48,865 nt of DNA from Nanoarchaeota archaeon SCGC AAA011-G17 (GTDB lineage: Archaea > Nanobdellota > Nanobdellia > SCGC-AAA011-G17), in the NCBI GenBank assembly GCA_000402515.1, contig AQRL01000033.1, forward strand, positions 1-48,865. The letters are read 5' to 3'. Positions within the stretch are counted from its first letter, which is position 1, and each line of letters starts with the position of its first letter. Below, one piece after another: positions 1 to 48,865 of the stretch. The position numbers and the translations under genes are program-made. The notes beneath the pieces were generated by a model. That model saw only the letters and a list, made by a program, of their open reading frames with translations. It was not told the origin of the DNA and did not search any database.

Positions 1-210
1 TTGCTTATTGCATCCTGAAATAGACATGACAAGCAACAAGGCTGAAAGAATATTAAGAGAGCCAGTAGTGCAGAGGAAGATAAGCTCTTTATGGAATGAG
101 AAAGGAGTAATGATTAAGGAGACAATCATGTCTGTATTAGCAACATGGAATTTGAGGGGGCTCAATACCAACAGCATGCTTAGGGAAACCCTAAGCAGCT
201 AAACGGTTAC
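1..210 (+). mobile_element. Right end of an IS66-family-like insertion sequence, truncated by the window edge
   Basis: A transposase C-terminal frame runs in from the window start. The element ends ...AGCTAAACGGTTAC at 197-210, the exact reverse complement of GTAACCGTTTAGCT at 48722-48735. A GTAA terminus is typical of IS66-family inverted repeats. Confidence 0.6.
2..202 (+). CDS. Transposase, C-terminal fragment (IS66 TnpC-like), 5'-partial
   Basis: The frame is open to the window edge. The motif TSNKAERILREPVVQRKISS resembles the TNNxAERxLRxxVxxRK block of IS66-type transposases. The stop codon lies inside the terminal inverted repeat. Confidence 0.55.
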   Translation, partial: CLLHPEIDMTSNKAERILREPVVQRKISSLWNEKGVMIKETIMSVLATWNLRGLNTNSMLRETLSS

Positions 211-2586
211 GTTAATTCTATTTTGAATCTGTTAAAAGAGATTTCTGCATGAAGTGTTGCTTTTAGGTCTTCTAATGCTGTTTTTAATAATAATTTATCT
301 TCTATATCCAATGTTAATTTTATTTCTTTTTTTAAAGAGACATTTTTCTCTGCCTTGAATTTTCTTACTTGTTTTACTATTTCTACAAACCTGTCTCCTA
401 TTTTCTCTGCATTCTTGTCAACAATAATTTCTTTAGGCCAGGCAGAGATATGGATGCTTTTCTTATTCTCCTTCTTTGCGTAATATGACTGATAGATTTC
501 CTCTGTTATGTGGGGCATTATCGGAGCCATGAGCTTAAGGGTATTTAATAGAACATGATAAAGAGTATACTGCGCTGATAATTTTGCCTCTTTTCCTCTC
601 TTATCTGGATTGTATAGTCTGTCCTTGATTATTTCCAGGTAATTGTCACAAAAGTCATGCCAAAAAAAATTATCAATTAATTTTGTTGAATCCCCTATTT
701 TATAGTGCATCATTAAATCTGTAGATTTTTTTATTAAATGAGATAGCTTTGTTAAAATCCATAAGTCAATCTCTTCTAACTTTTTTGGTTTTTCCAATGG
801 GTAATTTTCCAGATGCATTAGTGCAAATTTAGATGCATTCCATAGTTTTGTTTGAAATTTAGTTCCTGTTACTAAATCTTTTTCCTGGAATGGAAGGTCT
901 TCTCCAAAGGTTGCTGTACCAACCCAGTATCTTATAACATCAACATTGAATTTTTCAAGCAAGTCTTCTGTCCAGATAGCATTCCCCTTTGATTTATGCA
1001 TACCACGACCTTTTGAGTCGAGAACAAATGTACCCAAAGCGATATCTTTCCAGGGTATTTGTTTAAAATGCAGGTATGATTTTAAAATTGTATAAAATGC
1101 CCAAGTCCTTATAATATCATGTGCCTGTGGTCTTAAAGACATTGGAAACATTTTTTTAAAACTCTGCGGTTTTTCCAACCAACGCGTTGCTATCTGTGGA
1201 CTCATACTAGATGTCATCCAAGTGTCAAATACATCCTGATCTGGTATGAATTCTGAGGAACCACATTTACATTTTTTCTTTGGTTGCTGAGAGGTAGGAT
1301 CAATTGGAAGCTCTTTTTTATCAGGCAGAATTATTTTTTTGCATTTTTTACAGTACCATACTGGGATAGGAACACCAAAAAATCTCTGACGAGAGATACA
1401 CCAATCCCATGCCAAGTTCTTAACCCAATCATTATACCTTACCAGATAAAATTCTGGATACCATTTTATTTTCTTTGCCTGTTCTATCAGCTGTTTTTTA
1501 TATTTTAAAGTTTTAATAAACCATTGTGGCGTTACTATGAATTCTACTGGAGTTGAGCATCTCCAACAAGAGCCAACAGTCTGCTCTAAATCCAATTGTG
1601 ATTTTAATCTGTTTTCTTTTTTCAAATCTTGAAGAATTTCTTCTCTTGCTTCTTCTATATTTAATCCATTATATTTTCCTGCATTTCTTAATTTTCCTTG
1701 CTCTGTTAGACATACTTTTAAAGGCAATTTATGTTTTTTCCACCATTCAATATCGGTTGTATCACCAAAGGTACAAATCATAACAATCCCTGTTCCAAAT
1801 TCTCTGTCTACTTTTTCGTCCTTCATTATTGGAACTTTTTGGTTAAACAACGGGACAATTGCTTTTTTCCCAACCAAATTTTTGTATCTCTTATCATCTG
1901 GATGAACAAAAATACCAACACATGCAGATAAAAATTCTGGGCGTGTTGTTGCAATTGTTATTTTTTTACCGTCTTCCAGATCAAAAAGGATTTCATTTAT
2001 CTTTGTAGTTCTCTTTAAATCCTGTACTTCTGCCTGAGCAAGAGCTGTCTGATGATAGGTGCACCAAATTGTCGGCTCTTCTGCTCTATAACAATCTCCT
2101 TTCTCTATTAAATCAAGAAAAGACATTTGGGCGACCTTTTGCGCCTTTTGACCTATTGTTGTGTATAATAAACTCCAATCATAAGAATGCCCCAATGCTC
2201 TAAATACTCTGTCTGCATATGCTTCTTCTACTTCTTTTGATTCTTTTAGGCAGAGCTTTCTAAATTCTGAGCGTGAGATTGTATTCTTTGTTATTTTCAA
2301 TTTTTCTTCAACATATTTTTCTGTTGGTAATCCATTATTATCAAAACATGGAGCAAAATAAACATTAAAATTATTCATTCTTCTAAACCTAGCAATAATT
2401 TCAAATTGTGTATAATGCAAGGCATGACCTACATGCAAGTGACCTGCTGATGCATATGGGGGGGGGAACATCTATTGAGAAGATAGGTTTTTTAGAATTT
2501 ATGTCAAATTTGTAGATTTTGTGCTTTTCCCAGTATTCCTGCCATTTCTTTTCTACTTCAACTGGATTGTAATTTTGTGATAACAT
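207..2586 (-). CDS. valS: Valyl-tRNA synthetase, frame interrupted by one extra base in a C9 tract
   Basis: Class Ia aaRS motifs are present: PPPYASAGHLHVGH (HIGH), TTRPE, DWCISRQR and GMHKSKGN (KMSKS). At ~790 aa the size fits ValRS. The N-terminal 60 aa (ORF 2401-2586, ...IFSIDVPPP) join YASAGHLHVGH only if the G9 run at 2458-2466 (+ strand) is read as 8. Confidence 0.85.
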
Positions 2587-2628
2587 TGACTTTATCTTTA
2601 AGTGTTAAGTATTTAAATTTTAGGATTT

Positions 2629-2657
2629 CACTTGACACACTTGACATGTCAGCGCAG
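2629..2657 (+). promoter_or_regulatory. 29-nt upstream element, tandem CAC(T/A)TGACA x2 plus TGYCAGCGCAG, abutting a TATA box
   Basis: CACTTGACACACTTGACATGTCAGCGCAG matches the reverse complement of 25815-25843 at 27/29 positions. It is followed by CTTATATAG, and the ATG at 2690 lies ~26 nt from the TATA centre. Confidence 0.5.
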
Positions 2658-2674
2658 AACTTATATAGTATTTT

Positions 2675-3352
2675 GTGTTATATTGTAATATGAAATTAAT
2701 AAATTATGACATATACAAATTATCAGAACTAATAGGAATAATAATAGGAGACGGGAATATTTATTATAACCCACAACTAAAAAAGTATTATTTTGAAATT
2801 ACTGGTGACCCAAATTTAGAAAAAGAATATTTTCACCATATTTCTGATTTAATTTTTGATTTATTAAATAAAAAACCAAATATAAGAAAAGGAGGAAGAG
2901 GACTTAGATTAAGATTATATTCAAAAAATTTTGTAGAATTCTTAATTAATATCGTAAAATTGCCTTATGGAGAAGGAAAATGTGAAGTTGTAACTATACC
3001 TGACTGTATATATTCACAAAATTGGGATATAATTAAAAAATGTATAAGGGGCATTACAGATACAGATGGCTCTTTATTCTTATCAAAAAAATACCATAGA
3101 AATGATTATCCTTGTGTAGAGATTAGTACAGTTAGTGAATCTCTAGCTTTTCAACTTAAGGGAATATTGTCCCCACATTATAGGTTAGGTTTTAGGAGTT
3201 TCTCTGCAAAGAATTCCAGAAAAAGATATATTATTTCAATAAATGGAGATATTATGGTAAATAAATGGATTAATGATATTGGTTTTTCTAATCCACATAA
3301 AGGAAGGAAAGCTTATGATATTTTAAAAATGAATGGGACTGGAGGGATTTGA
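2675..3352 (+). CDS. LAGLIDADG-family homing endonuclease, double-motif and free-standing
   Basis: Two LAGLIDADG-type motifs are present: LIGIIIGDGNI and IRGITDTDGSL. The likely true start is the ATG at 2690. The last 19 nt overlap the 3' end of tRNA-Phe on the opposite strand. Confidence 0.8.
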   Translation: MLYCNMKLINYDIYKLSELIGIIIGDGNIYYNPQLKKYYFEITGDPNLEKEYFHHISDLIFDLLNKKPNIRKGGRGLRLRLYSKNFVEFLINIVKLPYGEGKCEVVTIPDCIYSQNWDIIKKCIRGITDTDGSLFLSKKYHRNDYPCVEISTVSESLAFQLKGILSPHYRLGFRSFSAKNSRKRYIISINGDIMVNKWINDIGFSNPHKGRKAYDILKMNGTGGI

Positions 3353-3379
3353 GCCCTCGACCCCACGATCTTCAGTCGT

Positions 3380-3400
3380 CTGAGCTGTAGTTTACTACAT
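3380..3400 (-). other. tRNA-Phe intron 2 (21 nt, between tRNA positions 27 and 28), BHB motif
   Basis: RNA reads GAGC[ACA]UGUAG-UAAA-CUACA-GCUC[AGA]CGA. The central helix is GAGC:GCUC, with 3-nt bulges ACA and AGA and inner helix UGUAG:CUACA. Excision gives the anticodon stem CACGA/UCGUG. Confidence 0.85.
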
Positions 3401-3425
3401 GTGCTCTCCCAGGCTGAGCTACAGT

Positions 3426-3445
3426 TTGATGCACTTTTAGAGTGT
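3426..3445 (-). other. tRNA-Phe intron 1 (20 nt, between tRNA positions 3 and 4), BHB motif
   Basis: RNA reads GAUG[GGA]CACU-CUAAA-AGUG-CAUC[AAA]CUG. The central 4-bp helix is GAUG:CAUC, with 3-nt bulges GGA and AAA and inner helix CACU:AGUG. Cleavage after the second bulge nucleotide gives GGG|ACUG. Confidence 0.8.
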
Positions 3446-3603
3446 CCCATCAAGTACTCAGCACTTAAAGATTAGATAAAATATTCCTTTTAAAAACTTT
3501 TGGATTAGAAATAATAATTTTCTGACACTACCTTGTAGGATACATCAAACGAATTATTTAAATATTAGTTAGTGTTCTTTAATAAAAATAATAAGTGGTG
3601 TAA

Positions 3604-4320
3604 ATGGCTAATTTAAAAAAGATAGGGAGTTTTTTAAAAAGAAGTTTATTAATTACTCTCGCAGCAGGAGCAGTATATTATGCAGGCTTAAAACAAAATC
3701 CTTCTTTTCAAGAATTAACACCCAAAGTACAACAGGTATTAATACAAGAACATAATCAACTTGATAATCTATTAAAAAGTGTTTCTGATGATTTTATAAA
3801 GGGTAATTTTAAAGAGGCTATGGCTAAATTCGGAAATTGTGAAAAATTAGTAAATATGTTAAGTAAGATAGACCCTAAATTTAATGAACTAAAGCCAAGA
3901 TTAGCGGAATATCAACAATTCATAAACTTAATAGGGTTGGCTGTAGATTATGTGGATTATCAAAATAAATATATAAATAATTTAAAAATTGATAAAATAT
4001 CATCAGAATCAATTCTTAATATTGTAACTAGAGATATTCATGAAAATTATATCAGTGACCTAATTACATTTAGTCATAATCCAGGTATTAGCCCAGAGAT
4101 AAGAAAACTTGCACTTAGCGCATCCCAACAATTTTATAAAGAAAGACTAGGTATTATGATAGATTTACGTGATCAAATATTAAAACAAAAAAACCGAGTT
4201 TCTAGTCCTAAACAAGTTCAACAGATTGAAGAGGCATTAAGAATTCTTAATCAAATGATTATCCCTAGGGTGGAAGGACAACTTGAAATTATTGAACAAG
4301 CACTTAAAAGATTAAAATAA
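3604..4320 (+). CDS. Hypothetical membrane-anchored protein
   Basis: Long ORF with an N-terminal hydrophobic helix (LLITLAAGAVYYAGL). I recognise no family motif. Confidence 0.5.
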   Translation: MANLKKIGSFLKRSLLITLAAGAVYYAGLKQNPSFQELTPKVQQVLIQEHNQLDNLLKSVSDDFIKGNFKEAMAKFGNCEKLVNMLSKIDPKFNELKPRLAEYQQFINLIGLAVDYVDYQNKYINNLKIDKISSESILNIVTRDIHENYISDLITFSHNPGISPEIRKLALSASQQFYKERLGIMIDLRDQILKQKNRVSSPKQVQQIEEALRILNQMIIPRVEGQLEIIEQALKRLK

Positions 4321-4668
4321 TCTATATTCTTGAATTGAATAATTGTATAACCTCTTTGGAATAATTACATTAACTTGACATATTTTGTAAGTTCCAGATA
4401 TTTTTTATAGTGTGCTCTGAAGTGACATATGTCACCACCTTAACAGCAGTTTAAATTTAGTAATCTTAACGTCTATAATTAATCATGAGCCTTATTTTTA
4501 TAGTGTTTCTAACACATTTTTATGCAATTTAATAAAAAATCTTTATCGTCAATAAAATTCAATAATCAACTAGTGCCAAATGTCATTGCAGAGCACAAGA
4601 TATTTTTTATAGAAAGGTTTATATTGTAGTTTTTGTTTAGTTTACTGATAAATATATGAGGTGCTTTT

Positions 4669-5208
4669 ATGATGAGATATAACAAAAGGGGTGCTTTAGA
4701 ACTTTCTATGAATACTATTATTATAATTGTTATTGGTGTTACCTTATTGACTTTAGGAATAACATGGGTTAGAAACACTATGGGAAGTGTCAGTGGATTG
4801 AGTGACAAGGCTTTTGAAAATGCTGAGAGAGTATTAGCAGGCGGAGAGGACTTTGAGGGGGCAGTAAATGCTCCTAGCCAGTTAAGCTTGAAGAAAGGAG
4901 AGATAAAACAAGCCATATTTAAAGTTAGAAATACTGGGGAAGATACTAATGATGGGTCTGGAACTTTTAGTATATCAATAGGCAGTACCCCTAATCAAGA
5001 ATTAACCACAATAACTCCTACAGATTGTTTGGTTGTAAAGGCAGTTGGATTAAGTAGTAAATCAATTGATATGGGAAAAGCAGGTGAATTTAGCGTTGGA
5101 ATTTCTGCAAAAAACAGCTGTTCAACAGGGGTTGCAGTATTTCCTGTCTCTATACAAGCAAATGGAAAAGAGATTAGTTCAAGACCATTATATATAACCA
5201 TTAAATAG
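4669..5208 (+). CDS. Archaeal type IV pilin-like protein (class III signal peptide)
   Basis: The N-terminus MMRYNKRGALELSMNTIIIIVIGVTLLTLG has a charged head, a G/A cleavage-like site and a hydrophobic helix. A GAGGTG Shine-Dalgarno-like sequence lies upstream. Confidence 0.55.
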   Translation: MMRYNKRGALELSMNTIIIIVIGVTLLTLGITWVRNTMGSVSGLSDKAFENAERVLAGGEDFEGAVNAPSQLSLKKGEIKQAIFKVRNTGEDTNDGSGTFSISIGSTPNQELTTITPTDCLVVKAVGLSSKSIDMGKAGEFSVGISAKNSCSTGVAVFPVSIQANGKEISSRPLYITIK

Positions 5209-5239
5209 GTTTAAATATTTCTTTTATTTTTTATTTTAG

Positions 5240-5617
5240 ATGAAAAGGAAGTTTGAATTCTTTACAAAGGGAGAACTAAAAGAAAAGAATTTGCTATATA
5301 TTTTTGCTGATACAAAAAGAGTGAGAGTTATTGAATTTCTGAATGGGAAGAAAAATGTTTTACTGAATAAAGAAAGAGAGGTAAAAAAGGTTAATGGTGG
5401 CGGGATGAGCAAGAAGAGATACAGAAGACGTTATGGCGAGGCAAAAAGCAGGACAGTTGAGTGGCATACTCATCAGTTTGAAAAATTACAAAAAAGAGAA
5501 TATGACAAGATAAAATTAATCTGCAGAAATGAGGTGTGGGAAGAGAATATTTTAAATAGTTTAAAGCAAAAAATAAAGTGGAAAGAGATAGAGATTAAAA
5601 AAGATGAAAAACAGTGA
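5240..5617 (+). CDS. Hypothetical basic or coiled-coil protein, possibly the N-terminal part of the following NFACT-like gene
   Basis: ORF overlaps the next gene by 14 nt in a different frame. It is Lys/Glu-rich. Confidence 0.4.
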   Translation: MKRKFEFFTKGELKEKNLLYIFADTKRVRVIEFLNGKKNVLLNKEREVKKVNGGGMSKKRYRRRYGEAKSRTVEWHTHQFEKLQKREYDKIKLICRNEVWEENILNSLKQKIKWKEIEIKKDEKQ

Positions 5618-6182
5618 AAAAGAGTGGTGGGAAAATTTCAGATGGTTCTATAGTTCTGAGAATGTTTTGGTTGTTGGCGGGAAGAATGCTGAGAGCAATG
5701 ATGAGCTATTAAAGAATCATCTTGATAGCAAAGAGATTGTTTTACATACTGAGGATCCTGGAAGCCCTTTCTTTGTTATTAAGGGGTATGCTGGCAAGAA
5801 AACAATAAAAGAGGCAGGGATTGCATGCGCATCTTACAGCCAAGGATGGAAGAAAGGGTTAGATAATATGAGGGTAGAGTATTTTGTTTCTGAGCAATTA
5901 AAAAAGGAAAAAAGAATGAAGGATGGGACCTGGGGTGTTAGCGGCAAAGTGAAGAGCATGACTGTCAAGCTTGAATTAGCAATTGGGGTTAGTAAAGATG
6001 GAAAAGTGATTGGCGGCCCTGTTGATGCGATTGAGAAAAAGGCTGACAAATTTGTAATAATTCATCCTGGCGGTGATGATAAAGAGATTGTAACAAGAGA
6101 GGTAACAAAAAGAGTAGACGGCAGTGAAGCAGAGGTTGTTAGATTCATACCAGCTGGAAAAAGCCATATTCATAAGGCTTAA
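5604..6182 (+). CDS. NFACT-R (DUF814) domain protein, RqcH/NEMF-like
   Basis: FRWFYSSENVLVVGGKNAESNDELL...HTEDPGSPFFVIKG matches the DUF814/NFACT-R pattern (frwf.s.dg..i.vGrna.qNe.L ... Ha...gs..vi). Confidence 0.6.
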   Translation: MKNSEKEWWENFRWFYSSENVLVVGGKNAESNDELLKNHLDSKEIVLHTEDPGSPFFVIKGYAGKKTIKEAGIACASYSQGWKKGLDNMRVEYFVSEQLKKEKRMKDGTWGVSGKVKSMTVKLELAIGVSKDGKVIGGPVDAIEKKADKFVIIHPGGDDKEIVTREVTKRVDGSEAEVVRFIPAGKSHIHKA

Positions 6183-6889
6183 ATTCTGTTAAAATTAATT
6201 GCTGGATTTGATTAAGTTATCCCAAAAAATAATCCTAAAAGATATATTGGTACACTAATAATAAGAATCCAAAAATATACACAGCCAAAATAATAAATTA
6301 ATCTATATGTATCTTCACTAAAAAAACCCTTTGTCTTAACATAAAAAAAGCAATTATCCAAAATAATAAATTACCAAGAGCCAACCATCCAAGATAAAAC
6401 ATTATCTTTTTAATACCTTTTAATTTTTTATAATCAAAACTTTTTTCATCTTCTTCCCCTAATCCAAATGTAACAAATTCTAATAATCCCATCTATACTA
6501 TTTCTCCTTTTTTCTTTTTCTATATTCTTTCATTGCCAACCATCCAATAACAAAAGCAAAAATAATAACTAAAAGTTTTCCTGTAAGTTCACCTAACTGT
6601 TCTGCATTCATTTATTTTTCATCCATCCTAATTTAACAAATAATTTTTTAATCCAATAACTAAAAGTAAATTCCTTTCCGTATATTTTTGAGAATATTAA
6701 ATCTTCAGCAGACCACACTACCAATAGTCCAAAAAGAATACCAAGTATCAATCCAGTAATATCATTTAGCATAATTATAGAAAGCCTTATATCTATAAAA
6801 AAGTTTCCATAGGCTATAAGTAAGACTCGTTTACGTCACAATGCAAGACATTAGTAACCTTTATAAATGCCCCAAATAGGATTTTATTT

Positions 6890-7315
6890 ATGGTAACTGT
6901 ATATGATGTTAATCCTAACAGCCTCATTAACAAGGCTGCTGAAGAACTAAAAAAAATAGATAGCATAAAGGCACCAGCATGGGTTAGTTTTGCTAAGACT
7001 GGTGTACAGAAAGAAAGACCCAGTACTGAAAAGGATTTCTGGTATAAAAGGTGCGCTTCTGTATTAAGAAAAATTTACATTTACGGGCCAATTGGGGTCA
7101 GCAAATTAAGAGTTAAGTATGGTGGCAGAAAAAATAGGGGAACAAAACCAGATGCATTTAGAAAAGCTGGCGGAAATATAATAAGAAAAGTCCTACAGCA
7201 ATTAGAAAAGAATGAATTAATAAGACAGGCAGAAGTAGGGGTGCATAAAGGAAGAGTAATAACACCCAAGGGAAAGAAATTTTTGGATAGTACTGCTAAG
7301 AGTTTGAAAAAATGA
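6890..7315 (+). CDS. rps19e: Ribosomal protein eS19 (S19e)
   Basis: VYDVNPNSLINKAAEELKK...APAWVSFAKTG..KERP...DFWYKRCASVLRKIY is typical of S19e. Confidence 0.9.
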   Translation: MVTVYDVNPNSLINKAAEELKKIDSIKAPAWVSFAKTGVQKERPSTEKDFWYKRCASVLRKIYIYGPIGVSKLRVKYGGRKNRGTKPDAFRKAGGNIIRKVLQQLEKNELIRQAEVGVHKGRVITPKGKKFLDSTAKSLKK

Positions 7316-7485
7316 CAAGAAACATTGGTAGCGGAAAAAAAACCAGGTTGATCAAAAAAAACAAGCAGACTAGATGGGCTCCTTTCTGGACAGTACCTAA
7401 AAAATATGGCAAAGGAAAAAAGGTTCATCCCGGAAGACATACAACTGTAAAAAGAAATTGGAGAAAAACCAAAACAAAGGCATGA
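7312..7485 (+). CDS. rpl39e: Ribosomal protein eL39 (L39e), 57 aa; not in the ORF track
   Basis: My own translation gives MTRNIGSGKKTRLIKKNKQTRWAPFWTVPKKYGKGKKVHPGRHTTVKRNWRKTKTKA. There is an ATGA start/stop overlap with rps19e. The position before rpl31e is the conserved one. Confidence 0.8.
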   Translation: MTRNIGSGKKTRLIKKNKQTRWAPFWTVPKKYGKGKKVHPGRHTTVKRNWRKTKTKA

Positions 7486-7489
7486 TAAA

Positions 7490-7963
7490 ATGGCTGAAAA
7501 AATATTTACTATCCCTTTAAGAAAAGAATGGCTGAAGGTCCCTAAATACAGAAGGGCAAAAAAGGCAATAAGTGCTTTAAATATTTATTTGAAGAAACAT
7601 CTGAAGAAAGAAGTAAGGATTGGAAAATATCTGAATTCTAAGGTTTGGGCAAGAGGAAATGAGAATCCCCCTGGAAAGATTAAAGTAAGAATTGAAGAGG
7701 ACAAGGATAATTTAACTGCTGAATTGATTAATGCCCCAAGAGAAGTCAAGAAAGAAAAGAAGAAGGGAAGATTAGAGCAGCTAAAAGAAAAGGTTGTCGG
7801 GGAGAGCAAGGAGAAAAAAGAGCAGAAGGAATTGAGCAAAGAGCTGGGAAAGGAATTACAAAGAGAAGAAGAAATGAAGAGGCATGAAGCTCCCAAGAAA
7901 GAGGATAAAGAAACTATGGGAAGAGAGAGATTAGTTGCAAGAAAAGAAGATATCAAGAAATAA
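7490..7963 (+). CDS. rpl31e: Ribosomal protein eL31 (L31e) with a K/E-rich C-terminal extension
   Basis: FTIPLRKEWLKVPKYRRAKKAI...VRIGKYLNSKVWARG..NPPGKIKVR is the L31e signature. The last ~70 aa are low-complexity K/E. Confidence 0.9.
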   Translation: MAEKIFTIPLRKEWLKVPKYRRAKKAISALNIYLKKHLKKEVRIGKYLNSKVWARGNENPPGKIKVRIEEDKDNLTAELINAPREVKKEKKKGRLEQLKEKVVGESKEKKEQKELSKELGKELQREEEMKRHEAPKKEDKETMGRERLVARKEDIKK

Positions 7964-8017
7964 TTCTAAATATGAAAGGTTTATTAAGGAAAAATTAATG
8001 GTATTATATTAAAGGAT

Positions 8018-9044
8018 ATGGAGGAACATATGGGAAATTTACCCTTTGAAGAGATAAAAAGAAAAATACTTGTAAAAAAGGAAGGCACTACAGATGAAAA
8101 GTATGGATTAAGTCCTGGAAAGAGAGATATTAAAACTCTAATTAATTATGGTGTTGTTGTAATAAACAAACCTGCTGGTCCCACTTCTCATCAAGTAAGC
8201 GCTTATGTAAAAAATATTTTTGGGATAAAACAAGCTGGCCACGGCGGGACTCTAGAGTAAAAATCAGAGAAATCCCAATGTAACTGGTGTTTTGCCTGTT
8301 GCTTTAGGCAGGGCTACAAGGATAGTACAGGGATTATTGAAAGCTGGAAAGGAGTATGTTTGTTTAATGCATATTCACAAGGATGTCAGCGAACAAAGAA
8401 TCAGAGAAGTATTTAATGAGTTCATCGGGAAAATAAAACAAATACCCCCTGTAAGAAGCGCTGTAAAAAGGCAGGAAAGAGAGAGAAATATTTACTATAT
8501 TGAAATATTGGAGATTGATGAAAAAGATGTTCTTTTTAAGATTGGGTGCGAGGCAGGAACATATATCAGAAAAATTTGTGATGACGCGGGAAGAAGATTA
8601 GGAACAGGGGCGCATATGGCTGAATTAATAAGAACAAAGGCAGGACCATTTAGCGAGGACAATTGGTGTTCACTGCATGATTTAAAGGATGCTTATGAAT
8701 TTTATAAAGAGGGAGATGAAGAAGAACTAAAAAAAATAATATTACCAATAGAAAGAGCTGTTGAGCATTTGGGAAAAGTATGGATTTTTGATAATGCAGT
8801 TGATACTGTCTGTCATGGGGCTGATTTGAGCTTGCCAGGAATTTCAAAATTAGAGTCTGATATAAAACAAGGAGAGCTAATAGCTGTTATGACTCTTAAA
8901 GATGAATTAGTTTGTATGGGAGAGGCTTTAAAGAACAGTGAAGAAATGATGGATGAGGAAAAAGGGAAAGCTGTAAAAACAAAAAAAGTGTTTATGGAAA
9001 GAAGTATTTATCCAAAATTTGTTGTGAAGAAAAATGAGTCATAG
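8018..9044 (+). CDS. cbf5: tRNA/rRNA pseudouridine synthase Cbf5 (TruB family), split by a 16-nt BHB intron
   Basis: Exon 1 (8018-8255) ends ...GHGGTL. Exon 2 (8272-9044) continues PNVTGVLPVALGRATR... and includes a C-terminal PUA-like region. Joining G|AU recreates GTLDP, the TruB catalytic Asp motif. The spliced length is 1011 nt (336 aa plus stop). Confidence 0.88.
8256..8271 (+). other. Predicted BHB intron in cbf5 pre-mRNA (16 nt)
   Basis: RNA reads GGGA-CUCU[AGA]GUAAAAAUC-AGAG[AAA]UCCC. The outer helix is GGGA:UCCC (8246-8249 with 8273-8276) and the central helix is CUCU:AGAG (8250-8253 with 8266-8269). The 3-nt bulges are 8254-8256 and 8270-8272. The inner helix is minimal. Confidence 0.75.
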
Positions 9045-9399
9045 ACAATTAGCAGACATAGCAATTGAAAAACTTAAAGAACTTTCTGGAGTAACCAAGA
9101 TTATACTATATGGATCTGTAGCACGTGAAACATCTTCAGAAAAAAGTGATATTGATATTGCAATTATTCTAGATGATTCAATGAGGTTCTATCCGTTAGA
9201 TATGGAGGGTTATCCTGAGGGTTATCAAAATGAGATTAAAACATTAACGAATCATCTTGAAGATAGATATAATGTAAGATTTCATATTCCTCTATATTAT
9301 GAATCTGAGTTGGAAGAAGGAATTAAATTAGGAAGAGATATTCTTAATAAGGTAGGGATAGTAAAATTTGATGTTTTAGATTCTTTAGAATATGTGTAA
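9034..9399 (+). CDS. Minimal nucleotidyltransferase (MNT) domain protein
   Basis: LYGSVARETSSEKSDIDIAIIL is the GS-x(n)-DxD pol-beta-type nucleotidyltransferase motif. Confidence 0.7.
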   Translation: MSHRQLADIAIEKLKELSGVTKIILYGSVARETSSEKSDIDIAIILDDSMRFYPLDMEGYPEGYQNEIKTLTNHLEDRYNVRFHIPLYYESELEEGIKLGRDILNKVGIVKFDVLDSLEYV

Positions 9400-9438
9400 T
9401 AAAAAGAATTTATAAACTGCCTTTTTTATACTATTACT

Positions 9439-10398
9439 ATGTTAGTCAAAATTAACAGAAATAGCGGAATTCCCTTAATAGGGGCAATACAGTTTGGGAT
9501 AATTGACCGAGGAACTAATTTATTACAAATAAGACCAACAACTGTCTGCAATCTAAAATGCTCTTTTTGTTCTACAAGAGCAGGAGATCATGAGACTGAT
9601 TTTGAGATTGAAGTTGATTATTTACTAGACTGGATAAAAGAAGCTGCAAGAATTAAGGGAGATAATCTGATTGCATTTATTGAGAGTGTTGGAGAAACCT
9701 TAGCTTATCCTAAAATTATTGATTTGATAATAGGAATTAAAAAAATCAAAGAGTTCAAAGAAATCATATTGATGACTAATGGGATTTTATTAACAAAAGA
9801 GAAGATAAGAGAATTAAAAAAAGCAGGAGTAGGTAAAATAAATCTTTCAATTCACAGTTTAGATTTTAAAAGAAGCAAGGAATTAGCGGGATGTGAATAT
9901 AATATTCTGCATATAATTGAAATGGCTGAGTATATTAAAGAGCAAGGCATTGAATTGATTCTAACGCCTGTTTATATCCCTAATAATGAAAAAGATATTG
10001 AAGAGTTAATAATGTTAAGCAAGAAACTGGGCTGCAAGATAGGAATACAAAAATATGAAATACACAGGACTGGAAGAAAGCTGAAAAATGTAAAGGAAAT
10101 GACTTATTATACCTTTTATAAGAAATTAAAAGAATGGGAGAAAAAGTTTGACATTAAACTACTGCTAAACAGAAGGGATTTTGATATTGAAAAGAGGGCA
10201 AGAATAGAGACATTATTCCAGAAGGGGGATAAAATAAGGGTTGAAGTAAAGGAAAAGGGGTGGTGGAAGGGCCAGTTTTTGGGGATTAAGAACAATAGGC
10301 TGATAACTGTTATTGGCGAGAATTTGGGGCTTAATAGTCTTATAACAGCTAAGATCATTGATAATAAGGATGGAATATATATAGCCAAAAAGTTATAA
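9439..10398 (+). CDS. Radical SAM domain protein
   Basis: CNLKCSFC (CxxxCxxC) lies near the N-terminus, within a TIM-barrel-like region. Specific function is not assignable. Confidence 0.7.
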   Translation: MLVKINRNSGIPLIGAIQFGIIDRGTNLLQIRPTTVCNLKCSFCSTRAGDHETDFEIEVDYLLDWIKEAARIKGDNLIAFIESVGETLAYPKIIDLIIGIKKIKEFKEIILMTNGILLTKEKIRELKKAGVGKINLSIHSLDFKRSKELAGCEYNILHIIEMAEYIKEQGIELILTPVYIPNNEKDIEELIMLSKKLGCKIGIQKYEIHRTGRKLKNVKEMTYYTFYKKLKEWEKKFDIKLLLNRRDFDIEKRARIETLFQKGDKIRVEVKEKGWWKGQFLGIKNNRLITVIGENLGLNSLITAKIIDNKDGIYIAKKL

Positions 10399-10458
10399 TT
10401 CAATAGTGATTATAAAACTTTATATAAAACACCTTTTTATTAATTATATCAAAAGGAG

Positions 10459-10830
10459 GTGTTAATAGTGGCATCAAGAAAAGTTCAAGTTACCCCAAGA
10501 GTCAATAAAGGAGACTTAATTGGCGGATGGTCATTTTTAGTAGGTTTAGTTCTAGCTGTAATTTTAGGCGCTATGGGAAGTGTTGACGGCTTTGTAAGCA
10601 CAATACTAATAATCCTAGGATTAATTGTCGGTTTCTTAAATGTTTCAGACAAAGAAACAAACCAATTTTTACTTGCTGGACTTACTTTAGTTATCGTAGC
10701 AAGTTTTGGAGCAGGGGCATTACAGGGATTAACTGCTGTAGCTGACATATTACACGCAGTATTAATACTATTTGTACCTGCAACAATAATCGTAGCATTA
10801 AAATCTGTATTCCAGATAGCTAGAAGATAA
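10459..10830 (+). CDS. Hypothetical integral membrane protein
   Basis: Three to four hydrophobic helices. GGAGGTG precedes a GTG start region, so the exact start is uncertain. Confidence 0.5.
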   Translation: MLIVASRKVQVTPRVNKGDLIGGWSFLVGLVLAVILGAMGSVDGFVSTILIILGLIVGFLNVSDKETNQFLLAGLTLVIVASFGAGALQGLTAVADILHAVLILFVPATIIVALKSVFQIARR

Positions 10831-10832
10831 GC

Positions 10833-10851
10833 TTTTTTTTCTTTTTTTTTT
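10833..10851 (+). terminator. Oligo-T tract (T8-C-T10) downstream of the membrane-protein gene
   Basis: GCTTTTTTTTCTTTTTTTTTT follows directly after the stop at 10830. Archaeal RNA polymerase terminates at oligo-T tracts. Confidence 0.4.
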
Positions 10852-10859
10852 AGTTTTAA

Positions 10860-11474
10860 TTAGAGAGAATTCTTTCTGTAAATAATTGCTATATCCTCAT
10901 CTGTTCCCCTTGCTTTTCTAGCCCTATCAAATATTTCTTTTTTTATTTCTAAAGATGGGGCTGGTTCTGACCCAAACTGACTGTGAACATAAACTGATTG
11001 TTTAGAATATCCAATTAGTGGGACAAAATGCCCCTGATATCCCTTTTCTGATTTATTATTAATTATATTCCAATCTAATAGAACAACAGGTATGCTATCT
11101 TTGGTTAAGCAAGATAAAACTTCATTAAGAGGTATGCTTTTTTCTTTTAGTTTGACACCTGCTATTTTTGCTTCTTCAACAAGTTTTTTTGACTCCTCAT
11201 CTTCAATTCCCCCATATCTTTTATAGAAGTCTAATTTTTTGTGGCTTTCATCAGAATAAAGGCTTTTTGAAAAAAAAGAGACTGGAAACCCTAACTTTGC
11301 AGCAGCTATTGCTAATCTTATGGTTGATACTGCTTTTCCTTCACGCATTTCTACTATTTTTTCAAGTGCTTCTATCCCATAATCTTTTTCCAAATAGTGT
11401 AAAACCATTCTTAGAACATTTGGTCCGCAGTTTAATTTTGTAGTCTGCTTATGATATGGAACATGTAATTTCAT
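10860..11474 (-). CDS. Peptidase C39-like (papain-fold cysteine protease) domain protein
   Basis: HVPYHKQTTKLNCGPNVLRMVLHY has the nucleophile-Cys context, and GHFVPLIGY has a His, resembling C39-like domains. Confidence 0.5.
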   Translation of the reverse strand: MKLHVPYHKQTTKLNCGPNVLRMVLHYLEKDYGIEALEKIVEMREGKAVSTIRLAIAAAKLGFPVSFFSKSLYSDESHKKLDFYKRYGGIEDEESKKLVEEAKIAGVKLKEKSIPLNEVLSCLTKDSIPVVLLDWNIINNKSEKGYQGHFVPLIGYSKQSVYVHSQFGSEPAPSLEIKKEIFDRARKARGTDEDIAIIYRKNSL

Positions 11475-11534
11475 AAGTATAACATAAAGCAGAGGTTAAA
11501 ATAAGTTTCTAAATATAATCAGAATTGTTTTTCA

Positions 11535-11897
11535 CTATTTACTATAATTCGTATCTGATATCAATATTTGGTCTTTGGCTCTACCTCCAGGAAGACCAGT
11601 AGCTATCAAATTAGAATCATTATATTCATACACGTGTTGAATTTTTTCTCTTGGTATGTGTACTGGAGATTTACTATTTGGGGATGTTGTTATACCTATC
11701 CCTATGCTAGGAGGAACACCTGAACCCCCTTCTTTACATAAAACCATTTCTAACTTATTATTCCAATTCCCAAGAACTACTTCATCATCTTTTACTGATG
11801 CTAATGTTCCTGCATAATGAGCATTTATACATTCAAATATACGTGATGGTTCAGTACTCTCAATAACTACTTTTTTTCCAACAAGACCTTCTAACAT
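11535..11897 (-). CDS. Hypothetical protein, possibly with an Sm-like N-terminal fold
   Basis: ORF only. VGKKVVIES...GTLASVKDDEVVLGN weakly resembles an LSm pattern. Confidence 0.35.
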   Translation of the reverse strand: MLEGLVGKKVVIESTEPSRIFECINAHYAGTLASVKDDEVVLGNWNNKLEMVLCKEGGSGVPPSIGIGITTSPNSKSPVHIPREKIQHVYEYNDSNLIATGLPGGRAKDQILISDTNYSK

Positions 11898-11941
11898 AAA
11901 ATTTAGGTAAGGTGCATATTTTTAAAGATTTATTTCTTTCT

Positions 11942-12466
11942 TTATATATAATCAGAAATCTTATGTTTCAGTTCTAGATGTATTAGCCAGATAAATAAAA
12001 GGATTGCATCTATGCCGGGGAGCAAGGTTCCTTCCAGATTATTTTTTATCAAATTTAACCCAATCTCGTAATAAGAGAAGGGATAAAACGGCTTAATTGA
12101 GCCTGCCAAAACTGCATCTAAAATTAAGTGTATAAAGATACCAAAAGCAATCATGTAAAAAACCCAATTTAATTTTAATTTGTCTTTGTATAGCCTTACT
12201 TTAATCCCTTTTGTAAAAAAGCCTAGGATTAAAAATATTAAGGGGAAAAATAAGGTATGAGTAAATGTTCTGTGAATATCTGACAGTGAAATGCTCATAA
12301 AACCATTCAATAGCCAGTAAACAACAACATCAATATCCGGCAATAATCCTGCTAACCCTGCTATTAAAACATAGTGCAGATGTATTTTCTTTGCTTTGTG
12401 CAGATAGTTTCTGTATAAATCTACCAGAACTAATGGGAATAATACATGAGTAACTGCATGAGGCAT
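11942..12466 (-). CDS. Membrane-bound metal-dependent hydrolase, DUF457/YdjM family
   Basis: N-terminal HAVTH, LPDIDV and HRTFTHTLFFP motifs, with multiple transmembrane helices. Confidence 0.6.
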   Translation of the reverse strand: MPHAVTHVLFPLVLVDLYRNYLHKAKKIHLHYVLIAGLAGLLPDIDVVVYWLLNGFMSISLSDIHRTFTHTLFFPLIFLILGFFTKGIKVRLYKDKLKLNWVFYMIAFGIFIHLILDAVLAGSIKPFYPFSYYEIGLNLIKNNLEGTLLPGIDAILLFIWLIHLELKHKISDYI

Positions 12467-12538
12467 ATCATAAATAATTGTAGTTTGTTTAATAATGTTT
12501 TGGAAAATTATATAAAGTTAGTTTCAATTACAAAGTAG

Positions 12539-14083
12539 ATGGAAGAAAGCAATTATCACTGGGCTGATCTGGCTGCTGAGAAAGTAATTGAAGAATTTAA
12601 GGGAAATAAACTATTTGTTTGTGCTGCTGGAATAACTCCTTCTGGGACAGTTCATATTGGAAATTTCAGAGAGGTAATTACTGTTTATTTAGTAAGCAAG
12701 GCACTAATGGATAAAGGCAAGAAGGTCAGATTTATTTATTCCTGGGATGATTATGACAGATTAAGAAAGATTCCAAAGAATTTGCCAAAACAGGAATTGT
12801 TAAAAAAATATCTTGGAAAACCAACTGTTGATACTCCTGACCCATATGGCTGCCATAAGAATTATGCAGAGCATTTAGAAAAGGAATTTGAAAAAGAATT
12901 GCCTAAAGTAGATATTCATCCGGAATTTCTTTACCAGAGCAAGAAATACAGAAAATGCGAGTATGCTGACCAAATAAAATATGTCTTAAGCAAAAGAGAT
13001 GAGGTAAAAGTTATACTTGATAAGTACAGAGAGGAAAAATTAGAAGATGATTGGTTCCCATTAAACGTTTTCTGTGAGAAATGCGGAACTGATGAGACAA
13101 AAGTAACGGACTATGATGGTGAATATACAATAAAGTACAAATGCAAATGCGGCTATGAAAATTCTATTGACTTCAGAAAGAAAGGGATTGTAAAACTGCC
13201 ATGGCGTTTAGATTGGGGGATGAGATGGGAGTATGAGGGTGTTAATTTTGAGCCTGGAGGAAAAGAGCACAGCACTCCTGGTGGAAGCAGAGATACTGCA
13301 AAAGAGATTTTTGAAAAACTTTATCCTGAAAAAAAAGTTCCTATTTATATGATGTATGACTATATTATTGTTAAAGGCATTGGCGGAAAGATGAGCAGTT
13401 CTTTGGGGAATGTTATAAACCTTAAGGATGCTCTTGAGATTTATGAGCCTAGTGTTCTAAGATGGATATTTACAAGCACGAGACCAAACACTGAATTTGC
13501 CATAAGCTTTGATATGGATGTTTTGAAGATTTATGAGGATTTTGACAAATGCGAGAGAATTTATTTTGACAAAGAAGAGATTAAGAATGAAAAAGAAAGA
13601 GATAAGCAAAAGAGGATTTATGAGCTGTCCTGCATTAAGGTTCCTAAGAAAATACCTAAGCAGCACACATTCAGGCATTTGACTACATTATTACAGATTT
13701 ATGAAATGGATGTTGATAAAACTGTTAAGAAATTCAAGATAAAAAATAAAGAAAGGGTTATTTGTGCAAAGAATTGGATAGAGAAATATGCACCTGAGGA
13801 ACTGAAATTCAAGGTTGTTGGCAAGGTCAAGGCTAAAATAACTAAAGAGTATAAAGAGGCTTTATTAGAATTAGCAAATAGATTAGAGAAAAAGAATTAT
13901 AATGAGCAGGAATTATTTAATGAGTTCTATGAAATCTGCAACAAGTTTAATTTAAAGAACACTGAATTTTTCAAGGCTGCTTATAATGTTTTAATAAATA
14001 AAGATAAGGGACCAAGACTGGCTGGGTTTATTCTGGCAATTGGAAAGAACAGGGTTATAAAATTGTTAAAGCAGTTAAAATGA
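12539..14083 (+). CDS. lysS: Lysyl-tRNA synthetase, class I (archaeal type)
   Basis: GITPSGTVHIGNFREV (HIGH region), a CxxC...CxC zinc module and GGKMSSSLGN (KMSSS) are characteristic of class I LysRS. Confidence 0.9.
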   Translation: MEESNYHWADLAAEKVIEEFKGNKLFVCAAGITPSGTVHIGNFREVITVYLVSKALMDKGKKVRFIYSWDDYDRLRKIPKNLPKQELLKKYLGKPTVDTPDPYGCHKNYAEHLEKEFEKELPKVDIHPEFLYQSKKYRKCEYADQIKYVLSKRDEVKVILDKYREEKLEDDWFPLNVFCEKCGTDETKVTDYDGEYTIKYKCKCGYENSIDFRKKGIVKLPWRLDWGMRWEYEGVNFEPGGKEHSTPGGSRDTAKEIFEKLYPEKKVPIYMMYDYIIVKGIGGKMSSSLGNVINLKDALEIYEPSVLRWIFTSTRPNTEFAISFDMDVLKIYEDFDKCERIYFDKEEIKNEKERDKQKRIYELSCIKVPKKIPKQHTFRHLTTLLQIYEMDVDKTVKKFKIKNKERVICAKNWIEKYAPEELKFKVVGKVKAKITKEYKEALLELANRLEKKNYNEQELFNEFYEICNKFNLKNTEFFKAAYNVLINKDKGPRLAGFILAIGKNRVIKLLKQLK

Positions 14084-14244
14084 ATCAATCATTAATATTT
14101 ATAATAAGCCTGATTTGTTTGGGGGTAGTTTGGTATGTTTTATTTGGCTGGAAACAATTTAAAGAGGTTTATGAGAAATGAGCAAATTATTTAAATAACA
14201 GAAAGGCTTATAAGTGTAATAAATATTGTACAGATGTACCAAAA

Positions 14245-14766
14245 ATGTTACATAAAAACAAAATAAAGATAATGGAGCTATTTTTTGAAGAGCCCTCCAA
14301 GAATTTTCAGATAAGGGAAATCAGCAGATTAAAAAACATGGCAGTTACTTCTGTTAAAAAATATCTAGAAGGACTACAGACAGAAGATTTAGTAAAAAAA
14401 GATAAAAAGACATTGTATCCAAGTTATATTGCAAATCAACAAAACAGATTATTTAATATTTATAAGCAACAATTGATTATTTTTAAGCTATATTCTTCCG
14501 GCTTGATAGACTATTTAGAAGATGAACTAAGTCCTAAATGTATAATCCTATTTGGAAGTGCTAGGAAGGGAGAATATTACAAAAAAAGCGATATAGATAT
14601 TTATATACAGACAAATGAAAAAAGCATAAATCTTAGGAAATTTGAGGGCATATTAAAACACAAGATAAATTTATTTTTTGAAGAAGACATTAATAAATTG
14701 AGCAAAGAACTATTTAACAATATAATAAACGGCATAAAATTATCCGGATATTTAACATTGAGATGA
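14245..14766 (+). CDS. wHTH plus nucleotidyltransferase (MNT) domain protein, partner of the downstream HEPN gene
   Basis: LFGSARKGEYYKKSDIDIYI is the nucleotidyltransferase motif. The N-terminus looks like a winged helix. There is an ATGA overlap with the next ORF. Confidence 0.7.
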   Translation: MLHKNKIKIMELFFEEPSKNFQIREISRLKNMAVTSVKKYLEGLQTEDLVKKDKKTLYPSYIANQQNRLFNIYKQQLIIFKLYSSGLIDYLEDELSPKCIILFGSARKGEYYKKSDIDIYIQTNEKSINLRKFEGILKHKINLFFEEDINKLSKELFNNIINGIKLSGYLTLR

Positions 14767-15195
14767 AAAAAGAGATAATGGACTGGGATATTTGTAAAAA
14801 AGAGCATGTAAGAGAAACAAGTGCTGATAATAACAAGATTAATTCTATATTAAAAATGTGTTCTGTTCGATTAAGATTTATAAAAAAAACAGGAAATAGA
14901 CGATGAAACTGCATCAATTATTATTGAAAATTATTATGAAATCATAAAGGAACTATTGACTGCCTTATTACTTAAAAATGGATTAAAATCAGACAATCAT
15001 GAATGCCTGATATCTTATTTAAAAAAAAATTATCCAAGTTATGAATATGAAACCAATATAATATTTGGGTTGAAGAATATCAGAAATAGGATTAATTATG
15101 ATGGATTTTTTGTTGATAAACAGTATTTAATTAAAAATAAATTAGAATTTGAGCATATTATTGAACTTTTGATAAAATTAATAACAGAGGGTTAA
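14763..15195 (+). CDS. HEPN domain protein, frame interrupted in an A8 tract
   Basis: The ATG at 14763 overlaps the MNT stop. The frame breaks at A8 (14882-14889). Reading 7 A's gives ...RFIKKQEIDDETASIIIENYYEIIKELLTALLLKNG...NIRNRINYDG, which is HEPN-like. Confidence 0.6.
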
Positions 15196-15196
15196 A

Positions 15197-15613
15197 ATGA
15201 GCACCAAAGGAAAGGGAACAAGGGCTGAAAGAGAATTATTCCATATGTTTTGGGAGACTGGTTCTTTTATTCCTGTAAGAGCGGCAGGTTCTGGGAGTAC
15301 CCCCATTCCTAATCCTGATTTGATTGTCGGCAATGGTGAAAAGACTTTTGCTATTGAATGCAAGGCTCTGAAATCAGGAAGTAAATATTTCCCAAAAAAA
15401 GAGATTGACGAATTAAAGATATTCAGTGAGAGATTTGGCGCTGAGCCCTGGATTGGAATAAGGTTTGATAATGAGGGATGGTGGTTCTTGGATTTAAATA
15501 ATTTAGGGAAAAGCAAGAAAGACAACTTTATGGTTTCATTAGATATTGCCAGAAAGAGGGGATTAAGGTTTGAGGAATTAATCGGGAAATTCAAACAGAA
15601 AAAGATAATATAG
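15197..15613 (+). CDS. hjc: Holliday junction resolvase Hjc
   Basis: KGTRAERELFHMFWETGSFIPVRAAGSG...PDLIVGNGEKTFAIECK...ELKIFSERFGAEPWIGIRF is the archaeal Hjc nuclease-fold signature. Confidence 0.85.
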   Translation: MSTKGKGTRAERELFHMFWETGSFIPVRAAGSGSTPIPNPDLIVGNGEKTFAIECKALKSGSKYFPKKEIDELKIFSERFGAEPWIGIRFDNEGWWFLDLNNLGKSKKDNFMVSLDIARKRGLRFEELIGKFKQKKII

Positions 15614-15628
15614 ATAAATTTATAATAA

Positions 15629-15645
15629 ACGAAATATTACGTGTT
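15629..15645 (-). promoter_or_regulatory. Candidate operator AACACGTAATATTTCGT between the TATA box and the start of the HTH_10 regulator gene
   Basis: Its reverse complement matches 16337-16353 (AACACGAAATATTTCGC) at 15/17 positions. Confidence 0.35.
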
Positions 15646-15648
15646 TCT

Positions 15649-16335
15649 ATGTGGGTTGCAAAAATAAATGCTATTGATGAAAAGAATCCATTACATCAAG
15701 TAATCAAGGAAACGGGAATTACTCTCTATTACTATCCTTTGAATAATTATACAAAAGGAAACCGCTATTATTTTATTGCTTCTGGCTTGATTGCCGGAAC
15801 AGATGAGCAGAAAAAAGAATTTTTTAAAGAGTTTAGAAAATTAAAGAAATATTCCAAGAAAAGAAGGGTTTTGAATTATTTAGAAACGAAGGGAGATTTT
15901 CTGATGTTTATTACCTCTGAAACCAAGAGCGAGGAATTAAAGAAATTTATTCATATCTATTATAACCCTGCTGTAATTCACGTTAAGCCTGCTGTAATAT
16001 ATCCTAATTTAGAGGAAGAGCAGGAGGTTGCATGCATTGACAGGAAAATCCTTGAGAAGATGATCAATATTGCCAGAAAGAAGTATAAAGGAGAATTATC
16101 TTATCTAAAACAAGAAAAGATAGCAGATATTGGGATACTAAGTATTCTTCCAAAGATAACAGAGAAACAAAAAAGAGCCCTGCATCTGGCTATAGAAAGG
16201 GGCTATTATGAATATCCAAGGAAGATTGAACTTAAAAAGTTGGCTAAATTAATGGATATTTCTCTTTCTACTTATCAGGCACATTTGAGAAAGGCTGAAA
16301 GGAAATTACTGCCCTTTATAGGGAAGAAATTCTAA
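15649..16335 (+). CDS. HTH_10 (Bat-type) transcriptional regulator
   Basis: The C-terminal TEKQKRALHLAIERGYYEYPRKIELKKLAKLMDISLSTYQAHLRKAERKLL is the canonical HTH_10 domain. Confidence 0.75.
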   Translation: MWVAKINAIDEKNPLHQVIKETGITLYYYPLNNYTKGNRYYFIASGLIAGTDEQKKEFFKEFRKLKKYSKKRRVLNYLETKGDFLMFITSETKSEELKKFIHIYYNPAVIHVKPAVIYPNLEEEQEVACIDRKILEKMINIARKKYKGELSYLKQEKIADIGILSILPKITEKQKRALHLAIERGYYEYPRKIELKKLAKLMDISLSTYQAHLRKAERKLLPFIGKKF

Positions 16336-16336
16336 A

Positions 16337-16353
16337 AACACGAAATATTTCGC
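16337..16353 (+). promoter_or_regulatory. Candidate operator containing the perfect palindrome CGAAATATTTCG, upstream of the next gene's TATA box
   Basis: The 12-bp palindrome lies at 16341-16352 and is followed by CTATAAATTAGATATAA. Confidence 0.35.
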
Positions 16354-16403
16354 TATAAATTAGATATAATGCTCTATTTCTAACTTGTTAGTAATAAATT
16401 AGT

Positions 16404-17483
16404 TTGAGAAAGAGAATGAAAAATTCAAGAAGAGAGTATTTTGATATACTCACAAAGGATGGCGAAGATGTAGATAGATATTTAGAAGAATATTACGAAG
16501 AAAAAATCTTTCCAAATTTTCCAGAAAAAAGAGAAATAATAAGAGGAATGCTAGAGAGAAAAAAAGGAAAGCAAAAATTAAGAGCAACGGCAACACATCT
16601 TGCCGTCTGTGCATTTATTGGTTATAGTTATGATGAAGAGTTAATAAGAATAAAGAGCGCAATTGAACTATTGAATTGGTCAACTTATCATGAGAATTGG
16701 GTAATTGATGGAAAAAATAATGGTGACAAAGATGCAAGAAAGAGAGAGAATGTACTTGGAATTATAGGATTTTATAATGATGCTATAAATATTGTTGCTG
16801 AAAATAGGGATAAGGGCATTGATTATGTTTTAACTCTAAAAGATATTCAAGAAAGAGTATTAAGGGGGTTTGAGGCAGAGAGGCATTTAAGTTTGGAGAA
16901 TGAACAAATTCTTAAAAATAAAAAATTATTTGAAAAATATTACAATATCAGAAACGATGATGCAGTTGGCTATTTCTTTGATGGTTGTGTTAAGATAGCA
17001 AGAATTTATAGTGATGGTGATAAAAAATTAGAAGAAAAATTAAGGTCTGTGTATAGGGATTTTGGAAGGGGTTCGGAAATTCTAAATGATTTGAGTGATT
17101 TTGTTATAACTACTGATAACCCAATTTCACATGAAAAAATAAGAGCAGACCAATTCTCTGATTTAAGGACAGATACAGTGACACTCCCTATATGGCTAAT
17201 GTATAATAAATCCTCAGAAAAGGACAGAGAATTTTTGAAGCATTTAAAGGGAAAAAGAATAATTGATAAACCAGAATCTAAGAAAGTTTTAGGAATATTT
17301 TATTCAACTGGAGCATATGAAGAAACAAAATCAGAGATAATCCATTTATATACAAGAATAAGAAAAAATTTAAGAGAGGTTGATATTGTCCCCCACATAA
17401 AAAGCTTATTAGGCAGTATGATATCTTCATTAAGTAGCAATAGGTTTTATCATAATTTAAAAAATAATTATATTTGGAGGTAA
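16404..17483 (+). CDS. Hypothetical protein, possibly a divergent all-alpha isoprenoid-synthase-like fold
   Basis: Long ORF. NWVIDGKNN and ILNDLSDF resemble degenerate DDxxD-type motifs only weakly. The start may be the ATG at 16416. Confidence 0.35.
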   Translation: MRKRMKNSRREYFDILTKDGEDVDRYLEEYYEEKIFPNFPEKREIIRGMLERKKGKQKLRATATHLAVCAFIGYSYDEELIRIKSAIELLNWSTYHENWVIDGKNNGDKDARKRENVLGIIGFYNDAINIVAENRDKGIDYVLTLKDIQERVLRGFEAERHLSLENEQILKNKKLFEKYYNIRNDDAVGYFFDGCVKIARIYSDGDKKLEEKLRSVYRDFGRGSEILNDLSDFVITTDNPISHEKIRADQFSDLRTDTVTLPIWLMYNKSSEKDREFLKHLKGKRIIDKPESKKVLGIFYSTGAYEETKSEIIHLYTRIRKNLREVDIVPHIKSLLGSMISSLSSNRFYHNLKNNYIWR

Positions 17484-17485
17484 AA

Positions 17486-17830
17486 ATGACAATCAAAAAA
17501 ACACTTTGTGCATTACTTATTGCAACAGGGGTCGGCTTAAGTGGATGTTGTTACAGTGATGATAGTATTAAATCTGATAATAGAAAGCCATTTCCAAAAG
17601 AGAAGATATTAACGATATCAGCAGAGAATTATTGCAAATATGTAGGTAAAAATCTTTCAGATTATAACTTGGTGGGTGTTCATTCACATGATTTTTTTGT
17701 TGACATGAATGAAGATAAATTCCTCCCTCCTCAAGATATAAGATGGAGAATACCCTCTGGAACTGAGGTGGTTGTTAATTATTACGCTGGTGATGGGACT
17801 GCTTTGATTCCAAAACAAAATGGAGAATAA
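17486..17830 (+). CDS. Putative lipoprotein
   Basis: GGAGG precedes the ATG at 17486. The signal peptide carries a lipobox-like LSGC. Confidence 0.5.
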   Translation: MTIKKTLCALLIATGVGLSGCCYSDDSIKSDNRKPFPKEKILTISAENYCKYVGKNLSDYNLVGVHSHDFFVDMNEDKFLPPQDIRWRIPSGTEVVVNYYAGDGTALIPKQNGE

Positions 17831-18332
17831 AATAGATAGTACGGGATCATGGATGGATGAAATGGAAAAAACCCATCTTATTTCAGGAGAGATAGATAAT
17901 AAAACAAATCTTTCTTATTTCAGAAATCTAGAGGAAATAATTGATGACTACGAAAAACTGAGTCCTAATAAAAAAAGAATAAGGAAATATGGCAATTTTT
18001 TAGTTGGTTATGTGTTATCTCCAGCTAGCTCTTGTTTTACGGCAGGAGGAGGTATAATTGGAGGTGGTACTGCTTTTTATGCAACCATGCCCCCCGATTT
18101 ACCAGTTTATACAAAGCTTATTCCTGCTTTTATAGGAGCAATAATGACGGGCATACCCACATCAGCAATGGCTTGGGGGATGTATTACTCTGGGGTACTT
18201 GGACGTGCAAAATATAAAATATTTAATAAACTTGATAAAAACATTAAAATTGGGGATAATGATATAAAGATGTATCTAAAAGCATGTCATGACCTCAATA
18301 GAAAATCCTTAGGATTCCCATTAGCTTCTTAA
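17820..18332 (+). CDS. Hypothetical membrane protein
   Basis: ORF with Gly-rich hydrophobic segments (GGGIIGGGTAFYA...). Confidence 0.4.
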   Translation: MENKIDSTGSWMDEMEKTHLISGEIDNKTNLSYFRNLEEIIDDYEKLSPNKKRIRKYGNFLVGYVLSPASSCFTAGGGIIGGGTAFYATMPPDLPVYTKLIPAFIGAIMTGIPTSAMAWGMYYSGVLGRAKYKIFNKLDKNIKIGDNDIKMYLKACHDLNRKSLGFPLAS

Positions 18333-18389
18333 CTAAAATTTTCCTTTTTTCGTATGATTTATAAATAATCTCTCTTTTGTGGAGTATAT

Positions 18390-19382
18390 ATGAAAGAAGC
18401 ACTATTTTATGACAAAATAAAGAACAAGAAAGTGCAGTGCAGACTCTGCCCACACAATTGTTTTATTAATGAGAATGGAAGAGGGTATTGCGGTGTCAGA
18501 GAAAATAAGAGGGGAAAACTATATTCTTTAGTTTATGGGAAACCAATTGCTATTCAACTTGATGCTGTGGAAAAGAAGCCGTTATATCACTTTATGCCTG
18601 GAGAAAAGGCATTGTCATTTGGTACAGTTGGATGTAATCTTGATTGTCAGTGGTGCCAGAACTTTAATATGTCTAGAGCCAAACCAGAGGAAAATGATCT
18701 TGCTGAAATTCCGCCTGATGAGATAATTAATATGTGCATTGATAAAGGATGCAAGATTATTGCGTATACTTATTCAGAGCCTGTTGTAGCAATAGAGTAT
18801 ATGCTGGATATTGCCAAGTTAGCCAAAAAAAATAAAATAAAAAGTGTCTTGGTGAGTAATGGGTATATTAGTGAAAAGCCACTAAAAGAATTGTGCAAAT
18901 ATATAGATGGAGCAAATATTGACTTAAAGAGCTTTAATGAAAAGATCTACAAGAGGTTCTGCAATGGCAATCTAAAAGATGTTCTGAAAAGCTTGAAGAT
19001 ATTAAAAAAGAATAAAGTCTGGCTAGAGATTACAAATCTTGTAATTCCAGAGGTAAATGACAACAAGGAAGAGGTTGAGAAGATGTGCAAATGGATAAGC
19101 ACTAATCTAGGAAAGGATGTTCCATTACACTTTTCTAAGTTTTTTCCGATGTATAAAATGAGTGATGTTGAAGAGACGCCTATTGCTACTTTAGAAGAAA
19201 TGAGAAAGATAGCTGAGGATTATCTTGAATTTGTATATTTGGGAAATGTGAATGAAGAGGCAAACACCAAATGCCCAAGCTGCGGTGAAATTGTTATAAA
19301 AAGGGCGGGATTTTTTGTTAGTAATGAATTAAAAGAAGGGAAGTGCAAATGCGGGGAAAAAATTCCTGGTGTATGGGAGTAA
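18390..19382 (+). CDS. AmmeMemoRadiSam-system radical SAM enzyme (PFL-activase-like)
   Basis: N-terminal CRLCPHNC...GYCGVR cluster, then CNLDCQWCQN (CxxxCxxC). EKKPLYHF is typical of this family. Confidence 0.75.
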   Translation: MKEALFYDKIKNKKVQCRLCPHNCFINENGRGYCGVRENKRGKLYSLVYGKPIAIQLDAVEKKPLYHFMPGEKALSFGTVGCNLDCQWCQNFNMSRAKPEENDLAEIPPDEIINMCIDKGCKIIAYTYSEPVVAIEYMLDIAKLAKKNKIKSVLVSNGYISEKPLKELCKYIDGANIDLKSFNEKIYKRFCNGNLKDVLKSLKILKKNKVWLEITNLVIPEVNDNKEEVEKMCKWISTNLGKDVPLHFSKFFPMYKMSDVEETPIATLEEMRKIAEDYLEFVYLGNVNEEANTKCPSCGEIVIKRAGFFVSNELKEGKCKCGEKIPGVWE

Positions 19383-21115
19383 TTCTTATCTTTTTTGTTG
19401 AATTTGTTAATGCTGATATTAGAATAAATGAAATAATGGCAAATCCTGATTATGATGAAGATTTAAATGAATGGATTGAAATTTATAATGATGGAAATAG
19501 TTCTATTGATATTAAGGATTACAAAATTGGAGACAAATTAATTAAGGGTGGAAATTCAAATGGTAGCGGAGCAATCATATCTGCAAATTATTTTGGAATA
19601 ATAACTGACAGTGAGAATAGGGTTTACGACAATTTTTATTTTGGAGAAAATATTGTTAAGTTATATTTAGAAGGAGATTTGGTATTAAGCAATGGCGGAA
19701 AGGAGATTATATTATATGATAATAATGGAAATGAGATTGATAGAGTCAGCTATCCTGCAATAGGTGCTGGAGAAGATTACAGCCTTATTAATGAGGGTTG
19801 GGTTAAGACATCCATAATAACTCCAGGAAGAAGCAATGAAGAAAACAAAAGCAGTAAAAATGATTATTCTGTTATTGAAATCAGCGAATTCCTGCCTGAC
19901 CCTGAAGGTGATGATGACAAAGCAATGCCTGATGGAGAGTGGGTTGAGTTATATAATAAAGGCAGCAAAGATTTGGACTTATTTGGGTTTAAATTAAGAG
20001 ATAACAGTGAAAAAGAAGTTTTGATTGATAATGTGCATTCTGATAATACTATAATAAAATCCAAAAAATATTTGGTTGTTTATATGAATGGAATTTACGG
20101 CTTCCTTAATAATAATGGCCTTGAAAAAATAAAATTGTATGATTTAAATGACAATCTTATTGATGAAGTCAGCTATAGCGAGAGCAAAGAAGGGGTCAGC
20201 TGGAGCAAGGTGGATGACAGATGGAGAATGAGTGTCCCAAGTATTGCAGGTGAGAATAGTGATGAAAAAATAAATAATTCTGTTCTGAAGATTGAACAAT
20301 TTTATGACCTTGGAAGCAATAAGGCAGCTGAATGGGGGGATGTTTTAAGAGTTAAGGTGAATATCTATAAGGCAAACAGCAACAAGAATGTTGTTTATCT
20401 TTATGCCAAAAGAGATAATGAAAAAATAAGCAAAGAGACAAAAATGAATGTTTATGAAAAATTCAGCAACCAGACTGTTACCTTGCCTTTACAAATATAC
20501 CCAAACTGCGACAATAAATTCAGTGATGGAAGATATGATGTTATTTTAGAGGGATTAGATGCTGAGGTTGACACGGCTGAGATTGAAGTAAGAGAGAGCG
20601 AGTTCTGCAAAAGCGAAAGTGTTGTCAGTGAAAAAAAGTTTGAGTATAAGCTGCTAAATTTTCCAACTGTTATAAAATTAAATAATGAGTTTGAGGGGGT
20701 TGTAAGCTTAAAAAACAATGAAGACAGTGACTTAAATGTTAACTTATCAAGCTATGTTTATAGAGGCAGTAAAAAATATAGTGATGAAAATTTACAAAAG
20801 ATTGTAATTCCAAGCGGGGGGGAGATTAATGTCAACCTTAAGAATATTGTAAGAGAGGCTGAAGCGGGGGATTATAACTTCAAAATAGAAATCCTGAAAG
20901 AGGGAAGAAAGACACCTTATGAAATCAAAAAAGAAGTAGTAATATCAAAAGACAGCACTAGCACCACTGAAAACAAAAAAGAAAAGATTATAAACAGGAT
21001 TACAGGCGGTGTTGTATATGAAAGCAGCGGGGTTAAGGCTAAAAGAACTGGAATATTCTTCTTTGCTTTCAGCATAACTTTACTGCTTGTGTACCAAATT
21101 TGGATAAGAAAATGA
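19373..21115 (+). CDS. Secreted protein with two lamin-tail domains (LTD) and a C-terminal TM anchor
   Basis: Signal peptide MGVILIFFVEFVNA. Two LTD motifs are present: INEIMANP...EWIEIYNDG and ISEFLPDPEGDD...EWVELYNKG. A C-terminal hydrophobic helix follows. Confidence 0.65.
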   Translation: MGVILIFFVEFVNADIRINEIMANPDYDEDLNEWIEIYNDGNSSIDIKDYKIGDKLIKGGNSNGSGAIISANYFGIITDSENRVYDNFYFGENIVKLYLEGDLVLSNGGKEIILYDNNGNEIDRVSYPAIGAGEDYSLINEGWVKTSIITPGRSNEENKSSKNDYSVIEISEFLPDPEGDDDKAMPDGEWVELYNKGSKDLDLFGFKLRDNSEKEVLIDNVHSDNTIIKSKKYLVVYMNGIYGFLNNNGLEKIKLYDLNDNLIDEVSYSESKEGVSWSKVDDRWRMSVPSIAGENSDEKINNSVLKIEQFYDLGSNKAAEWGDVLRVKVNIYKANSNKNVVYLYAKRDNEKISKETKMNVYEKFSNQTVTLPLQIYPNCDNKFSDGRYDVILEGLDAEVDTAEIEVRESEFCKSESVVSEKKFEYKLLNFPTVIKLNNEFEGVVSLKNNEDSDLNVNLSSYVYRGSKKYSDENLQKIVIPSGGEINVNLKNIVREAEAGDYNFKIEILKEGRKTPYEIKKEVVISKDSTSTTENKKEKIINRITGGVVYESSGVKAKRTGIFFFAFSITLLLVYQIWIRK

Positions 21116-21531
21116 AAATCGTTGCGAGGGTTATAATTGAAATTTTGGGTGCTCCAAAAGAGCATGTAGAGAACACTATGAAAATGGTTGTTGAGGAATT
21201 AGAAAAAAGAAAAGAGGTAAAAATATTAAAAAAAGAATTTGCTGAAGCAGAGACTGTAAAGGATGAAAAACTAAAGAATTTCTGGAGCAGCTTTGTAGAG
21301 GTGGATTTAGAAAGTGAGGATATAGAAAGCCTGATAGGAATATGCTTTGATTTTCTGCCCAGTTCTATAGAAATTATTGAGCCAAGCGATTTTAGATTAA
21401 ACAGCAGACAGGTGGATGATGTTTTGAATGACCTGCTTGAGAAATTACATAAATTCAGTATGGCTGTAAGAAATATGCATGCTGAAAATGTTCTTCTAAA
21501 AAAGAAATTAGATGGAGAGATAAAGGAGTAA
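21100..21531 (+). CDS. Hypothetical protein
   Basis: ORF only. Confidence 0.35.
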   Translation: MDKKMKIVARVIIEILGAPKEHVENTMKMVVEELEKRKEVKILKKEFAEAETVKDEKLKNFWSSFVEVDLESEDIESLIGICFDFLPSSIEIIEPSDFRLNSRQVDDVLNDLLEKLHKFSMAVRNMHAENVLLKKKLDGEIKE

Positions 21532-21677
21532 AAATGGATAATCAAGAAAAAGAAAATAAACAAGGATATAGAATTACTGACAATTACTCGTTTGGATCAT
21601 TAAGGACTATTTTTGGCAATAGATGCATTGATTATTACACCCAAACCCAATGTGACTGCAATTCAAAAAAAGAATAA

Positions 21678-23348
21678 TTATTTTTTCCTTCCTTTCAGGA
21701 ATTTTTCCATTTCAGTTATTGAACTGTCTAATTCGTGCTGGATTCTTCCTTTTACCTGATGAGTTATAGCTGGCCTTCTTTGCGGTATTTGTGATGCTGG
21801 TGCAAATGGATGACGGAATTCCTGAGCAGAAGATGGCTTAGAAGGCTTTTTCTTGAATTTTAATAAGCCTTTTTTGTAAGCTAAATAACCTCCTCCGGCA
21901 ACTACGATTAATAACAATAAAACCATTAATACCCAAAATAAAGTACTTGAGCCTGATTCCTTTGTCTGAGATGCTGTTGTACTGCTTGTTGTTTCAGGGG
22001 TACAATTATCCTCTGCATTATCTATGCAATCACCAAAGGCATCACATTTTCCAGGACAGGCACCGGCTGTACAAACCGAACCCTCTTTGCATTCCTCTTT
22101 CTGCTTTTCTACTGTATCACCTGCAGGGCAATTATCCCCTTTTGTATCCTGACATAATCCCCAGTAATCACATGTTCCGGGGCAAGCATCTGAGGTTGTA
22201 CAAGAAGAATCCTCTGGACAATCTACAGTCCCTCCCTTTTCCTCATTTTGCTTTTTTCTTTCTTCTGTTTGATTAGAACTTGATGTTTCTGTTGTGTTAG
22301 CTGAAATTTCAGAAAGAGCCAATTGATTTAGAAGAGCTGCTGCTGTTGACCTTACATTACAAAGTGATTCTGGTTTTGGCCAACAATCTTCAGTTGATGC
22401 TTTTTGTGAAACTATCCAGTTTAATGCTTTTGTTCTTTTATCTGAATCGGGAATTATAAGAGAGATAAATGCTGTGTCAAAGAGGTTTGCTGAACCCCAG
22501 TATCCAAAGCTATTCTGCTCATCCAATACTTTTGCTAAATATTTATTATTATTTGTAACAGAATAAAGCAAGGTATTTTGCAAGGGTGTTAAATCTCCTT
22601 GATTTTCCAGCCATTTTGGATCTGTTTGTTTTAAAGCAAATAGTGCAAATGCTGTTGATTCTTTATCACATGCTGCTGCTTGTGTTGTTGTTCCCCAGCA
22701 TGGATAACCTAGTTCTAAAATTATTTCCTTCTGATTAGTTATTTCCTTGTTGATATAATACCTATTTGAACTTGCTTCCCTTATTAAGGATAAAGAAATT
22801 GGGGCAGAGGATAAAGAGGTACAGTCTATCTTAATGCTGTTTGTTGTTTGAGAGATTAGGGATTCAATGCTTATCCATGGAGTAAATCCTGCACTTATTA
22901 TAACTGATTGAGATTGAGAAGGATTATTTGGATCTGATATTGTACAGGAACCGGCGATTGTTGAGATTATCTGGGCTTTCCAACCTGCTGTTTCTCCGCT
23001 GTACTGGAAGGTTGAGGCATTTAACAACCAATTTTTTAATTTTACAGTTGTTGCTGATGAAGCAGATAAGTCATTTAAAGCAAGCAGTGCAAATGATGCG
23101 TCTTTTATATTACATGAATCTGAGGTTGTACAAGAATTCATCTTTGTTTCTAGCCAAGATATTGTTTCCTGTTTATTTGTATAGCTCACATCCTTTAGAG
23201 ATAAAAGCGCCAAAGAAGTATCCTGAATATTGTTATTCCAATTATTATGGGATAGTTTAGAAATAAGCCAATCCTGATTTGCTGAATATGCTAAGGGAAC
23301 TAATATGAATATAATTAGTATTAGTAGACATTGTTTATTCATAAACAC
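21678..23348 (-). CDS. Secreted alpha/alpha-toroid (prenyltransferase/terpene-cyclase-like repeat) protein with a duplicated Cys-rich module and C-terminal TM anchor
   Basis: Signal peptide present. Repeated motifs SLALLSL, ASFALLAL, TAFALFAL and TAAALLNQL. Two copies of C...CPG.CD..G.C.D...DNC. TM helix LFWVLMVLLLLIVVAGGGYLAY. Confidence 0.5.
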   Translation of the reverse strand: MFMNKQCLLILIIFILVPLAYSANQDWLISKLSHNNWNNNIQDTSLALLSLKDVSYTNKQETISWLETKMNSCTTSDSCNIKDASFALLALNDLSASSATTVKLKNWLLNASTFQYSGETAGWKAQIISTIAGSCTISDPNNPSQSQSVIISAGFTPWISIESLISQTTNSIKIDCTSLSSAPISLSLIREASSNRYYINKEITNQKEIILELGYPCWGTTTQAAACDKESTAFALFALKQTDPKWLENQGDLTPLQNTLLYSVTNNNKYLAKVLDEQNSFGYWGSANLFDTAFISLIIPDSDKRTKALNWIVSQKASTEDCWPKPESLCNVRSTAAALLNQLALSEISANTTETSSSNQTEERKKQNEEKGGTVDCPEDSSCTTSDACPGTCDYWGLCQDTKGDNCPAGDTVEKQKEECKEGSVCTAGACPGKCDAFGDCIDNAEDNCTPETTSSTTASQTKESGSSTLFWVLMVLLLLIVVAGGGYLAYKKGLLKFKKKPSKPSSAQEFRHPFAPASQIPQRRPAITHQVKGRIQHELDSSITEMEKFLKGRKK

Positions 23349-23365
23349 ACCTTTTAGTTGAATAT

Positions 23366-23980
23366 ATGGAAGATTATTTAAATACCTTTCGTATAAAATA
23401 TATTATGAAGTTTAAGGACATTAGAAACGTTGAATTCTTTGCAAAGGGAAAAAGAGGGAGGGTTTTTACTGGAAATTATAATGGGAAGAAGGTAGCTATA
23501 AAAGTCAATAAAAAAATAAATAATGAAAAAAGCTGGTTAAAGATATTAAACAAACATAAAATCGGCCCAAAATTTATTTCTTCTGACAAGGATTATATTG
23601 TTTATGAATTTATTGATGGGAAGAGAATTCTTGATTACATCAATGATAATGATAAAAAGGAAGTTATTAGGGTTTTAAAAGAAGTATTCATGCAGTGCAG
23701 GGTTCTTGACAGATTAAAGATTGATAAGAAGGAGATGCACAATCCCTGGAAGCATATTCTCATTGGAAATGAAGTGAAAATGATTGATTTTGAAAGATGC
23801 CATAAGGTAGACAAGGGGAAGAATGTCACACAGTTTGGGCAGTTTTTATTAAGAAAAAAAGATTTGCTCAAAAGGAAAGGGATTAGTATAAATAGGAAGG
23901 AATTTATCAGGATTTTAAAGGGGTATAAGAACAAACAAACAGGGGCTAATTTTAAAAAAATATTAACTATTATAAAGTAG
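23366..23980 (+). CDS. Small atypical protein kinase (Bud32/RIO-like fold)
   Basis: Gly-loop GKRGRVF, VAIKV lysine, hinge YIVYEFIDG and a metal-binding-like MIDFE. The probable start is the ATG at 23405. Confidence 0.5.
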   Translation: MEDYLNTFRIKYIMKFKDIRNVEFFAKGKRGRVFTGNYNGKKVAIKVNKKINNEKSWLKILNKHKIGPKFISSDKDYIVYEFIDGKRILDYINDNDKKEVIRVLKEVFMQCRVLDRLKIDKKEMHNPWKHILIGNEVKMIDFERCHKVDKGKNVTQFGQFLLRKKDLLKRKGISINRKEFIRILKGYKNKQTGANFKKILTIIK

Positions 23981-24025
23981 CAATCAATAGAAATGTTTAT
24001 AAATTCTATTTTCTACTAACATCAT

Positions 24026-24685
24026 ATGAAACTGGGCTTAATATATAATCAAACAAGTATCACAGGGAGTGATGTTGATTTTTTTGTAGATAGGATTTTA
24101 AAACTAAAAAAATGGAATGCTGAGGTTATTGTATGTCCAGAATTTGCTTTAAATGCTGGATATCCCTATGGTGAAGAGGAGGCTAGAGCAGTTTTGAGCA
24201 GAATAGAAAAGGGAGGTAATATGAGAAACAGATTAATCCTTCCTGGAACTTATTTGTTGAAGAAAGGAAATTATATGTTTAATGTTCTACCTGTGTTTAT
24301 TAATAATAAATTAATTTTTTATCATAAAAAAACAAAAAATGACGAGGGGATTATTGCCAAAAAAAATAAATTAGAGTATATTAGTGGTGGCGGGGATGAT
24401 GGAAAATTTATGTTTAACAAGAGGGTGGTAGGGGTTGAGATTTGCAGGGATAATGCAATGGGAAAATTGAAAGATAACGGGCAGGTTAATCTACAGATAT
24501 TAGTTGATTGTGGAAGTCAGTACCCAAAGGCAAACGCTCTTGTCTCTGGGGGATATTTCCTTATTTGTTCTGGGTTTAATGATAATCAATTTGGAAATAA
24601 AGCTTATGCAGAAGTTTTAGATTCAAGAGGGAAGTCATTAGCATATGCTAGAGGGAGGGGTATTTTAAAATACGAGATAAAATGA
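24026..24685 (+). CDS. Carbon-nitrogen hydrolase (nitrilase superfamily)-like protein
   Basis: A candidate Glu-Lys-Cys triad sits in the expected contexts: VCPEFAL, YHKKT and GVEICRD. Confidence 0.5.
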   Translation: MKLGLIYNQTSITGSDVDFFVDRILKLKKWNAEVIVCPEFALNAGYPYGEEEARAVLSRIEKGGNMRNRLILPGTYLLKKGNYMFNVLPVFINNKLIFYHKKTKNDEGIIAKKNKLEYISGGGDDGKFMFNKRVVGVEICRDNAMGKLKDNGQVNLQILVDCGSQYPKANALVSGGYFLICSGFNDNQFGNKAYAEVLDSRGKSLAYARGRGILKYEIK

Positions 24686-24993
24686 CAGAAGAATTAAAAG
24701 GGAAAATAGTTTACCTTGGAAAAGGGATAGGAAGAGACTATTATTTAAATTTCAGAGGTGAAAAGAATAAAGTAGATTCTTCTGCCCAAAATTTTGATAG
24801 TATAGAACATGTAGTAGAAGCATTGGCAAATCCTGAAAGAAATGGGATTGATAGTAAATATCTAGGAAAGAGGAGAAAATTCAGTATGATTATTGATGAT
24901 GAGATATCTGATGAAGATTTATCTTATTTAGTGAAAGAAAAAGAAAAACGAAGAATTAAGTTAATGCATTTTGAAAGAGCCAGAGATTTATAA
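24682..24993 (+). CDS. Hypothetical protein
   Basis: ORF with a 4-nt overlap to the upstream gene. Confidence 0.35.
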   Translation: MTEELKGKIVYLGKGIGRDYYLNFRGEKNKVDSSAQNFDSIEHVVEALANPERNGIDSKYLGKRRKFSMIIDDEISDEDLSYLVKEKEKRRIKLMHFERARDL

Positions 24994-25782
24994 ATTATAG
25001 CATTCTTCTCTCAAAGAACAGGCATTGCACTTATTTTTATTTTCCAGTATTCCAGGAGGGTTATCTGCATTCAGAATTTCTTTTATTTCCGTTATTGTAT
25101 TTCTAACTTCAATTTCTGAGAAAGGGTTTAGGATTATTTTCCTGTTTTCATTTGTTTTTATGAAATGAATAAATCCGTGGGTTACTGTCTTGCCCATATT
25201 TTCTTTTGCAAGAAGCATGTAAGAGATTAATTGGATTTTCTGCCCTGGCCAGACTCCATCTCTTGGAGGAGTTCCTGTTTTTAATTCATATGGGATTAGT
25301 GAGCCTTCTGTTAATTCCAATCTGTCTATTATTCCCTTTAATTCTAATCTTTCTGAGTATAGTTTTATTTCTGTAAGGTATTTTGGGGTTAATTTTTCCC
25401 AGAGCTCTTTTCCATAAATATTATTTTTTTGTATAAATGAGAGCACATTGCCTGCCCTTAGCTCTGCCTCTTCCTGAAATCTCGGCCATATATCATGAAA
25501 TACATCTAGTGATTTAAGAGAAAACTCCTTTAGATTGGATTCCTTTAAAATTGATTTTAGTAATGTAAAATAGGTTTTGCTGTATAATTCTTTTATATTT
25601 GTAGATTCTGTTATTGAAGAGACTATTGATTCATCCAATTTGTTTATCTTATCAAACATTGCATGATTTATTGAGCCAAGAAGAAGGATTTCTGATGGGG
25701 GCTCTGGAAACTCCAAGACTTGCTGAAGATATAATTTTCTTGGGCAATACAAATAAGTGGATAGATCTGTTACAGAGAACAT
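24988..25782 (-). CDS. Cas4-family PD-(D/E)xK nuclease (DUF83-like), not CRISPR-associated here
   Basis: N-terminal YLYCPRK Cys, a C-terminal CNACSLREEC cluster, and an EL-K nuclease core (IPYELKTG). Confidence 0.65.
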   Translation of the reverse strand: MFSVTDLSTYLYCPRKLYLQQVLEFPEPPSEILLLGSINHAMFDKINKLDESIVSSITESTNIKELYSKTYFTLLKSILKESNLKEFSLKSLDVFHDIWPRFQEEAELRAGNVLSFIQKNNIYGKELWEKLTPKYLTEIKLYSERLELKGIIDRLELTEGSLIPYELKTGTPPRDGVWPGQKIQLISYMLLAKENMGKTVTHGFIHFIKTNENRKIILNPFSEIEVRNTITEIKEILNADNPPGILENKNKCNACSLREECYNL

Positions 25783-25814
25783 AAGGGCTTATAGTTAATA
25801 ATTGTTTATAAAGC

Positions 25815-25843
25815 CTGCGCTGGCATGTCAAGTGTGTCATGTG
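25815..25843 (-). promoter_or_regulatory. Second copy of the 29-nt upstream element, abutting the TATA box of the Cas4-like gene
   Basis: The minus strand reads CACATGACACACTTGACATGCCAGCGCAG, then GCTTTATAAA. The ATG at 25782 is ~26 nt from the TATA centre, the same spacing as at 2629-2690. Confidence 0.5.
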
Positions 25844-25845
25844 AA

Positions 25846-27306
25846 TTATTTCTTTCCTTTTATTTTAGATAATGCGTATCTTACTGGATTTTTGAACCTT
25901 AATTCTTCTTGAGAAACCTGAACACCCATATCTGCATAATAGGCCTTATTATCATAGTTTGGCGGCGGAAGGACTTCTTTCTGCCTTTTCTGATACGATA
26001 ATTGTGATTTGATATAACCCCATTTTAATTGGGGCTCATTCTTTTCATTCCATTCTTTTAGAATTTTTTCTATGCTATCTAAATCCCAGCCAGCACACCT
26101 CAAAAAGTTTATTAAAATAAAGACTGCTCTTTTCTTTCCATCTTTTAATCCTTTAAGAATATAATTTATTGATGGCGGGAAATCTTTTTCAGGCAGTGCT
26201 GTTGATGGTATCTTGAAGTCTTTTTTTGGCTCTTCTTCTATTGTTATTGATGGCGAATGATCATATGCCTGAATTAATAATCCTTTTGCTTCTCCTGGTT
26301 GTGGTTTTTTGAAAAAGGATGTTACTTCAGATATGTTCTCAATCTTTGCCTGTTTTTTTTCAAATTCCAGTATTTTATCCGGGTCTATTGGAACAGATAT
26401 TAACCCTGATTTTTCATGATGAGAGTATGGAGCACGGTATAAATGCCGTGAAGATATCAATAAGGTGTCTATATCCATTAAGGCATTCATATCAAACTTT
26501 TCTATATATTCTGCTGAATTGCAGTATTTGCATTTGAAATCCTTTGTCTTGGGTTTTGTCATTAATTTCTTGCATTTTGGGCATGTTTTGTATTTTGTTA
26601 TAAAATTTTCCTTTAGTGTGAAATTGCAGTTTGGACAGATAAATTCAGTTTCTGTAATTATTTTTTCCCCTTGTTTTTGACATCTTTTACACATCACTTT
26701 AATTGCTGATTTTCCTTTTTCGGTAAAATATCTTATCAGCTCCCTTTCGGTTATATTCTGCAGAATGTAATTTGATAACTCGTAATCTGTTTTTTCTGAG
26801 TCTATATAATCCATTAGATATTGGGTTATTCTTTTTGGTGCTTCTGGAAATAAATCTGTTATTTTCTGATTGTTTATTGTTTTTGGAAAGGCTTCAAATG
26901 GGACTGAGATATGCAGACCTTTATTCCCTGAAAATTTACAGCCTATTGCTTTAACTCCATGCGCTTTTAGTGCTTTGATTATTAAAAATGCGATATATTT
27001 TGCATAATCCCAGAATTTGCAGTCAATATCTATTATCAAGTCCCAGCCGATTCTTAGTTCATCCAATTGCTTCTGAGACATTCCTGATTTTAACTTTAGG
27101 GGGTTTGACCAATGCTCTTCTGACAGATGAAAAGATGTTGCTCCTGATTTTATAAACTCAATAATATCATTTGGGAATTCCAAGGTATCCGGTCTCTTGC
27201 CAAAATTGTCTCCTGAGCGTATAGAGAACTCTTTATTTTTTGCACAATTAAATATCTCTTCCTGGATATCCTTTCTTGAGTAAAATTTCAAAAGCTCATT
27301 CTTCAT
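25846..27306 (-). CDS. priS: DNA primase, AEP catalytic PriS domain fused to a C-terminal helical PriL/PriX-like domain
   Basis: DLIIDIDC and SGNKGLHISVP catalytic motifs, an internal multi-CxxC zinc module, and a ~120-aa helical C-terminal domain. Confidence 0.7.
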   Translation of the reverse strand: MKNELLKFYSRKDIQEEIFNCAKNKEFSIRSGDNFGKRPDTLEFPNDIIEFIKSGATSFHLSEEHWSNPLKLKSGMSQKQLDELRIGWDLIIDIDCKFWDYAKYIAFLIIKALKAHGVKAIGCKFSGNKGLHISVPFEAFPKTINNQKITDLFPEAPKRITQYLMDYIDSEKTDYELSNYILQNITERELIRYFTEKGKSAIKVMCKRCQKQGEKIITETEFICPNCNFTLKENFITKYKTCPKCKKLMTKPKTKDFKCKYCNSAEYIEKFDMNALMDIDTLLISSRHLYRAPYSHHEKSGLISVPIDPDKILEFEKKQAKIENISEVTSFFKKPQPGEAKGLLIQAYDHSPSITIEEEPKKDFKIPSTALPEKDFPPSINYILKGLKDGKKRAVFILINFLRCAGWDLDSIEKILKEWNEKNEPQLKWGYIKSQLSYQKRQKEVLPPPNYDNKAYYADMGVQVSQEELRFKNPVRYALSKIKGKK

Positions 27307-27388
27307 AAAATATAACCCCTATGATAAAAAAAGATGATAGTTTATAAAGATTTATTTTATTGAGATTCTAATAATTTATATTGATGTA

Positions 27389-28414
27389 TTAGAAGAGGTT
27401 AGAAGTACAAATTTTTTTTATAACTTCTTTTCTTAATTTATAACTATCGGCCCATTTTGCATAAGCATCCCAACCTTGAAAAATTTCAAACAGCTTTTCT
27501 TTAGAAACTTCATTTTTCTTGTATCTATCAAAAACAAATAACATTTTTCTAATATTCCTTTTTCTTAATAGCCTATAATGATAAAAATTCCTAAATCCAA
27601 CAAAATCTATTCCTCTAGACAAAGAGCTTATCTTTGACTTTTCAGGATGAAGCTCAATTTTTAATTTCTCTTTCAGAAATTTGTCAATTTCAGATTTCCA
27701 GAATTCAAGCTGTGACTTTGACTTATGAAGAATTACAAAATCATCAACATATCTAATATAATATTTAGCCTTTAGTTTATGTTTTACAAAATAATCTAAT
27801 TCATTAAGGTAAACATTAGCAAAAAATTGTGAAGTTAGATTTCCCAAAGGCATCCCTGTTCCTTTATTTTTAGAATCAAAATTATTTAATATTAATTTGA
27901 TAAGAGAGATTACTTCTTTATCTTTTATTTTTCTTCTGATAATATTTATCAAAATTTCATGAGAAACAGTTTCAAAATAATGCCTAATATCTGCTTTAAG
28001 GCAGAATGCGTTTGATTTAAAATTATTTGTTACTTTTCTTTTAAAATAATCAAATCGTTTAATTGCAAATAAATTTCCTTTCCCTATTCTATTTGCACAT
28101 GAATCATAAATAAATCCCCTGTCAAAAATTGGTTCAATTATTCTTATTAAATCATGATGAACAATTCTATCCCTAAAATCAGACTTGCTTATCTTTCTAG
28201 TTTTAGGATCTCGCAAAATAAAAGTTTTTAGAGGCAATGGGTTGTAGGTATGATTCTTTAATTCTTCAGATAGTTTAAGCAAATTTACTAAAGTATCTTT
28301 TTCAAATTCAATTACATAATATTTACTTGTTTTGTGTTTTCTAGCTTTTCTCCAAGCTAAAAGTAAATTACTAAGATTATAAATTTCCTGATAAAGTTCA
28401 TTATTAGTTTCCAT
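27389..28414 (-). CDS. DGR reverse transcriptase (DGR-1)
   Basis: RT motifs include LGNLTSQ (the DGR-type [I/L]GxxxSQ) and YIRYVDDFVI (YxDD). TR lies 29 nt upstream. The protein is paralogous to 46221-47324. Confidence 0.9.
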   Translation of the reverse strand: METNNELYQEIYNLSNLLLAWRKARKHKTSKYYVIEFEKDTLVNLLKLSEELKNHTYNPLPLKTFILRDPKTRKISKSDFRDRIVHHDLIRIIEPIFDRGFIYDSCANRIGKGNLFAIKRFDYFKRKVTNNFKSNAFCLKADIRHYFETVSHEILINIIRRKIKDKEVISLIKLILNNFDSKNKGTGMPLGNLTSQFFANVYLNELDYFVKHKLKAKYYIRYVDDFVILHKSKSQLEFWKSEIDKFLKEKLKIELHPEKSKISSLSRGIDFVGFRNFYHYRLLRKRNIRKMLFVFDRYKKNEVSKEKLFEIFQGWDAYAKWADSYKLRKEVIKKICTSNLF

Positions 28415-28443
28415 ATTAGTATAAGAAATCCTGACTTTTGGGC

Positions 28444-28524
28444 TATTCCACGAACCCTGTCGTCGTAGTACAAGTCCCTATTGTTACCATCAAGATCAGA
28501 ACTGTTGTCAAGGCTCCTAAACCA
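28444..28524 (-). repeat. DGR-1 template repeat (TR1)
   Basis: 81 nt aligns without gaps to 28857-28937 at an offset of 413. There are 12 mismatches, all where TR has T on the + strand, i.e. A on the coding strand. Confidence 0.9.
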
Positions 28525-28724
28525 CAGGGAACTTATAGCCAGAATACCATCACAAAAGATTAACTCTTGCCACTGAAGCTTCACGAATGTTGCTTCTGTA
28601 TTTCATGACTTAAAATCAAATTAATGATGTACTAGTAAACTGGCATGTAGTCCAACTTATACTTCACTGATAGTATATCTATATAGTCAGGACATAACTT
28701 TAGAAATAATCTATTTTAAAATAA

Positions 28725-29453
28725 TTATTGTCTTAAACCATCTAGTAGAATCTTTTCAATTCCAGTTAGACCTTTTGTTTTTAGAACTTTTAAGATTTGT
28801 TTTGGAGTGTAAACTTCAGAATTTTTTTTCGTGCCTTCGACACTAACACTATCACGTACCCCACGAACCCTGACGACGCAGTACAAGACCCTACTGTTAC
28901 CACCAAGAACAGAACTGTAGACAAGGCACCTAAACCATATTTGTCTTGCAAAGGATTTTTCCTGCATATCTGCTAACAAAACAGCCATTTCTTTGATTCC
29001 TGCTTCTTCTCTTAAGAATTGCCCGTATTTTTCAGCATTTTCGCCAAAAGCATAAACAGTTATTTCATTATCTTTAAATCTGTTTGTAGGGATTTCTTTT
29101 GATTCTAGGTTGACTGAATCTGCTAATCCTTCCTCAATCTGCTCATCAGTTAAATAAAACTCTTGACCTTTTCTATGACAATCTGTAGCTTCTTTTGCAT
29201 TTGCCATTATTGGTGAATTCTTTGTTAAAAATCTACCTTTATTAAGAATATATAAAACCCCTTCTCTTGTCCAGTTTCCATTTCTAGAGACATAGGCATC
29301 TTTACCTTCCTGTATTCTTAATCTTGCATTTTCTTCTAAAGAAATAATTTTATAGCCATCTTTAACTAATACTTTTTTTCCTTCATCAAAGGGTGCCTCT
29401 GCATAAGCTGATTCTATTCCTCTTGGTTTTACATCAATACTAACTTTTACCAT
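28725..29453 (-). CDS. DGR-1 variable (target) protein, 242 aa, no signal peptide
   Basis: VR encodes aa 173-199 (WFRCLVYSSVLGGNSRVLYCVVRVRGV), against the TR-encoded WFRSLDNSSDLDGNNRDLYYDDRVRGI. A 43-aa conserved tail follows VR. Confidence 0.85.
   Translation of the reverse strand: MVKVSIDVKPRGIESAYAEAPFDEGKKVLVKDGYKIISLEENARLRIQEGKDAYVSRNGNWTREGVLYILNKGRFLTKNSPIMANAKEATDCHRKGQEFYLTDEQIEEGLADSVNLESKEIPTNRFKDNEITVYAFGENAEKYGQFLREEAGIKEMAVLLADMQEKSFARQIWFRCLVYSSVLGGNSRVLYCVVRVRGVRDSVSVEGTKKNSEVYTPKQILKVLKTKGLTGIEKILLDGLRQ
28857..28937 (-). repeat. DGR-1 variable repeat (VR1)
   Basis: See TR1. A-site-only divergence, in frame inside the target gene. Confidence 0.9.
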
Positions 29454-29512
29454 AACTTATTCTAGAAAATAGGTATTTATAAAGCTTTCTATTGTTACTA
29501 CTGATAAATAGA

Positions 29513-29926
29513 TTAATTATTTTTGCTTAACAACTCTTGCAGTTCCTGCTGCAGAGAGCCGGCATGCTGAGCAAATAACTGCAAGTCCTGCTCTAATTTG
29601 TGCGCAATTGCCTGTATCTTTAATGACTGGTCTTTAACAATTTCAATAGTCTCTGCTATTGTTTTTGGAACAACTACATTAGAACCAACATTCATAAGGA
29701 CTTCTTTATTGTTTTTTAATTCTGTTTTAATAAAAATTCCTGGAGAAAGGGCAGTCAGAATTTCATTTTTATCTTTTGATTTTTCAATCTCTTTCAAGGA
29801 TTCTTCCAGATTAGTCAACTCATTTGATTGAGCCTGCAAGGTCATTAACTCCTGCTGATATTCTTTCATCTGCTGTTCTATTATCTGAAATTCAAGATAT
29901 TTCTGCTGAACCTGTTTTTCATCCAT
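29513..29926 (-). CDS. pfdA: Prefoldin alpha subunit
   Basis: Coiled coil, then the beta-hairpin region LSPGIFIKTEL...VLMNVGSNVVVPKTIAETIEIV, then another coiled coil. It follows aIF6 as in many archaea. Confidence 0.8.
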   Translation of the reverse strand: MDEKQVQQKYLEFQIIEQQMKEYQQELMTLQAQSNELTNLEESLKEIEKSKDKNEILTALSPGIFIKTELKNNKEVLMNVGSNVVVPKTIAETIEIVKDQSLKIQAIAHKLEQDLQLFAQHAGSLQQELQELLSKNN

Positions 29927-30587
29927 TTTGAAATCCTAGTGCTGATTCTATTCTCATTATCTCATGACCAGAGGTTAAATCACCTATTATATAGCCATTT
30001 GAATTAGCAATTATGCCAGAACTGACATGAGGATTGCCCATATTAACAGTTCCTATATCTGAAGTAGTTTTAAAAAGCTTTTCTATGTGCTCTATCTCTT
30101 TTTCTGAGGCATCTCTATGAATTATACATCCTTTTGAGGTTATAACCACACAAGAACCGACTGTCGGAGATTCTGCTATCTCTCCCTTAAAAACCTTAAG
30201 ATTAAGTTTTTTTAGCTGGTCTATTGTTTCCTGGTCAAATTCGGGGTTTACCAAACAGGTATCTCCCTTTATTATCATATTATTTCCAAGGGCATTTAAT
30301 TTTGTTTTTATTATTTTATAAGGAATTTTATGCTTTTCTAACTGCTTTATTTCTTCGTCTCTTATTATTTCCGGGACTAATAATAAATCAGAACTTCCTG
30401 TACAGAGTGCTCCAAGCAAATCTGTTCCTGCTATTGAGACTTGATAAACTGGAACACCAAGAACCTGTTTTATTTTTGCAACTATCTTAGAAGAGAGATG
30501 AATCGGCATCAAACAATAAGCATCTGTTGCAAAACAGTATAAGCCTATATTTGGATTTCCATTAAAACTTATTTTTAAAGCATGCAT
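29919..30587 (-). CDS. eif6: Translation initiation factor 6 (aIF6)
   Basis: FNGNPNIGLYCFATDAYCL and a pentameric repeat pattern (GTDLLGALCTG..., LNALGNNMI..., SPTVGSCVV..., NMGNPHVSSGI...). Confidence 0.9.
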   Translation of the reverse strand: MHALKISFNGNPNIGLYCFATDAYCLMPIHLSSKIVAKIKQVLGVPVYQVSIAGTDLLGALCTGSSDLLLVPEIIRDEEIKQLEKHKIPYKIIKTKLNALGNNMIIKGDTCLVNPEFDQETIDQLKKLNLKVFKGEIAESPTVGSCVVITSKGCIIHRDASEKEIEHIEKLFKTTSDIGTVNMGNPHVSSGIIANSNGYIIGDLTSGHEIMRIESALGFQNG

Positions 30588-30588
30588 C

Positions 30589-30942
30589 TTATTCTTCCTC
30601 TATTATAATAAATAATTTTGATCCACCAGCATAACGAGAAACATATTCACTGTGTAATCTCAAGTAATAGACTCCTTCCGGAAGTAAATTAACAAGATAT
30701 GGATCTGCTTTTTCATTAGGTAGCATTAATTGAATTTTACTATCTAATTGTTTTGCCCCATCAAAAAAATTTTCAGAAAACCCCAAGAAAAAATTGGCTT
30801 CTGCTTCTAAACTTGTTGCTCTTATGACTTTTTCATAAAAATATTCTGTTCTTTCTTTAGTTATCTCCAAAAACTCGGATTTACTTATTCTTAATGTTAT
30901 ATCCTGGGAGGAATCAAATTTGGCATGCATCTTATTCTTCAA
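30589..30942 (-). CDS. Hypothetical protein embedded in the ribosomal cluster
   Basis: ORF tightly packed between rpl14e and eif6. I recognise no motif. Confidence 0.4.
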   Translation of the reverse strand: MKNKMHAKFDSSQDITLRISKSEFLEITKERTEYFYEKVIRATSLEAEANFFLGFSENFFDGAKQLDSKIQLMLPNEKADPYLVNLLPEGVYYLRLHSEYVSRYAGGSKLFIIIEEE

Positions 30943-31318
30943 GCTTTTCCTTTATTTCTATTTGTTTGGGTTTTTTCTCTGCTTTAACTTCTTTTTTTGG
31001 CTCTTCTTTTTTCTTTTGTTTTTGTAATGGCTCTTTCTGCTTTCTTATTTTTTTTAATCTTTCAGCAGGTTTTCTTGGCCTTCCTTTCTGCCTTATTGCA
31101 ATACCTTCTGCTTCAAGAACCTTACATACTGCTTCTGTTGATGCTCCTTTTTTTACATCTAATTTTTTTATCGGCTCTAGATGGCTTATATTACATTTTT
31201 TTCTTCTTACATTCCCATCTATCAAGACAAAGTGATCATCGATTTTATCAACTACAATACAATAATTATTTCCATCTCTTCCTGCTGTTTTTACACATAA
31301 TGTCCCTATTTCTATCAT
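30932..31318 (-). CDS. rpl14e: Ribosomal protein eL14 (L14e) with a K/E-rich tail
   Basis: A KOW-like IEIGTLCVKTAGRDGNNYCIVVDKIDDHFVLIDG...RRKKCNISHLEP. Confidence 0.85.
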   Translation of the reverse strand: MIEIGTLCVKTAGRDGNNYCIVVDKIDDHFVLIDGNVRRKKCNISHLEPIKKLDVKKGASTEAVCKVLEAEGIAIRQKGRPRKPAERLKKIRKQKEPLQKQKKKEEPKKEVKAEKKPKQIEIKEKLEE

Positions 31319-31587
31319 TTTTGACTCCTTGTTCTTTCAATTATTTTCTTTCTTGCACATATTGAGCATAGATTTCCGCCAAATGGGCGTGATGGCCTTT
31401 TTTTTGTTTTTGCAATGTTTTTCAGCCTAGAGGCACGAACATGAGAAACTCCCAATAATACAGCCCCACATTCTGCACACTGCGCCTTAGAATCATTTCT
31501 TTTTACGTGATGCAGTTTTACTTTTCCAGCAGGGGTTCTAACAAAAACCCTTCTCTTACTTCTTGATTTATCTTTTCCTGACGGCAT
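31315..31587 (-). CDS. rpl34e: Ribosomal protein eL34 (L34e)
   Basis: KRRVFVRTPAGKVKLHHVKR...CAECGAVL...RPFGGNLCSICARK. Confidence 0.9.
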   Translation of the reverse strand: MPSGKDKSRSKRRVFVRTPAGKVKLHHVKRNDSKAQCAECGAVLLGVSHVRASRLKNIAKTKKRPSRPFGGNLCSICARKKIIERTRSQK

Positions 31588-31588
31588 T

Positions 31589-32119
31589 TTAGTACACCTT
31601 TAAAACCTTTCTTAGTATAATACTAAAGATTATGGCAAAGAGCATATATGACCAAAACCAGCTCAACATACCAAAAATCTTTGGGTCACCAAGGTTTTTA
31701 AATATATCTGAAAACCATTTTATTAAAAATATTAAAGGGGCAATGGTATAAACCAAAGGCTTCATTGTTAGTTCAAAGGTTTTAGGAATATTTTCAAGCT
31801 GTTTTTTCTGGAATTCCATCATCTTTGATGGATCATCTTTATACTTCTTCATCTCTTCTGACATTGCCTTCTGCTCTTCTTTCATATTTTTCAAAGCTTC
31901 CTGATCTGTTGTATATTTCTGAATTATGGTTGTTGCTAATGTTATTAAAAAAGTAATAATAAGGAATCCCCATGAAAAGTCTAATCTTATCAAATAACCA
32001 AGGGTTGGATCAAAAATAAAATGAATTGTATCTTTTATTATAGGGACTGCATCCCATAGCGCAGCAATTAATATACTCAGAAACATTACTAATAACCATA
32101 AAGATATTCCTTTTTTCAT
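31589..32119 (-). CDS. DUF106 / EMC3-TMCO1-like membrane insertase (archaeal YidC-like)
   Basis: Three transmembrane helices with a coiled KNMKEEQKAMSEEMKKYKDDP...QKKQLE loop. The position after secY is conserved. Confidence 0.7.
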   Translation of the reverse strand: MKKGISLWLLVMFLSILIAALWDAVPIIKDTIHFIFDPTLGYLIRLDFSWGFLIITFLITLATTIIQKYTTDQEALKNMKEEQKAMSEEMKKYKDDPSKMMEFQKKQLENIPKTFELTMKPLVYTIAPLIFLIKWFSDIFKNLGDPKIFGMLSWFWSYMLFAIIFSIILRKVLKVY

Positions 32120-33582
32120 TCCCCACCCATCATTTTTCTTAATCCAGGATACATATCCATCATATGATGTTTTGCTATATCTTCATATAACCTGTAAATA
32201 ATCATAACGGTCAATAATAAACCAGTACCATTTGTCAGCGCTCCGAGCAAGTCTGCCGATGCTGCTAGAAATCCTACTGCAATAGCACCCATTATTGTTA
32301 AGGGAAATATATATCTGCTTAAAATTCTTTCCAAGACTCTTTCATCTCTTCTAAATCCTGGAATTTGCAAACCTGAAGCCATTATTTGTTTTGCCTGGCT
32401 TCCTGCATCCATTCCTGCTGTCTGCACCCAGAATATTGAGAATATTACAGCACCGGCTATCATAAATAATGAATAAGTAACTGCCTGCAGCAAAACAATC
32501 CAATTAAATGAGCCAGATGAAAATGCTGCAAATAGTTCAGAAACAATATTTGGAGAGAATGCCCATTTAATCAATCCTGAGACCGGAATATTTCCTGAGA
32601 ACTGCCCAAATATATGCTGGGATATCCAAAACATAATCCCCTGCTGTGCATTTCCAACCCAATTCTGCATCAGCCTTGCCCATAACTGCACATTTGCAAT
32701 CAAAGCAGCGGTTAAAATAACCGGGATATTTGATGTATAAATAAATGCTAACGGCCATCTAATACCATGACCCCTTATTCTGCCAAAACTTAAGGGAATT
32801 TCTACTTTCATAGCCTGTGCGTAAACTGCAAGCACAAAGACCAGTACTGTAGCAAGTATTGTTGCCAAAGCTTTTCCAGCCTCTGTGGGGTTTCCTCCTG
32901 CCAAAGACCTGATTAAAACCCAGATAACTCCTACTGGTGCCTGACCTGTTCCAAATGCCCAGGTTCCTGCACTTGTCAGCGGAGATAATGCCCTGATAAA
33001 TACCTGCTGGGATACTCCTGCTGCTATGAATAGACTTACACCAGAACCAAAACCCCATTTATTGATAACTTCATCTAAATATAATACTATCAAACCACCT
33101 AATGTTAATTGTGCAACTAATAAAAATTCCATCTGCCTGAACAATGCTGGTGCAAGGGCAGGGTCTGGTGACAAACCACCCATAAATACATAGATTGATG
33201 CTTCGAATATTATAAAGAAGATTGCCAAAATTTTTTGTATACCCTGGAAAAATACTCTTCCTTCATGCGTTGTTGTGTCTATATTTATTAACCCCGAGCC
33301 TTTTAATAACTGCAAAACAATGGATGCAGTTACGATTGGACCGATACCAAGCGATAGTATGGAACCAAAGGTTGCTCCAAGAATAATTGATAAAAATTCA
33401 AACTGCGATAAAGCGTTCTGACCTAAGCCATATAATGGGATGGATGATAAAACAAAAAAAAGTACAAGAACAATAAGTGTCCACTTCAGTTTTTCCTTAA
33501 AAGGAAGATGTTTTTGTGATGAACCTTTTATTTCCGGCAGATTTGCCAGTATATTATTAAGCATTGACAACGGAGCCACCAA
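32116..33582 (-). CDS. secY: Preprotein translocase subunit SecY
   Basis: A 10-TM protein (...LPFKEKLKWTL..., GIGPIVTASIVLQLL). Operon position after rpl15. Confidence 0.93.
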   Translation of the reverse strand: MVAPLSMLNNILANLPEIKGSSQKHLPFKEKLKWTLIVLVLFFVLSSIPLYGLGQNALSQFEFLSIILGATFGSILSLGIGPIVTASIVLQLLKGSGLINIDTTTHEGRVFFQGIQKILAIFFIIFEASIYVFMGGLSPDPALAPALFRQMEFLLVAQLTLGGLIVLYLDEVINKWGFGSGVSLFIAAGVSQQVFIRALSPLTSAGTWAFGTGQAPVGVIWVLIRSLAGGNPTEAGKALATILATVLVFVLAVYAQAMKVEIPLSFGRIRGHGIRWPLAFIYTSNIPVILTAALIANVQLWARLMQNWVGNAQQGIMFWISQHIFGQFSGNIPVSGLIKWAFSPNIVSELFAAFSSGSFNWIVLLQAVTYSLFMIAGAVIFSIFWVQTAGMDAGSQAKQIMASGLQIPGFRRDERVLERILSRYIFPLTIMGAIAVGFLAASADLLGALTNGTGLLLTVMIIYRLYEDIAKHHMMDMYPGLRKMMGGE

Positions 33583-34003
33583 CCTGTTCTATTTTTTCCT
33601 TTGCTTTTGATGAAAAGTATGGAATGATTATCTTATATTTATGTGTTGGGTTTCCTGTGCTTAACAGTTTATTGAATTTTGTTTTTTTAAAGTCTATTGT
33701 AATCACATCTTTTTCCTGAATTGCTATTTTTTTGTCTAATAATTTTTGTAATTTTTTCTCAATGTAATCTATTGTTGTTGCATTAGTCTTTTTTCTTGAT
33801 TTAGATATAAACCCTCTTTTTCCAAAATAATCTGCTCCAAAAATCTTGAATGCCCACTGCCTTTTATGGTCTGCTCTTTTTCCTGTCCCGGCTAAACCTC
33901 TTCCACCCCTATTTCCGGCTCCTCTATGCTTCTTCTTAGCTCCCCAACCGTGAGTATGAGAACCTCTCTGCCTTATGTTTTTCCTTCTTTTATAGACAGT
34001 CAT
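33557..34003 (-). CDS. rpl15: Ribosomal protein uL15
   Basis: RGSHTHGWGAKKKHRGAGNRGGRGLAGTGKR. Confidence 0.92.
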   Translation of the reverse strand: MTVYKRRKNIRQRGSHTHGWGAKKKHRGAGNRGGRGLAGTGKRADHKRQWAFKIFGADYFGKRGFISKSRKKTNATTIDYIEKKLQKLLDKKIAIQEKDVITIDFKKTKFNKLLSTGNPTHKYKIIIPYFSSKAKEKIEQVGGSVVNA

Positions 34004-34004
34004 T

Positions 34005-34493
34005 TTATAACATCCTGCTAATTATATCATTTATTTTTTCTTTTCTATATCCCAATGCCCCACCCAAACTAAACGGCCTTTTTATTCCCTTTCTTTCAAA
34101 ACCTTTTGTTGGGGGCTTTAGCCTAAAAAATAATTTTAATCCTGGTATGTCCTTAAGCTCTTTTTTAAATGAAAAGAATTCTTTTGTAAACTGCTCAAAG
34201 GTTAGATTTGTTTTTTCTTTTAAATAATCAGAAGTTAAATTTTTATTTCTTGGAAGTTTAGCTCTAGTCTCTAATAATTGCTTGAATGCTTCTTCGCTAA
34301 TTTCCCCCCAAGTAATATAATCCTTAGCTTTCTTTATCATACCAACATAATGCGGATTATTTTCAATTATTACACAGCTATTTTTTCTGTATAACCTAAG
34401 CATATTTAAGGTGTCTTTGATGTCCTTTCTGACACCTATGCTTCCCCTGATCCTAATTATCGCTAACCTTTTCTTTTCCATCTTTTCCACCAA
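34005..34493 (-). CDS. rpl30: Ribosomal protein uL30
   Basis: LAIIRIRGSIGVRKDIKDTLNMLRLYRKN. Confidence 0.92.
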   Translation of the reverse strand: MVEKMEKKRLAIIRIRGSIGVRKDIKDTLNMLRLYRKNSCVIIENNPHYVGMIKKAKDYITWGEISEEAFKQLLETRAKLPRNKNLTSDYLKEKTNLTFEQFTKEFFSFKKELKDIPGLKLFFRLKPPTKGFERKGIKRPFSLGGALGYRKEKINDIISRML

Positions 34494-35220
34494 CAGTTAC
34501 ACCTGCTTTTTCAATATATTGTGCTGGAATCTTAATTTTATTTAATTTTTTTAATGCGTTAAAGCATGCATAAAGAAGATTTAATTTTGTTGTTGTATTC
34601 CCTCTTGCTTTTGAATAAACATCCCTTATTCCTGCAAATCCCAAAATCTTCCTTACCTGGCCTTCACTAACCAAACCTACTCCTTTTGGTGCGGGCATTA
34701 ATGTAATAACAATACTTCCTGATTTTCCCTGGACCTTGAATGGAATTGAGTGATGAGTTGAACAACCACATTCCCATGAACCACATCCACGAACTACCTG
34801 GATAATATTCAGCTTTGCCTGCCTGATTGCTTTTTCTCTTGCCGGCACTGTTTCTTTTGCTTTTCCTTTTCCTACACCAACATAACCATCTTTATTACCA
34901 ACTACCGCTAATGTAGAGAATTTCGGCTTGTTTCCTTCTCTGGTTTTCTTTTGTGTTTGTTTCCAGATACTTCTCTTCCCTCCACCAAACTTACCCTTTG
35001 ATTGACCTATTGTTAATAAATCATATTGAAGGTCTGGAAGCAAAGTATCCACTATTTCTGACTCAAGTATTTTTTGACCTGTAAATAAAATTTGATTAAT
35101 ATTTGTTATTTCTCCGCTTTTTACTTTTTTACCCAATGCTGTTTTGGGTTTCCATTTCTCTTTATCAAATGTTTTTTCTAATCTTCTTATTCCTGTCTCT
35201 TCACGATTTGTTTTAACCAT
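34453..35220 (-). CDS. rps5: Ribosomal protein uS5
   Basis: FSTLAVVGNKDGYVGVGKGKAKETVPAREKA...GSIVITLMPAPKGVGLV. Confidence 0.93.
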   Translation of the reverse strand: MVKTNREETGIRRLEKTFDKEKWKPKTALGKKVKSGEITNINQILFTGQKILESEIVDTLLPDLQYDLLTIGQSKGKFGGGKRSIWKQTQKKTREGNKPKFSTLAVVGNKDGYVGVGKGKAKETVPAREKAIRQAKLNIIQVVRGCGSWECGCSTHHSIPFKVQGKSGSIVITLMPAPKGVGLVSEGQVRKILGFAGIRDVYSKARGNTTTKLNLLYACFNALKKLNKIKIPAQYIEKAGVTVGGKDGKEKVSDN

Positions 35221-35716
35221 TTTGTTTTAGTATCTTCTCCTTTGTTTGATGGAAAATTTTTTGAATATCATTTTTTTTATAATCAGCAATATGCTTTCCA
35301 GATATCCTGTCCTCTGAGGGGAATACTTCTTCTGAAGCAGATACTTTCAGCCCTGCATCAATTACTCCCTTTAATGCTGCAAAGATTGCTGTTTTTTTAA
35401 CATTCCTTGAAAGCCCAATATCCAAAACAGCTTCGTATATTTTTTTGGACTTTGCTTTCATTCCGCAAAGAAGCCCTGTTAAATATGCTGAAGGGATATT
35501 TGATTTGTGAAATTTCCAATCAAATTTCTTTAACTGATTTGAATGTGTTGATATTAAAATTTTATCTCCATCCGGGCTATATTCAATTATTTGTAACAGG
35601 ATATTATTCAATGACTTTCTTATAACCAAACGCAACTTTCTGGATTTTAGTAATAAAATCCTCTGCTTATAATCTGTTTTTCCTTCTTTCTTCCTTTTGT
35701 ATGGTACTTTGCTCAT
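35213..35716 (-). CDS. rpl18: Ribosomal protein uL18
   Basis: YKRKKEGKTDYKQRILLLKS...LVIRKSLNNILLQII. Confidence 0.92.
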   Translation of the reverse strand: MSKVPYKRKKEGKTDYKQRILLLKSRKLRLVIRKSLNNILLQIIEYSPDGDKILISTHSNQLKKFDWKFHKSNIPSAYLTGLLCGMKAKSKKIYEAVLDIGLSRNVKKTAIFAALKGVIDAGLKVSASEEVFPSEDRISGKHIADYKKNDIQKIFHQTKEKILKQNG

Positions 35717-36162
35717 TGTTTTATTAGATTATGCTCCTTTAAGTATAATGATATGTGTTTTCTTGTTCTGAAGAATCCACCTTTTACTTTTAATCTCATC
35801 TCCCTATATGTTTTGTTTGTTATCAGTTCTTTTTCTTTTAGGGATGTCAGCAAGTCTCTCTGCAGCCTTACTTTATTAATCCATTCTCTCTTGGATGGAA
35901 GTCTTGCTGTTGCCTTTCCCTTTCTTGAACCCTGCCCTTTTCTTCTCCCTTTTTTCTTTTGTTCTGCTGTTTTTTTAACCCTTGAATGTGATTGTGATTG
36001 ATATTGTTTTAATTTTATTACTCCCTGACCTACAAGTGATCTCAAGTCTGCCTTTGTTATTGCCTCTTTTATCTCGGATAGATTATCTTGGTCAAACTGT
36101 ACATGCTTTTTCCCAACCTTAAGCAATTGTGCTGCAATCCTTTTTTGATTTCTTAATTTCAT
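35713..36162 (-). CDS. rpl19e: Ribosomal protein eL19 (L19e)
   Basis: LRNQKRIAAQLLKVGKKHVQFD...KKGRRKGQGSRKG. Confidence 0.92.
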   Translation of the reverse strand: MKLRNQKRIAAQLLKVGKKHVQFDQDNLSEIKEAITKADLRSLVGQGVIKLKQYQSQSHSRVKKTAEQKKKGRRKGQGSRKGKATARLPSKREWINKVRLQRDLLTSLKEKELITNKTYREMRLKVKGGFFRTRKHISLYLKEHNLIKQ

Positions 36163-36791
36163 TTTTGTTTAGGTGCGTTTACCTTCATTTGTTTTGGTGC
36201 TTTACTAGCTTTATCATCTGCAGATATAATCGGCTTATTCTGCTCTACTCCTTCTGATAATTTTTTTGTCAAATCTTTTTTTTCCTCTTCTTTATCTTCC
36301 TTTTTTTCCTCTTTCTTTTCTTTAGCTTTCTTTTCTGCTTCTTCTTTTGACTGTTTTCTTGTTTTTTCTTTTTCCTTTTCCTGCTGTTTTTTTTCTGTCA
36401 GCTTCTTTGTTATCTGTGTTATTTTATCTTCGACATTTTTAATGTTTAATACTTCTATATTCTGTGATTGCGCTTTTTTTAATATTTCAAATCTTTTTTT
36501 ATCTCCGACAGTTGAGGAAATTATAATCCCTTCCCCTTTTTTTATTTTTGATAAATCTTGAATATTATTTACTAATACCTTTCTAAGACCCGATGAATCC
36601 AAATGTCTTGTCTTTCTATGAGACCCGTATCCTATAGAGGCTCTTTTTTCATGCCCTGCTCTTCTTTCCCTTATTTTAGAGTGCAAGCCTTTTGGTCTTC
36701 TCCATTTTGCTCCAAGAGCCTTCTTTTTCGTATAATCCTGCCTTACAAATTTTGGTTTTTTCTTTTTCCATTTATTTGATATTTTTTCCAT
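36159..36791 (-). CDS. rpl32e: Ribosomal protein eL32 (L32e) with a long K/E-rich C-terminal extension
   Basis: FVRQDYTKKKALGAKWRRPKGLHSKIR...; the last ~90 aa are low-complexity K/E. Confidence 0.9.
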   Translation of the reverse strand: MEKISNKWKKKKPKFVRQDYTKKKALGAKWRRPKGLHSKIRERRAGHEKRASIGYGSHRKTRHLDSSGLRKVLVNNIQDLSKIKKGEGIIISSTVGDKKRFEILKKAQSQNIEVLNIKNVEDKITQITKKLTEKKQQEKEKEKTRKQSKEEAEKKAKEKKEEKKEDKEEEKKDLTKKLSEGVEQNKPIISADDKASKAPKQMKVNAPKQK

Positions 36792-37332
36792 CTTTGTTTA
36801 TTAACCAAACTCCATCCATAAAGACTCTTCTATCACGATTGCTGATTCTACAAGCAAGCTCTATATTACTTGCTGATTGTGAAACGATTTCCTTATCAAT
36901 ACCCTCTACAGTTATAATATCCCCCTGAACCAAAACTTTTGCTCCTGGCAGGATTCTTGCTTTCCTTGGCACCCTCTCTCCAAGAAAATTTTTTATCAAA
37001 ACTTTTTGACCTTCAACTAAAACACTCATAGGAAAGTGCCCTGCACATATTTTAAGCTTGTAAACAAATCCTTCTAAAACTCCTTTTATCATATTTTTTA
37101 TGTGGGCTGTAAATGTGCCAATCATTGTTTTTTCCCTTTTTGTTGTGTTTTCTGCTGAAAGGATTATTTTGTTATCTTTAACTGCCATTTTTATACCTGG
37201 ATAAATGAATTTTCTTTTTAATTCCCCTTTTGGCCCTTTTATAGTCAATGTTTTACCTTCTACTTTGGCTTCAATCTTTTCTTTTATTGCTATTTCCTTC
37301 TGCATTAATTTTTGTTTCATCTTAGTATACAT
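36772..37332 (-). CDS. rpl6: Ribosomal protein uL6
   Basis: GKTLTIKGPKGELKRKF...YKLKICAGHFPMSV...GIDKEIVSQSASNIE. Confidence 0.93.
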   Translation of the reverse strand: MYTKMKQKLMQKEIAIKEKIEAKVEGKTLTIKGPKGELKRKFIYPGIKMAVKDNKIILSAENTTKREKTMIGTFTAHIKNMIKGVLEGFVYKLKICAGHFPMSVLVEGQKVLIKNFLGERVPRKARILPGAKVLVQGDIITVEGIDKEIVSQSASNIELACRISNRDRRVFMDGVWLINKDGKNIK

Positions 37333-37714
37333 AAGCTAATAATTTTCCGCCTAGATTTTTTTCTTTGGCTTCATAATTTGTCATAATTCCTTGTGATGTT
37401 GAGACTATAAGTATTCCAAAGTTTTGCGCTGGCAAGTATCTTTTTTCATATTTTTCAAAATCATTTTTCTTTACAGAGAATCTTGGCTTTACTACCCCGC
37501 ATTTGTTTATACTTCCAATCAAATTTATCTTAAGAATTTCTCCCCTTGATGTATTTGTTATCTCATATGCACCAACATAATTATATTTATTCATAATCTC
37601 AAGTACTTTCTTTATTATTTTTGAAGAAATTGGGATAATACAGTCCCCTCTACCTAAATTTTCATATGCATCAATTTTTGATAGCGTATTTGATAATGTG
37701 TCGTTTAATGCCAT
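37322..37714 (-). CDS. rps8: Ribosomal protein uS8
   Basis: LNDTLSNTLSKIDAYENLG...VLEIMNKYNYVGAYE...GILIVSTSQGIMT. Confidence 0.93.
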   Translation of the reverse strand: MALNDTLSNTLSKIDAYENLGRGDCIIPISSKIIKKVLEIMNKYNYVGAYEITNTSRGEILKINLIGSINKCGVVKPRFSVKKNDFEKYEKRYLPAQNFGILIVSTSQGIMTNYEAKEKNLGGKLLAYVY

Positions 37715-37721
37715 TTTATCC

Positions 37722-37964
37722 TCATGAATATTTTTTGAATCCTAATTTCGTTGCAACGTCCCTAAAACACTGCCTGCACAAATGAAGATCATACTTTCCG
37801 ATATGTGCTCCGAATCTTCCGCATCTTTTGCATCTTTTTGTGCTTATACCAAATGTTCTATCTTTTGGCTTATTATGTTTGATATACTTAGCCATTTTTG
37901 CCGGTTTGAATTTAAGCTGCGTAAATTCCTTGTTGTAGTTGCTTGTTGTCATTTTAATCCTCAA
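37722..37964 (-). CDS. rps14: Ribosomal protein uS14, zinc-ribbon type
   Basis: [27 protein letters not shown]. The conserved core starts at the internal ATG at 37895 (57 aa), so the upstream 23 codons may not be translated. Confidence 0.88.
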
Positions 37965-38457
37965 TTGTTACACTGAATTTTTCTTTCATAAAATTCATTG
38001 CTTCTTCTTTTGTTATCTGGTGGCTTCTTCCAATCTTTCTTTTTTTAGTTAATCTTTTCGCTATACTATACCCTGCTCTTTGAAGTGTTAAAGAAACATC
38101 CAATCCAATAATCCCTATATCTACATCATACTGTACATTAGGGATATCAATATATTCTGATATACCAAAGGAAATTGTTCCATCTCCAAAATTTGATTTC
38201 TTTAATCTATTTTCCTTAGCAATCAGCAATCTTTTGACTAATTCTTCTGTATTTTTTCTTAAGGTCACCTTACAACCAATAGTCAGGCCAGGACGAATTC
38301 CCCAAGTAGGTATTCTTTTTTTTGTTGTTGTTGCTATTGACTTAGATTTTGAAATTGTATCTAATAATTTCATTGCTTTGGTCAATTTAGCACCAGCCTC
38401 CCCACTACCGATGTTTAGGGTAATCTTCTCTATCCTTATTTCTTTCATTAAATTCAT
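37954..38457 (-). CDS. rpl5: Ribosomal protein uL5
   Basis: [16 protein letters not shown]...[15 protein letters not shown]. Confidence 0.93.
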
Positions 38458-39131
38458 TTTTCACTGATTGTAATTAATGGCTTATCTTTACCAATAACAA
38501 AAATATGCTCTTTTAAAACTAAAAAAGAATCTTTCTTTGTTTTTACTAAATATTTATTTTCTGATTTTTTTAATTCCCCGGATGTTCCTATGTGTTTTCC
38601 ACCTATAACATAAACAATAGATGAATCATCAAAATTAAAATGAAATTTTATTTTTCCCTTTTCCATTACAATAGTATCACCTACAGAATATTCATCTTTA
38701 GGCACCAATAAATTTGTCCCATCATTGAAATTTAATTGTATTTTTTTGTTTTTTAGTATGGTTTTATCCTTAATCTTATACAACAATATTTCTGCTTCTT
38801 CTTTTTTTACTGGTTTTAAAACAAATTTACCTATTCTGTCATATAGTAATCTAAAATTTTCTCCTGTTGGAAGAGATAAAACATCAAAAACACCTAATGG
38901 AAACCTGATACCTTTTCTTGGTTTTTGGTTTACCAAGATTTTTCCGTCATTAAGTATTCTTTTTGTTTCTCTGGTTGTTTTTGTATATTTTAAGAGATCT
39001 TTGAATACTGTGTTTAATGATATGCTTGTTTTAGATGTATGCGGACCCGGATTCTGTTTAGTTATCCAAACATTCTGTTTCCTTTTAATCGGCCAAGTTT
39101 TCGGCGCAGCTATTCTTTTTAGATGTGTCAT
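38454..39131 (-). CDS. rps4e: Ribosomal protein eS4 (S4e)
   Basis: HLKRIAAPKTWPIKRKQNVWITKQNPGPH. Confidence 0.93.
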   Translation of the reverse strand: MTHLKRIAAPKTWPIKRKQNVWITKQNPGPHTSKTSISLNTVFKDLLKYTKTTRETKRILNDGKILVNQKPRKGIRFPLGVFDVLSLPTGENFRLLYDRIGKFVLKPVKKEEAEILLYKIKDKTILKNKKIQLNFNDGTNLLVPKDEYSVGDTIVMEKGKIKFHFNFDDSSIVYVIGGKHIGTSGELKKSENKYLVKTKKDSFLVLKEHIFVIGKDKPLITISEK

Positions 39132-39508
39132 TTTTTTGTAAATACCTTTTGTCTTTTTTTATCATCTAGATTGAGTTCAGTAATCATTAAATTTGATGGA
39201 TGAATTGAGTATGGTACTTTTGAACCGTCCTTTTTGACCAAATCCATTCCTTCAACATAAACTCTTGTTTTTTTTAGGAATACTTTTGCTACTTTTCCTG
39301 ACTTTTTCTTGAATTGTCCTCTTAATATTTTTACAGTATCTCCTTTTTTGACTGGAATGTTTCTCTTTTGGTATTTCTCTCTTAATTGATCTGATAATAG
39401 TACAGAGAGGAATCTATGTTTTATGTTCAAGGGAGCATTTCTCTGATATTTTCTCTGCTTCCTCGGCTGTTTACTTGATTTCCATGATTTTGTAAATTTT
39501 CTTTTCAT
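39128..39508 (-). CDS. rpl24: Ribosomal protein uL24
   Basis: KOW motif: VKKGDTVKILRGQFKKKSGKVAKV. Confidence 0.92.
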   Translation of the reverse strand: MKRKFTKSWKSSKQPRKQRKYQRNAPLNIKHRFLSVLLSDQLREKYQKRNIPVKKGDTVKILRGQFKKKSGKVAKVFLKKTRVYVEGMDLVKKDGSKVPYSIHPSNLMITELNLDDKKRQKVFTKK

Positions 39509-39509
39509 T

Positions 39510-39911
39510 TTAGACTATTATTGATGCCAATTTTCCTATGCCCGGCCAACGATCTGCTGCCTCTTTTGCAATTGGCCCCTTTAGGATTGTACCTTTAGGA
39601 TTTCCCTTATCATCTTTTAATACTACGACTGCATTATCCTCAAATTTAATCCTCATTCCATCGGGTCTTCTGTACTCTTTTCTTTGTCTTACAATAATTG
39701 CTAACACTCTTTGTTTTTTCATTCCAGGAATACCTTTTTTTACCGAGGCAAATACCAAATCTCCAATACCTGCAGAGGCAAGTCTTCCTTTTACTGTTTT
39801 GGCCCTCTTAACTGAGTAAATCTTGATAACTTTGGCACCCGAATTATCACAGGTTGCTACTCTTGATCCCATAGTCAGTCCTTTAGTTATTCTAGCTTTG
39901 AGTGCTTTCAT
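39510..39911 (-). CDS. rpl14: Ribosomal protein uL14
   Basis: VATCDNSGAKVIKIYSV...GDLVFASVKKG...RIKFEDNAVVVL. Confidence 0.93.
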   Translation of the reverse strand: MKALKARITKGLTMGSRVATCDNSGAKVIKIYSVKRAKTVKGRLASAGIGDLVFASVKKGIPGMKKQRVLAIIVRQRKEYRRPDGMRIKFEDNAVVVLKDDKGNPKGTILKGPIAKEAADRWPGIGKLASIIV

Positions 39912-40221
39912 TTTTTATTACACAAAATGCCTTTGTTTTGCTTAATTTTCTACATTCTTTGATTGTGATTTTGTCGCCTTCTTTTACTTTGATACAGTCG
40001 GGCAAATGCGCCTTTATCTTTGTCTTTCTTTTTTCAGATCTTTCATATTTTGGTAGAGGGAAAAGACGGAACCATTCTACTACTATTGTTCTGTGCATCT
40101 TTGCAGATGTAACTGTCCCTGAAAAGGTTCTTCCTCTAAGTTTTAATGAGCCGTGAAATGGGCAGTTAGGATCATTGCAACTAACTGAAACTTCCTTTGC
40201 TTGTTTTTTGTCTGTTTTCAT
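39892..40221 (-). CDS. rps17: Ribosomal protein uS17
   Basis: CNDPNCPFHGSLKLRGRTFSGTVTSAKMHRTIVVE. Confidence 0.92.
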   Translation of the reverse strand: MKTDKKQAKEVSVSCNDPNCPFHGSLKLRGRTFSGTVTSAKMHRTIVVEWFRLFPLPKYERSEKRKTKIKAHLPDCIKVKEGDKITIKECRKLSKTKAFCVIKNESTQS

Positions 40222-40466
40222 TTTTTTATCCTATCTTCTGGACGGGTTTGTAAAACTTTTCCGTCGATTTCATATATATTATTTTTTATTTTTATTTTGA
40301 ATGTTGATTGTGATTTCATCAGTTTTTTTTGATTGTCTAATATTATCATATTTTTTGTTTCGTCTATTACCTTTCCTTTAATCCCAATCAGTGACTTATT
40401 CTTTGATTTTGTTATCTCTATATCTTTACCTATTAGATTCATACTTACTATGTCTTTTGTTTGCAT
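40218..40466 (-). CDS. rnp1: RNase P protein component 1 (Rpp29/Pop4)
   Basis: LIGKDIEITKSKNKSLIGIKGKVIDETKNMIIL. Conserved position between rpl29/aIF1 and rps17. Confidence 0.85.
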   Translation of the reverse strand: MQTKDIVSMNLIGKDIEITKSKNKSLIGIKGKVIDETKNMIILDNQKKLMKSQSTFKIKIKNNIYEIDGKVLQTRPEDRIKK

Positions 40467-40469
40467 TGT

Positions 40470-40784
40470 CTAAATTGTCGTGACTTTTATTGACCCAGGT
40501 AAAAAACCCATCTTTATCAGCTCTCCCTTAATCTTAGCTGAATGCCTCCCCTGCAACTCAATCTTTCCGCCCTTTACTGTTCCTCCACATGCGAATTTAC
40601 TTTTCAGTTTTTTTGCAAGGTCTTTGATGTTTATTTCCTTCCCATCAATTCCTTCTATCACTGTTGAAATTTTTCCAAATCTCTTTTTTTCCTCTTTGAT
40701 GTAAATTTGTTGAGATTCTTTTGCTATGGTCTCACAGACACATAACTCTTTAGGCAACCCACACGTTGCACATATTTCACTCAT
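40470..40784 (-). CDS. Translation initiation factor aIF1 (SUI1)
   Basis: N-terminal CATCGLPKELCVC, then RFGKISTVIEGID...LAKKLKSKFACGGTVKGGKIELQG. Confidence 0.9.
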   Translation of the reverse strand: MSEICATCGLPKELCVCETIAKESQQIYIKEEKKRFGKISTVIEGIDGKEINIKDLAKKLKSKFACGGTVKGGKIELQGRHSAKIKGELIKMGFLPGSIKVTTI

Positions 40785-40788
40785 TTGT

Positions 40789-40995
40789 TTATTGACTACC
40801 TCCTTTTGGTTTATTTCTTAGGAATGTGTTTATCCTAGCAATTGTTCTTTTGATAATCCTAATTCTTGATGGATTTTCCATATTTGTTCCTGTTGATCTT
40901 TGAGCATTTAATTTAATTAACTCTTTTTTCAAATCTTCATATTTTGAAGTTAGTTCAGCTTCACTTGCTTTTGCTAGATCCTTTTGTTTTTTCAT
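40789..40995 (-). CDS. rpl29: Ribosomal protein uL29
   Basis: ELTSKYEDLKKELIKLNAQRSTG...RIRIIKRTIARINT. Confidence 0.9.
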   Translation of the reverse strand: MKKQKDLAKASEAELTSKYEDLKKELIKLNAQRSTGTNMENPSRIRIIKRTIARINTFLRNKPKGGSQ

Positions 40996-41728
40996 TTTCT
41001 ACCTTTTTCTTTCTGGTTTTTGGTTTAGTCTCTTTCTTTTCTTCAACCTGTTCTTCTTTCTCTTCTTTTACTTCCTCAACAGGTTCTTCTTTAATTTCAG
41101 GGGCTTTTTCAATAATTTTCTGTTCTTCTTTTTTTGGATGAATATCTATTTTATCAGGAAGGTCTACTGTTGGAGGCATTATTTTTACTTTTATTCCTAT
41201 AACTCCTGATTTTGTTATTGCAACTGCCAGCCCCTTAACAACCTTAGAAACTGCAATATCTCCTGATTTCTTCAAATAACCATTCATGAAACGCCATGTT
41301 TTTGCTCTTGAACTTGGTACTTTACCAGAAACTATAATTTCTGCTCCTAAAGCACCTGCATCCATTATTGATTGTAATGTTTTGTAAGCAACTGATTTGA
41401 AATGCTTTGGCCCAAATTTTTCTATGGCATATGCTATTTTTTCTGATATTGACTGGGCATCAAAATATGGATCCTCAATCTCCCCAATTTCTATCTGGGG
41501 GTTTTCCATGCTGAATCTTTTCTTTAAAACAGCAGTTAATCTATTTATGTTCTGACCTTTTCTTCCAACAACTAATCCCGGTCTTGATGTATAGATTGTT
41601 ACTTTATCTCCTAATGGTGTTCTTTGTATTTTTGTGTGACTATATCCTGTTTTTTCAAATTCCTTGGCTATAAATTCCTTTATCTGGAACTCTTTCATTT
41701 TTTGCGCCAAAATTTTTCTTTCTATCAT
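40961..41728 (-). CDS. rps3: Ribosomal protein uS3 with a K/E-rich C-terminal tail
   Basis: KH domain: RTPLGDKVTIYTSRPGLVVGRKGQNINRL... Confidence 0.93.
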   Translation of the reverse strand: MIERKILAQKMKEFQIKEFIAKEFEKTGYSHTKIQRTPLGDKVTIYTSRPGLVVGRKGQNINRLTAVLKKRFSMENPQIEIGEIEDPYFDAQSISEKIAYAIEKFGPKHFKSVAYKTLQSIMDAGALGAEIIVSGKVPSSRAKTWRFMNGYLKKSGDIAVSKVVKGLAVAITKSGVIGIKVKIMPPTVDLPDKIDIHPKKEEQKIIEKAPEIKEEPVEEVKEEKEEQVEEKKETKPKTRKKKVENEKTKGSSKSK

Positions 41729-42180
41729 TTTTGTGTTTTTGTTTCAGTTTTTTTTACTGATTCTTTTGGTTGTATTTTTTTTACTTCCCTGACTTTTATT
41801 TTCAAATGTGTTCTCTTTGCAGTTATTCCTCTGGTTCTTCCATAATGCCATGTTTTCGGACCTTTATTTGCAACTAAGTAAATTATCTTGTATGGCTGAA
41901 CCATTCCTTTTTGTTTTGCATTTGCTTCAACATCTTCTATAATTTCCAAAAAATATTTTGCTGTAGCAATAGGATATCTTCCTGCAGCGATATTCCCCTT
42001 CTTATGGCTGATATCATGATAATAGCGCTTAAATGGAACTGCTACTTTCTTTTCAAGAACCTTGAGCAATAGATTCTTTGCTTTATCTGTATTCTTCCCT
42101 CTAAGAAAAGAGGATATCTCTACTGAATTCTTCATAGAGATAGGTGCAGATTCCTTTGATGCTGTTGCTATATTTTCCAT
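41725..42180 (-). CDS. rpl22: Ribosomal protein uL22
   Basis: APISMKNSVEISSFLRGKNTDKAKNLLLKVLEKKVAVPFKRY. Confidence 0.92.
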   Translation of the reverse strand: MENIATASKESAPISMKNSVEISSFLRGKNTDKAKNLLLKVLEKKVAVPFKRYYHDISHKKGNIAAGRYPIATAKYFLEIIEDVEANAKQKGMVQPYKIIYLVANKGPKTWHYGRTRGITAKRTHLKIKVREVKKIQPKESVKKTETKTQK

Positions 42181-42181
42181 T

Positions 42182-42581
42182 TTACTTTACAGATATTGCT
42201 GAGCTTGATTTTGTAGCACCTATACCTGGTGCTGAGTGCTGAACTCTCTTCCTGGTCATTGTTAATTCCCCTAAACGATGCCCAATCATTTCTTCTGTTA
42301 TTATTGCTGGAACAAACTCCTTACCATTATGTATTGCTATTGTTGCTCCAATCATTTCAGGGATTATAATACAGTCTCTGCAATGTGTTTTTACCGGCTT
42401 TCTGATTCCTTTTTTTTAATGATTTTCTTATTTTTTCAAGTAATTTTTTTTGAATAGGTGTGAATCCCCTCATTAGGGACCTTCTTTCGTGTGATGGAGT
42501 CAATTGTGCAAAGTCTTTTATTGACATATTTTTTAATTCTTCAGTTATTTTTCCCTTGAATTTGAATTGTTTTATTACCAT
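42182..42581 (-). CDS. rps19: Ribosomal protein uS19, frame interrupted by one extra base in an A8 tract
   Basis: ORF 42357-42581 gives the N-terminal half (...[10 protein letters not shown]) and then runs out of frame. Reading T8 at 42410-42417 (+ strand) as 7 yields ...[77 protein letters not shown], with the stop at 42182-42184. Total length is 400 nt, i.e. 399 plus 1. Confidence 0.9.
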
Positions 42582-42582
42582 T

Positions 42583-43317
42583 TTACTTCTTCCTACCTGT
42601 CCTACTTGCCCTAATCATGCCTACATTTCTTCCTGGCGGAGCATTTGCTGGTGCAATAGATGATGCTTTACCCCCAAATGTCGGGCCACCACGCCCTGAA
42701 CCAAATGGATGGTCTGTTGCATTCATTGCTCCACCTGATGTGATTGGATATAATTTGTTTCTTGCTTTCATAGCATAATATCTTTTTCCAGCCTTCAAAA
42801 AAGGCTTGTTTTTTCTTCCTGAGCCGGCGATTATTCCTACTGTCGCCCTGCATTCTGGATGAAATTCTTTTTGTTTTTTTGATGGAAATTTTAATAATAT
42901 TTTATTTCTAACTCTTCCTACAATCATTGCAAATCCCCCAGAAGTTCTAATAAATTTTCCATTATCCCCTGGTGAGGATTCTATATTATAAACTTGAGTA
43001 CCTTCTGGAATACTTTTTAATGGCAAGGTATTACCGGGATATATTGGTGCATTGATCCCGGAAGCGATTTTTTGATTAACTCTTAACCCTTCTGGGGCGA
43101 TAATATAACCTCTTTCTCCTGTTTCATACTCAATTGCTGCCAAAGGAGCTGAATGACCAGGGCAATGCACTAACTCTTTTACTATACCATAAACAACGCC
43201 TTGTTTTTCTTTTTCATCATAAGGCCTATGCTGCGGCTTTCCTTTGTATTTATGACCCGGAGATCTGTATCTTGGACCTCCTCTTCCACGTGCCTGACTT
43301 ACAAGTCTTTTACCCAT
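42583..43317 (-). CDS. rpl2: Ribosomal protein uL2
   Basis: GKRLVSQARGRGGPRYRSPGH...GGAMNATDHPFGSGRG. Confidence 0.94.
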   Translation of the reverse strand: MGKRLVSQARGRGGPRYRSPGHKYKGKPQHRPYDEKEKQGVVYGIVKELVHCPGHSAPLAAIEYETGERGYIIAPEGLRVNQKIASGINAPIYPGNTLPLKSIPEGTQVYNIESSPGDNGKFIRTSGGFAMIVGRVRNKILLKFPSKKQKEFHPECRATVGIIAGSGRKNKPFLKAGKRYYAMKARNKLYPITSGGAMNATDHPFGSGRGGPTFGGKASSIAPANAPPGRNVGMIRASRTGRKK

Positions 43318-43318
43318 T

Positions 43319-43579
43319 TTACATCAATCCTAATTGTGTAGCAACATCAATTGCCGGTGTTTCTGGTGATAACTTAACATAAGCTCTTTTTTCACCTTTT
43401 GGTGTGTTTAAAGTATTTACTTTAACGATTTTTATTTTGAATAATTTTTCTAAAGCCCCCTTTATTTCTGCTTTCTTTGCTTTTTTATCAACTACAAATA
43501 TCAGCTTGTTTTCTGACTCCATTATTCTAACTGCTTTTTCTGTTGATACGGGATATTTGATTATTGAATATTCATTCAT
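43319..43579 (-). CDS. rpl23: Ribosomal protein uL23
   Basis: IIKYPVSTEKAVRIMESENKLIFVVDKKAKKAEIKGALEKLF. Confidence 0.92.
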   Translation of the reverse strand: MNEYSIIKYPVSTEKAVRIMESENKLIFVVDKKAKKAEIKGALEKLFKIKIVKVNTLNTPKGEKRAYVKLSPETPAIDVATQLGLM

Positions 43580-44379
43580 TTGAAGAGCTCCTCTGATTTC
43601 ATTCTTTCAATTGCATCTTTTGTCCAGATAACTAATCTTCCCGGTGTTGTTCCCGGTGCAAGCAACTCTGCATTTAATGAATTTACAGGGACTATCTGAA
43701 TTCCCTGCAGGTTTCTTGATGATTTTTCTAATAAGCATGATTTTGCTATTACAATTAATGGGCCTGTTTTAATCTTGTATTTTCTCCCTCTGCTTTTTCC
43801 CTTACCTGCCCTTACTTTCTTTACTGATATTCTTTTTAATTCTTCTTTTAGCCCTATTTTTTCCAATACTTCCTTTACTTGTTTTGTTTTAGTTAGTGAT
43901 TCAAATTTTGATTCTAAGATTAAAGGAAGAGTAATTGAAAATTTGTGATGCTGCTTTACTAATTCTGGATTTAAAGTAGCAGAAATTGCGGATCTTATTG
44001 CTTTTCTGTTTTCTTTTTTGTTAATTTTTCTTGTAAAATCTTTATCCAGCTGTGGCGGGTGTGCTTTTCTACCTCCAACTGCTCCTGGCATAAATGCTCC
44101 AACCCAACCAAATTGGGTTCCTCTCTTCCATAATGACTTTCTTGGAACTCTTGAAATCCCATGATTGTAAGCTCCTTTGTATTCCCCTCTTCTTCTTGAT
44201 AATTTTGCAGATGATCTCATTCCTGCTCTTGGGAAAGAACCATATGACTGGCGGTTATTTGACTGCAATATTATAACTGCCCTCTTTATCAGATTTTTAT
44301 TCAATGGCTCGGAAAACTGCTTAGGCAATTCTATTGTTTCAGTTTCTTTTCCGGTGATATCTAATATTTTTGCTTTCAT
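43576..44379 (-). CDS. rpl4: Ribosomal protein uL4
   Basis: GSFPRAGMRSSAKLSRRRGEYKGAYNHGISRVPRK...GGRKAHPP. Confidence 0.93.
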   Translation of the reverse strand: MKAKILDITGKETETIELPKQFSEPLNKNLIKRAVIILQSNNRQSYGSFPRAGMRSSAKLSRRRGEYKGAYNHGISRVPRKSLWKRGTQFGWVGAFMPGAVGGRKAHPPQLDKDFTRKINKKENRKAIRSAISATLNPELVKQHHKFSITLPLILESKFESLTKTKQVKEVLEKIGLKEELKRISVKKVRAGKGKSRGRKYKIKTGPLIVIAKSCLLEKSSRNLQGIQIVPVNSLNAELLAPGTTPGRLVIWTKDAIERMKSEELFK

Positions 44380-45323
44380 TTTAGTATAATATTTTTAATT
44401 TCTGGAATAATTTTCAGTGCTTTATTCGGTCTTATTGCTTCAATAAATCTTATTGCTCTTTTCTTTGGTCCAGGAATAGACCCCCTTATAAGAATGTAAT
44501 CATTTTTTACAAACCCGTATTTATGAAATCCCTGTTTTGGATTGATAGTTGAAGGATTAGAATCTATTTTTAATATCAGTTTATTAAAATCAAGGCGTGT
44601 GTGATAACCCATTTTACCTGGATGCGGGACTGCCCATATTGATCTTGAGTGCCATGGACCCAAAGAACCAACCCCTCTTTTTACTTTTTCTGATTTGTGC
44701 TGCCTTAATCTTGTACCAAATCTTTTTGTAGTCCCTTGAAATCCTTTTCCTGTTGATACTGCGTGAACGTCAACTAATTCCCCTTCTTTGAAAACATCTG
44801 ATAATTTTATTTCTTTTTCCAAAAATTGTTTTGCAATTGATAATTGCTCTTCTTTACTTCCTGATAAAGCAAGCTCAAATATTTCCGGCTTTTTCTTTCC
44901 AATAGCTGTAAGTTTTGGCTGGGTATAAACCTGCAACCTTAATTCATCAAATTCTGTTTCTTTTTTTTCTGATTGTTTTTTTGGCAGTTTTATTTTTCTT
45001 GCTAATTCTTTATTTAGATTTTTTACTGGTATTTCAGAAACAACTTTTAAACCATAAGAAGTATTTTTGTAAAAACGAAGAGAAAGAGGCTTTAATGGCG
45101 GACACTCAATAATCGTTACCGGTGTTGAAATATCCATGCCTTTTGTTACTTTTGTTGATGTATCTTTCATTATAACATGAGCCATACCAACTTTGTAACC
45201 TGCAAAGCCTAATAATTTAGCTCCAGCTAATTTGGACCATGCTTTTATTCTCGGTATTTCTCTTTTGGCTCTTTTTCTTGGCCAAAATTGTAAACTCCCA
45301 TGTCTTGGACTATGTCTTTTCAT
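44376..45323 (-). CDS. rpl3: Ribosomal protein uL3, first gene of the superoperon
   Basis: HSPRHGSLQFWPRKRAK...GYKVGMAHV...GKGFQGTTKRFG...GPWHSRSIW. Confidence 0.94.
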   Translation of the reverse strand: MKRHSPRHGSLQFWPRKRAKREIPRIKAWSKLAGAKLLGFAGYKVGMAHVIMKDTSTKVTKGMDISTPVTIIECPPLKPLSLRFYKNTSYGLKVVSEIPVKNLNKELARKIKLPKKQSEKKETEFDELRLQVYTQPKLTAIGKKKPEIFELALSGSKEEQLSIAKQFLEKEIKLSDVFKEGELVDVHAVSTGKGFQGTTKRFGTRLRQHKSEKVKRGVGSLGPWHSRSIWAVPHPGKMGYHTRLDFNKLILKIDSNPSTINPKQGFHKYGFVKNDYILIRGSIPGPKKRAIRFIEAIRPNKALKIIPEIKNIILK

Positions 45324-45335
45324 TCTGTTCCTATT

Positions 45336-45384
45336 ATCGCATCCTTTTCAGGGTGTGCGATTGTTTTTGTGACTTTCCCGTCAC
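45336..45384 (-). promoter_or_regulatory. Structured 5' leader of the rpl3 operon (two hairpins)
   Basis: ATCGCA...TGCGAT (45336-45361, with inner CCT/AGG) and GTGAC-TTTCCC-GTCAC (45369-45384) lie 13-60 nt upstream of the rpl3 ATG. The only clear TATA, TTATATAA, is ~190 nt upstream. Confidence 0.35.
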
Positions 45385-45554
45385 TGTACTCCTAGAATCA
45401 GGCGAAATAATTTTTTTGCTTTCAAAGCAACGCCTTATCTTTGGATAAGAGTGATTGTTTTGAGAAATTGAGTGTTTAAAAAGGTTTTGGATTATAAAAA
45501 TAAAAACAAATAATTTATATAATACTAAGAATTAGTAATCTATGAGGTGATTTC

Positions 45555-45752
45555 ATGGCCAAAAAAAGCGCTTTAGACTGGATTGCTATGGTTCTATTGA
45601 TTATTGGTGGTCTAAATTGGGGATTAGTCGGGTTATTTAATTACAACCTTGTAGAATCTCTTTTTGGGTCTATACCCATAATCGGGACTATAGTATATGT
45701 ATTAGTAGGATTGTCTGCACTTTATATGATATATACCGCAGCAAAGATGTAA
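45555..45752 (+). CDS. DUF378 family small membrane protein
   Basis: LDWIAMVLLIIGGLNWGLVGLFNYNLVESLFG is the DUF378 signature. Confidence 0.7.
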   Translation: MAKKSALDWIAMVLLIIGGLNWGLVGLFNYNLVESLFGSIPIIGTIVYVLVGLSALYMIYTAAKM

Positions 45753-45761
45753 TTCTTTTTT

Positions 45762-46193
45762 TTATTTCATTTTTTTTGTAATATCAATATTCTTCCCACA
45801 CTTAGAGCACTGAAAACGAACTGCTTCTACTGTTTCTTTTTTTCCTGTTTCTTCATTAAGTCTTTGTACTTTTTTTCTTTTGAAAGATGCCTGCAATTCA
45901 TCTGAATGCTGGCAGTGCGGACAAATATACTCAATATTAATATTCAATGTATCCTCATATTCCCCACAGTCAACTGTATATTTACATTCTGGACAGATGT
46001 ATTCTTTTGCCCTTATCTTTGGTCTGCCTGTTTTTTCATCTTTTGGCTTCCCCATAATTCCTTTTCCGCATTTTGGACATTTGCCTCTGAAGACCCAAGA
46101 TTTTATCTTTCCATTTTCAAATAACCTATTAGTAAAATAGATACATTCATCCATTGATTTTGGCTGTTGAAGAGTCATTCTAATCTTATTCAA
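45762..46193 (-). CDS. Zinc-ribbon protein (four CxxC pairs), directly downstream of the DGR-2 RT
   Basis: CPKCGKG, CPECKY, CPHCQH and CSKCGK. It starts 27 nt after the RT stop on the same strand. Confidence 0.5.
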   Translation of the reverse strand: MNKIRMTLQQPKSMDECIYFTNRLFENGKIKSWVFRGKCPKCGKGIMGKPKDEKTGRPKIRAKEYICPECKYTVDCGEYEDTLNINIEYICPHCQHSDELQASFKRKKVQRLNEETGKKETVEAVRFQCSKCGKNIDITKKMK

Positions 46194-46220
46194 ATTTGTT
46201 GTTTATAAAAATTTCTAATA

Positions 46221-47324
46221 TTAAATTTTTGTTTCTCTTAATAATCTATTCACTTCTATTGATGAAATCTGATTAGAAAACATATACTCAAAATCTTTAG
46301 TGAACTGCTTTCTTAATTTATAAGTATCTGCATGCTTAGCATAAGCAATCCATCCTTCAAAACTTGCATAAATTTTATCATAATCAATCTTCCTTTCATT
46401 TAATTTGTATTTTGTTAATTTATTTCTCATCTTTTTTATATTTCTTTTATTTAATAACTTATGATAATAAAATACCCTGAAGCCCAATAAACTAATTCCT
46501 TTGCTTAATAAAATTATTTTGGATTTATCTGGATGCAATTCTAAGTTTATTGTTTTTAAAAAGGCACCAATCTTATTTTTATAATCAAATAATACCCCAT
46601 AATTATTATGAATTATCACAAAATCATCTACATATCTAATATAATATTTTGCCTTTAATTTATGTTTTACAAAATAGTCTAATTCATTAAGATAAACATT
46701 AGCAAAGAACTGGGAAGTTAGATTTCCCAATGGCATTCCTATCCCTTTATTTTTGGAATTAAAATTATCTAGTATTAATTTAATAAGCAATATTATTTTT
46801 TCATCTTTTATTTTTCTTTTAATAATCTCAATTAAAACTTTGTGAAAAACAGTATCAAAATAGTGCTTAATATCTGCCTTTAAAATATAAGCTTCCCTTG
46901 TATTATTCTTAGTAACTTTCCTTTTAAAATAATCAAATCTTTCCAATGCCTTAAATGCCCCCTTAAATTTTCTATTTGCATACGAATCAAAGATAAATAT
47001 TTTTTCAAATATTGGTTCAATAATATTACACAAAACATGGTGAATAATTCTGTCTTTAAAATCAGACTTGCTTATTTTTCTGGTCTTTGGATCCCTAAGG
47101 ATGAAGGTTTCCAAAGGTTTTGGCCTATAAGAATGAAACATAATTTCTGACCTTAATTGAAGCAGATTTTCCTTAAGATTCTTCTCAAACTCAACAACAT
47201 AATCTTTTTTTGTCTTATTTTTTCTTGCTTTTTTATATGCTAGTTTAATATTTTCATAACTACATAGAGAAATCCATAAATTAGTGTAAGTATGCATTTG
47301 ATTATTAAATGCCTTGGCAAACAC
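46221..47324 (-). CDS. DGR reverse transcriptase (DGR-2)
   Basis: GMPLGNLTSQFFANVYLNELDYFVKHKLKAKYYIRYVDDFVI is identical to the DGR-1 RT over this stretch. By alignment to RT-1 the likely true start is the ATG at 47297, which leaves a 32-nt TR-RT spacer. Confidence 0.9.
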   Translation of the reverse strand: MFAKAFNNQMHTYTNLWISLCSYENIKLAYKKARKNKTKKDYVVEFEKNLKENLLQLRSEIMFHSYRPKPLETFILRDPKTRKISKSDFKDRIIHHVLCNIIEPIFEKIFIFDSYANRKFKGAFKALERFDYFKRKVTKNNTREAYILKADIKHYFDTVFHKVLIEIIKRKIKDEKIILLIKLILDNFNSKNKGIGMPLGNLTSQFFANVYLNELDYFVKHKLKAKYYIRYVDDFVIIHNNYGVLFDYKNKIGAFLKTINLELHPDKSKIILLSKGISLLGFRVFYYHKLLNKRNIKKMRNKLTKYKLNERKIDYDKIYASFEGWIAYAKHADTYKLRKQFTKDFEYMFSNQISSIEVNRLLRETKI

Positions 47325-47329
47325 AGGAT

Positions 47330-47416
47330 TATTCCAACAAAACGAGCATTGTTGTTGATGTTGTTGTTACCATTAAGACCATTGTTGCAGTTGTCGCCAA
47401 CGAACAGCAAACGCCC
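47330..47416 (-). repeat. DGR-2 template repeat (TR2)
   Basis: 87 nt aligns without gaps to 47748-47834 at an offset of 418. There are 10 mismatches, all at TR T on the + strand (coding-strand A). TR encodes the AAY-rich GRLLFVGDNCNNGLNGNNNINNNARFVGI. Confidence 0.92.
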
Positions 47417-47606
47417 GCTATATAGCCTGCTTATCCTTAATTGCAATGCTGTTTCATCTGTTCAATATTTACTAAGTGTCACAGCTGTATTTTATAACCA
47501 TTAAATGGCCATGATAAACAGGCGTGTAGCCCTGAGATATCTAACTATCACAAATCAAGTTAAATAATACCAAGACAAAGTAAAAAAGAGAAAGAAGTTT
47601 AAAAAT

Positions 47607-48374
47607 TTATTTGTATAATGCTTTTATTTTATTTTCATATTCTTTTCTAGTTGCTTTTGGAACAAAATTTTTTGAAACCTTCAAAATTTGCTCTATAGTC
47701 GGTGCTGAAATTTTTTGCGCAGTGCCTTCGGCACTAGCACTACCACGTACCCCAACAAAACGAGCATAGTTGCCGATGCCGTAGTTACCAATAAGACCAT
47801 TGTTGCAGTAGTCGCCAACGAACAGCAAACGCCCTAATGGCTCATCTTTTAAATCATCACAATGCCAGATTCCTATATTATTTCCATAAACCTGTTTAAA
47901 TTTTTCAAGATATCTTTGGGCTCTTTCCTCTCCGCCAATAAAAGGGATAGTTTGGGGATGCTCCAATGCTCTTTCAACTGGAATTACTCCTGAACTTGAA
48001 CTTTTAAGCTTATCATAATCAATAACAAAAACATTCTTATTATCCCCTAAATCCAATAATCTCTGAAATTCATCTACCGGCATAACTCCTGCACCGTTTA
48101 TTCTCTCTGCATTTCTTATATTTTCAGGATTAGAAAGATAATTATCAACATGGACATATACAACTACTGGGTTTCCCTGCTTGGTTCTTCCTGTTGCCCT
48201 TATGCTTGGTGCAGTAAGCCAGTTGCTTAATAAGCTTGAACCTTTAGTTGCTAAAATTTTTGCGTCTATCAGTTCAGGCATGAATAAAGCATGACCGTAT
48301 TTCTGACAGCTTTCTAAGGCTGTAGCCATATCACTATTATAAAACTCTTTTGCTTGCTTTCTGTTTATTTCCAT
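47607..48374 (-). CDS. DGR-2 variable (target) protein, 255 aa, no signal peptide
   Basis: VR encodes aa 181-209 (GRLLFVGDYCNNGLIGNYGIGNYARFVGV). The 46-aa tail is conserved with target 1 (...EGT...P..ILKV.K...). Confidence 0.85.
   Translation of the reverse strand: MEINRKQAKEFYNSDMATALESCQKYGHALFMPELIDAKILATKGSSLLSNWLTAPSIRATGRTKQGNPVVVYVHVDNYLSNPENIRNAERINGAGVMPVDEFQRLLDLGDNKNVFVIDYDKLKSSSSGVIPVERALEHPQTIPFIGGEERAQRYLEKFKQVYGNNIGIWHCDDLKDEPLGRLLFVGDYCNNGLIGNYGIGNYARFVGVRGSASAEGTAQKISAPTIEQILKVSKNFVPKATRKEYENKIKALYK
47748..47834 (-). repeat. DGR-2 variable repeat (VR2)
   Basis: See TR2. Confidence 0.92.
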
Positions 48375-48452
48375 TTTTAACTCCTTTTAATTATAAAATA
48401 GCCTTATTTTATTATTTATAAACCTTTCTATTTGTAACTACTTAATAATAGT

Positions 48453-48686
48453 CTAATCTTCTGTAGAATTATCGGTTTCGTTTGTTGGCAACCATTGTTT
48501 TTTGGTTGTATATGAGGTTACATCTTTTATGTTTACAAAGAGATTACCAACCCATGAGAACATTCCTTTTACAAAACTAGTCTTTTGGTCTCTTGTGTCA
48601 AGCCCTGTATCTTTCTGTATAAAGTAAGCTCCTATTAAAAGTACAATTATTGCCCCAATGATTATTTTTTTAAACATCTCTGACAA
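48453..48686 (-). CDS. Small membrane-anchored hypothetical protein
   Basis: ORF with an N-terminal TM helix (IIIGAIIVLLIGAYFI). Confidence 0.4.
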   Translation of the reverse strand: MSEMFKKIIIGAIIVLLIGAYFIQKDTGLDTRDQKTSFVKGMFSWVGNLFVNIKDVTSYTTKKQWLPTNETDNSTED

Positions 48687-48721
48687 GAAATTCTCTTCAA
48701 ATATATAACTTTTGGTTATAA

Positions 48722-48865
48722 GTAACCGTTTAGCTACTCCAGAACAATAATCAAAAAATAGTAGTTCTTATTACTAATTTTTGGGGGTTGGAGTGAGGAA
48801 CGAATGGAAACCCCCAATGAATTGAAAGATTTGAGCAGAGAAGAATTAATAGAAATAATTCTTGA
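48722..48865 (+). mobile_element. Left end of an IS66-family-like insertion sequence, truncated by the window edge
   Basis: It begins GTAACCGTTTAGCT, the inverted repeat of 197-210. A GGAGTGAGG Shine-Dalgarno-like sequence and the ATG at 48804 open a transposase frame. Confidence 0.6.
48804..48865 (+). CDS. Transposase N-terminal fragment, 3'-partial
   Basis: METPNELKDLSREELIEIIL... runs open to the window end. It has a Leu-zipper-like N-terminus as in IS66-type TnpC. Confidence 0.45.
   Translation, partial: METPNELKDLSREELIEIIL

Follow-up and report, generated by a model that had tools for sequence, protein, structure and literature searches.

Transfer RNA genes with several introns, including one at site 3/4, have been described in the Thermoproteales (Sugahara et al. 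2008, as presented in the parts of PMC4090602 and PMC4033280 considered here). Disrupted tRNA genes have also been reported in DPANN archaea. In the parts of PMC5829648 considered here, they occur in lineages of the Woese- and Pacearchaeota type together with an alpha4 EndA carrying an L3 loop, DPANN EndA variants are tied to increased tRNA disruption, and incomplete tRNA sets are taken to indicate disrupted genes that went undetected. The corresponding parts of PMC3239211 describe disrupted tRNA genes in ARMAN-2, with an epsilon2 EndA. In phages, collaborative or trans homing has been described for F-CphI/psbA and MobE/nrdB (PMC2790892). Multi-intron tRNAs of DPANN archaea and the 3/4 intron of Thermoproteales are already published, and the gene described here adds one more case. 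The initial annotation of the locus, made from the letters alone, had implied a more exotic setting than the literature supports (PMC5829648, PMC4090602).

We analysed a stretch of 48,865 nt (the window) from a tiny groundwater DPANN archaeon ('Nanoarchaeota' sensu lato). We hold, at a probability of about 90%, that it carries a functional and presumably expressed tRNA-Phe(GAA) gene interrupted by two short bulge-helix-bulge (BHB) introns at sites 3/4 and 27/28. The gene runs from the start of exon 1 to the end of exon 3 at 3448..3334 on the minus strand (Table 1), and both introns lie, to the nucleotide, where the initial annotation had put them. CCA is not encoded at its 3' end, where exon 3 stops at A73. 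The T-rich trailer that follows is likely to be a terminator.

Table 1. Coordinates of the tRNA-Phe gene, its flanking signals and the related protein genes in the window.
Feature	Position	Strand	Description or basis
LAGLIDADG endonuclease gene, free-standing, two-domain, 220 aa	2690..3352	+	motifs, AlphaFold, Foldseek
Trailer, T-rich UUCAUUUUU	3325..3333	-	read from sequence
Exon 3	3334..3379	-	positions 28-73: anticodon arm with GAA, variable loop, T arm, acceptor 3' strand, A73
Intron 2, 21 nt	3380..3400	-	tRNA site 27/28 (ARAGORN, excision scan, pair table)
Exon 2	3401..3425	-	positions 4-27: rest of acceptor 5' strand, D arm, A26, C27
Intron 1, 20 nt	3426..3445	-	tRNA site 3/4 (ARAGORN, excision scan, pair table)
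Exon 1	3446..3448	-	G1 G2 G3; partners C70-C72 once spliced
5' leader	3449..3464	-	required by first BHB; minimum-energy folds
TATA-like box TTTTAAAA	3488..3495	-	best TATA match 8/8; ends 39 nt upstream of G1
BRE-like AAAAG, purine-rich	3497-3501	-	precedes TATA-like box
RNase P protein subunit p29 gene	40218..40466	-	Pfam PF01868, E = 1.7e-21

The unspliced gene is invisible to general tRNA detection. ARAGORN found no tRNA in the whole unspliced window nor, when its intron option was switched on, in the tRNA-Phe region. With the Rfam tRNA model the unspliced gene scored 19.1 bits, below the threshold of 29, and the match covered only the 3' two thirds. These results agree with the earlier statements that a cloverleaf cannot be drawn on the genomic sequence and that standard scanners may miss the gene. 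When both introns were excised, the 74-nt product was called as tRNA-Phe(GAA) by ARAGORN, with a perfect acceptor stem of 7 bp, and its minimum-energy structure in RNAfold was the cloverleaf. The expected identity elements were present, namely the anticodon GAA, A73, G20, G37, G18 G19 and standard stems. The product had been called perfect, which holds for its acceptor stem but fails in the T loop. A U at tRNA position 54 is near-universal, and it occurs in the other tRNA-Phe genes that were read through to the T arm, but here and in the metagenomic relative L021 the loop reads C54 U55 C56 A57 A58 (CUCAAAU).

Each intron is framed by a BHB core with a 4-bp central helix and two opposite 3-nt bulges, the cut being set after the second bulge nucleotide (slash). 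The frame of intron 1 is GAUG GG/A CACU cuaaa AGUG CAUC AA/A, which gives the central helix GAUG:CAUC, the bulges GGA and AAA and the inner hairpin CACU-cuaaa-AGUG. That of intron 2 is GAGC AC/A UGUAG uaaa CUACA GCUC AG/A, with the central helix GAGC:GCUC, the bulges ACA and AGA and the inner hairpin UGUAG-uaaa-CUACA; its GAGC is the 3' strand of the D stem. When the precursor was folded without constraints, the minimum-energy structure contained both cores (pair probabilities 0.86-1.0), and both are in register with the exon junctions. The helices, bulges and hairpins named by the initial annotation were thus recovered in the frames and in the fold, as was its use of the D-stem 3' strand in the second motif.

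The motifs had also been called canonical and textbook, and this description had to be given up. The strict hBHBh' form, with outer helices of at least 2 bp adjoining both bulges, is absent from both introns. Intron 2 lacks an outer helix in all four of its carriers (the window, L021, L026 and L046). The outer helix of intron 1 is built from leader and exon 2. In the window, a 2x2 mismatch lies between it and the central helix; in L001, L006 and L007 it is contiguous and 7 bp long. Both motifs therefore belong to the relaxed class and would need a broad-specificity endonuclease; a strict enzyme would not cut intron 2, which has no outer helix. An adenine as third bulge nucleotide, noted initially for the three BHBs of the window, was found in all six bulges, those of cbf5 included, but the relatives L001, L006 and L007 have U, so that A is no rule. 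The cbf5 gene itself is split by a 16-nt BHB intron at its catalytic Asp codon.

BHB-like cores alone are common, with 9,110 candidates in the window or about 8e-4 per position and length, so two of them in register with junctions defined by the cloverleaf are expected at only about 1e-6. A BHB-aware search had been suggested as a check, and we ran it as an excision scan across the window. The sole gene recovered was the tRNA-Phe gene, from the same two segments, and among 92,198 single and double in-silico excisions on both strands all tRNA calls involved one or both introns.

The first motif depends on sequence outside the mature tRNA. As the initial annotation had proposed, three leader nucleotides (GAU, 3451-3449) and G1 make up one strand of the first central helix, with CAUC as partner. 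In the minimum-energy folds the leader segment GCUGAGUAC (3462-3454) also pairs with nucleotides 7-16 in exon 2, a helix that is kept in L021, where a U-to-C change turns a G.U pair into G-C. Judged by the usual archaeal spacing, transcription from the TATA-like box would begin about 14-16 nt ahead of G1. The distance between TATA and G1 was 35-39 nt in 7/7 genes with an acceptor-stem intron; among 20 genes that lack such an intron, 17 had a distance of 23-30 nt. The three exceptions (L002, L039, which has a 9/10 intron, and L045) have a distant or weak TATA match. Most other tRNA-Phe genes of the sampled lineages appear nearly leaderless. The p29 gene of the window lies in a ribosomal-protein operon, suggesting that the organism has the enzyme to remove a leader after splicing. 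Neither an EndA nor an RtcB gene is present in the window, which belongs to a partial single-cell assembly. The window also contains two DGRs, which may fit the DUSEL 'Nanoarchaeota' single cells of PMC4372165. An EndA gene adjoins the homologous locus in L039.

Both introns are kept in L021, whose exons are 100% identical to those of the window and whose intron 2 is identical as well. In its intron 1 the first central-helix pair has changed from G-C to A-U, a compensatory change, and the inner helix has 5 bp rather than 4. The 3/4 site is also occupied in L001, L006 and L007, in which the same central pair is G.U and the inner helix is 3 bp long. An intron at 27/28 was found in L026 and L046 too; the frame GAGC...GCU(C/U) is the same in these genes and the inner sequences are unrelated or diverged, with helices that read UGUAG/CUACA, UUAAC/GUUAA and UGUAU/AUACA among the carriers. 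The helices are thus maintained by compensatory change, as judged from four to five sequences in a hand-set alignment. The pairs were tabulated in this register because MAFFT, given the five intron-1 regions, had set the window's GGG against leader bases of L001. Intron positions in relatives were read from spliced alignments to the mature window sequence, with inspection, and are accurate to 1-2 nt; on this basis the non-canonical sites 3/4, 27/28 and 30/31 are shared by tRNA-Phe genes across DPANN lineages. ARAGORN in intron mode gave contradictory calls (Leu, Ser, Cys and others) on the relaxed BHB candidates of the relatives, and these were rejected as evidence.

We propose the following pathway. 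Transcription would start about 14-16 nt before G1, from a TATA box about 12 nt farther upstream than in orthologues without the first intron. In the precursor, the leader would pair with exon 2 and also contribute three of the four bases on the 5' side of the first central helix, and the 3' end of intron 2, GCUC, would pair with GAGC of the D-stem 3' strand. As a consequence of these pairings, neither the D stem nor the acceptor stem could form before splicing. A broad-specificity EndA would then cleave the four 3-nt bulges and an RtcB-type ligase would join the three exons, after which the RNA would refold into the cloverleaf and pass through removal of the leader by RNase P, trimming of the trailer and addition of CCA.

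A protein gene converges on the tRNA-Phe gene and shares 19 nt with its 3' end; the stop codon of the protein gene, TGA, is complementary to U55-C56-A57 in the T loop. The predicted protein has two LAGLIDADG motifs, LIGIIIGDG and IRGITDTDGS, which both retain their acidic residues; D21 and D126 were nearly invariant when 16 homologues were compared. Its AlphaFold model (pLDDT 93.5, pTM 0.90) has the alpha-beta-beta-alpha-beta-beta-alpha double domain of a monomeric enzyme of the I-DmoI type, and Foldseek matched it to PI-PfuI (TMq 0.74), I-Tsp061I (0.65/0.70) and I-DmoI (0.61/0.75). A phmmer comparison with I-DmoI gave E = 0.002, and the Pfam scores of the window protein stayed under the gathering cut-offs. 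An exact look-up traced this protein to AQYW01000078.1 of GCA_000380905.1 and gave no match for ORF 3604-4320. The gene lies in neither an intron nor an intein, but stands free on the strand opposite to the tRNA. Homologues were recognized with an HMM from the family alignment together with Pfam, since a motif regex proved so strict that it overlooked known copies. The family has about 58 members or more. An ORF of L023 (6127-6807) likewise converges on a tRNA, yet it is not LAGLIDADG-like.

Archaeal tRNA introns are too short to hold an endonuclease gene of their own. It is conceivable, though we think it rather improbable, that the tRNA-Phe gene and the adjoining LAGLIDADG gene form a homing cassette; this would add a layer to the two-intron reading and does not compete with it. 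The putative endonuclease would cut an intron-free tRNA-Phe gene in or near the D-stem/anticodon-stem region, for which the sequence context of an allele without intron is GGGAGAGCACACGACUGAAGAUCGUG, as in L022 or L027. During repair, the endonuclease gene would be copied along with the adjoining intron-bearing tRNA, and an intron at 23-31 would leave the carrier allele uncut. By analogy with the collaborative homing of phages (PMC2790892), such a scheme might tentatively be extended to BHB introns too small for an endonuclease gene.

The confident two-domain fold, nearest to archaeal intron and intein endonucleases, and the near-invariance of the acidic residues argue for such a cassette, as does the company the gene keeps. 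At all ten homologous loci that were sampled, the endonuclease gene adjoins a tRNA gene with an intron (tRNA-Phe at nine, tRNA-Thr at one), and the neighbouring protein genes differ between loci (aaRS; topoisomerase VI/GT2/EndA; GT2/TsaD; HSP20; a lactamase-fold gene). The endonuclease gene either precedes the tRNA in tandem orientation or converges on its 3' end, and each of the nine Phe genes has an intron between positions 23 and 31. Among genes sampled without regard to intron 2, an adjacent LAGLIDADG-type ORF accompanies the 27/28 intron in L021, L026 and the window, and both are missing from L020, L022, L023, L025 and L027. Decaying copies, frameshifted in L007 and diverged in L006, fit the life cycle of such endonucleases. 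Furthermore, the DNA beside the tRNA is 87-98% identical between the window and L021, a short contig of low coverage, but the adjacent aaRS proteins are only about 49% identical, a mosaic that might reflect co-conversion of flanking DNA between otherwise divergent genomes.

Several observations weigh against a cassette. The samples are small and phylogenetically non-independent, and introns of the same region stand without an adjacent endonuclease gene in L003, L005, L013, L015 and L017. The ORF of L021 is weakly LAGLIDADG-like (hhalign probability 32%), and this contig of 1.8 kb at 2x coverage could be chimeric. The endonuclease is conserved at least as well as the aaRS (identities between the window and L012 of 64% and 50%), which would also fit a domesticated host function. 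The association of the endonuclease gene with tRNAs thus suggests, without proving, a homing cassette. We offer only as a tentative idea that a DPANN family of free-standing I-DmoI-like LAGLIDADG proteins serves tRNA genes, mainly tRNA-Phe, either mobilising the adjoining BHB introns or being shielded by them.

We considered it very unlikely that the locus is a decaying tRNA pseudogene with two insertions and fortuitous BHB-like pairings, a reading to which C54 and the blindness of standard scanners might lend weight. In-register BHB cores frame both insertions, at about 1e-6 on the window background, and the exons of L021 are unchanged while its intron 1 changes are compensatory. Promoter and T-rich trailer are both in place, and the syntenic orthologues of other lineages, also intron-bearing, are the sole tRNA-Phe seen at the locus. 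Still more improbable is that intron 2 alone is real and the tRNA begins within 'intron 1' with an imperfect, extended acceptor stem, since the 76-nt tRNA-Phe that ARAGORN does draw after removal of intron 2 alone has an 8-pair acceptor stem with three successive mismatches (C.C, A.C, A.C) and without G1-C72, whereas excision of intron 1 restores GGGACUG:CAGUCCC, the BHB of intron 1 shows covariation in L021 and has counterparts at 3/4 in L001, L006 and L007, and the promoter shift makes sense only if the leader is required.

A functional tRNA-Phe gene with two BHB introns closes a gap in the tRNA complement of a genome in which general scanners detect no tRNA-Phe. The promoter, about 12 nt farther upstream in genes whose first intron requires a leader, ties the position of the promoter to splicing and predicts an invariable sequence of events, with splicing first and RNase P second. 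LAGLIDADG genes, consistently found beside intron-bearing tRNAs, make the gain and movement of tRNA introns in archaea directly testable. Should the homing cassette be real, it would be the first concrete mechanism, at the level of DNA, by which archaeal tRNA introns are gained and spread, and would account for the clustering of intron positions at 23-31 in endonuclease-linked tRNA genes.

The locus resembles several known systems in part. As with F-CphI/psbA and MobE/nrdB of phages, the endonuclease gene stands free, no more than about 100 bp away from an intron without such a gene, the evidence here being one of association. With I-DmoI and I-Tsp061I, which belong to archaeal rRNA BHB introns, it shares an I-DmoI-like LAGLIDADG protein tied to BHB introns; unlike theirs, the predicted endonuclease gene lies outside the intron, and family members occur on either side of the tRNA. 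In the split tRNAs of Nanoarchaeum equitans, too, non-mature sequence (leader or trailer) and exon build a relaxed BHB cut by EndA, but the gene described here is continuous and would be spliced in cis, and its attached leader needs later removal by RNase P. The DPANN cases of PMC3239211 and PMC5829648 concern the same superphylum and the same phenomenon, and the present gene is one of the undetected disrupted genes; the parts of those papers considered here give genome-level counts and do not describe this gene, the shared 3/4 and 27/28 sites or the endonuclease neighbour. The Thermoproteales have equally short BHB introns, as many as three in a gene, at non-canonical positions that include 3/4, with relaxed motifs and a broad-specificity EndA, such as would be needed here. 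They are hyperthermophilic crenarchaeotes, however, whereas the present host is a mesophilic DPANN archaeon with 32% G+C, in which the 3/4 motif is visibly leader-dependent and the promoter is displaced to match.

When the whole 48.9-kb window was searched with ARAGORN, zero tRNAs were called, and its intron option likewise gave zero calls on the unspliced DNA of the tRNA-Phe region. Rfam at gathering thresholds reported two RT-16 RNAs and no tRNA in the window, and under lax thresholds its tRNA model matched the unspliced DNA at 3399-3340 only, scoring 19.1 bits, below the threshold of 29. This bears out the initial annotation, which had held that a cloverleaf cannot be drawn on the genomic sequence. 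When the three exons were joined, ARAGORN called the 74-nt product as tRNA-Phe(GAA) with a perfect acceptor stem (GGGACUG:CAGUCCC), and the minimum-energy fold was the cloverleaf, confirming that the gene carries two introns. Among 92,198 single and double in-silico excisions on both strands, every tRNA called by ARAGORN had one or both of these introns removed. A 76-nt tRNA-Phe, called when intron 2 alone was excised, was rejected for three consecutive acceptor-stem mismatches. The spliced tRNA carries G18 G19 G20, U33, G37 and A73, and CCA is not encoded. U54 is near-universal in the tRNA T loop, and the sole irregularity is C54 in its place (3355, minus strand; T loop CUCAAAU), which is common to the window and L021, a metagenomic relative, and absent from the other tRNA-Phe genes whose sequence was followed as far as the T arm.

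Features of the window and segments compared with L021
Feature	Position	Strand	Remarks
tRNA-Phe 5' leader		minus	ends ...GCUGAGUACUUGAU; read from sequence
tRNA-Phe exon 1	3448-3446	minus	GGG
tRNA-Phe intron 1	3445-3426	minus	ACACUCUAAAAGUGCAUCAA
tRNA-Phe exon 2	3425-3401	minus	ACUGUAGCUCAGCCUGGGAGAGCAC
tRNA-Phe intron 2	3400-3380	minus	AUGUAGUAAACUACAGCUCAG
tRNA-Phe exon 3	3379-3334	minus	ACGACUGAAGAUCGUGGGGUCGAGGGCUCAAAUCCCUCCAGUCCCA
tRNA-Phe 3' trailer		minus	UUCAUUUUU, directly after exon 3
LAGLIDADG ORF	2690-3352	plus	convergent with tRNA-Phe, covers its last 19 nt
Class I aminoacyl-tRNA synthetase gene	207-2586	minus	adjoins tRNA-Phe locus
Segments compared with L021	2318-2704, 3324-3495, 4603-4805
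BHB-type intron in cbf5 (8018-9044)	8256-8271	plus	16 nt
Cas4/PD-(D/E)XK nuclease gene	24988-25782	minus	directly beside DGR 1
Primase-polymerase-like gene	25846-27306	minus	directly beside DGR 1
DGR 1	27389-29453	minus
DGR 1 RT	27389-28414	minus
DGR 1 template repeat	28448-28524	minus
DGR 1 Rfam RT-16 RNA	28530-28692	minus
DGR 1 variable repeat	28861-28937	minus	in ORF 28725-29453
DGR 2	46221-48374	minus
DGR 2 RT	46221-47324	minus
DGR 2 template repeat	47334-47416	minus
DGR 2 RT-16 RNA	47417-47575	minus
DGR 2 variable repeat	47752-47834	minus	in ORF 47607-48374

In an archaeal bulge-helix-bulge (BHB) motif, each strand passes from a helix into the 4-nt central helix, then into a bulge of 3 nt, cleaved behind its second nucleotide, and on into a further helix. 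We found intron 1 framed as GAUG GG↓A CACU-cuaaa-AGUG CAUC AA↓A and intron 2 as GAGC AC↓A UGUAG-uaaa-CUACA GCUC AG↓A (arrows, cuts), both in register with the exon junctions dictated by the cloverleaf, and both cores were present in the unconstrained precursor fold with pair probabilities of 0.86-1.0. A pattern scan found 9,110 BHB-like cores in the window, about 8e-4 per position and length, so a lone core means little in such AT-rich DNA; that two should fall exactly at cloverleaf-defined junctions is improbable, with a chance of roughly 1e-6. The intron 1 frame and the precursor fold agree with the earlier statement that the first central helix uses three leader nucleotides. The motifs had also been described as canonical, textbook BHBs; their central helices, 3-nt bulges and inner hairpins fit this, but both are relaxed and not of the strict hBHBh' form with outer helices. 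Intron 2 lacks an outer helix in the window, and that of intron 1 (leader 3462-3454 with exon positions 7-16) begins only past a 2x2 mismatch. With the motifs corrected to relaxed, the interpretation in the initial annotation is supported. The 3' part of intron 2 (3380-3391, ACUACAGCUCAG) matches exon positions 4-15 (3414-3425, ACUGUAGCUCAG; both minus) at 10 of 12 bases; by this likeness it mimics the 5' strand of the D stem, which it replaces in the precursor, and it may be the trace of an origin by local duplication.

The findings were extended by comparison with other loci. In a genome set limited to one per species, a pattern for tRNA-Phe with 11-41 extra bases between D stem and anticodon loop matched 19 loci, 11 of them from Nano-, Woese- and Aenigmarchaeota MAGs, and a metagenome scan with the window D-arm and anticodon-stem sequence, an insert at 27/28 being optional, found 8. 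In spliced alignment, L021 (Hainich groundwater) was identical to the window in its exons and intron 2. In this small sample, with the register of the intron-1 region set by hand (MAFFT misaligned it), L021 intron 1 had a central helix AAUG:CAUU against GAUG:CAUC in the window and an inner helix CACAU/AUGUG against CACU/AGUG, differences that are compensatory, and a leader U-to-C change turns an outer-helix G.U into G-C. Three loci (L001, L006 and L007) have a 16-17-nt intron at the 3/4 site as in the window, with a GAUG:CAUU central helix and a contiguous 7-bp leader-exon outer helix. The 27/28 introns of L026 and L046 keep the window's GAGC...GCU(C/U) frame and differ from it in their inner helices (UUAAC/GUUAA and UGUAU/AUACA, respectively). 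In addition, L012 has a hairpin very similar to intron 2 placed at 30/31, and L022 and L027 are intron-free alleles with the window exon sequence.

For each of 27 tRNA-Phe genes we took the upstream element most like BRE/TATA and measured the distance from the TATA end to G1. All seven genes whose acceptor 5' strand is interrupted by an intron have 35-39 nt here (39 in the window, 36 in L021, 37 in L001/L006/L007, 38 in L003 and 35 in L018), and of the 20 without an acceptor-stem intron, 17 have 23-30 nt (L005, L012, L013, L015, L017, L020, L022, L023, L025-L027, L033, L037, L043, L046, L048 and L049), the exceptions being L002, L045 and L039, which has a 9/10 intron. With transcription starts placed by the usual archaeal TATA-to-start spacing, genes that lack such an intron would give nearly leaderless transcripts, like those reported in Nanoarchaeum equitans, and in genes that have it the leader would measure roughly 12-16 nt, just the pairing part. 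Because the first central helix includes three leader nucleotides, a leader has to be transcribed and RNase P must act after splicing. For most DPANN tRNA-Phe genes that lack an acceptor-stem intron, almost leaderless transcripts are implied, yet the window encodes the RNase P subunit p29 inside a ribosomal-protein operon, so the enzyme for leader removal after splicing is present.

Collectively, a functional tRNA-Phe gene is the best-supported reading. In the precursor, two relaxed BHBs would tie up G1-G3 and the D-stem strands, and their four bulges would be cut by a splicing endonuclease (EndA), presumably of broad specificity; a ligase would join the exons, the RNA would refold, and the leader would then probably be removed by RNase P before CCA addition. 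Neither an EndA nor an RtcB ligase gene was found in the window. In L039, a distant member on an 838-kb contig, a LAGLIDADG gene, a two-intron tRNA-Phe and a 190-aa EndA gene stand in a row (2001-3349).

The LAGLIDADG protein encoded beside the tRNA-Phe gene has two LAGLIDADG motifs with the acidic residues kept. Its model (pLDDT 93.5) matched the archaeal homing endonucleases PI-PfuI, I-Tsp061I and I-DmoI (TM scores 0.61-0.75), and phmmer gave E = 0.002 against I-DmoI. Homologues lie beside tRNA-Phe in several loci originally fetched for the tRNA alone. The surroundings of 10 of the 58 homologues in this family of two-domain endonucleases were sampled, and in all 10 the gene directly abuts an intron-bearing tRNA: nine tRNA-Phe, each having an intron within the 23-31 region, and one tRNA-Thr(GGU)-like, beside a 37%-identical member. 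The flanking protein genes vary, and the endonuclease gene either precedes the tRNA in tandem or converges on its 3' end. In the convergent copies read there (window, L012 and L049), the stop TGA is the complement of T-loop UCA, U55-C56-A57 in the window, and the L048 copy reads through in a different frame.

One possible, though doubtful, explanation by analogy is that a free-standing homing endonuclease targets tRNA genes and that the nearby intron interrupts its site and is carried along. Besides the constant tRNA neighbour in variable settings, this would fit the metagenome scan, which did not select for intron 2: L021 and L026 have, like the window, both a 27/28 intron and an adjacent LAGLIDADG-type ORF (weak in L021, with one motif and an hhalign probability of 32%), and L020, L022, L023, L025 and L027 have neither. 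Decaying copies (L007 frameshifted, L006 diverged) and the parallel of collaborative, or trans, homing in phages (PMC2790892) are also consistent with it. Furthermore, DNA beside the tRNA-Phe is 81-98% identical between the window and L021, and 87-98% where it lies immediately next to the gene, but the adjoining synthetase protein only about 49%. Between the two, the segment with the tRNA is inverted with respect to the DNA on either side, and where the window has the LAGLIDADG ORF and ORF 3604-4320, L021 has another ORF, of 152 aa, that shows just one LAGLIDADG-like motif. However, L021 is a 2x-coverage contig, and the mosaic reflects either recent locus exchange or a chimeric low-coverage contig. 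The support is by association, in small and phylogenetically non-independent samples, introns occur also without a LAGLIDADG gene, and the good conservation of the protein would fit a domesticated role as well. In our literature search, no paper connected LAGLIDADG genes with DPANN and tRNA introns.

By look-up of the LAGLIDADG protein, the window matches NCBI GCA_000380905.1, contig AQYW01000078.1. Elsewhere in the window, the synthetase probably begins near 2586, as in the NCBI gene call of 792 aa; the mechanical ORF list took the first ATG, at 2471. In the two diversity-generating retroelements (DGRs), template and variable repeats differ at plus-strand T, that is, coding-strand A, and the presence of this pair is consistent with the 'Nanoarchaeota' single cells from DUSEL that PMC4372165 describes. 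The nuclease and primase-polymerase-like genes beside DGR 1 may belong to an integrated element.

The cbf5 intron has an outer helix GGGA:UCCC, a central helix CUCU:AGAG and bulges AG↓A and AA↓A; it interrupts the catalytic Asp codon behind its first letter, and splicing restores GHGGTLDPNVTGVLPV, showing that the organism uses the splicing pathway beyond tRNA. The crenarchaeal cbf5 intron occupies the very same site, and N. equitans cbf5 was treated as intron-less (PMC2738675); we found no report of a cbf5 intron in DPANN. Non-canonical and multiple tRNA introns, the 3/4 site included, are well documented in Thermoproteales (PMC4090602; PMC4033280). Among DPANN, ARMAN-2 has an epsilon2 EndA. 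Disrupted tRNA genes are markedly more numerous in several DPANN lineages with L3-loop alpha4 EndAs, and incomplete tRNA sets imply undetected disrupted genes (PMC5829648). The tRNA-Phe gene thus adds to an already known phenomenon, and its added interest lies in the endonuclease association and in how promoter position relates to the leader.

What the first reader, a model, noticed from the sequence alone, without database searches (positions are those of the whole stretch)
8246..8276. 16-nt bulge-helix-bulge intron in the protein-coding cbf5 gene; splicing rebuilds the catalytic Asp codon
cbf5 appears split into ORFs 8018-8260 and 8292-9044 in different frames, and the TruB catalytic motif GTLDP is missing. 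The RNA at the break folds as GGGA-CUCU[AGA]G...C-AGAG[AAA]UCCC. That is an outer 4-bp helix, a central 4-bp helix and two 3-nt bulges on opposite strands, which is exactly the substrate geometry of the archaeal tRNA-splicing endonuclease. Cutting after the second nucleotide of each bulge removes 8256-8271 and joins CUA G|AU CCC, giving L-D-P. This restores ...GHGGTLDPNVTGVLPVALG... and a 1011-nt in-frame CDS. Protein-coding BHB introns are very rare. The known precedent is cbf5 itself in Crenarchaeota (Watanabe et al. 2002; Yokobori et al. 2009), so an occurrence in a DPANN-like genome bears on gain, loss or transfer of this intron.
Basis: partly seen in the sequence, partly recalled or inferred. 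Interest (0 to 1): 0.8.

Follow-up and report, generated by a model that had tools for sequence, protein, structure and literature searches.

The report
Spliced mini-intron in DPANN cbf5 gene
A 16-base insert splits the essential RNA-modifying gene cbf5 of a tiny groundwater (DPANN) archaeon at its catalytic codon and has the shape cut by the tRNA-splicing enzyme; this intron was known only from hot-spring Crenarchaeota, but it sits at the same nucleotide here and in many other uncultured lineages.

Summary
cbf5 is broken at 8255/8256. Removing 8256-8271 rebuilds GHGGTL-D-PNVTG and a full-length Cbf5 (NF003280, 451 bits).

- **Structure:** the RNA has a 4-bp outer helix, a 4-bp central helix and a 3-nt 3' bulge. 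The 5' cut site lies in a loose bulge or loop, so this is a relaxed BHB.
- **Not an artefact or pseudogene:** an independent groundwater contig (93% aa identity, dS 0.69, dN/dS 0.06) carries the identical 16 nt.
- **Other lineages:** ten more lineages have 14-35-nt inserts at the same nucleotide. These are Woesearchaeota/Nanoarchaeota-like, three Bathyarchaeia-like, and one unplaced.
- **Covariation:** the central helix covaries as CUCU/AGAG, CACU/AGUG, CGUU/AACG and CCUU/AAGG.
- **Site:** it is the one reported for the crenarchaeal cbf5 intron, between letters 1 and 2 of the catalytic Asp codon.
- **Distribution:** it is patchy. Every intron-bearing gene has a closer intronless relative, which implies at least about 9 gains or losses.

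Splicing itself is not shown. No transcript data were available and the window holds no endonuclease gene. Papers I could search place this intron only in Crenarchaeota. Verdict: a real BHB mRNA intron, a new member of a known kind with a much wider and patchier distribution.

The parts
8020..8024 (+). GGAGG Shine-Dalgarno-like element 5 nt upstream of ATG 8030, the likely true start of cbf5
   Evidence: Sequence. The database gene call P0121 and the orthologues start at MGNL/MGKL/MDKL. The upstream ATG 8018 is not conserved in L001.
8030..8255 (+). cbf5 exon 1. It encodes the DKCLD domain through GHGGTL plus the first letter (G) of the catalytic Asp codon.
   Evidence: profile positions 2-67 of NF003280. 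dN/dS is 0.10 against L001.
8246..8249 (+). 5' strand of the outer helix (GGGA), exonic; pairs with 8273-8276
   Evidence: Folds. The pairs are kept in 47 of 48 cells across 12 sequences. Gly is GGG in 12 of 12 intron-bearing genes and GGA or GGT in 3 of 3 intronless loci.
8250..8253 (+). 5' strand of the 4-bp central helix (CUCU: Thr codon positions 2-3 plus Leu codon positions 1-2); pairs with 8266-8269
   Evidence: 100% paired in 12 sequences. Two pairs show compensatory changes (UA7/CG3/AU1/GC1 and CG8/UA4), and 0 of 500 shuffles reach the observed score.
8254..8256 (+). 5' bulge A-G|A; predicted 5' splice site between 8255 and 8256
   Evidence: Geometry. This is the same cut rule as in PMC2738675. 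The MFE fold of this window pairs G8255-C8265 and A8256-U8264 instead, which is the relaxed form.
8256..8271 (+). 16-nt BHB intron AGUAAAAAUCAGAGAA. An in-frame UAA lies at 8258-8260, one codon after the splice site.
   Evidence: The intron is identical in L001 (93% aa identity) and L018 (57% aa identity). It is single copy in the window.
8266..8269 (+). 3' strand of the central helix (AGAG), intronic
   Evidence: covariation with 8250-8253.
8270..8272 (+). 3' bulge A-A|A; predicted 3' splice site between 8271 and 8272
   Evidence: The 3-nt bulge is present in every MFE fold. It reads AA|A in 11 of 12 sequences and AU|A in L021.
8273..8276 (+). 3' strand of the outer helix (UCCC: Asp codon position 3 plus the Pro codon), exonic
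8272..9044 (+). cbf5 exon 2. It runs from letters 2-3 of the Asp codon through the TruB catalytic core and PUA domain to the stop codon.
   Evidence: profile positions 74-322. dN/dS is 0.05 against L001. The alignment to P. abyssi Cbf5 (2aus_C) crosses the junction without a gap.

Best explanation
The 16 nt at 8256-8271 are an archaeal bulge-helix-bulge (BHB) intron inside the cbf5 mRNA.

In the transcript, exon bases GGGACUCU (codons Gly-Thr-Leu) pair with intron AGAG and with exon UCCC (Asp3-Pro). This gives a 4-bp outer helix and a 4-bp central helix. A 3-nt bulge (AA|A) lies on the 3' strand. The 5' cut site (AG|A) lies in a loose bulge or loop on the other strand.

The tRNA-splicing endonuclease (EndA) cuts after the second nucleotide of each bulge. 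An RtcB-type ligase then joins ...CUA G to AU CCC.... This recreates the catalytic Asp codon and a 332-aa Cbf5.

Unspliced mRNA can only yield a 76-aa stub, because a UAA follows the splice site at once. Production of active Cbf5 therefore depends on splicing. A down-regulating role, as proposed for Crenarchaeota, is possible.

Shown here: the split, the exact restoration, the structure and its covariation, purifying selection on both exons and on the intron, and identity of the site with the crenarchaeal intron. Inferred: cleavage by EndA, ligation, and any regulatory role.
For: 1. Removing 8256-8271 restores GHGGTLDPNVTG and a full Cbf5. The product scores 451 bits on the NF003280 equivalog in one stretch, and the fragments leave profile positions 68-73 uncovered. 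It aligns without a gap to solved Cbf5 structures across the junction.
2. The helix, bulge and helix are in the MFE fold, with z = -2.6 for the 37-nt core.
3. L001, an independent assembly from Hainich groundwater, has the identical 16 nt. Its exons differ at dS 0.69 with dN/dS 0.06, so the gene is functional. There are 0 changes in 16 intron bases, where about 0.55^16 = 7e-5 would be expected if those bases were neutral.
4. Eleven distinct lineages (12 sequences) carry a 14-35-nt insert at the same nucleotide. In all of them the spliced ORF is full length.
5. Covariation: the Thr wobble base U/A/G/C is matched by intron A/U/C/G. 99% of cells pair, against 28-54% when the partners are slid by 1-3 columns. 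None of 500 shuffles reaches the observed value.
6. Several relatives fold as canonical hBHBh' with two 3-nt bulges: L005, L015, L017, L021.
7. The site and cut rule equal those of the experimentally studied crenarchaeal cbf5 intron, whose size range is 16-44 bp (PMC2738675).
8. DPANN lineages are reported to encode EndA variants with an extra loop (L3) that are associated with disrupted tRNA genes (PMC5829648).
Against: - There is no transcript evidence. None of 8 predicted spliced products is present as an exact sequence among about 15 billion predicted proteins.
- No EndA or RtcB gene was found among the 40 window ORFs scanned, so the enzyme type of this organism is unknown.
- In this window the 5' bulge is not a clean 3-nt bulge. 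The inner helix is at most 1-2 bp, so a strict-specificity endonuclease might not cut it.
- The bare BHB geometry occurs at chance frequency in the window.
Confidence: 0.88

Rival explanations
1. Assembly or sequencing artefact: the 16 nt are a spurious insertion and the real gene is uninterrupted.
For: Only the general fact that the contig comes from a metagenome. No spliced or intronless identical allele was found to compare with.
Against: - The identical insert is in L001, from a different study and assembler, with 12% nucleotide divergence in the flanks. It is also in L018.
- The P0145 lineage carries its insert in contigs from 75 blocks of the collection, including NCBI, ENA and JGI records.
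- The inserts covary with the exon bases.
Confidence: 0.01
2. Pseudogene: cbf5 was inactivated by a 16-nt insertion, and this reduced genome no longer makes Cbf5.
For: DPANN genomes lose many genes. The catalytic Asp codon is destroyed in the DNA.
Against: - dN/dS is 0.06 across both exons at dS 0.69, with no further disruptions.
- The insert is conserved unchanged.
- The same interruption is maintained with compensatory changes in 11 lineages, and all of them have intact exons.
Confidence: 0.03
3. A genuinely split gene: the 76-aa DKCLD fragment and the 250-aa C-terminal fragment are translated separately and assemble, as in the split genes of Nanoarchaeum. Alternatively, the ribosome bypasses the 16 nt.
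For: Two ORFs exist, and gene callers annotate them separately. The N-fragment is deposited as 'hypothetical protein' in Woesearchaeota records.
Against: - Neither fragment contains the catalytic Asp or the DPNVTG motif. Profile positions 68-73 are missing.
- The first possible start of the downstream ORF is a TTG inside the conserved core, with no ribosome-binding site.
- This model does not explain why intron bases covary with exon bases to keep a BHB.
Confidence: 0.03
4. The intron is real, but the evolutionary reading differs from simple vertical inheritance from Crenarchaeota. It was either gained independently many times at a predisposed site, or moved horizontally between lineages, rather than being one ancient intron.
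For: - Each intron-bearing Cbf5 has a closer intronless relative (for the window, 79%) than any other intron-bearing lineage (65% or less). NJ plus Fitch parsimony needs at least 9 state changes.
- The window and L018 share an identical intron at only 57% protein identity.
- Bathyarchaeia-like and DPANN introns share the ends AG...CAGAGAA.
- The codons GGN-ACN-YUN-GAY-CCN already supply most of the outer helix.
Against: - An ancient intron with many losses explains the same pattern. Reverse transcriptases are present, and RT-mediated loss was proposed in PMC2738675.
- The tree is a crude NJ tree on a biased sample.
- The shared intron ends are also what the BHB and the fixed exon sequence demand.
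Confidence: 0.5

Closest known systems
cbf5 pre-mRNA BHB intron of Crenarchaeota (Desulfurococcales and Sulfolobales; Watanabe et al. 2002, Yoshinari et al. 2006, Yokobori et al. 2009, PMC2738675)
   Same: - Same host gene.
- Same insertion point, between letters 1 and 2 of the catalytic Asp codon.
- Same cut rule, after the second bulge nucleotide.
- Same size class (16-44 bp there; 16 nt here and 14-35 nt in relatives).
- Mostly relaxed BHB motifs in both.
- Patchy presence, with inferred secondary losses.
   Different: - The host is a DPANN (Nanoarchaeota/Woesearchaeota-like) mesophilic groundwater organism with 32% GC, not a hyperthermophilic crenarchaeon.
- Close relatives at 71-79% identity lack the intron.
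- The endonuclease is probably not the crenarchaeal (alpha-beta)2 type with the crenarchaea-specific loop.
- Splicing is not demonstrated here.
- Direct sequence comparison with crenarchaeal introns could not be made.
Archaeal tRNA/rRNA BHB introns cut by EndA (canonical hBHBh' and relaxed HBh'/hBH/BHL forms)
   Same: A 4-bp central helix is flanked by bulges on opposite strands. The intron content between the helices is free to vary. The relaxed form has the 5' site in a loop. tRNA introns span a similar short size range (11-175 nt, PMC2738675).
   Different: It lies in a protein-coding frame. Half of the motif is built from constrained codons. It must compete with translating ribosomes.
HVO_1309 5'-UTR BHB intron of Haloferax volcanii (PMC7714728)
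   Same: It is an mRNA substrate of the archaeal splicing endonuclease outside tRNA and rRNA.
   Different: It lies in a 5' UTR, not in the coding sequence. It is a different gene and does not rebuild a codon.

Membership tests
Archaeal BHB intron (substrate of splicing endonuclease EndA) | 4-bp central helix flanked by two bulges on opposite strands, with an outer helix | tested here: met
   GGGA/UCCC and CUCU/AGAG with the 3-nt AAA bulge are in the MFE fold. 99% of cells pair across 12 sequences.
Archaeal BHB intron (substrate of splicing endonuclease EndA) | Canonical form: a clean 3-nt 5' bulge closed by an inner helix h' | tested here: not met
   In the window the inner helix is a single G-C pair, or the MFE alternative of a 1-nt bulge plus 2 bp, so this is the relaxed (BHL-like) class. 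The feature is met in relatives L005 (5 bp), L021 (6 bp), L015 and L017.
Archaeal BHB intron (substrate of splicing endonuclease EndA) | Cutting after the 2nd nucleotide of each bulge gives a functional mature RNA | tested here: met
   The join CUA G|AU CCC restores the Asp codon and a full-length ORF here and in all 11 other sequences.
Archaeal BHB intron (substrate of splicing endonuclease EndA) | Helices supported by compensatory substitutions | tested here: met
   Two central-helix pairs have double-sided changes in 9 cells. None of 500 shuffles reaches this, and slid controls pair in 28-54% of cells.
Archaeal BHB intron (substrate of splicing endonuclease EndA) | Excision and exon ligation observed in RNA, or cleavage by EndA in vitro | not testable with these tools
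   No transcript data were available. The exact look-up of spliced products was negative.
Archaeal BHB intron (substrate of splicing endonuclease EndA) | Genome encodes EndA (broad-specificity type for relaxed motifs) and RtcB | tested here: inconclusive
   There were no EndA or RtcB Pfam hits among 40 window ORFs, but the window is only 49 kb. The literature reports loop-bearing EndA in DPANN (PMC5829648).
Crenarchaeal-type cbf5 mRNA intron | Host gene is cbf5 | tested here: met
   NF003280 at 451.5 bits (cut-off 242) and TIGR00425 at 421 bits. Best PDB match is P. abyssi Cbf5 at 4.5e-119.
Crenarchaeal-type cbf5 mRNA intron | Inserted between the first and second letter of the catalytic Asp codon | tested here: met
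   G|AT at 8255/8272, compared with the statement in PMC2738675.
Crenarchaeal-type cbf5 mRNA intron | Short size (16-44 bp), no ORF | tested here: met
   16 nt here and 14-35 nt in relatives. The range comes from PMC2738675.
Crenarchaeal-type cbf5 mRNA intron | Host belongs to Desulfurococcales or Sulfolobales (the distribution described so far) | tested here: not met
   The best named relatives are Nanoarchaeota/Woesearchaeota. One relative is archaeon GW2011_AR18 / Ca. Woesearchaeota. Other carriers are nearest to Bathyarchaeia.
Crenarchaeal-type cbf5 mRNA intron | Sequence-level homology of the intron to crenarchaeal cbf5 introns | not tested
There is only indirect evidence: G+C-rich fragment tails reading ...GEIP... 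imply the same ...GAGAA|AUCCC junction.

The most novel reading that the evidence does not exclude
The cbf5 Asp-codon intron is not a crenarchaeal curiosity. It is a recurrent or mobile BHB element that has entered, or been exchanged at, this one nucleotide in at least three deep archaeal groups: DPANN, Bathyarchaeia-like Thermoproteota, and Sulfolobales/Desulfurococcales.

Two mechanisms could produce this. One is reverse splicing or RT-mediated copying into a site whose codons (GGN-ACN-YUN-GAY-CCN) pre-form the outer helix. The other is selection that keeps the intron as a splicing-dependent throttle on Cbf5 synthesis.

Supporting points are the identical 16-nt intron in hosts only 57% identical in protein, and the shared intron ends across phyla. 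An ancient intron with many losses is not excluded.
Probability: 0.3. Interest if true: 0.9.

Novelty: new member of a known kind. Interest (0 to 1): 0.72.

Why it matters
Introns in archaeal protein-coding genes are counted on one hand. [quoted passage not shown]

- **Evolutionary account:** the same intron sits at the same nucleotide in many DPANN and Bathyarchaeia-like lineages, interleaved with intronless relatives. This overturns the single-gain picture.
- **A testable question:** why this one codon? The result provides a natural series of minimal (14-35 nt) mRNA substrates for DPANN splicing endonucleases.
- **Annotation:** current pipelines mis-annotate these genes as a 'hypothetical protein' plus a truncated Cbf5, for example KHO54548.1 and J4476_02710. 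Cbf5 may therefore be wrongly scored as defective in DPANN genome surveys.

Tried and rejected
- **Collection scans for close relatives:** scans of genome contigs and metagenome contigs gave only one distant intronless locus each (Methanobrevibacter at 51%, and L004 at 62%). They were useful only as intronless controls.
- **Exact look-up of eight predicted spliced proteins:** the aim was to catch assembled spliced transcripts or intronless alleles. None was found.
- **Other BHB introns in the window:** the geometry is at chance level. Nine other 'ORF-restoring' candidates are A/U-only helices without homology support, and I rejected them as chance.
- **Rfam at permissive threshold and terminator/promoter scans around the site:** nothing was found, so no alternative RNA element explains the hairpin.
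- **Copies of the intron elsewhere:** there are none in the window or in viral contigs, so this gives no sign of a multi-copy mobile element.
- **tRNA scan:** the window has no tRNAs, so tRNA intron types could not be used to infer endonuclease specificity.
- **EndA/RtcB among window ORFs:** none was found.
- **Literature:** no paper in the library combines cbf5, intron and DPANN.
- **Crenarchaeal intron sequences:** they could not be retrieved. The figures are not held and the look-ups were exhausted.

Full report
**Observation**

The window has two adjacent + strand ORFs in different frames, 8018-8260 and 8292-9044. The first ends ...AGHGGTLE*. The second starts inside the conserved TruB core at ...PVALG. 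The sequence 8246-8276 is GGGACTCTAGAGTAAAAATCAGAGAAATCCC.

Deleting 8256-8271 gives an open frame reading ...GHGGTLDPNVTGVLPVALG.... The spliced product matches the NCBIfam Cbf5 equivalog NF003280 at 451.5 bits (cut-off 242) in a single stretch covering positions 2-322 of 323. The two fragments cover only 2-67 and 74-322, so the catalytic LDPNVT segment is exactly what is missing. The product aligns without a gap across the junction to Pyrococcus abyssi Cbf5 (2aus_C, E = 4.5e-119).

- The probable start is ATG 8030. GGAGG lies at 8020-8024, and the orthologues and the database call P0121 begin at MGNL. The spliced CDS is then 999 nt rather than 1011 nt.
- A8256 equals A8272, so the junction is ambiguous by one base. 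The mRNA is the same in either register.

**Structure**

The minimum-free-energy fold of the local RNA contains the 8 contiguous 5' strand bases GGGACUCU. They pair with AGAG and UCCC across a 3-nt AAA bulge (z = -2.6 for the 37-nt core).

On the 5' side the MFE fold chooses a 1-nt bulge plus G-C and A-U pairs. In this window the motif is therefore a relaxed BHB, close to a bulge-helix-loop.

The bare geometry is not special. I counted 546 such arrangements on the + strand, against 515-562 in shuffled sequence. The case rests on position, conservation and covariation.

**Not an artefact and not a pseudogene**

The protein search with the spliced product found mostly intact 325-335-aa Cbf5 proteins named Nanoarchaeota or Woesearchaeota. 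It also found one 251-aa fragment at 93% identity (P0006). Its contig (L001, Hainich groundwater, ENA ERZ1292627) has the same split and the identical 16 nt.

Between the window and L001 the exons differ at dS = 0.69 with dN/dS = 0.06 (exon 1: 0.10; exon 2: 0.05). The intron shows 0 differences in 16 bases. At the synonymous difference rate of 0.45, sixteen unchanged neutral sites would have a probability of about 7e-5. Both exons and the intron are therefore under purifying selection.

**Many more carriers**

Searching the 80-aa N-terminal ORF returned 36 proteins. Of these, 28 are 64-99-aa DKCLD-only fragments that stop within a few residues after GH[GS]GTL, followed by E or V. In other words, they break after the first letter G of the Asp codon. 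One of them is deposited as 'hypothetical protein' of Ca. Woesearchaeota and of archaeon GW2011_AR18, and occurs in contigs from 75 blocks of the collection.

From the DNA of these lineages I recovered the inserts below.

| Locus | Exon 1 end | Intron | Exon 2 start | Length (nt) |
|---|---|---|---|---|
| window, L001, L018 | GGGACUCUAG | AGUAAAAAUCAGAGAA | AUCCC | 16 |
| L011 | GGGACUCUAG | AGUAAAUUCAGAGAA | AUCCA | 15 |
| L019 | GGGACUCUAG | AGAUCUAAUUUCAGAGAA | AUCCC | 18 |
| L017 | GGGACUCUAG | AGGCUUAAACCAGAGAA | AUCCC | 17 |
| L015 | GGGACUCUAG | starts AGGCC, ends AACCAGAGAA | AUCCC | 29 |
| L005 (AR18 type) | GGGACACUUG | AAAUCUAAUUAGGUUAGUGAA | AUCCC | 21 |
| L009 | GGGACGUUAG | AAAAUAAUUAACGAA | AUCCU | 15 |
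| L013 | GGGACCUUAG | UCUAAAAGAAGGAA | AUCCU | 14 |
| L020 | GGGACCUUAG | ends AAAGGAA | AUCCC | 35 |
| L021 | GGGACCUUAG | ends CAAGGAU | AUCCC | 31 |

Every spliced ORF is a full-length Cbf5.

An exhaustive HMMER search of 1.84 billion cluster representatives with the 76-aa fragment listed the best 150. Of the 149 sequences retrieved from that list, 47 break directly after GH.GTL. Many are G+C-rich, with out-of-frame tails reading ...GEIP.... That corresponds to the same ...GAGAA|AUCCC junction.

**Covariation**

In the 12-sequence alignment A1 the 8 proposed pairs form in 99% of cells. Sliding the partners by 1-3 columns gives 28-54%.

The two variable central-helix pairs change on both sides: UA 7, CG 3, AU 1, GC 1 for one pair, and CG 8, UA 4 for the other. 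None of 500 shuffles reaches the observed values. The variable exon bases are the Thr wobble position and the first Leu position. All four Thr wobble bases occur, and each is matched by its Watson-Crick partner in the intron.

The flanking Gly codon is GGG in 12 of 12 intron-bearing genes and GGA or GGT in the 3 intronless loci for which I hold DNA. Fisher's exact test gives p of about 0.002. This is notable in genomes of roughly 30% GC.

In L005, L015, L017 and L021 the MFE fold is a textbook hBHBh' with two 3-nt bulges and inner helices of 2-6 bp.

**Comparison with the known intron**

Yokobori et al. 2009 (PMC2738675) make four relevant statements:
- The cuts fall between the second and third bulge residues, in mostly unconventional BHB motifs.
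- The introns are 16-44 bp.
- cDNA sequences and endonuclease assays support splicing in those species.

Site, cut rule, size class and relaxed motif are the same here. What differs is the host. The window's Cbf5 is nearest to Nanoarchaeota/Woesearchaeota proteins. L015, L017 and L021 are nearest to Bathyarchaeia proteins at 67-78% identity.

**Distribution**

Every intron-bearing Cbf5 has a closer intronless relative than any other intron-bearing lineage. For the window it is 79% to P0001, against 65% or less to other carriers. For L013 it is 86% to P0052.

A neighbour-joining tree of 168 sequences with Fitch parsimony needs at least 9 gains or losses. This is crude and the sample is biased.

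The window and L018 share an identical intron at only 57% protein identity. DPANN and Bathyarchaeia-like introns share the ends AG...CAGAGAA.

These patterns fit three scenarios, and I cannot separate them:
- an old intron with many losses;
- repeated gain at a site whose codons pre-form the outer helix;
- lateral spread of the intron.

**Mechanism**

What is shown:
- the split and its exact repair;
- the conserved and covarying BHB;
- selection on both exons and on the intron.

What is inferred:
- EndA cuts after G8255 and A8271.
- RtcB ligates the exons.
- The in-frame UAA one codon after the 5' splice site stops ribosomes on unspliced RNA, so Cbf5 output depends on splicing. A negative-regulator role was proposed for Crenarchaeota in PMC2738675.

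A relaxed motif needs a broad-specificity enzyme. Kaneta et al. 2018 (PMC5829648) report loop-bearing (L3) alpha4-type EndAs in several DPANN lineages, associated with disrupted tRNA genes. The window itself has no EndA, RtcB or tRNA gene.

**Negative results and limits**

- None of eight predicted spliced proteins is in the 15-billion-protein collection. There is thus no transcript evidence.
- No crenarchaeal DNA could be fetched, so there is no direct intron-to-intron comparison.
- Collection scans found no additional close relatives.
- No other RNA family, terminator or second intron copy explains the site.

**Novelty**

Five literature searches found no paper that combines cbf5, intron and DPANN. 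[quoted passage not shown] References cited in 2018 and 2025 for archaeal pre-mRNA introns are the same three papers by Watanabe, Yoshinari and Yokobori.

I therefore rate this as a new member of a known kind. Its much wider and patchier distribution reopens the question of how this intron arises.

**In passing**

The window carries two diversity-generating retroelements. Each has an Rfam RT-16 RNA between the target gene and the template repeat. One relative (L009) has both the BHB intron and an intein in cbf5.

Noticed in passing
window 46221-48374 (- strand): A complete diversity-generating retroelement. The parts are the target ORF 47607-48374 with its variable repeat at 47752-47834, an Rfam RT-16 RNA at 47417-47575 (87 bits), the template repeat at 47334-47416, and an RVT_1 reverse transcriptase at 46221-47324. 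All 11 TR/VR differences lie at template adenines. The RT-16 motif sits directly upstream of the template repeat.
   Followed up: partly
window 27389-29453 (- strand): A second diversity-generating retroelement with the same layout. The parts are the target ORF 28725-29453 with its VR at 28861-28937, an RT-16 RNA at 28530-28692 (71.5 bits), the TR at 28448-28524, and the RT at 27389-28414. All 12 differences lie at template adenines. The two RT genes share a 275-nt stretch at 85% identity. A Cas4-like nuclease (24988-25782) and a primase-polymerase-like ORF (25846-27306) lie next to it.
   Followed up: partly
L009 2501-5119 and L010 (P0124 lineage): This cbf5 carries the 15-nt BHB intron at the Asp codon and also an intein with a LAGLIDADG endonuclease domain in exon 2 (760-aa exon-2 product, 867 aa after RNA splicing). 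One gene therefore needs both RNA splicing and protein splicing.
   Followed up: partly
window 2675-3352 (+): A free-standing ORF with weak LAGLIDADG homing-endonuclease matches (E about 2e-4, below the Pfam cut-off). It lies next to a class I aminoacyl-tRNA synthetase gene at 207-2471(-) and is absent from the syntenic intronless relative L002.
   Followed up: no
proteins P0133, P0141, P0142: Three N-terminal Cbf5 fragments break a few residues earlier than the others (GHSG|QPP..., GH|LWQ..., GHS|QLE...). They could be introns at slightly different positions, or frameshift errors.
   Followed up: no
representative proteins such as P0308, P0354, P0392, P0369: G+C-rich Cbf5 N-fragments read through the insert into exon 2 out of frame and repeatedly show ...GEIP.... 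This translates ...GGAGAA|AUCCC. The intron 3' end and junction seen in DPANN therefore seem conserved in quite different, unnamed lineages, possibly the classical crenarchaeal ones.
   Followed up: partly
L005-L008, L013, L018 versus window 6890-9044: The gene order S19e - (small ORFs) - L31e - cbf5 is conserved across DPANN lineages, whether they carry the intron or not. The split cbf5 is therefore the orthologous chromosomal copy, not a transferred extra copy.
   Followed up: partly

Follow-up and report, generated by a model that had tools for sequence, protein, structure and literature searches.

A gene, a near repeat of part of that gene and a reverse transcriptase (RT) lie one after another on the minus strand of a 48,865-nucleotide stretch of DNA from Nanoarchaeota archaeon SCGC AAA011-G17 (the window), raising the question of whether they constitute a working diversity-generating retroelement (DGR) and, if so, how reverse transcription is positioned in an element that lacks an avd gene. 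The target gene of this cassette, DGR-1 (target 1; 28725..29453, 242 aa), precedes a DGR-type RT gene (RT1; 27389..28414, 341 aa), and rechecking of the ORFs returned the same coordinates for both as had been assigned in a sequence-only reading of the window. The diversified part, VR1 (28861..28937), lies within the 3′ part of the protein-coding target, where it encodes residues 173–198 of 242, and differs from the template, TR1 (28448..28524), in an adenine-specific manner. TR1 itself is non-coding, is situated 29 nt upstream of the RT1 ATG, and comprises 77 nt with 19 mutable adenines, all at codon positions 1 and 2. The gaps of 200 nt and 29 nt claimed on the two sides of the template are correct in length when the coordinates are rechecked, as are both of the peptides quoted for the TR-encoded and target versions of the diversified segment.

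Exact ungapped alignment of minus-strand positions 28444–28524 with 28857–28937 gives 81 columns and 12 mismatches, as previously counted, and at all 12 the non-coding copy carries an adenine, there being no difference at any non-A position. With 22 adenines among the 81 nt of TR1, the hypergeometric chance that 12/12 mismatches fall on A is 9e-9, on which basis a chance repeat is rejected. Two details of the sequence-only reading require correction. The substitutions, given there as to T, G or C, comprise seven A>T and five A>G, with no A>C. Moreover, ten rather than all 12 are mutagenic: the last two, AA>GG at 28447/28446, occur identically in a second cassette of the window (DGR-2) and in a syntenic ortholog (L001) and coincide with the published IMH*/IMH difference, and are therefore fixed rather than products of mutagenesis. 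Within the window, the homology between TR1 and VR1 breaks off sharply on both sides; its 5′ boundary is soft, position 28938 being A in the window VR and G, as in the TR, in the ortholog VR. An A-tolerant scan of the window found no further VR for TR1 besides VR1.

The invariant 3′ end of the VR, the IMH (TGGGGTACGTG.., 28851..28863, minus strand), which marks the VR as recipient, has its template-side counterpart in the IMH* (GGAAUAG, 28443..28449, minus strand). GGGGTA is common to VR1, VR2 and the L001 VR, and GGAATA is present in both TRs, a difference that is fixed across DGR1, DGR2 and L001 and was published as the pair TGGGGT (IMH) versus TGGAAT (IMH*) (Paul et al., 2015, Nat Commun 6:6585; PMC4372165). 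The GAAUA of the IMH* is unchanged across 30 loci. Downstream of the IMH and inside the target ORF is a short inverted repeat with a GAA triloop (GTGTC-GAA-GGCAC, 28831..28843, minus strand), the DGR-2 counterpart of which is AGTGCC-GAA-GGCACT; a GRA-triloop hairpin downstream of the VR has been described (Paul et al., 2015). The DGR-1 hairpin is weak, with a T·G pair and a fold energy no better than shuffles, and as VR-side hairpins folded alone have z-scores near 0, no thermodynamic support is claimed for them.

RT1 contains the LGNLTSQ and YVDD motifs noted from the sequence, and these align with IGSLTSQ and YMDD of the Bordetella DGR RT, bRT. It matches Pfam RVT_1 (E 5.8e-20), and its best PDB match is bRT (8ub7, E 1.4e-43), followed by a retron-type RT (E 1.8e-21); group II and retron RTs match no better than 1.8e-21 in the PDB search. 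NCBIfam, which has no DGR-specific model, returned only sub-threshold group II and Drt matches. In the published phylogeny the DUSEL4 RTs fall within the DGR clade, and more than 587 relatives of RT1 are present in metagenomes. Comparison with L001 concerns the activity of the element: the TR of this ortholog is identical to TR1, its VR differences are at TR-A sites in 16/16 cases, and just 3 other differences from the window are found in ~2150 nt of cassette. Identical TRs and VRs that differ only at TR-A sites, between near-identical genomes, imply recent TR-to-VR flow with adenine-specific errors, and since the two cassettes are near-identical outside the VR, diversification postdates a very recent common ancestor. 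This one pairwise comparison indicates that DGR-1 has been recently active. Across the lineage (37 loci), 395 of 407 TR/VR mismatches are at TR-A; the VR is upstream of the TR in all 37, and the VR-to-TR spacing is 302–493 nt in 33/37.

These observations were weighed against two other accounts of the locus. If RT1 were a group II intron or retron RT, the repeat would be coincidental; the best NCBIfam match, although sub-threshold, is the group II RT/maturase TIGR04416 (145.7 bits versus a cut-off of 300), and the RNA topology that we propose below is retron-like. However, the bRT match is better by more than 20 orders of magnitude than that of any group II or retron RT, RT1 is without a maturase or endonuclease extension, no group II intron RNA family was found within the window, and all 12 mismatches fall on A (p 9e-9). 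Group II intron identity is rejected on the lack of intron RNA in the window and on the below-cut-off TIGR04416 score, and retron identity on the E values (1.8e-21 versus 1.4e-43), leaving this account with a negligible likelihood. It is also very unlikely that the cassette is a fossil, with old TR/VR differences and an RT or RNA that has ceased to function: the imperfect VR-side hairpin of DGR-1 could be taken as a sign of decay, but the RT1 ORF is unbroken and retains every catalytic motif, and the 16 TR-A differences in the VR stand against 3 in ~2150 non-VR positions, with identical TRs. The assignment of the locus as a DGR is thus upheld by the bRT-type RT match, the adenine-specific mismatches, the IMH/IMH* pair, and an ortholog VR differing only at TR-A sites.

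The second cassette, DGR-2 (46221..48374, minus strand), has the same layout as DGR-1, with a target gene (47607–48374), VR2 within it (47752–47834), an RT-16 RNA (47417–47575; 87.2 bits), TR2 (47334–47416), and RT2 (46221–47297), which is 62% identical to RT1. The DGR-2 target is 255/255 identical to crystallized AvpA (PDB 5IOO), a protein described as the target of "OTU1 contig 3 DGR2", and the sequences published for Group iii OTU1 (TR, TGGTTTAGGAGCCTTGAC...GGGTTCGTGG, and VR) are matched by TR1 and VR1, allowing for PDF text noise. On these two sequence matches, the DGR-1 locus is the Group iii "OTU1 contig 3 DGR1" of DUSEL4 Nanoarchaeota (Paul et al., 2015), with no sequence differences. 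The novelty implied in the sequence-only reading is not supported, both because this locus was published in 2015 and because avd-less DGRs are an already recognized class. DGR-1 itself adds nothing new, being among the first archaeal DGRs reported and having a neighbor whose target already has a crystal structure; taken as a whole, it is very probably an active, chromosomal, Avd-less DGR of a DUSEL4-clade nanoarchaeon, the published "OTU1 contig 3 DGR1". To Paul et al. (2015) the targets were orphans whose fold was unknown, and the Avd-like ORFs of that paper were put forward solely on the basis of pI and MW; an RT-16 leader and TR-closing helices are absent from their description. New here are the ortholog VR test, the C-type-lectin (CLec) model of target 1, and a proposed helix-closed TR with RT-16 as its leader.

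Target 1 has no Pfam or NCBIfam match; with at least 405 homologs, it belongs by sequence to a large DPANN family that lacks annotation. Foldseek comparison of its AlphaFold (AF2) model (pLDDT 92.5) gave AvpA as the sole significant PDB fold match (5ioo_A, E 4.9e-7, TM 0.60/0.68, 215 aligned columns), the next matches being weak CTLDs, and hhalign of target 1 with AvpA gave 93.8% over the C-terminal 104 columns. The C-type-lectin-like fold for which structure prediction had been suggested as a check is borne out by the prediction, in that the model matches the AvpA fold. Two predictions are made with high confidence: that target 1 is a C-type-lectin protein like AvpA, and that the 16 variable codons lie within its strand-loop-strand ligand-binding region. 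The fold of the group iii target was left open in the AvpA structure paper, where the family motifs are given as GxxVVVYAH, HPxxxPFxG, and RFxGV (Handa et al., 2016; PMC5006420). Among these, only R[FV]xGV is matched in target 1 (the IMH-encoded RVRGV), and GxxVVVYAH and HPxxxPFxG are not conserved; hhalign places AvpA HPQTIPFIG opposite DNEITVYAFG of target 1, and the N-terminal motif region is unaligned by sequence. The likeness to AvpA consists in homology over the C-terminal half of target 1 and in a common order of internal VR, hairpin-encoded disordered segment, and C-terminal helices, whereas identity is 27% over 108 residues and the N-terminal half is without a sequence match. A CLec fold in group iii would extend the pattern whereby DGRs diversify CLec scaffolds.

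The interval between target 1 and TR1 had been described as a 200-nt spacer, which is right as to length and wrong as to its being inert. It is occupied by the structured RNA RT-16 (Rfam RF03019; 28530..28692, minus strand), a leader immediately 5′ of TR1, which is matched over the full model (positions 1–158) with 71.5 bits in DGR1 and 87.2 bits in DGR2 versus a gathering score of 50. RT-16 is present in 18/20 RT-anchored metagenome loci, and its 3′ end is always the TR start. In the paper reporting its discovery only RT-10 is tied to a DGR and RT-16 is not discussed (Weinberg et al., 2017; PMC5737381), and among the papers searched none was found to link RT-16 to DGRs.

As the RF03019 model ends at the TR, it cannot hold two predicted longer-range helices, A and C, whose strands lie on either side of the template. 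The 5′ arm of helix A (GUCCUGAC, 28686..28693, minus strand) pairs with a 3′ arm (GUCAGGAU, 28428..28435) located 13 nt upstream of the RT1 start codon; compensatory examples are seen, and among these related loci the native duplex energy is −16.2 versus −10.2 kcal/mol for cross-locus duplexes (p 4e-12). In helix C (8 bp), a 5′ strand (UUGGACUA, 28648..28655, minus strand) ending in the CUA of the near-invariant CUACACGC (CUACAUGC in DGR-1) pairs with UAGCCCAA (28438..28445). Helix C is 91.7% paired versus 81.4 ± 1.4 in shuffles (0/500), with 31 double-sided changes versus 11.2 ± 2.5 (0/500), statistics that, as for the other helices, come from related loci and from the same sequences in which the helix was first noticed. 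A third helix, P2, belongs to the Rfam model structure; its 5′ strand (GCCAGUUUAC, 28635..28644, minus strand) and 3′ strand (GUAUUCUGGC, 28538..28547), the latter ending 13 nt before TR1, form 10 bp by RNAalifold with many compensatory changes, and both helix C and P2 are recovered independently by RNAalifold. The Rfam model pairs the 5′ motif locally, in P1, and this pairing also covaries (p 2e-9), which, together with the covariation of helix A, implies competing or alternative states. Upstream of the RNA, 28712..28721 (minus strand) is a putative archaeal TATA box, probably that of a separate DGR RNA transcript, as suggested by position statistics: a TATA-like octamer starts 25–31 nt upstream of the 5′ GUC(C/U) in 17/25 loci versus 6.0 ± 2.2 in shuffles (0/1000). 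With duplex-derived 5′ ends as anchor the count is noisy and not significant (12/30 versus 7 ± 2.3).

The covariation of P1 is open to a further interpretation, namely that only this local helix forms and the long-range pairing is not functional, the post-TR segment being P1-like through a DNA-level inverted repeat or as a translational element of the RT. The position of the 3′ arm of helix A, 5–30 nt from the RT start codon across loci, is consistent with such an interpretation, as it could regulate translation instead. Nevertheless, helix C is anchored gaplessly on two invariant motifs and has 5 pairs with compensatory changes, registers shifted by one to three positions fall to 24–49% paired, and RNAalifold picks helix C from an unbiased alignment; in DGR-1, P1 has 7 non-canonical pairs, whereas helices A and C are paired at 8/8 and 7/8 positions, respectively. 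We consider it unlikely that P1 is the only functional pairing, and favor the long-range helices. Whether the element is truly Avd-independent is a related issue. The label "avd-less" is borne out by the window, in that the interval separating the target from RT1 cannot accommodate a gene and the 10 small ORFs tested include no match to an Avd-type Pfam family; Avd accompanies about 74% of DGRs and is thus not universal, and the avd-less class is known (Wu et al., 2018). An Avd-like protein might yet come from an ORF overlapping the TR (28357–28584, 75 aa) or, like some other unrecognized accessory protein, be encoded in another part of the genome, of which the analysis covers 48.9 kb. Without Avd, the bRT of Bordetella has no activity (Handa et al., bioRxiv 10.1101/2023.10.23.563531), Avd-like ORFs were drawn between target and RT by Paul et al. 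(2015, Fig. 3 legend), and the 75-aa ORF is of the kind that their study classed as Avd-like according to pI and MW. Yet the TR-overlapping ORFs have no Pfam match even at E ≤ 1 and coincide in position with RT-16/P2, the TR, and the start of the RT gene; moreover, as a copy of coding sequence, the TR should be traversed by an open frame. The 75-aa and 68-aa ORFs were rejected as Avd on the lack of a family match and on this expectation. Further, the VR-to-TR spacing of the lineage is too short for a gene, and genomes with avd-less DGRs were found to carry no avd at another site (Wu et al., 2018), making a hidden Avd quite improbable.

We propose that Avd-independent reverse transcription in DGR-1 would begin with a separate transcript, running from a TATA-box promoter just past the target stop codon through RT-16, TR1, and the IMH* into the RT ORF. 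In helix C the UAG of the IMH* and the next 5 nt would pair with the CUA of the invariant CUACACGC and the 5 nt upstream of it, in helix A the segment following helix C (GUCAGGAU) would pair with the 5′ end of the transcript, and P2 would close 13 nt upstream of TR1. Helices A and C together with P2 would thus make the TR an ~80-nt closed loop, with its ends meeting at a CUA-CAC-GCC junction. Synthesis of cDNA by RT1 would begin at the IMH* end, proceed across the TR with misincorporation opposite adenines, and end at P2, after which the cDNA would replace VR1 adjoining the IMH and the GAA-loop hairpin. We infer the role of P2 as a stop for cDNA synthesis by comparison with the cPRT Stop duplex of Bordetella, and the assignments of both priming and stop sites are analogies. 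The RNA scaffold may perform the role that Avd has in Bordetella, which may explain the Avd independence.

A more specific version can be put forward tentatively, as possible but rather doubtful: RT-16 would make this large DPANN DGR lineage Avd-independent as a circularly permuted, 5′-located equivalent of the Bordetella Sp, with the invariant A28648 of CUA|CACGC, held opposite the IMH* by helix C, as the cis-priming nucleotide, P2 as the stop, and P1 versus helix A/C as a switch licensing reverse transcription. If true, priming in DGRs would have a topology like that of retrons, and an RT with ~290 nt of RNA would form a minimal two-part system for programmable mutagenesis. At a more general level, RT-16, an Rfam orphan, gains a context as the TR leader of a lineage of DPANN DGRs. 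A clamp on both TR ends, supported by covariation, offers a testable model for how reverse transcription is placed and bounded in avd-less DGRs, a question explicitly left open by Wu et al. (2018), and would be relevant to smaller DGR-based mutagenesis tools.

DGR-1 resembles the Bordetella phage BPP-1 DGR in its homologous RT, its adenine mutagenesis, and its use of an IMH/IMH* pair. A further likeness, on the proposed DGR-1 fold, is that a duplex at the TR 3′ end adjoins a second duplex with a strand just upstream of the TR, connected by a 2–3-nt linker; the Bordetella elements are a template:primer duplex, a 2-nt linker, and the cPRT Stop duplex (Handa et al., bioRxiv 10.1101/2023.10.23.563531). 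The two systems differ with respect to Avd, present in BPP-1 and not in DGR-1, and with respect to the strand common to both duplexes, which is 3′ of the TR in BPP-1 (Sp) and 5′ of it in DGR-1 (RT-16). The TR-to-RT gap is about 140 nt in BPP-1 and 29 nt in DGR-1, and the DGR-1 target is chromosomal rather than a phage tail fiber. In retron msr-msd RNAs, a sequence 5′ of the structured RNA pairs with a sequence 3′ of the template, and the candidate priming nucleotide, with priming from a 2′-OH, ends the 5′ strand. The proposed DGR-1 RNA is similar to these in topology only, as RT1 is in the DGR clade and its product would be used for homing into the VR, whereas a branched msDNA is a feature of retrons.

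On the minus strand, the first cassette (DGR-1) comprises the target ORF (29453-28725), a 200-nt non-coding stretch, the non-coding repeat copy TR1 (28524-28444), a 29-nt gap and the RT1 ORF (28414-27389). A sequence-only reading had given this layout correctly, together with the TR- and target-encoded peptides and the RT motifs LGNLTSQ and YVDD. Ungapped alignment of 28444-28524 with VR1, inside the target gene (28857-28937), gave 81 columns and 12 mismatches, none of them at a non-adenine position, as that reading had stated. TR1 carries A at 12/12 mismatches, although only 22 of its 81 nt are A (chance probability 9e-9); the flow of sequence from TR1 to VR1 is adenine-specific. The similarity has abrupt limits on either side, and an adenine-tolerant scan of the window found no additional copy of TR1. 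The substitutions are A>T (seven) and A>G (five); the changes to C that had also been described do not occur. Nor are all 12 mismatches mutagenic. The final two (28447 and 28446, AA>GG) are the difference between IMH* and IMH, the fixed 3′ ends of TR and VR: GGAATA ends TR and GGGGTA ends VR in both window cassettes and in the syntenic ortholog contig L001, and the pair TGGAAT/TGGGGT was given by Paul et al. (2015, PMC4372165). Ten true mutagenic differences are therefore left, each affecting the first or second base of its codon.

RT1 belongs to the DGR clade, matching the Bordetella DGR RT (8ub7) over its full length (E 1.4e-43) with LGNLTSQ/IGSLTSQ and YVDD/YMDD aligned; behind it come a retron-type RT (1.8e-21) and, at 1.2e-20 or weaker, group II intron RTs, and an Rfam search of the window found no group II RNA family. 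Taken with the A-specific mismatches and the IMH pair, this match bears out the recognition of DGR-1 as a real DGR. It is not, however, a new one, as had been implied. A repeat search located a second cassette of like layout, DGR-2 (46221-48374, minus strand), in which TR2 (47334-47416) and VR2 (47752-47834) show eight A-specific mismatches and, again, the AA>GG difference at IMH, and the RT is 62% identical to RT1. The DGR-2 target (47607-48374) is identical at 255/255 residues to the crystallized AvpA (PDB 5IOO), whose source is “OTU1, Contig 3 DGR2” from DUSEL4 Nanoarchaeota single-cell genomes (Handa et al., 2016, PMC5006420). “OTU1 Contig 3 DGR1” was assigned to group iii by Paul et al. 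(2015, PMC4372165), and the TR and VR printed in their Supplementary Fig. 4 are TR1 and VR1, apart from noise that PDF extraction introduced where adenines are highlighted. The finding thus rediscovers a DGR that was among the earliest reported from archaea.

Independent evidence for recent activity comes from the closest target homolog, P0001, which is 94% identical to the window's target and has all 14 of its residue differences within residues 172-194. Its contig, L001, is syntenic with the window (r-protein operon, eIF6, prefoldin, target, RT, primase, Cas4-like nuclease) and its TR is identical to TR1. Over the approximately 2.15-kb cassette the two differ at three positions outside VR; within the repeat, 16 positions separate the L001 VR from VR1, all 16 of them TR adenines. 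From the aligned sequences, we regard this as direct comparative evidence of mutagenic homing since a very recent split. At 28938 (position −1, 5′ of the annotated VR), L001 has the TR base G and the window has A, which fits a soft VR 5′ boundary with a transfer limit that varies between homing events. Among 37 further loci, 395/407 TR/VR mismatches fall at A, with a strongly skewed spectrum (A>G 261, A>T 120, A>C 14).

Identity between the window (25000-36000) and L001 is mosaic: the DGR cassette bins, VR apart, and a few others (e.g. 30000-30499) are 99.6-100% identical, and neighboring 500-nt bins 88-97%, which may reflect recent recombination or cassette transfer between lineages. Immediately downstream of RT1 (within 24988-27306, minus strand) are genes for a 486-aa protein that resembles the primase small subunit and carries zinc ribbons, and for a 264-aa Cas4/PD-(D/E)XK nuclease, in synteny kept in L001. 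Just downstream of the primase gene lies one arm of a 46-nt inverted repeat (2627-2672 and 25800-25845; TTCACTTGACACACTTGACATGTCAGCGCAG...), 83% complementary with its arms 23 kb apart. The translation of a 225-aa ORF at 2675-3352 (plus strand) shows two LAGLIDADG-like motifs (IIGDGN, TDTDGS).

The DGR-1 target has no family in Pfam or NCBIfam; its own family has at least 405 DPANN proteins, every one unnamed. An AlphaFold model built from 82 homologs (pLDDT 92.5, pTM 0.80; residues 203-212, encoded by the hairpin, have pLDDT < 50) matched AvpA as its sole significant PDB fold (E 4.9e-7, TM 0.60/0.68, 215 columns), followed by weak matches to animal C-type-lectin domains. Sequence homology to AvpA is seen in the C-terminal half only (BLASTP 27%, E 2e-5; hhalign 93.8%), and of three AvpA family motifs the target retains only R[FV]xGV, which IMH encodes. 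The model points to membership of AvpA's CLec subclass. Of 44 homologs from reference genomes, only about 10 lie within 5 kb of an RT, and many RT-less ones match residues 1-190 only, without the VR/IMH/hairpin tail; the DGR-linked targets are therefore a subset of a broader DPANN family. Two loci have a single TR for two VRs each (L015, 5512-5596 and 1461-1545; L027, 1316-1376 and 5537-5620). In L003 an A-biased TR match (4734-4812) is found not in the adjacent homolog but at and just past the 3′ terminus of a divergent paralog lying upstream (tblastn match 4211-4792).

The 200-nt spacer has the length first described but is not inert. It matches the Rfam RNA RT-16 (RF03019; 28530-28692, minus strand, 71.5 bits), which ends at TR1, as does a second match at TR2 (47417-47575, minus strand, 87.2 bits). 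The intergenic region is strongly conserved among loci with targets that share only ~45-65% identity with that of the window, and RT-16 occurs in 18/20 RT-anchored metagenome loci, always abutting TR. Weinberg et al. (2017, PMC5737381) made a DGR connection for RT-10 alone and left RT-16 undiscussed, and our literature search found no paper tying RT-16 to DGRs; in the literature searched it is an orphan motif without an earlier DGR link. In 17/25 loci (6.0 ± 2.2 in shuffles, 0/1000) a TATA-like box precedes the 5′ GUC(C/U) motif by 25-31 nt, a placement that suggests a dedicated transcript starting at helix A.

The segment from IMH* to the RT start (28428-28445) is complementary to both arms of the Rfam P1 hairpin (28648-28693), forming helix C (28648-28655:28438-28445) and helix A (28686-28693:28428-28435). 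In a duplex test of native against cross-locus partners at 30 non-redundant loci, native pairing was stronger for the X′+CUA:UAG+D1 duplex (−11.6 versus −7.9 kcal/mol, p 6e-7) and the X:D2 duplex (−16.2 versus −10.2 kcal/mol, p 4e-12). Local P1 pairing covaries too (30 loci, p 2e-9). Helix C has 8 bp and is anchored on the invariant CUA and UAG; its pairing reaches 91.7%, against 81.4 ± 1.4 in shuffles (0/500), with 31 double-sided changes against 11.2 ± 2.5 (0/500), and registers shifted by one to three positions are only 24-49% paired. RNAalifold on an unbiased full-length MAFFT alignment returned helix C and Rfam P2 and little else. The RNA architecture is thus conserved and covarying, and helix C is probably real. 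In DGR-1, P1 has seven non-canonical pairs, and helices A and C are nearly perfect. These pairings suggest that P1 and helices A/C are two alternative conformations, possibly a switch.

The description of DGR-1 as avd-less holds, and the class was already known: Wu et al. (2018) reported avd to be missing from 26% of DGRs, found no copy in the rest of the genomes concerned, and proposed that homing there proceeds without Avd by an unknown mechanism. No gene fits between target and RT. VR-to-TR distances are 302-493 nt in 33/37 further loci of the RT1 lineage, and TR-to-RT gaps 18-75 nt across all 37. As candidate Avds we considered a 75-aa ORF through TR1 (28357-28584, minus strand), also overlapping RNA elements and the RT start, and a 68-aa ORF through TR2 (47240-47446, minus strand), also overlapping RNA elements; neither these nor eight further small ORFs had a family match even at E ≤ 1. 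Given the missing family match and these overlaps, the two are likely spurious; an open frame through TR is expected because TR copies coding sequence. They are probably of the sort that was depicted in 2015 as “Avd-like” on the strength of pI and MW.

The RNA scaffold might itself take Avd's place. The TR ends would meet at a CUA-CAC-GCC junction, where a 3-nt linker would join helix C, holding IMH*, to P2, which ends 13 nt 5′ of TR; RT1 would initiate beside IMH*, possibly from A28648, copy TR and halt at P2. This reading of priming and Avd replacement, drawn by analogy, is tentative and on balance rather doubtful. Besides correcting the earlier reading, supplying independent evidence of activity and predicting a CLec fold for the target, the analysis adds the RT-16/TR-clamp model, a testable proposal that may explain avd-less DGRs.

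In the RNP of Bordetella, template and primer pair as TR117-129:Sp47-56, with A56 as the priming nucleotide; 2 nt link this duplex to the cPRT Stop duplex, which has its second strand immediately 5′ of TR (Handa et al., bioRxiv 10.1101/2023.10.23.563531). DGR-1 would have a matching two-duplex arrangement. The same study examined Nanoarchaeota DGR RNAs with only 40 nt upstream of TR, a stretch that cannot reach these RNA elements because they lie roughly 125-170 nt upstream. In Bordetella the 3′ spacer supplies the shared strand; in DGR-1 the 5′ leader would supply it, so that the arrangement would be circularly permuted and would recall the a1/a2 stem of retrons and its branch nucleotide.

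Follow-up and report, generated by a model that had tools for sequence, protein, structure and literature searches.

Two diversity-generating retroelements with an RT-16 RNA directly upstream of the template repeat on either side of a ribosomal-protein gene cluster in a Nanoarchaeota single-cell genome

The window analyzed here, a 48.9-kb stretch of DNA (48,865 nt) from Nanoarchaeota archaeon SCGC AAA011-G17, contains two diversity-generating retroelement (DGR) cassettes on the minus strand (Table 1). Each of them has a target gene, a variable repeat (VR), a template repeat (TR) and a reverse transcriptase (RT), in agreement with the original prediction. Both RTs are of the DGR type, with RVT_1 matches and the LGNLTSQ (motif 4) and YVDD motifs, and the RTs of these DGRs have been placed in the DGR clade (Paul 2015). 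All mismatches between TR and VR, 10 of 10 in cassette 1 and 8 of 8 in cassette 2, are found at TR adenines of the coding strand. In both cassettes the IMH reads TGGGGTA and the IMH* TGGAATA, and a hairpin lies 3' of the VR, weaker in cassette 1 than in cassette 2; at other loci, covarying GC stems with GAA loops follow the VR. Upstream of each target gene there is a BRE/TATA-like 17-mer, common to both with one C/G difference (three matches at no more than two mismatches, against 0.19 expected), and these elements probably represent the target genes' own promoters.

Table 1. Features of the two DGR cassettes and of the region between them (positions in the window)
Feature	Position	Strand	Evidence or remark
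RT1, 341 aa, DGR-type RT	27389..28414	-	RVT_1 E 5.8e-20; LGNLTSQ + YVDD motifs
Post-TR1 element: IMH* AAUAGCC, then AGUCAGGAU pairing with RT-16 5' end GUCCUGACU	28428..28447	-	folds and covariation
TR1	28448..28524	-	repeat with VR1
RT-16 RNA motif (RF03019), structured leader directly 5' of TR1	28530..28692	-	cmscan
IMH (TGGGGT) and weak GAA-loop hairpin GTGTC-GAA-GGCAC in target 1 ORF	28831..28863	-	
VR1, aa 173-198 of target 1	28861..28937	-	77-nt repeat of TR1
Target gene 1, 242 aa, predicted AvpA-like C-type-lectin-fold variable protein	28725..29453	-	AF2 and Foldseek
BRE/TATA-like element AGAAAGCTTTATAAATA	29474..29490	-	21 nt upstream of target 1 ATG; putative promoter
Archaeal rpl3 to SecY, eIF6, pfdA gene cluster between the cassettes	29513..45323	-	Pfam matches
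DUF378 ORF	45555-45752	+	between RT2 and rpl3
Zinc-ribbon ORF, 143 aa	45762-46193	-	between RT2 and rpl3
RT2, 358 aa from ATG; ORF opens at GTG 47324	46221..47297	-	RVT_1 E 2e-21
Post-TR2 element: IMH* AAUAAUCC, then UGCCAAGGCA pairing with RT-16 5' end GUCUUGGUAU	47310..47333	-	folds and covariation
TR2	47334..47416	-	repeat with VR2
RT-16 RNA motif (RF03019) directly 5' of TR2	47417..47575	-	cmscan
IMH (TGGGGT) and hairpin AGTGCC-GAA-GGCACT in target 2 ORF	47721..47754	-	
VR2, aa 181-208 of AvpA	47752..47834	-	83-nt repeat of TR2
Target gene 2 = AvpA, 255 aa	47607..48374	-	100% identity to PDB 5IOO chain A
BRE/TATA-like element AGAAAGGTTTATAAATA upstream of target 2	48413..48429	-	same 17-mer as that of target 1

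The paired DGRs had been described as unusual, but they are not new, as the locus was published in 2015-2016. Target 2 is the crystallised AvpA (identity to 5IOO over residues 1-255, E 1.4e-172), which is the target of "OTU1 contig 3 DGR2" in the DUSEL4 Nanoarchaeota, and the two cassettes are the published DGR1 and DGR2 of OTU1 contig 3 (Paul et al. 2015, Nat Commun 6:6585; Handa 2016). Those reports described at least four DGRs per genome in DUSEL4 Nanoarchaeota, the TP-TR-RT gene order, the IMH TGGGGT versus IMH* TGGAAT with GRA-loop hairpins within the target gene, and the internal VR of AvpA with the 46-residue tail that follows it; the IMH and in-gene hairpin of cassette 1 are the same elements as those in Paul 2015. 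It is the same locus, and the element itself is no different. Both papers left open the fold of targets other than AvpA, and neither mentions the RT-16 RNA or the ribosomal-operon context; the word "ribosomal" does not occur in the main text of Paul 2015.

RT1 and RT2 are paralogous, as predicted, with 62% identity overall and a 42-residue stretch, quoted in the original prediction, that is identical in both. Of the shared organization proposed for the targets, only the part covering the C-terminal ~108 residues, including the post-VR motif, could be recovered (27% identity, E 2e-5). The conservation of this motif (GVR..S.S.EGT) is explained by DNA cis-elements that dictate its residues: the IMH, TGGGGTACGT, codes for G-V-R and the hairpin GCC-GAA-GGC-ACT codes for A-E-G-T, and the motif was accordingly rejected as a sign of shared protein function. 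Among the 7991 homologues of RT1, the best are DPANN RTs with 65-76% identity. RTs from other genomes reach 70-76% identity to RT1, higher than the identity to RT2, which excludes a recent duplication; target 1 has 405 DPANN homologues. The two cassettes belong to lineages that separated long ago, and their target families differ. The origin of the data from a single-cell amplified genome, together with the long identical peptide stretches in both RTs, could suggest that one cassette is a copy of the other, either created artificially in the assembly or surviving as an inactive fossil. This is extremely improbable and is refuted by the divergence of the RTs and of the targets, which have only 27% identity over one third of their length; by the independent recovery of each cassette, flanks included, from other samples; and by the variation of both VR1 and VR2 at TR-A positions between samples. 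At the DNA level, the cassettes are ~77% alike in aligned columns with many indels, so the alignment that had been called for speaks against an assembly duplication.

Near-identical relatives of the two cassettes encode RT proteins that are 100% identical and have identical TRs (TR1 in relative L005, TR2 in L006 and L007), with differing VRs. All 17 nucleotide differences between target gene 1 in the window and in L005 lie within nt 516-581, at the VR (nt 517-593) or one nucleotide before it, and all but one, 16 in number, coincide with a TR-A. In target gene 2, 15 of the 16 differences from L006/L007 are in the VR, all 15 of these at TR-A. Variation confined to the VR at TR-A, as expected under ongoing diversification, is thus seen in both cassettes, and sequence comparison indicates that both are active, since the near-identical relatives differ almost only at these positions.

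The structure prediction that had been suggested for the targets was carried out for target 1 and yielded a lectin fold resembling AvpA. The AF2 model has a pLDDT of 91.4, and its best PDB match in a Foldseek search is 5IOO (E 3.2e-7, TM 0.58/0.66), with C-type lectin domains next. Target 1 is predicted to be an AvpA-like C-type-lectin-fold protein on this ground, as by sequence it matches AvpA only weakly (E 0.53 against the PDB, 2e-5 pairwise) and a Pfam search gave no match. Thus target 1 is assigned to the AvpA-like proteins by predicted structure only and target 2 by its identity to 5IOO; the latter also carries the published AvpA motifs GNPVVVYVH, HPQTIPFIG and RFVGV. In both proteins the VR is internal and followed by a tail, as had been noted.

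The statement that the targets have no signal peptide or transmembrane segment is confirmed by their maximal Kyte-Doolittle means over 19 residues, 1.24 and 0.71, as compared to 2.35 for SecY; judging from the missing signal peptide only, a cytoplasmic location is plausible and the targets may, as proposed, bind intracellular ligands. Alternatively, as suggested in the literature, the variable proteins could function on the cell surface or in contact with the host, via non-classical export or through docking of the C-terminal two-helix tail to an envelope complex. This possibility deserves attention even if we consider it somewhat doubtful. A role in symbiosis has been proposed (Handa 2016), cellular DGR targets are mostly surface proteins (Roux 2021), and the conserved tail consists of two helices behind a flexible linker; in addition, RT-less family members are found in ABC_tran / CARDB / MacB_PCD-FtsX operons (L001, L003) and adjoining a PKD/cadherin-domain protein (L088). 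However, besides the missing signal peptide and transmembrane segment, the lectin fold begins at residue ~4-8, too early for a leader to fit in front of it, AvpA is monomeric and soluble, and many members of the family are encoded among cytoplasmic housekeeping genes.

The genes between the cassettes encode, among others, L3, L4, L2, SecY, an EMC3/YidC-like protein, L34e, eIF6 and prefoldin, and the full gene list is found in the relatives L005, L006 and L007. The two cassettes, both on the minus strand, do flank this 15.8-kb operon, as originally described, but the bracketing is imprecise because the zinc-ribbon ORF and the DUF378 gene split RT2 from rpl3, so that cassette 2 is not directly upstream of the operon. 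We considered whether the position is functional, with the cassettes co-transcribed or co-regulated with the cluster or kept by selection at a highly expressed conserved locus. In line with this idea, target 1 follows pfdA on the same strand at a distance of 59 nt, and the synteny is kept in the near-identical relatives. Among 80 related genomes, one RT has the orientation of rpl3 and is located 300 nt upstream of it (L014), and two are beside the SecY end (L031 and L032). In L090, a cassette is inserted between L11 and Spt5/SecE. Nevertheless, a functional position appears quite improbable. The synteny search suggested for related DPANN genomes gave few cases: an RT immediately beside an end of the ribosomal cluster is seen in only 3 of 80 related loci, and the adjacency is absent in the other 77. 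L031 and L032 have one common arrangement, which leaves few events that are independent; target homologues occur in widely varying contexts; each target has its own BRE/TATA-like element; and one of the two genes that part RT2 from rpl3 is on the opposite strand. A further argument against a functional role of the position is that genomes this small consist to a large extent of information genes, ribosomal ones among them. Since 3 of 80 exceeds the ~0.2 expected under a naive slot model, a weak positional preference may exist. The location at both ends of the cluster is most likely a positional coincidence in a tiny, information-gene-dense genome.

As predicted, no Avd-like gene is present in the cassettes: no ORF scanned in the window, including those in the spacers, matches Pfam Avd or HRDC. 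The Avd accessory gene, which ~74% of DGRs have and which is not universal, is thus missing from the ORFs scanned. The distance from the end of the TR repeat to the RT ATG is 33 and 36 nt, and the 29-32 nt initially reported hold only if the IMH* is counted in the TR. This layout had been described as non-canonical, which turned out to be incorrect, as it is standard for the DPANN RT clade. The order target-TR-RT without Avd occurs in ~50 other genomes of this clade; in 51 clade loci, the median distance from the TR end to the downstream RT ATG is 26 nt. TR/VR mismatches in the clade are at TR-A in 647 of 662 cases, and the spacer from the target stop to the TR has a median length of 218 nt. 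The cassettes match architecture A1 of Wu et al. 2018 (29% of the surveyed DGRs according to the figure legend; 26% without avd), having a TR-RT core on one strand with short gaps, no ORF beyond a read-through in the TR frame, and, like A1, no avd, HRDC, MSL or CH1. In contrast, 90% of the CPR/DPANN set in that survey belongs to architecture B3, TR-(avd)-RT, from which the clade described here differs because its median gap of 26 nt leaves no room for avd between TR and RT.

An accessory protein could still be supplied by a small ORF overlapping the TR, by the zinc-ribbon ORF after RT2, or from elsewhere in the genome, of which the window covers 48.9 kb; in that case, the system would not be Avd-independent. 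A small TR-overlapping ORF was flagged as Avd-like on the basis of its pI and molecular weight (Paul 2015), and the single ORF in each spacer, of 75 aa (pI 8.1, 8.9 kDa) or 68 aa (pI 9.9, 7.7 kDa), fits that description; the zinc-ribbon protein is basic and encoded 27 nt after RT2. We find such a protein unlikely nonetheless. The spacer ORFs are the TR read in the VR frame, start with GTG/TTG inside RT-16, extend into the RT gene in another frame and gave no match in Pfam searches; for the zinc-ribbon ORF, homologues turned up in L006 and L007 only, both of them near-identical relatives. A survey of 80 genomes revealed no conserved accessory gene up to 2.5 kb from the RT, the only conserved RT neighbour being the target superfamily (68 ORFs in 48 loci), and no trans avd was found in genomes with avd-less DGRs (Wu et al. 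2018).

The claim of a minimal layout does not hold for the RNA, since an RT-16 RNA (RF03019) fills each spacer. Both matches are full length (model positions 1-158 of 158) and exceed the gathering score of 50, with cmscan scores of 71.5 bits (E 3.3e-9) in cassette 1 and 87.2 bits (E 1.9e-12) in cassette 2. Of 32 other loci, 28 likewise have an RT-16 match that exceeds the gathering threshold, and in the 10 loci with a TR mapped upstream of the RT, the RT-16 match ends no more than 6 nt from the TR start. Covariation supports two long-range helices between RT-16 and the 20-25 nt that follow the TR. Both are predicted by RNAalifold on an unfitted MAFFT alignment, and double changes are seen in 6/8 and 4/7 of their pairs, in a test of only 16, phylogenetically related sequences. 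Pairing is found in 92.3% of cells, compared to 73.8% in shuffles (0/500) and at most 44% when the strands are slid, and cognate duplexes beat non-cognate ones in 5000/5000 permutations. The long-range helix is present in the MFE and centroid folds of both cassettes; the whole-RNA fold z-scores, -1.4 and -1.3, are not significant.

We estimate a probability of about 0.85 that the published DGR1 and DGR2 are two complete, currently active DGRs of a DPANN type, self-contained units of ~2.1 kb with an RT-16-clamped TR, whose flanking position is most likely coincidental. Each unit would comprise a BRE/TATA-like promoter, an AvpA-like target gene with VR, IMH, GAA-loop hairpin and a tail of ~45 codons, then a second TATA-like element, RT-16, the TR with IMH* and, ~30 nt further on, the RT gene. 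The transcript of RT-16, TR and RT presumably begins at the RT-16 5' end. Covariation suggests that the TR in it is clamped by the two helices, one formed by GUCCUAGC at the RT-16 start with GCUAGGA after the TR and the other by GGGCUA in RT-16 with the IMH* sequence UAGCC. The DGR RNA of the Bordetella phage has an upstream:downstream "cPRT Stop" duplex and also a template:primer duplex; by analogy, the clamp may position the TR 3' end for the RT without an Avd protein. Population variation indirectly indicates that adenine-mutagenised cDNA then replaces the VR at the IMH/hairpin. In this scheme, the start of transcription, the site of priming and the independence from Avd are putative.

The Bordetella phage BPP-1 DGR (mtd-avd-TR-brt) shares with these cassettes the adenine-specific transfer from TR to VR, the IMH/IMH* pair, a hairpin that follows the VR, and a target with a C-type-lectin fold. 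RNA segments that flank the TR also pair with each other in BPP-1 (the avd:Sp duplex), and by this analogy the two covariation-backed helices would correspond to the pairing of a BPP-1-type DGR RNA; upstream:downstream pairing as a general idea has been published for Avd-containing DGRs. Unlike the cassettes studied here, BPP-1 possesses Avd, and its structured RNA is a 140-nt Sp (RT-10 motif) 3' of the TR, as opposed to the ~160-nt RT-16 on the 5' side. The cassettes further differ from BPP-1 in having a gap of only ~30 nt from the TR to the RT ATG, an internal VR and a target of another lectin subclass. Tentatively, and at slightly less than even odds, DPANN RT-16 could be a dedicated cis-scaffold of the DGR template RNA that clamps the TR from the 5' side and replaces Avd, resulting in a two-component DGR of RT and RNA. 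If so, the duplex partner for the 3' end of the TR would come from upstream and not, as in BPP-1, from the downstream spacer, and sequestration of the IMH* in the second helix would explain why it differs from the IMH.

A link between RT-16 and DGRs was not found in the literature searched; RT-16 has been published only as lying near RT genes, and RT-10 alone was tied to a DGR (Weinberg et al. 2017). Here the RNA matched by the Rfam model is placed directly 5' of the TR in DPANN DGRs, and the 5' strand of this RNA forms a further pairing, absent from that model, with the sequence that follows the TR. Because the Rfam model pairs the same 5' strand locally in helix P1, itself backed by covariation, the long-range helices would compete or alternate with P1.

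The gene content and order of the two DGRs in the window, each with a target gene, its variable repeat (VR), a template repeat (TR) and a reverse transcriptase (RT), were confirmed, with all relevant genes on the minus strand as originally predicted (see table). All TR/VR mismatches fall at TR adenines on the coding strand (10 of 10 in cassette 1, 8 of 8 in cassette 2). Besides their match to RVT_1, RT1 and RT2 both have the LGNLTSQ and YVDD motifs; they share 62% identity, and the 42-aa stretch that had been quoted as common to them is indeed identical. The TR-to-RT gap had been put at 29–32 nt and measures 33 and 36 nt from the end of the TR repeat to the RT ATG. Nor is cassette 2 directly upstream of rpl3, since a 143-aa zinc-ribbon ORF and a DUF378 gene in the opposite orientation lie between RT2 and rpl3. 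No tRNA or other RNA was found in that interval, and no further remote VRs were detected within the window. The genes between the cassettes include those for L3, L4, L2, SecY, an EMC3/YidC-like protein, L34e, eIF6 and prefoldin, the complete list being visible in near-identical contigs. Directly downstream of RT1 (24988–27306, minus strand) are genes for a 486-aa primase-small-subunit/PrimPol-like protein with a zinc-ribbon insertion and a Cas4/Dna2-like PD-(D/E)XK nuclease, in the same order as in L005, a near-identical relative. Elsewhere in the window are a weak LAGLIDADG-like ORF adjoining a class I aminoacyl-tRNA synthetase gene (2675–3352, plus strand) and a 590-aa protein with Lamin Tail Domains (19343–21115, plus strand).

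Features of the two DGR cassettes (window coordinates)
Feature	Coordinates	Strand	Cassette	Remarks
Target 1 ORF	28725–29453	minus	1	242 aa (729 nt)
VR1	28861–28937	minus	1	77 nt; repeat of TR1, inside target 1
RT-16 motif (RF03019)	28530–28692	minus	1	Rfam 71.5 bits (gathering score 50)
TR1	28448–28524	minus	1	copy of VR1
RT1	27389–28414	minus	1	341 aa; RVT_1 match
Target 2 ORF	47607–48374	minus	2	255 aa (768 nt)
VR2	47752–47834	minus	2	inside target 2
RT-16 motif (RF03019)	47417–47575	minus	2	Rfam 87.2 bits (gathering score 50)
TR2	47334–47416	minus	2	
RT2	46221–47297	minus	2	most plausible start ATG 47297; RVT_1 match

Target 2 is 100% identical across all 255 residues to AvpA (PDB 5IOO), the target protein of 'OTU1, Contig 3 DGR2' from DUSEL4 Nanoarchaeota single-cell genomes (Handa et al. 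2016). Judged by this identity and by the text of the papers, the window locus is that of the published DUSEL4 DGRs. The features that had been called non-canonical are all in print: the AvpA VR occupies residues 181–203 and is followed by 46 residues disordered in the crystal, and a hairpin/cruciform sits within this coding extension (Handa et al. 2016); at least four DGRs per genome, sorted by RT and target homology, were described together with the TGGGGT and TGGAAT forms of IMH (the element at the VR 3' end) and IMH* (its TR counterpart), GRA-loop hairpins within target genes, and small ORFs between target gene and RT flagged for an Avd-like pI and mass (Paul et al. 2015). The sole point without mention in those papers is the ribosomal-operon context; the word 'ribosomal' does not occur in the main text of Paul et al. 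(2015). The original prediction is thus partly supported: its descriptive points were right, its claims of novelty and unusualness were not, and as the re-discovery of a published system it adds little, while its correct DGR calls show that sequence-only reading can recognise DGRs. What goes beyond the earlier papers is the activity of both cassettes in populations, the predicted AvpA likeness of target 1, the assignment of RT-16 to the TR 5' flank, and the clade-wide absence of an accessory gene.

Both cassettes are active, as seen in population-level variation. The window's genes recur in unchanged order on contigs from other samples (L005, L006 and L007); in these near-identical contigs RT1 shows 100% protein identity, and TR1 and TR2 do not differ from the window copies. 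All 17 nucleotide differences between the target 1 gene and its relative lie within nt 516–581, at the VR (nt 517–593) or 1 nt before it, and 16 of them are at TR-adenine positions; for the target 2 gene, 15 of 16 differences are inside the VR, all 15 at TR-adenine positions. This VR-confined variation, with independent recovery in other samples, excludes both an assembly duplication and a fossil copy, and alignment of the cassettes likewise showed that they are not one locus duplicated, the RTs being only 62% identical and the targets alignable only over their last ~108 residues. A recent duplication is contradicted by the identity of RT1 to RTs of other genomes (70–76%), which exceeds that to RT2, so the cassettes represent anciently separated lineages. 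IS605-type TnpB (OrfB) insertions are found in the relatives (L005, 16064–17486; L006, 3743–4936; L007, 496–1689), one position being ~4 kb downstream of RT1, the other just upstream of cassette 2; the window lacks them there, indicating insertion polymorphism beside both cassettes.

The RT alignment was scanned against one genome per GTDB species, yielding 80 loci, nearly all from DPANN or other uncultured archaea. The cassette layout, which had been considered non-canonical, is instead the norm of this clade: in 51 loci, both window cassettes included, the TR ends a median of 26 nt before the RT ATG, 647 of 662 TR/VR mismatches are at TR adenines, the VR lies 300–500 nt upstream within a same-strand ORF, and a non-coding spacer (median 218 nt) separates the target stop codon from the TR. 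This is architecture A1 of Wu et al., who also report that avd is missing from 26% of DGRs, with no trans copy detected by profile searches. The absence of an Avd-like ORF was borne out, as none of the window ORFs scanned has an Avd or HRDC match in Pfam. Among the ORFs within 2.5 kb of the RT, clustering singled out a single large family of ~250-aa targets, with 68 ORFs from 48 loci and both window targets among them, and no other cluster was present in more than 9 of the 80 loci. Within these limits, no accessory gene accompanies the RTs of the clade. The 75-aa and 68-aa spacer ORFs, almost certainly those to which Paul et al. (2015) drew attention solely by pI and mass, were rejected as Avd candidates: they are the TR read in the VR frame, start with GTG or TTG, overlap RT-16 and the RT start, and have no Pfam match. 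Reverse-strand ORFs over the TR (70 aa in cassette 2, only 41 aa in cassette 1) are not conserved between the cassettes. The zinc-ribbon protein after RT2 (45762–46193, minus strand) is basic (pI 9.3), contains several zinc ribbons and starts 27 nt after the RT2 stop; as an accessory factor it was dismissed, its homologues occurring only among near-identical relatives.

Rfam places the RT-16 motif in the spacer of both cassettes, its 3' end adjoining the TR. Of 32 further DPANN DGR loci tested (among L008–L087), 28 have RT-16, and in the 10 of these for which a TR was mapped upstream of the RT the match ends no more than 6 nt from the TR start. This orphan Rfam motif is accordingly assigned to the 5' flank of the TR in DPANN DGRs. 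In three loci (L021, L036 and L045) RT-16 is instead downstream of the RT on the opposite strand, which marks it as a separable module. In Weinberg et al. (2017), RT-1 to RT-19 are given only as motifs near RT genes, RT-10 alone being tied to a DGR, as the BPP-1 spacer; a literature search for RT-16 together with DGRs found no mention. Most loci have a TTTTTAAA-like box ~25 nt before the RT-16 5' end, and the element AGAAAG[C/G]TTTATAAATA is common to both target genes, so the cassettes are likely to have independent archaeal promoters.

Two segments of RT-16 have complements in the 20–25 nt that follow the TR. In helix H0, GUCCUAGC at the extreme RT-16 5' end would pair with GCUAGGA after the TR (strands also written GUCCUGACU and AGUCAGGAU); in helix H1, GGGCUA (also written GGACUA) just before the invariant CACGCC would pair with UAGCC of IMH*. 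For both window RNAs, the MFE structure and the centroid structure contain H0, and duplexes of cognate strands exceed non-cognate ones in stability, the observed mean being reached in none of 5000 permutations. The automatic search for the RT-16 5' strand missed several loci, both window cassettes included, and an alignment-based test was used. With the TR core removed, RNAalifold predicted both helices from an unfitted MAFFT alignment of 16 loci, few and related sequences, in which 92.3% of cells are paired versus 73.8% in shuffles (none of 500 as high) and at most 44% with the partner slid. Double changes affect 6 of 8 H0 pairs and 4 of 7 H1 pairs, for example CUACA with AAUAG in some loci versus CCACA with AAUGG in others. 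Covariation thus supports the predicted enclosure of the TR by H0 and H1; whole-RNA fold z-scores are non-significant, and both helices are in competition with the Rfam model's local P1 helix. The VR-side IMH (GGGUACGU) is unable to form H1, a possible structural reason for the difference between IMH and IMH*. In the BPP-1 RNP, the avd:Sp 'cPRT Stop' duplex and the template:primer duplex next to it form a similar arrangement, although in the DPANN cassettes the large structured element lies 5' of the TR and Avd is lacking. RT-16 may replace Avd as the scaffold of DPANN DGR template RNAs. Given these helices and the lack of an accessory gene across the clade, Avd-independent retrohoming becomes directly testable in vitro, and it would be of interest for engineering compact DGRs as targeted mutagenesis tools.

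The same ribosomal cluster adjoins the RT in only three of the 80 related loci: in L014 the RT precedes rpl3 by 300 nt on the same strand, and in L031 and L032 it is convergent with SecY. Conserved synteny with rpl3 or pfdA was rejected on this count, and the contexts of the target families are otherwise heterogeneous. A mild positional preference for the ribosomal cluster could be read from these three loci, as a naive model with 2 of ~900 intergenic slots predicts ~0.2; however, independent adjacency events are few, the genomes are dense in translation genes, each target has a promoter-like element of its own, and cassette 2 is set apart from rpl3 by two genes. We consider the bracketing of the operon a positional coincidence rather than a functional arrangement, with a probability of about 0.9. 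In L090 (5489–9876), the interval from L11 to Spt5(NusG)/SecE, within another conserved translation-gene cluster, holds an insertion of a target-2-like gene, an RT and a PIN toxin pair.

Alignment of the two targets is possible only across the C-terminal ~108 residues (27% identity, E 2e-5). Structure prediction on family alignments gave confident AF2 models for both (pLDDT 91.4 and 91.5), and the best PDB match of the target 1 model is AvpA (Foldseek E 3.2e-7, TM 0.58/0.66), followed by C-type lectin domains with weak scores; the fold of target 1, left undecided in the 2016 work, is therefore confidently predicted to be AvpA-like as well. Both families are large (405 and 194 homologues), DPANN-only, and hypervariable at the VR. 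The post-VR motif GVR..S.S.EGT is common to both targets, as had been noted, and is encoded by DNA cis-elements: G-V-R is the translation of TGGGGTACGT, and A-E-G-T that of the GCC-GAA-GGC-ACT hairpin. The reported lack of a signal peptide or TM segment held, no hydrophobic segment being present in either target; a classical signal peptide is absent because the lectin fold begins within the first ~8 residues, and it is reasonable to suppose that the targets act in the cytoplasm. RT-less family members are found in some genomes in ABC/CARDB/MacB-FtsX operons or beside PKD/cadherin-domain proteins, and in others among housekeeping genes. Target-1 homologues of the former kind, with a degenerate hairpin, lie in operons with an ABC ATPase, a CARDB/NPCBM-like protein and two MacB_PCD/FtsX permeases (L001, 7966–13543; L003, 8187–16759), which hints at a link to an envelope complex. 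Three of five RT-less copies examined (L088, 7001–7738; L089, 7001–7708; L091, 7001–7798) keep the IMH (GGGGTA) and a GC-rich GAA-loop hairpin and resemble orphan targets that a DGR at another genomic site diversifies in trans. The length of the post-VR tail across the 51 loci is bimodal (4–15 or 31–71 codons), so that only part of the target superfamily has the AvpA-type two-helix C-terminal extension.

Follow-up and report, generated by a model that had tools for sequence, protein, structure and literature searches.

A nanoarchaeal DGR in which the region 5' of the template matches the conserved RT-16 RNA, with predicted pairing to sequence 3' of the template

Organization and identity of the locus

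The stretch of DNA analysed here (the window, 48,865 nucleotides of a nanoarchaeal contig) harbors two paralogous DGRs. The present work deals with the second of these, DGR-2 (positions 46221-48374). The genes and sequence elements of this cassette, and the two ORFs that separate it from rpl3, are as follows.

48374..47607, minus strand: avpA, the target gene, 255 aa (ORF and identity to 5IOO)
47834..47752, minus strand: VR2 core, 83 nt, inside the 255-aa target gene
47710..47753, minus strand: target-site elements, whole block
47753..47748, minus strand: IMH-like site GGGGTA, 3' of the VR
47735..47721, minus strand: hairpin AGTGCC-GAA-GGCACT, 3' of the VR and within the coding sequence
47720..47710, minus strand: run GCGCAAAAAAT, after the hairpin
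47416..47334, minus strand: TR2 core, 83 nt, containing 22 adenines
47335..47330, minus strand: IMH*-like site GGAATA, at the 3' end of the TR
47297..46221, minus strand: DGR-type RT, 358 aa (Pfam RVT_1)
46193..45762, minus strand: 143-aa zinc-ribbon ORF, between the RT and rpl3
45555..45752, plus strand: DUF378 gene, between the DGR and rpl3

An earlier, sequence-only reading of this DNA had described a complete DGR, and the constituents that it listed, viz. a target gene with its variable region (VR), a template repeat (TR), a reverse transcriptase (RT), adenine-only substitutions and AAY-rich template codons, are all present and intact. The target gene that it placed at 48374-47607 corresponds to an ORF of 255 aa on the minus strand. 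However, the cassette is not located immediately upstream of rpl3, as had been stated, because the zinc-ribbon ORF and the DUF378 gene intervene.

The target protein has no family match in Pfam or NCBIfam, and its identification as AvpA is due to structure and PDB searches alone. It is identical to PDB entry 5IOO (AvpA) at 255/255 residues, including those encoded by the VR (phmmer E = 1.4e-172), and its AlphaFold model (pLDDT 92.8) superimposes upon 5ioo_A with a TM score of 0.97 and an rmsd of 1.0 in Foldseek. The 194 homologues of this protein are all unnamed proteins from Nano-, Woese- and Pacearchaeota. The crystal structure of AvpA shows a C-type lectin fold (Handa et al., 2016, PMC5006420); the VR, which encodes residues ~181-207 of 255 and thus comes close to the C-terminus without reaching it, occupies the 3' portion of the gene on this variation-tolerant scaffold.

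AvpA is the variable protein of "OTU1, Contig 3 DGR2" (Paul et al., 2015, PMC4372165; Handa et al., 2016, PMC5006420). We consider it very probable that the 46221-48374 cassette is an intact and recently active DGR and that it is this published "OTU1 contig 3 DGR2" of the DUSEL4 Nanoarchaeota. The DGR itself is already known and the structure of its target already solved. These two papers already give the TR/VR pair, the IMH and IMH* sites, the trinucleotide-loop hairpin (the IMH site and this hairpin appear in Fig. 3 of PMC4372165), the C-type lectin fold, and 12 variable codons (10 of them AAY) with ~1e13 variants. The element itself does not differ in any way from the published one, with which it also shares the presence of a second paralogous DGR on the same contig, and the values recomputed here for the IMH/IMH* sites, the coding-region hairpin, the 46-residue extension after the VR, the 12 codons and the 1e13 variants agree with those published. 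As a DGR, this locus, which is the type example of archaeal DGRs, adds nothing new; it serves as a positive control that a DGR is recognisable from raw sequence. What is possibly new is the finding of a conserved structured RNA (RT-16) in the "spacer" 5' of the template, with predicted pairing to sequence just 3' of it.

The RT matched Pfam RVT_1 with an E value of 2e-21. Its translation carries the GNLTSQ motif (GNLTSQFFAN), and the codons for the catalytic YVDD are located at 46634..46623; the disruption of catalytic motifs that the earlier reading had named as counter-evidence is therefore not seen. The start codon is most likely the ATG at 47297, to judge from the encoded N-terminus (MHTYTNLW, compared with MKTYKNLY in the family), and not the GTG at 47324. 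The protein is 62% identical to the RT of DGR-1. Its best match among solved structures was 8ub7_A ("Reverse transcriptase", 328 aa, E = 9e-44), which we take to be the bRT of Bordetella phage BPP-1, compared with 1.7e-20 for a group II intron RT. Among the annotated phage or virus matches listed, which are to DGR-bearing phages, were those to ANMV-1 (39% identity), to Bordetella phage BIP-1 and to Vibrio phage VHML. In NCBIfam, which is without a DGR model, the best match was a group II RT at 150 bits against a cut-off of 300. Taken by these sequence and structure matches, the adjacent RT appears to belong to the DGR clade, with an intact YxDD and an SQ-containing motif 4. A retron or a group II intron was rejected: there is no match to an Rfam intron RNA domain, the locus has a TR/VR pair, and the RT resembles the RTs of DGRs more closely. 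Relatives of this RT number at least 453 in GTDB genomes, of which 80, almost all labelled as DPANN archaea, were kept as the locus set for the comparisons below.

Adenine-specific divergence and turnover of the variable region

The TR and VR form an ungapped direct repeat of 90% identity, on which a repeat search and an independent alignment agree. Within the 83-nt core, 8/8 mismatches are at TR adenines, and exact alignment bears out the claim that the non-A positions are perfectly conserved (61/61 identical). In the longer alignment of 87 nt proposed earlier (to 47330 in the TR and 47748 in the VR) there are 10 mismatches, exactly 10/10 at TR adenines; the 87 nt include 25 A, which puts the hypergeometric probability of all ten falling on A by chance at 8e-7. 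The TR/VR differences are thus confined to template adenines. The two 3'-most of them, at 47333/47332, distinguish GGAATA in the TR from GGGGTA in the VR, and the same AA-to-GG difference is found in most related loci among those listed and in both VR versions at this locus. This pair of positions is best read, from these comparisons, as a fixed IMH*/IMH boundary difference and not as mutagenesis, and the diversified core is for this reason counted as 8 substitutions.

The TR translates to GDNCNNGLNGNNNINNNARF and the VR to GDYCNNGLIGNYGIGNYARF, as had been reported. TR2 contains 12 adenine-containing codons (10 AAY, one GAC and one ATC). The repertoire, whose estimation from the variable AAY codons had been suggested as a check, amounts to 9.2e12 proteins (4^22 = 1.8e13 DNA sequences), in agreement with the 1e13 given for AvpA in PMC5006420. 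A scan of the whole window revealed no extra VR for either TR2 or TR1. The block of target-site elements includes ~37 nt that recur almost unchanged in DGR-1, even though the target proteins of the two cassettes are only 27% identical. Most related loci among those listed have a GC-rich stem capped by a GNA loop, as a rule with an A-run behind it, and the target-site DNA fold has an energy of -7.7 kcal/mol (z = -2.4). By its sequence, this region contains a putative IMH (GGGGTA) distinct from the IMH* (GGAATA), with a hairpin 3' of the VR.

The exact AvpA sequence of the window had no record in the contig collection, and two comparison contigs (L001 and L002) were reached via a protein (P0001) that is 96% identical to AvpA. 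These contigs are 99.4% identical to the window across ~9 kb, and their TR2 is 100% identical. Of the 51 differences over this ~9 kb, 15 are clustered in 46 nt of the VR, every one of them at a TR adenine, whereas outside the VR the divergence is 0.4% and the TR and its flanks are unchanged. The comparison involves two alleles, that of the window and the one shared by L001 and L002. As the VR has changed at adenine sites while the TR has not, at least one homing event must have occurred since these lineages split. This natural variation between genomes points to mutagenic homing, and the earlier suggestion of recent or ongoing homing agrees with it. It is, in contrast, very improbable that the DGR is a fossil, i.e., once active but no longer diversifying avpA, with the TR/VR pattern as a relic. 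Although the finding of two VR alleles only and of no Avd would be in keeping with such a state, it is opposed by the intact RT ORF with its catalytic motifs, by the identity of all 61 non-A positions, and by the 15 adenine-site differences in the VR of genomes so little diverged, whose TR and flanks are the same.

The RT-16 RNA and the 3' tail of the template

The region between avpA and the TR, and the sequence that follows the TR, contain the following elements.

47608..47597, minus strand: BRE/TATA-like element AAATTTTTAAAC, overlapping the target stop codon
47575..47417, minus strand: RT-16 RNA (Rfam RF03019), directly 5' of the TR
47576..47568, minus strand: strand S5 of RT-16, GTCTTGGTA
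47534..47527, minus strand: S3+CUA of RT-16, the GGGCUA element, CAGGGCTA
47529..47521, minus strand: start of the conserved RT-16 core, CTACACGCC
47335..47311, minus strand: 3' tail of the TR (IMH*-like site, T1 and T2)
47331..47324, minus strand: T1, TAATCCTG, predicted to pair with S3+CUA
47319..47311, minus strand: T2, TGCCAAGGC, predicted to pair with S5

The sequence-only reading had regarded the 190 nt from 47606, the first base behind the target stop codon, to 47417 as a spacer. The length is correct, but the region is not a passive spacer, as it matches a conserved structured RNA. In cmscan, the RT-16 model is matched over its full length (1-158 of 158) with 87.2 bits (gathering score 50; E = 1.9e-12), and the paralogous region of DGR-1 (28692..28530) also scores above the gathering score with 71.5 bits. 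RT-16 is present in 73/80 related loci, where its 3' end coincides with the 5' boundary of the TR (median gap 0 nt). In the available text of Weinberg et al. (2017, PMC5737381), RT-1 to RT-19 are motifs found near RT genes, of which only RT-10 is assigned to a DGR (the Sp region of BPP-1), with the speculation that further RT motifs could have a role in DGRs. In comparison with the description of RT-16 given there, its 3' end is here placed exactly at the TR boundary, and the partners 3' of the TR for the base of its first hairpin lie outside the Rfam RF03019 model. A literature search on the name RT-16 yielded no paper on this RNA among the matches listed, and it is absent from the available portions of the published descriptions of contig 3 DGR2 (PMC4372165; PMC5006420).

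The arrangement of RT-16 relative to the other genes varies among the loci. It is on the same strand as the RT and directly upstream of it in 62/73 loci, and on the opposite strand in 11/73. TR/VR pairs in these loci were sought by an adenine-tolerant diagonal scan, a fixed identity window having missed most loci; the scan detected no pair in about one quarter of the 80 loci, some of which are incomplete. In those opposite-strand loci where a pair was found, the target and TR are on the RT-16 strand. The target and TR thus keep to the strand of RT-16, and not to that of the RT, which makes the RNA a unit that can be separated from the RT gene. Across 46 aligned loci, a AAAnnTTTTTAAA/TATA block is conserved at a distance of ~24-36 nt upstream of the first helix strand of RT-16, and the BRE/TATA-like element at this position is a candidate promoter for the template RNA. 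An oligo-T follows T2 in most listed loci that are without a following RT gene.

The S5 strand, which comprises the first bases of RT-16, and the GGGCUA element are predicted from covariation to pair with two segments 3' of the TR, and thereby to enclose both the RT-16 core and the template. For S5:T2, the mean duplex energy was -15.2 kcal/mol for cognate pairs and -7.0 for non-cognate pairs, whereas for S3+CUA:T1 the corresponding values were -9.6 and -5.9 kcal/mol (permutation p <= 2e-4 in each case). The S5:T2 helix is also found in the MFE folds of both RNAs of the window (DGR-2 and DGR-1). A hairpin within the tail (T1:T2) was rejected, as it gave no cognate-specific signal (p = 0.83). 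Since the whole-RNA folding energies (z = -1.4 and -1.7) were not distinguishable from those of shuffled sequences, the RNA architecture proposed here is drawn from covariation only. Cognate-specific complementarity is likewise seen at the base of the Rfam P1 hairpin (S5:S3), and the long-range helices may replace this base, alternate with S5:S3, or form a junction with P1.

An unlikely alternative, although the better of the two considered for this RNA, is that RT-16 and the tail constitute a regulatory 5' leader only, which affects the translation or transcription of the RT and is not part of a templating ribonucleoprotein. This would be consistent with the position of the RNA directly upstream of the RT start codon, both here and in the 62 same-strand loci, and with T2 ending ~5-25 nt before the ATG. 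However, in the 11 opposite-strand loci RT-16 may be either upstream or downstream of the RT, the listed examples of such loci retain S5, S3, T1 and T2 and end in oligo-T, and RT-16 follows the TR boundary within a few nt and not the start of the RT.

The accessory protein Avd is common in DGRs and essential in BPP-1, but it is not universal. No Pfam match to Avd was obtained for the small ORFs in or beside either cassette, even at E <= 5, so that no recognisable Avd was found in the cassette and the neighbouring ORFs searched; beside DGR-1 there is no equivalent of the 143-aa zinc-ribbon ORF that lies downstream of the RT. It is possible that Avd is encoded remotely or has changed beyond recognition. 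As no Avd was detected, yet it is essential in BPP-1, the archaeal mechanism may differ from that of the phage. In Fig. 3 of PMC4372165, ORFs between the target and the RT are marked as Avd-like by size and pI. That this region encodes a small Avd-like protein and not a structured RNA is the least credible of the alternatives, for the ORFs that can be called mechanically (47446..47240, 68 aa, with a TTG start; in DGR-1, 28584..28357, 75 aa, with a GTG start) consist mostly of TR sequence in the reading frame of the VR, have non-ATG starts and lack Pfam matches at the same threshold, whereas the region upstream of the TR fits a covariance model of sequence and structure (87 and 71 bits; 73 of 80 loci) and its conserved features are covarying base-paired strands.

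A possible mechanism and comparison with other DGRs

Based upon these observations, transcription from a promoter shortly behind the stop codon of avpA would yield an RNA consisting of the RT-16 fold (~160 nt), the 83-nt TR and a tail of ~25 nt, and at this locus the template RNA would run on into the RT coding sequence. The RT would copy the TR into cDNA, misincorporating opposite the 22 template adenines, and this cDNA would replace the VR of avpA. The directionality and the 3' limit of the transfer would be set by the IMH in the target (GGGGTA, hairpin and A-run) versus the IMH* in the template (GGAATA). The outcome would be the rewriting of 12 codons on the C-type lectin fold's ligand-binding face, with ~9e12 possible proteins. 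The synthesis and priming of the cDNA, the promoter, and likewise the chemistry of homing, are assumed here by their likeness to BPP-1, and on the same grounds RT-16 with the tail is taken to place the template on the RT and to limit cDNA synthesis in the absence of Avd.

For the DPANN DGRs that lack Avd, we therefore lean, with some reservation, towards the proposal that RT-16, located 5' of the TR, is an RNA scaffold which presents the template to the RT, in an arrangement permuted relative to the 3' Sp of BPP-1. The T1/T2 tail would pair onto S3+CUA and S5, so that the RT-16 core and the template form a single closed domain, with the cDNA start (GGAAUA) brought beside the CUACACGCC core. 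The alternative S5:S3 hairpin may represent a folding or activity switch. If this proposal is true, RT-16 gains a function, an RNA replaces the "Avd-like ORFs" of 2015, and the system is a compact one of two components, an RT and an RNA of ~300 nt. Knowledge of DGR biochemistry comes from a single phage system, in which Avd and a 3' spacer RNA are needed. Work on an archaeal clade that is widespread, has a conserved 5' RNA and is without detectable Avd would reveal which features of the mechanism hold universally, and the archaeal RT and its RNA might give a smaller module for targeted mutagenesis tools.

With the DGR of BPP-1 (mtd, TR, avd, bRT), DGR-2 shares the adenine-specific transfer from TR to VR, the AAY-rich template codons, a C-type lectin target, the IMH/IMH* sites and a hairpin 3' of the VR. 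The template is bracketed in both systems by a duplex of sequences upstream and downstream of the TR, predicted in the case of DGR-2 (the "cPRT Stop" of bioRxiv 10.1101/2023.10.23.563531). That study inspected a 40-nt window in archaeal genomes, and the upstream strands of the bracketing helices in DGR-2, at ~110-160 nt before the TR, fall outside it. The two systems differ in that Avd is present in BPP-1 and none was detected in the nanoarchaeal DGR-2, and in that the VR of DGR-2 is internal to the gene, with the hairpin in coding sequence. Further, the large structured RNA of BPP-1 (Sp, ~140 nt) is 3' of the TR and only ~20 nt are needed upstream, whereas in DGR-2 the large structured RNA (RT-16, ~160 nt) precedes the TR on its 5' side, with a conserved 3' tail of only ~25-35 nt. 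Among the annotated phage or virus proteins listed as matches, the RT of ANMV-1 (KP703175) is one of the closest, its identity extending over 97% of the query, and PMC4372165 places it with the nanoarchaeal RT in the same archaeal DGR RT clade; in contrast to the nanoarchaeal element, however, ANMV-1 is viral, targets an Mtd-like tail-fibre protein and has an Avd ORF annotated in the published figure.

Organization and identity of the DGR-2 element

All elements of DGR-2 are present on the minus strand. The template repeat (TR) starts 190 nt beyond the stop codon of the target gene, within which the variable region (VR) lies, and the reverse transcriptase (RT) ORF is directly downstream of the TR.

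48374..47607, minus: target ORF (avpA), 255 aa
47834..47752, minus: VR, 83 nt, inside the target ORF
47416..47334, minus: TR, 83 nt, an ungapped repeat of the VR

The layout proposed in the sequence-only reading, including the 190-nt spacer, is borne out by these features, and its translations of the TR and VR are exact; its placement of the element immediately upstream of rpl3 is incorrect, as two genes intervene between the RT and rpl3. The RT matches Pfam RVT_1 (E = 2e-21) and contains a GNLTSQFFAN motif and an intact catalytic YVDD (46634..46623); its start was placed at ATG 47297 rather than GTG 47324 on the basis of the paralogue and of the N-terminal sequence typical of the family (MKTYKNLY). 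Over 87 nt, the TR and VR differ at 10 positions, and in all 10, as originally claimed, the downstream copy has an A (25 of the 87 TR positions are A; P = 8e-7 that all 10 would fall on A). No non-A mismatch was found in the 83-nt core, where 61/61 non-A positions are identical. The template is AAY-rich as described, our recount giving 12 variable codons (10 AAY, GAC and ATC) and a theoretical repertoire of 9.2e12 proteins (4^22 = 1.8e13 DNA variants).

The target showed no Pfam or NCBIfam family match, and its 194 homologues, from Nano-, Woese- and Pacearchaeota, are unnamed. An AlphaFold model based upon 90 of these 194 (pLDDT 92.8) matched one PDB chain, 5ioo_A (100% identity, TM 0.97, rmsd 1.0), and by sequence search the target is identical to AvpA at 255/255 residues, every variable residue included. 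The DGR to which AvpA belongs, "OTU1, Contig 3 DGR2" of the DUSEL4 Nanoarchaeota, was originally reported in Paul et al. 2015 (PMC4372165), and Handa et al. 2016 (PMC5006420) name AvpA as its variable protein. These papers describe multiple DGRs per genome, two of them on the same contig, the TR/VR pair with its 3' boundary sites (the target's IMH and the template's IMH*), a hairpin with a trinucleotide loop within the coding sequence, an internal VR followed by a 46-residue extension, and 12 variable codons (AAY in 10 cases), giving ~1e13 variants. Our own recount agrees, and DGR-2 is the AvpA DGR of Nanoarchaeota described there; the finding is correct and already known.

The paralogue DGR-1 (27389-29453, minus) has the same layout.

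29453..28725, minus: DGR-1 target
28937..28861, minus: VR1
28524..28448, minus: TR1
28414..27389, minus: DGR-1 RT

The two RTs are 62% identical, the targets only 27% and in the C-terminal part only, and the ~37 nt 3' of the VR (IMH, hairpin, A-run) are near-identical DNA in both. Directly downstream of the DGR-2 RT is a 143-aa ORF (45762-46193, minus) with several CxxC zinc-ribbon motifs and only sub-threshold zinc-ribbon matches; it is conserved in the public contigs L001 and L002 and has no counterpart beside DGR-1. Directly after the DGR-1 RT, a 486-aa ORF (25846-27306, minus) weakly resembles PriS, the catalytic subunit of archaeal primase (E = 2.7e-7, sub-threshold), and has internal CxxC zinc-ribbon motifs.

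Recent activity of DGR-2

A protein (P0001) that is 96% identical to AvpA, the differences being almost all within the VR, comes from L001 (ENA ERZ27245848) and L002 (Logan SRR6946090), which are 99.4% identical to window positions 48721..39757. Of the 51 differences over ~9 kb, 15 fall in a 46-nt stretch of the VR (47812..47767). Each of these 15 is at an adenine of the TR, and the TR itself shows no difference (100% identity). Between them, the two VR alleles show changes at 15 of the 22 adenines of the core (17/25 over 87 nt, where two boundary positions are fixed). Such differences between near-identical contigs with an identical TR require that homing took place at least once after the lineages separated (~0.4% divergence). 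This evidence for activity is new in this analysis, and with it the earlier claim of recent homing holds: DGR-2 was correctly observed and interpreted as an intact, recently active DGR.

The count of 10 adenine mismatches stands, but the two 3'-most are not attributable to mutagenesis. The AA->GG difference at the boundary (TR GGAATA, VR GGGGTA) is common to both VR alleles and is also found in DGR-1 and most of the related loci listed. The first of these mismatches is silent, at the third position of a Gly codon, and therefore protein-level selection cannot account for the constant G in the VR. Both positions lie outside the transferred tract, marking the IMH in the target and the IMH* in the template.

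The same contigs provide other observations. In the window, rps19 (42182-42581, minus) is split into ORFs of 74 and 57 aa by an extra A in a homopolymer (42400-42430; A8, vs A7 in L001/L002, where the gene is intact, 132 aa), which probably arose in sequencing or assembly; conversely, an extra T near 40507 in L001/L002 alters the SUI1 C-terminus. Similarity ends at 48721, 144 nt short of the window end (48722-48865), and directly past this break L001/L002 carry an IS605-family OrfB/TnpB gene (397 aa; L001 3743-5030), so that the window may end at the border of a mobile element. A 46-nt inverted repeat (2627-2672 and 25800-25845, TTCACTTGACACACTTGACATGTCAGCGC...) has arms that are 83% complementary and separated by 23 kb; as a similar string, CATGTCAAGTG, adjoins the TnpB gene in L001, the arms may be ends of an IS200/IS605-type element.

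A predicted structured RNA around the template

A scan of the window against Rfam gave two matches only, both to RF03019 (RT-16) and both spanning the full model.

47575..47417, minus: RT-16 in DGR-2, 87.2 bits
28692..28530, minus: RT-16 in DGR-1, 71.5 bits, equivalent position

The DGR-2 spacer is thus a predicted structured RNA, a result which is partly new. RT-1 to RT-19 were described as motifs near RT genes by Weinberg et al. 2017, where RT-10 alone is linked to a DGR and a DGR role for the others is speculation. Among 80 loci of RT relatives (almost all labelled DPANN archaea), kept from at least 453 relatives in GTDB species genomes, RT-16 scored above the gathering score in 73, and an adenine-tolerant repeat scan detected TR/VR pairs in most. 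In 57 of 60 RT-16/TR pairs, the offset between the RT-16 3' end and the 5' end of TR homology is between -8 and +11 nt (median 0). RT-16 is on the strand opposite the RT in 11/73 loci and, where a TR/VR pair was found in these, target and TR are on the RT-16 strand, which indicates that the RNA unit is separable from the RT gene.

Directly 3' of the TR, a conserved GGAAUA is followed by two segments.

47331..47324, minus: T1, TAATCCTG in the window, complementary to RT-16 nnGGGCUA (S3+CUA, 47534..47527)
47319..47311, minus: T2, TGCCAAGGC, complementary to the first RT-16 bases (S5, GTCTTGGTA, 47576..47568)

These segments and their RT-16 partner strands covary across loci, e.g., GUCCCAGC with GCUGGGAC, GCCUUGAC with GUCAAGGC, GUCCUCGC with GCGAGGA, and CUA/UAG changing to CCA/UGG.

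Pairing energies (kcal/mol), cognate vs non-cognate, with permutation p; loci are mutually related and p-values therefore only indicative
S5:T2: -15.2 vs -7.0; p <= 2e-4
S3+CUA:T1: -9.6 vs -5.9; p <= 2e-4
S5:S3 (base of Rfam hairpin P1): -7.6 vs -5.0; p <= 2e-4
T1:T2 (tail hairpin): -5.36 vs -5.60; p = 0.83

As non-cognate pairs were optimised by the same procedure, the comparison is free of fitting bias; the S5 strands listed include many distinct sequences. The T1:T2 tail hairpin, lacking any cognate-specific signal across loci, was rejected. The S5:T2 helix is present in the MFE folds of both window RNAs (DGR-2 and DGR-1), whose total folding energies are unremarkable. By the S5:T2 and S3+CUA:T1 pairing, the template and RT-16 core are enclosed by predicted helices that join the RNA 5' end with a short 3' tail; these helices may either take the place of the P1 hairpin base or alternate with it. 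To our knowledge this long-range pairing is new, and the putative RT-16 and tail architecture is the residual value of the DGR-2 locus.

In 46 aligned loci, an A-rich block precedes TTTTTAAA or TTTTTATA ~24-36 nt upstream of S5 (in the window 47608..47597, minus, overlapping the avpA stop codon), and in most loci listed without a following RT gene an oligo-T run occurs within a few nt after T2. These elements fit a putative archaeal promoter and terminator that would bound a ~300-nt RNA.

Two variations were observed among the related loci. In five (L047, L050, L059, L066, L073) a single TR matches two VRs, which lie in a pair of neighbouring target genes; hence multi-target cassettes occur in this RT clade. 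In L019, L026, L035, L063 and L066, the TR has an insertion of ~20-30 nt, absent from the VR, just before the GGAATA boundary (e.g., ...CTCGAAATCT-AAAAAAGACGAGA...), which could be a local hairpin in the template 3' end.

Comparison with the Avd-dependent BPP-1 system

The closest solved structure to the DGR-2 RT is 8ub7_A (E = 9e-44, vs 1.7e-20 for a group II RT), and its matches among annotated phages include ANMV-1, Bordetella phages and Vibrio phage VHML. In BPP-1, cDNA synthesis requires Avd together with sequence on both sides of the TR, 20 nt upstream and a 140-nt spacer downstream (bioRxiv 10.1101/2023.10.23.563531). In contrast, no Avd was detectable for DGR-2 or DGR-1 by a Pfam search including the small ORFs of the cassettes. 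ORFs between target and RT were flagged as Avd-like by size and pI in Paul et al. 2015 (PMC4372165); those in the window are largely the TR read in frame, without an ATG start or family match, and on these grounds we reject them as Avd candidates and consider them non-coding.

In BPP-1 the template is bracketed by a duplex of upstream and downstream sequence, the "cPRT Stop", and the archaeal survey in that study covered five genomes and only 40 nt upstream of the TR (bioRxiv 10.1101/2023.10.23.563531), which places the S5 and S3 strands out of its reach. Whereas BPP-1 has its 140-nt spacer 3' of the TR, in the archaeal family the large structured RNA is on the 5' side and the 3' tail is short; the layout of the archaeal DGR RNA is permuted relative to that of BPP-1.
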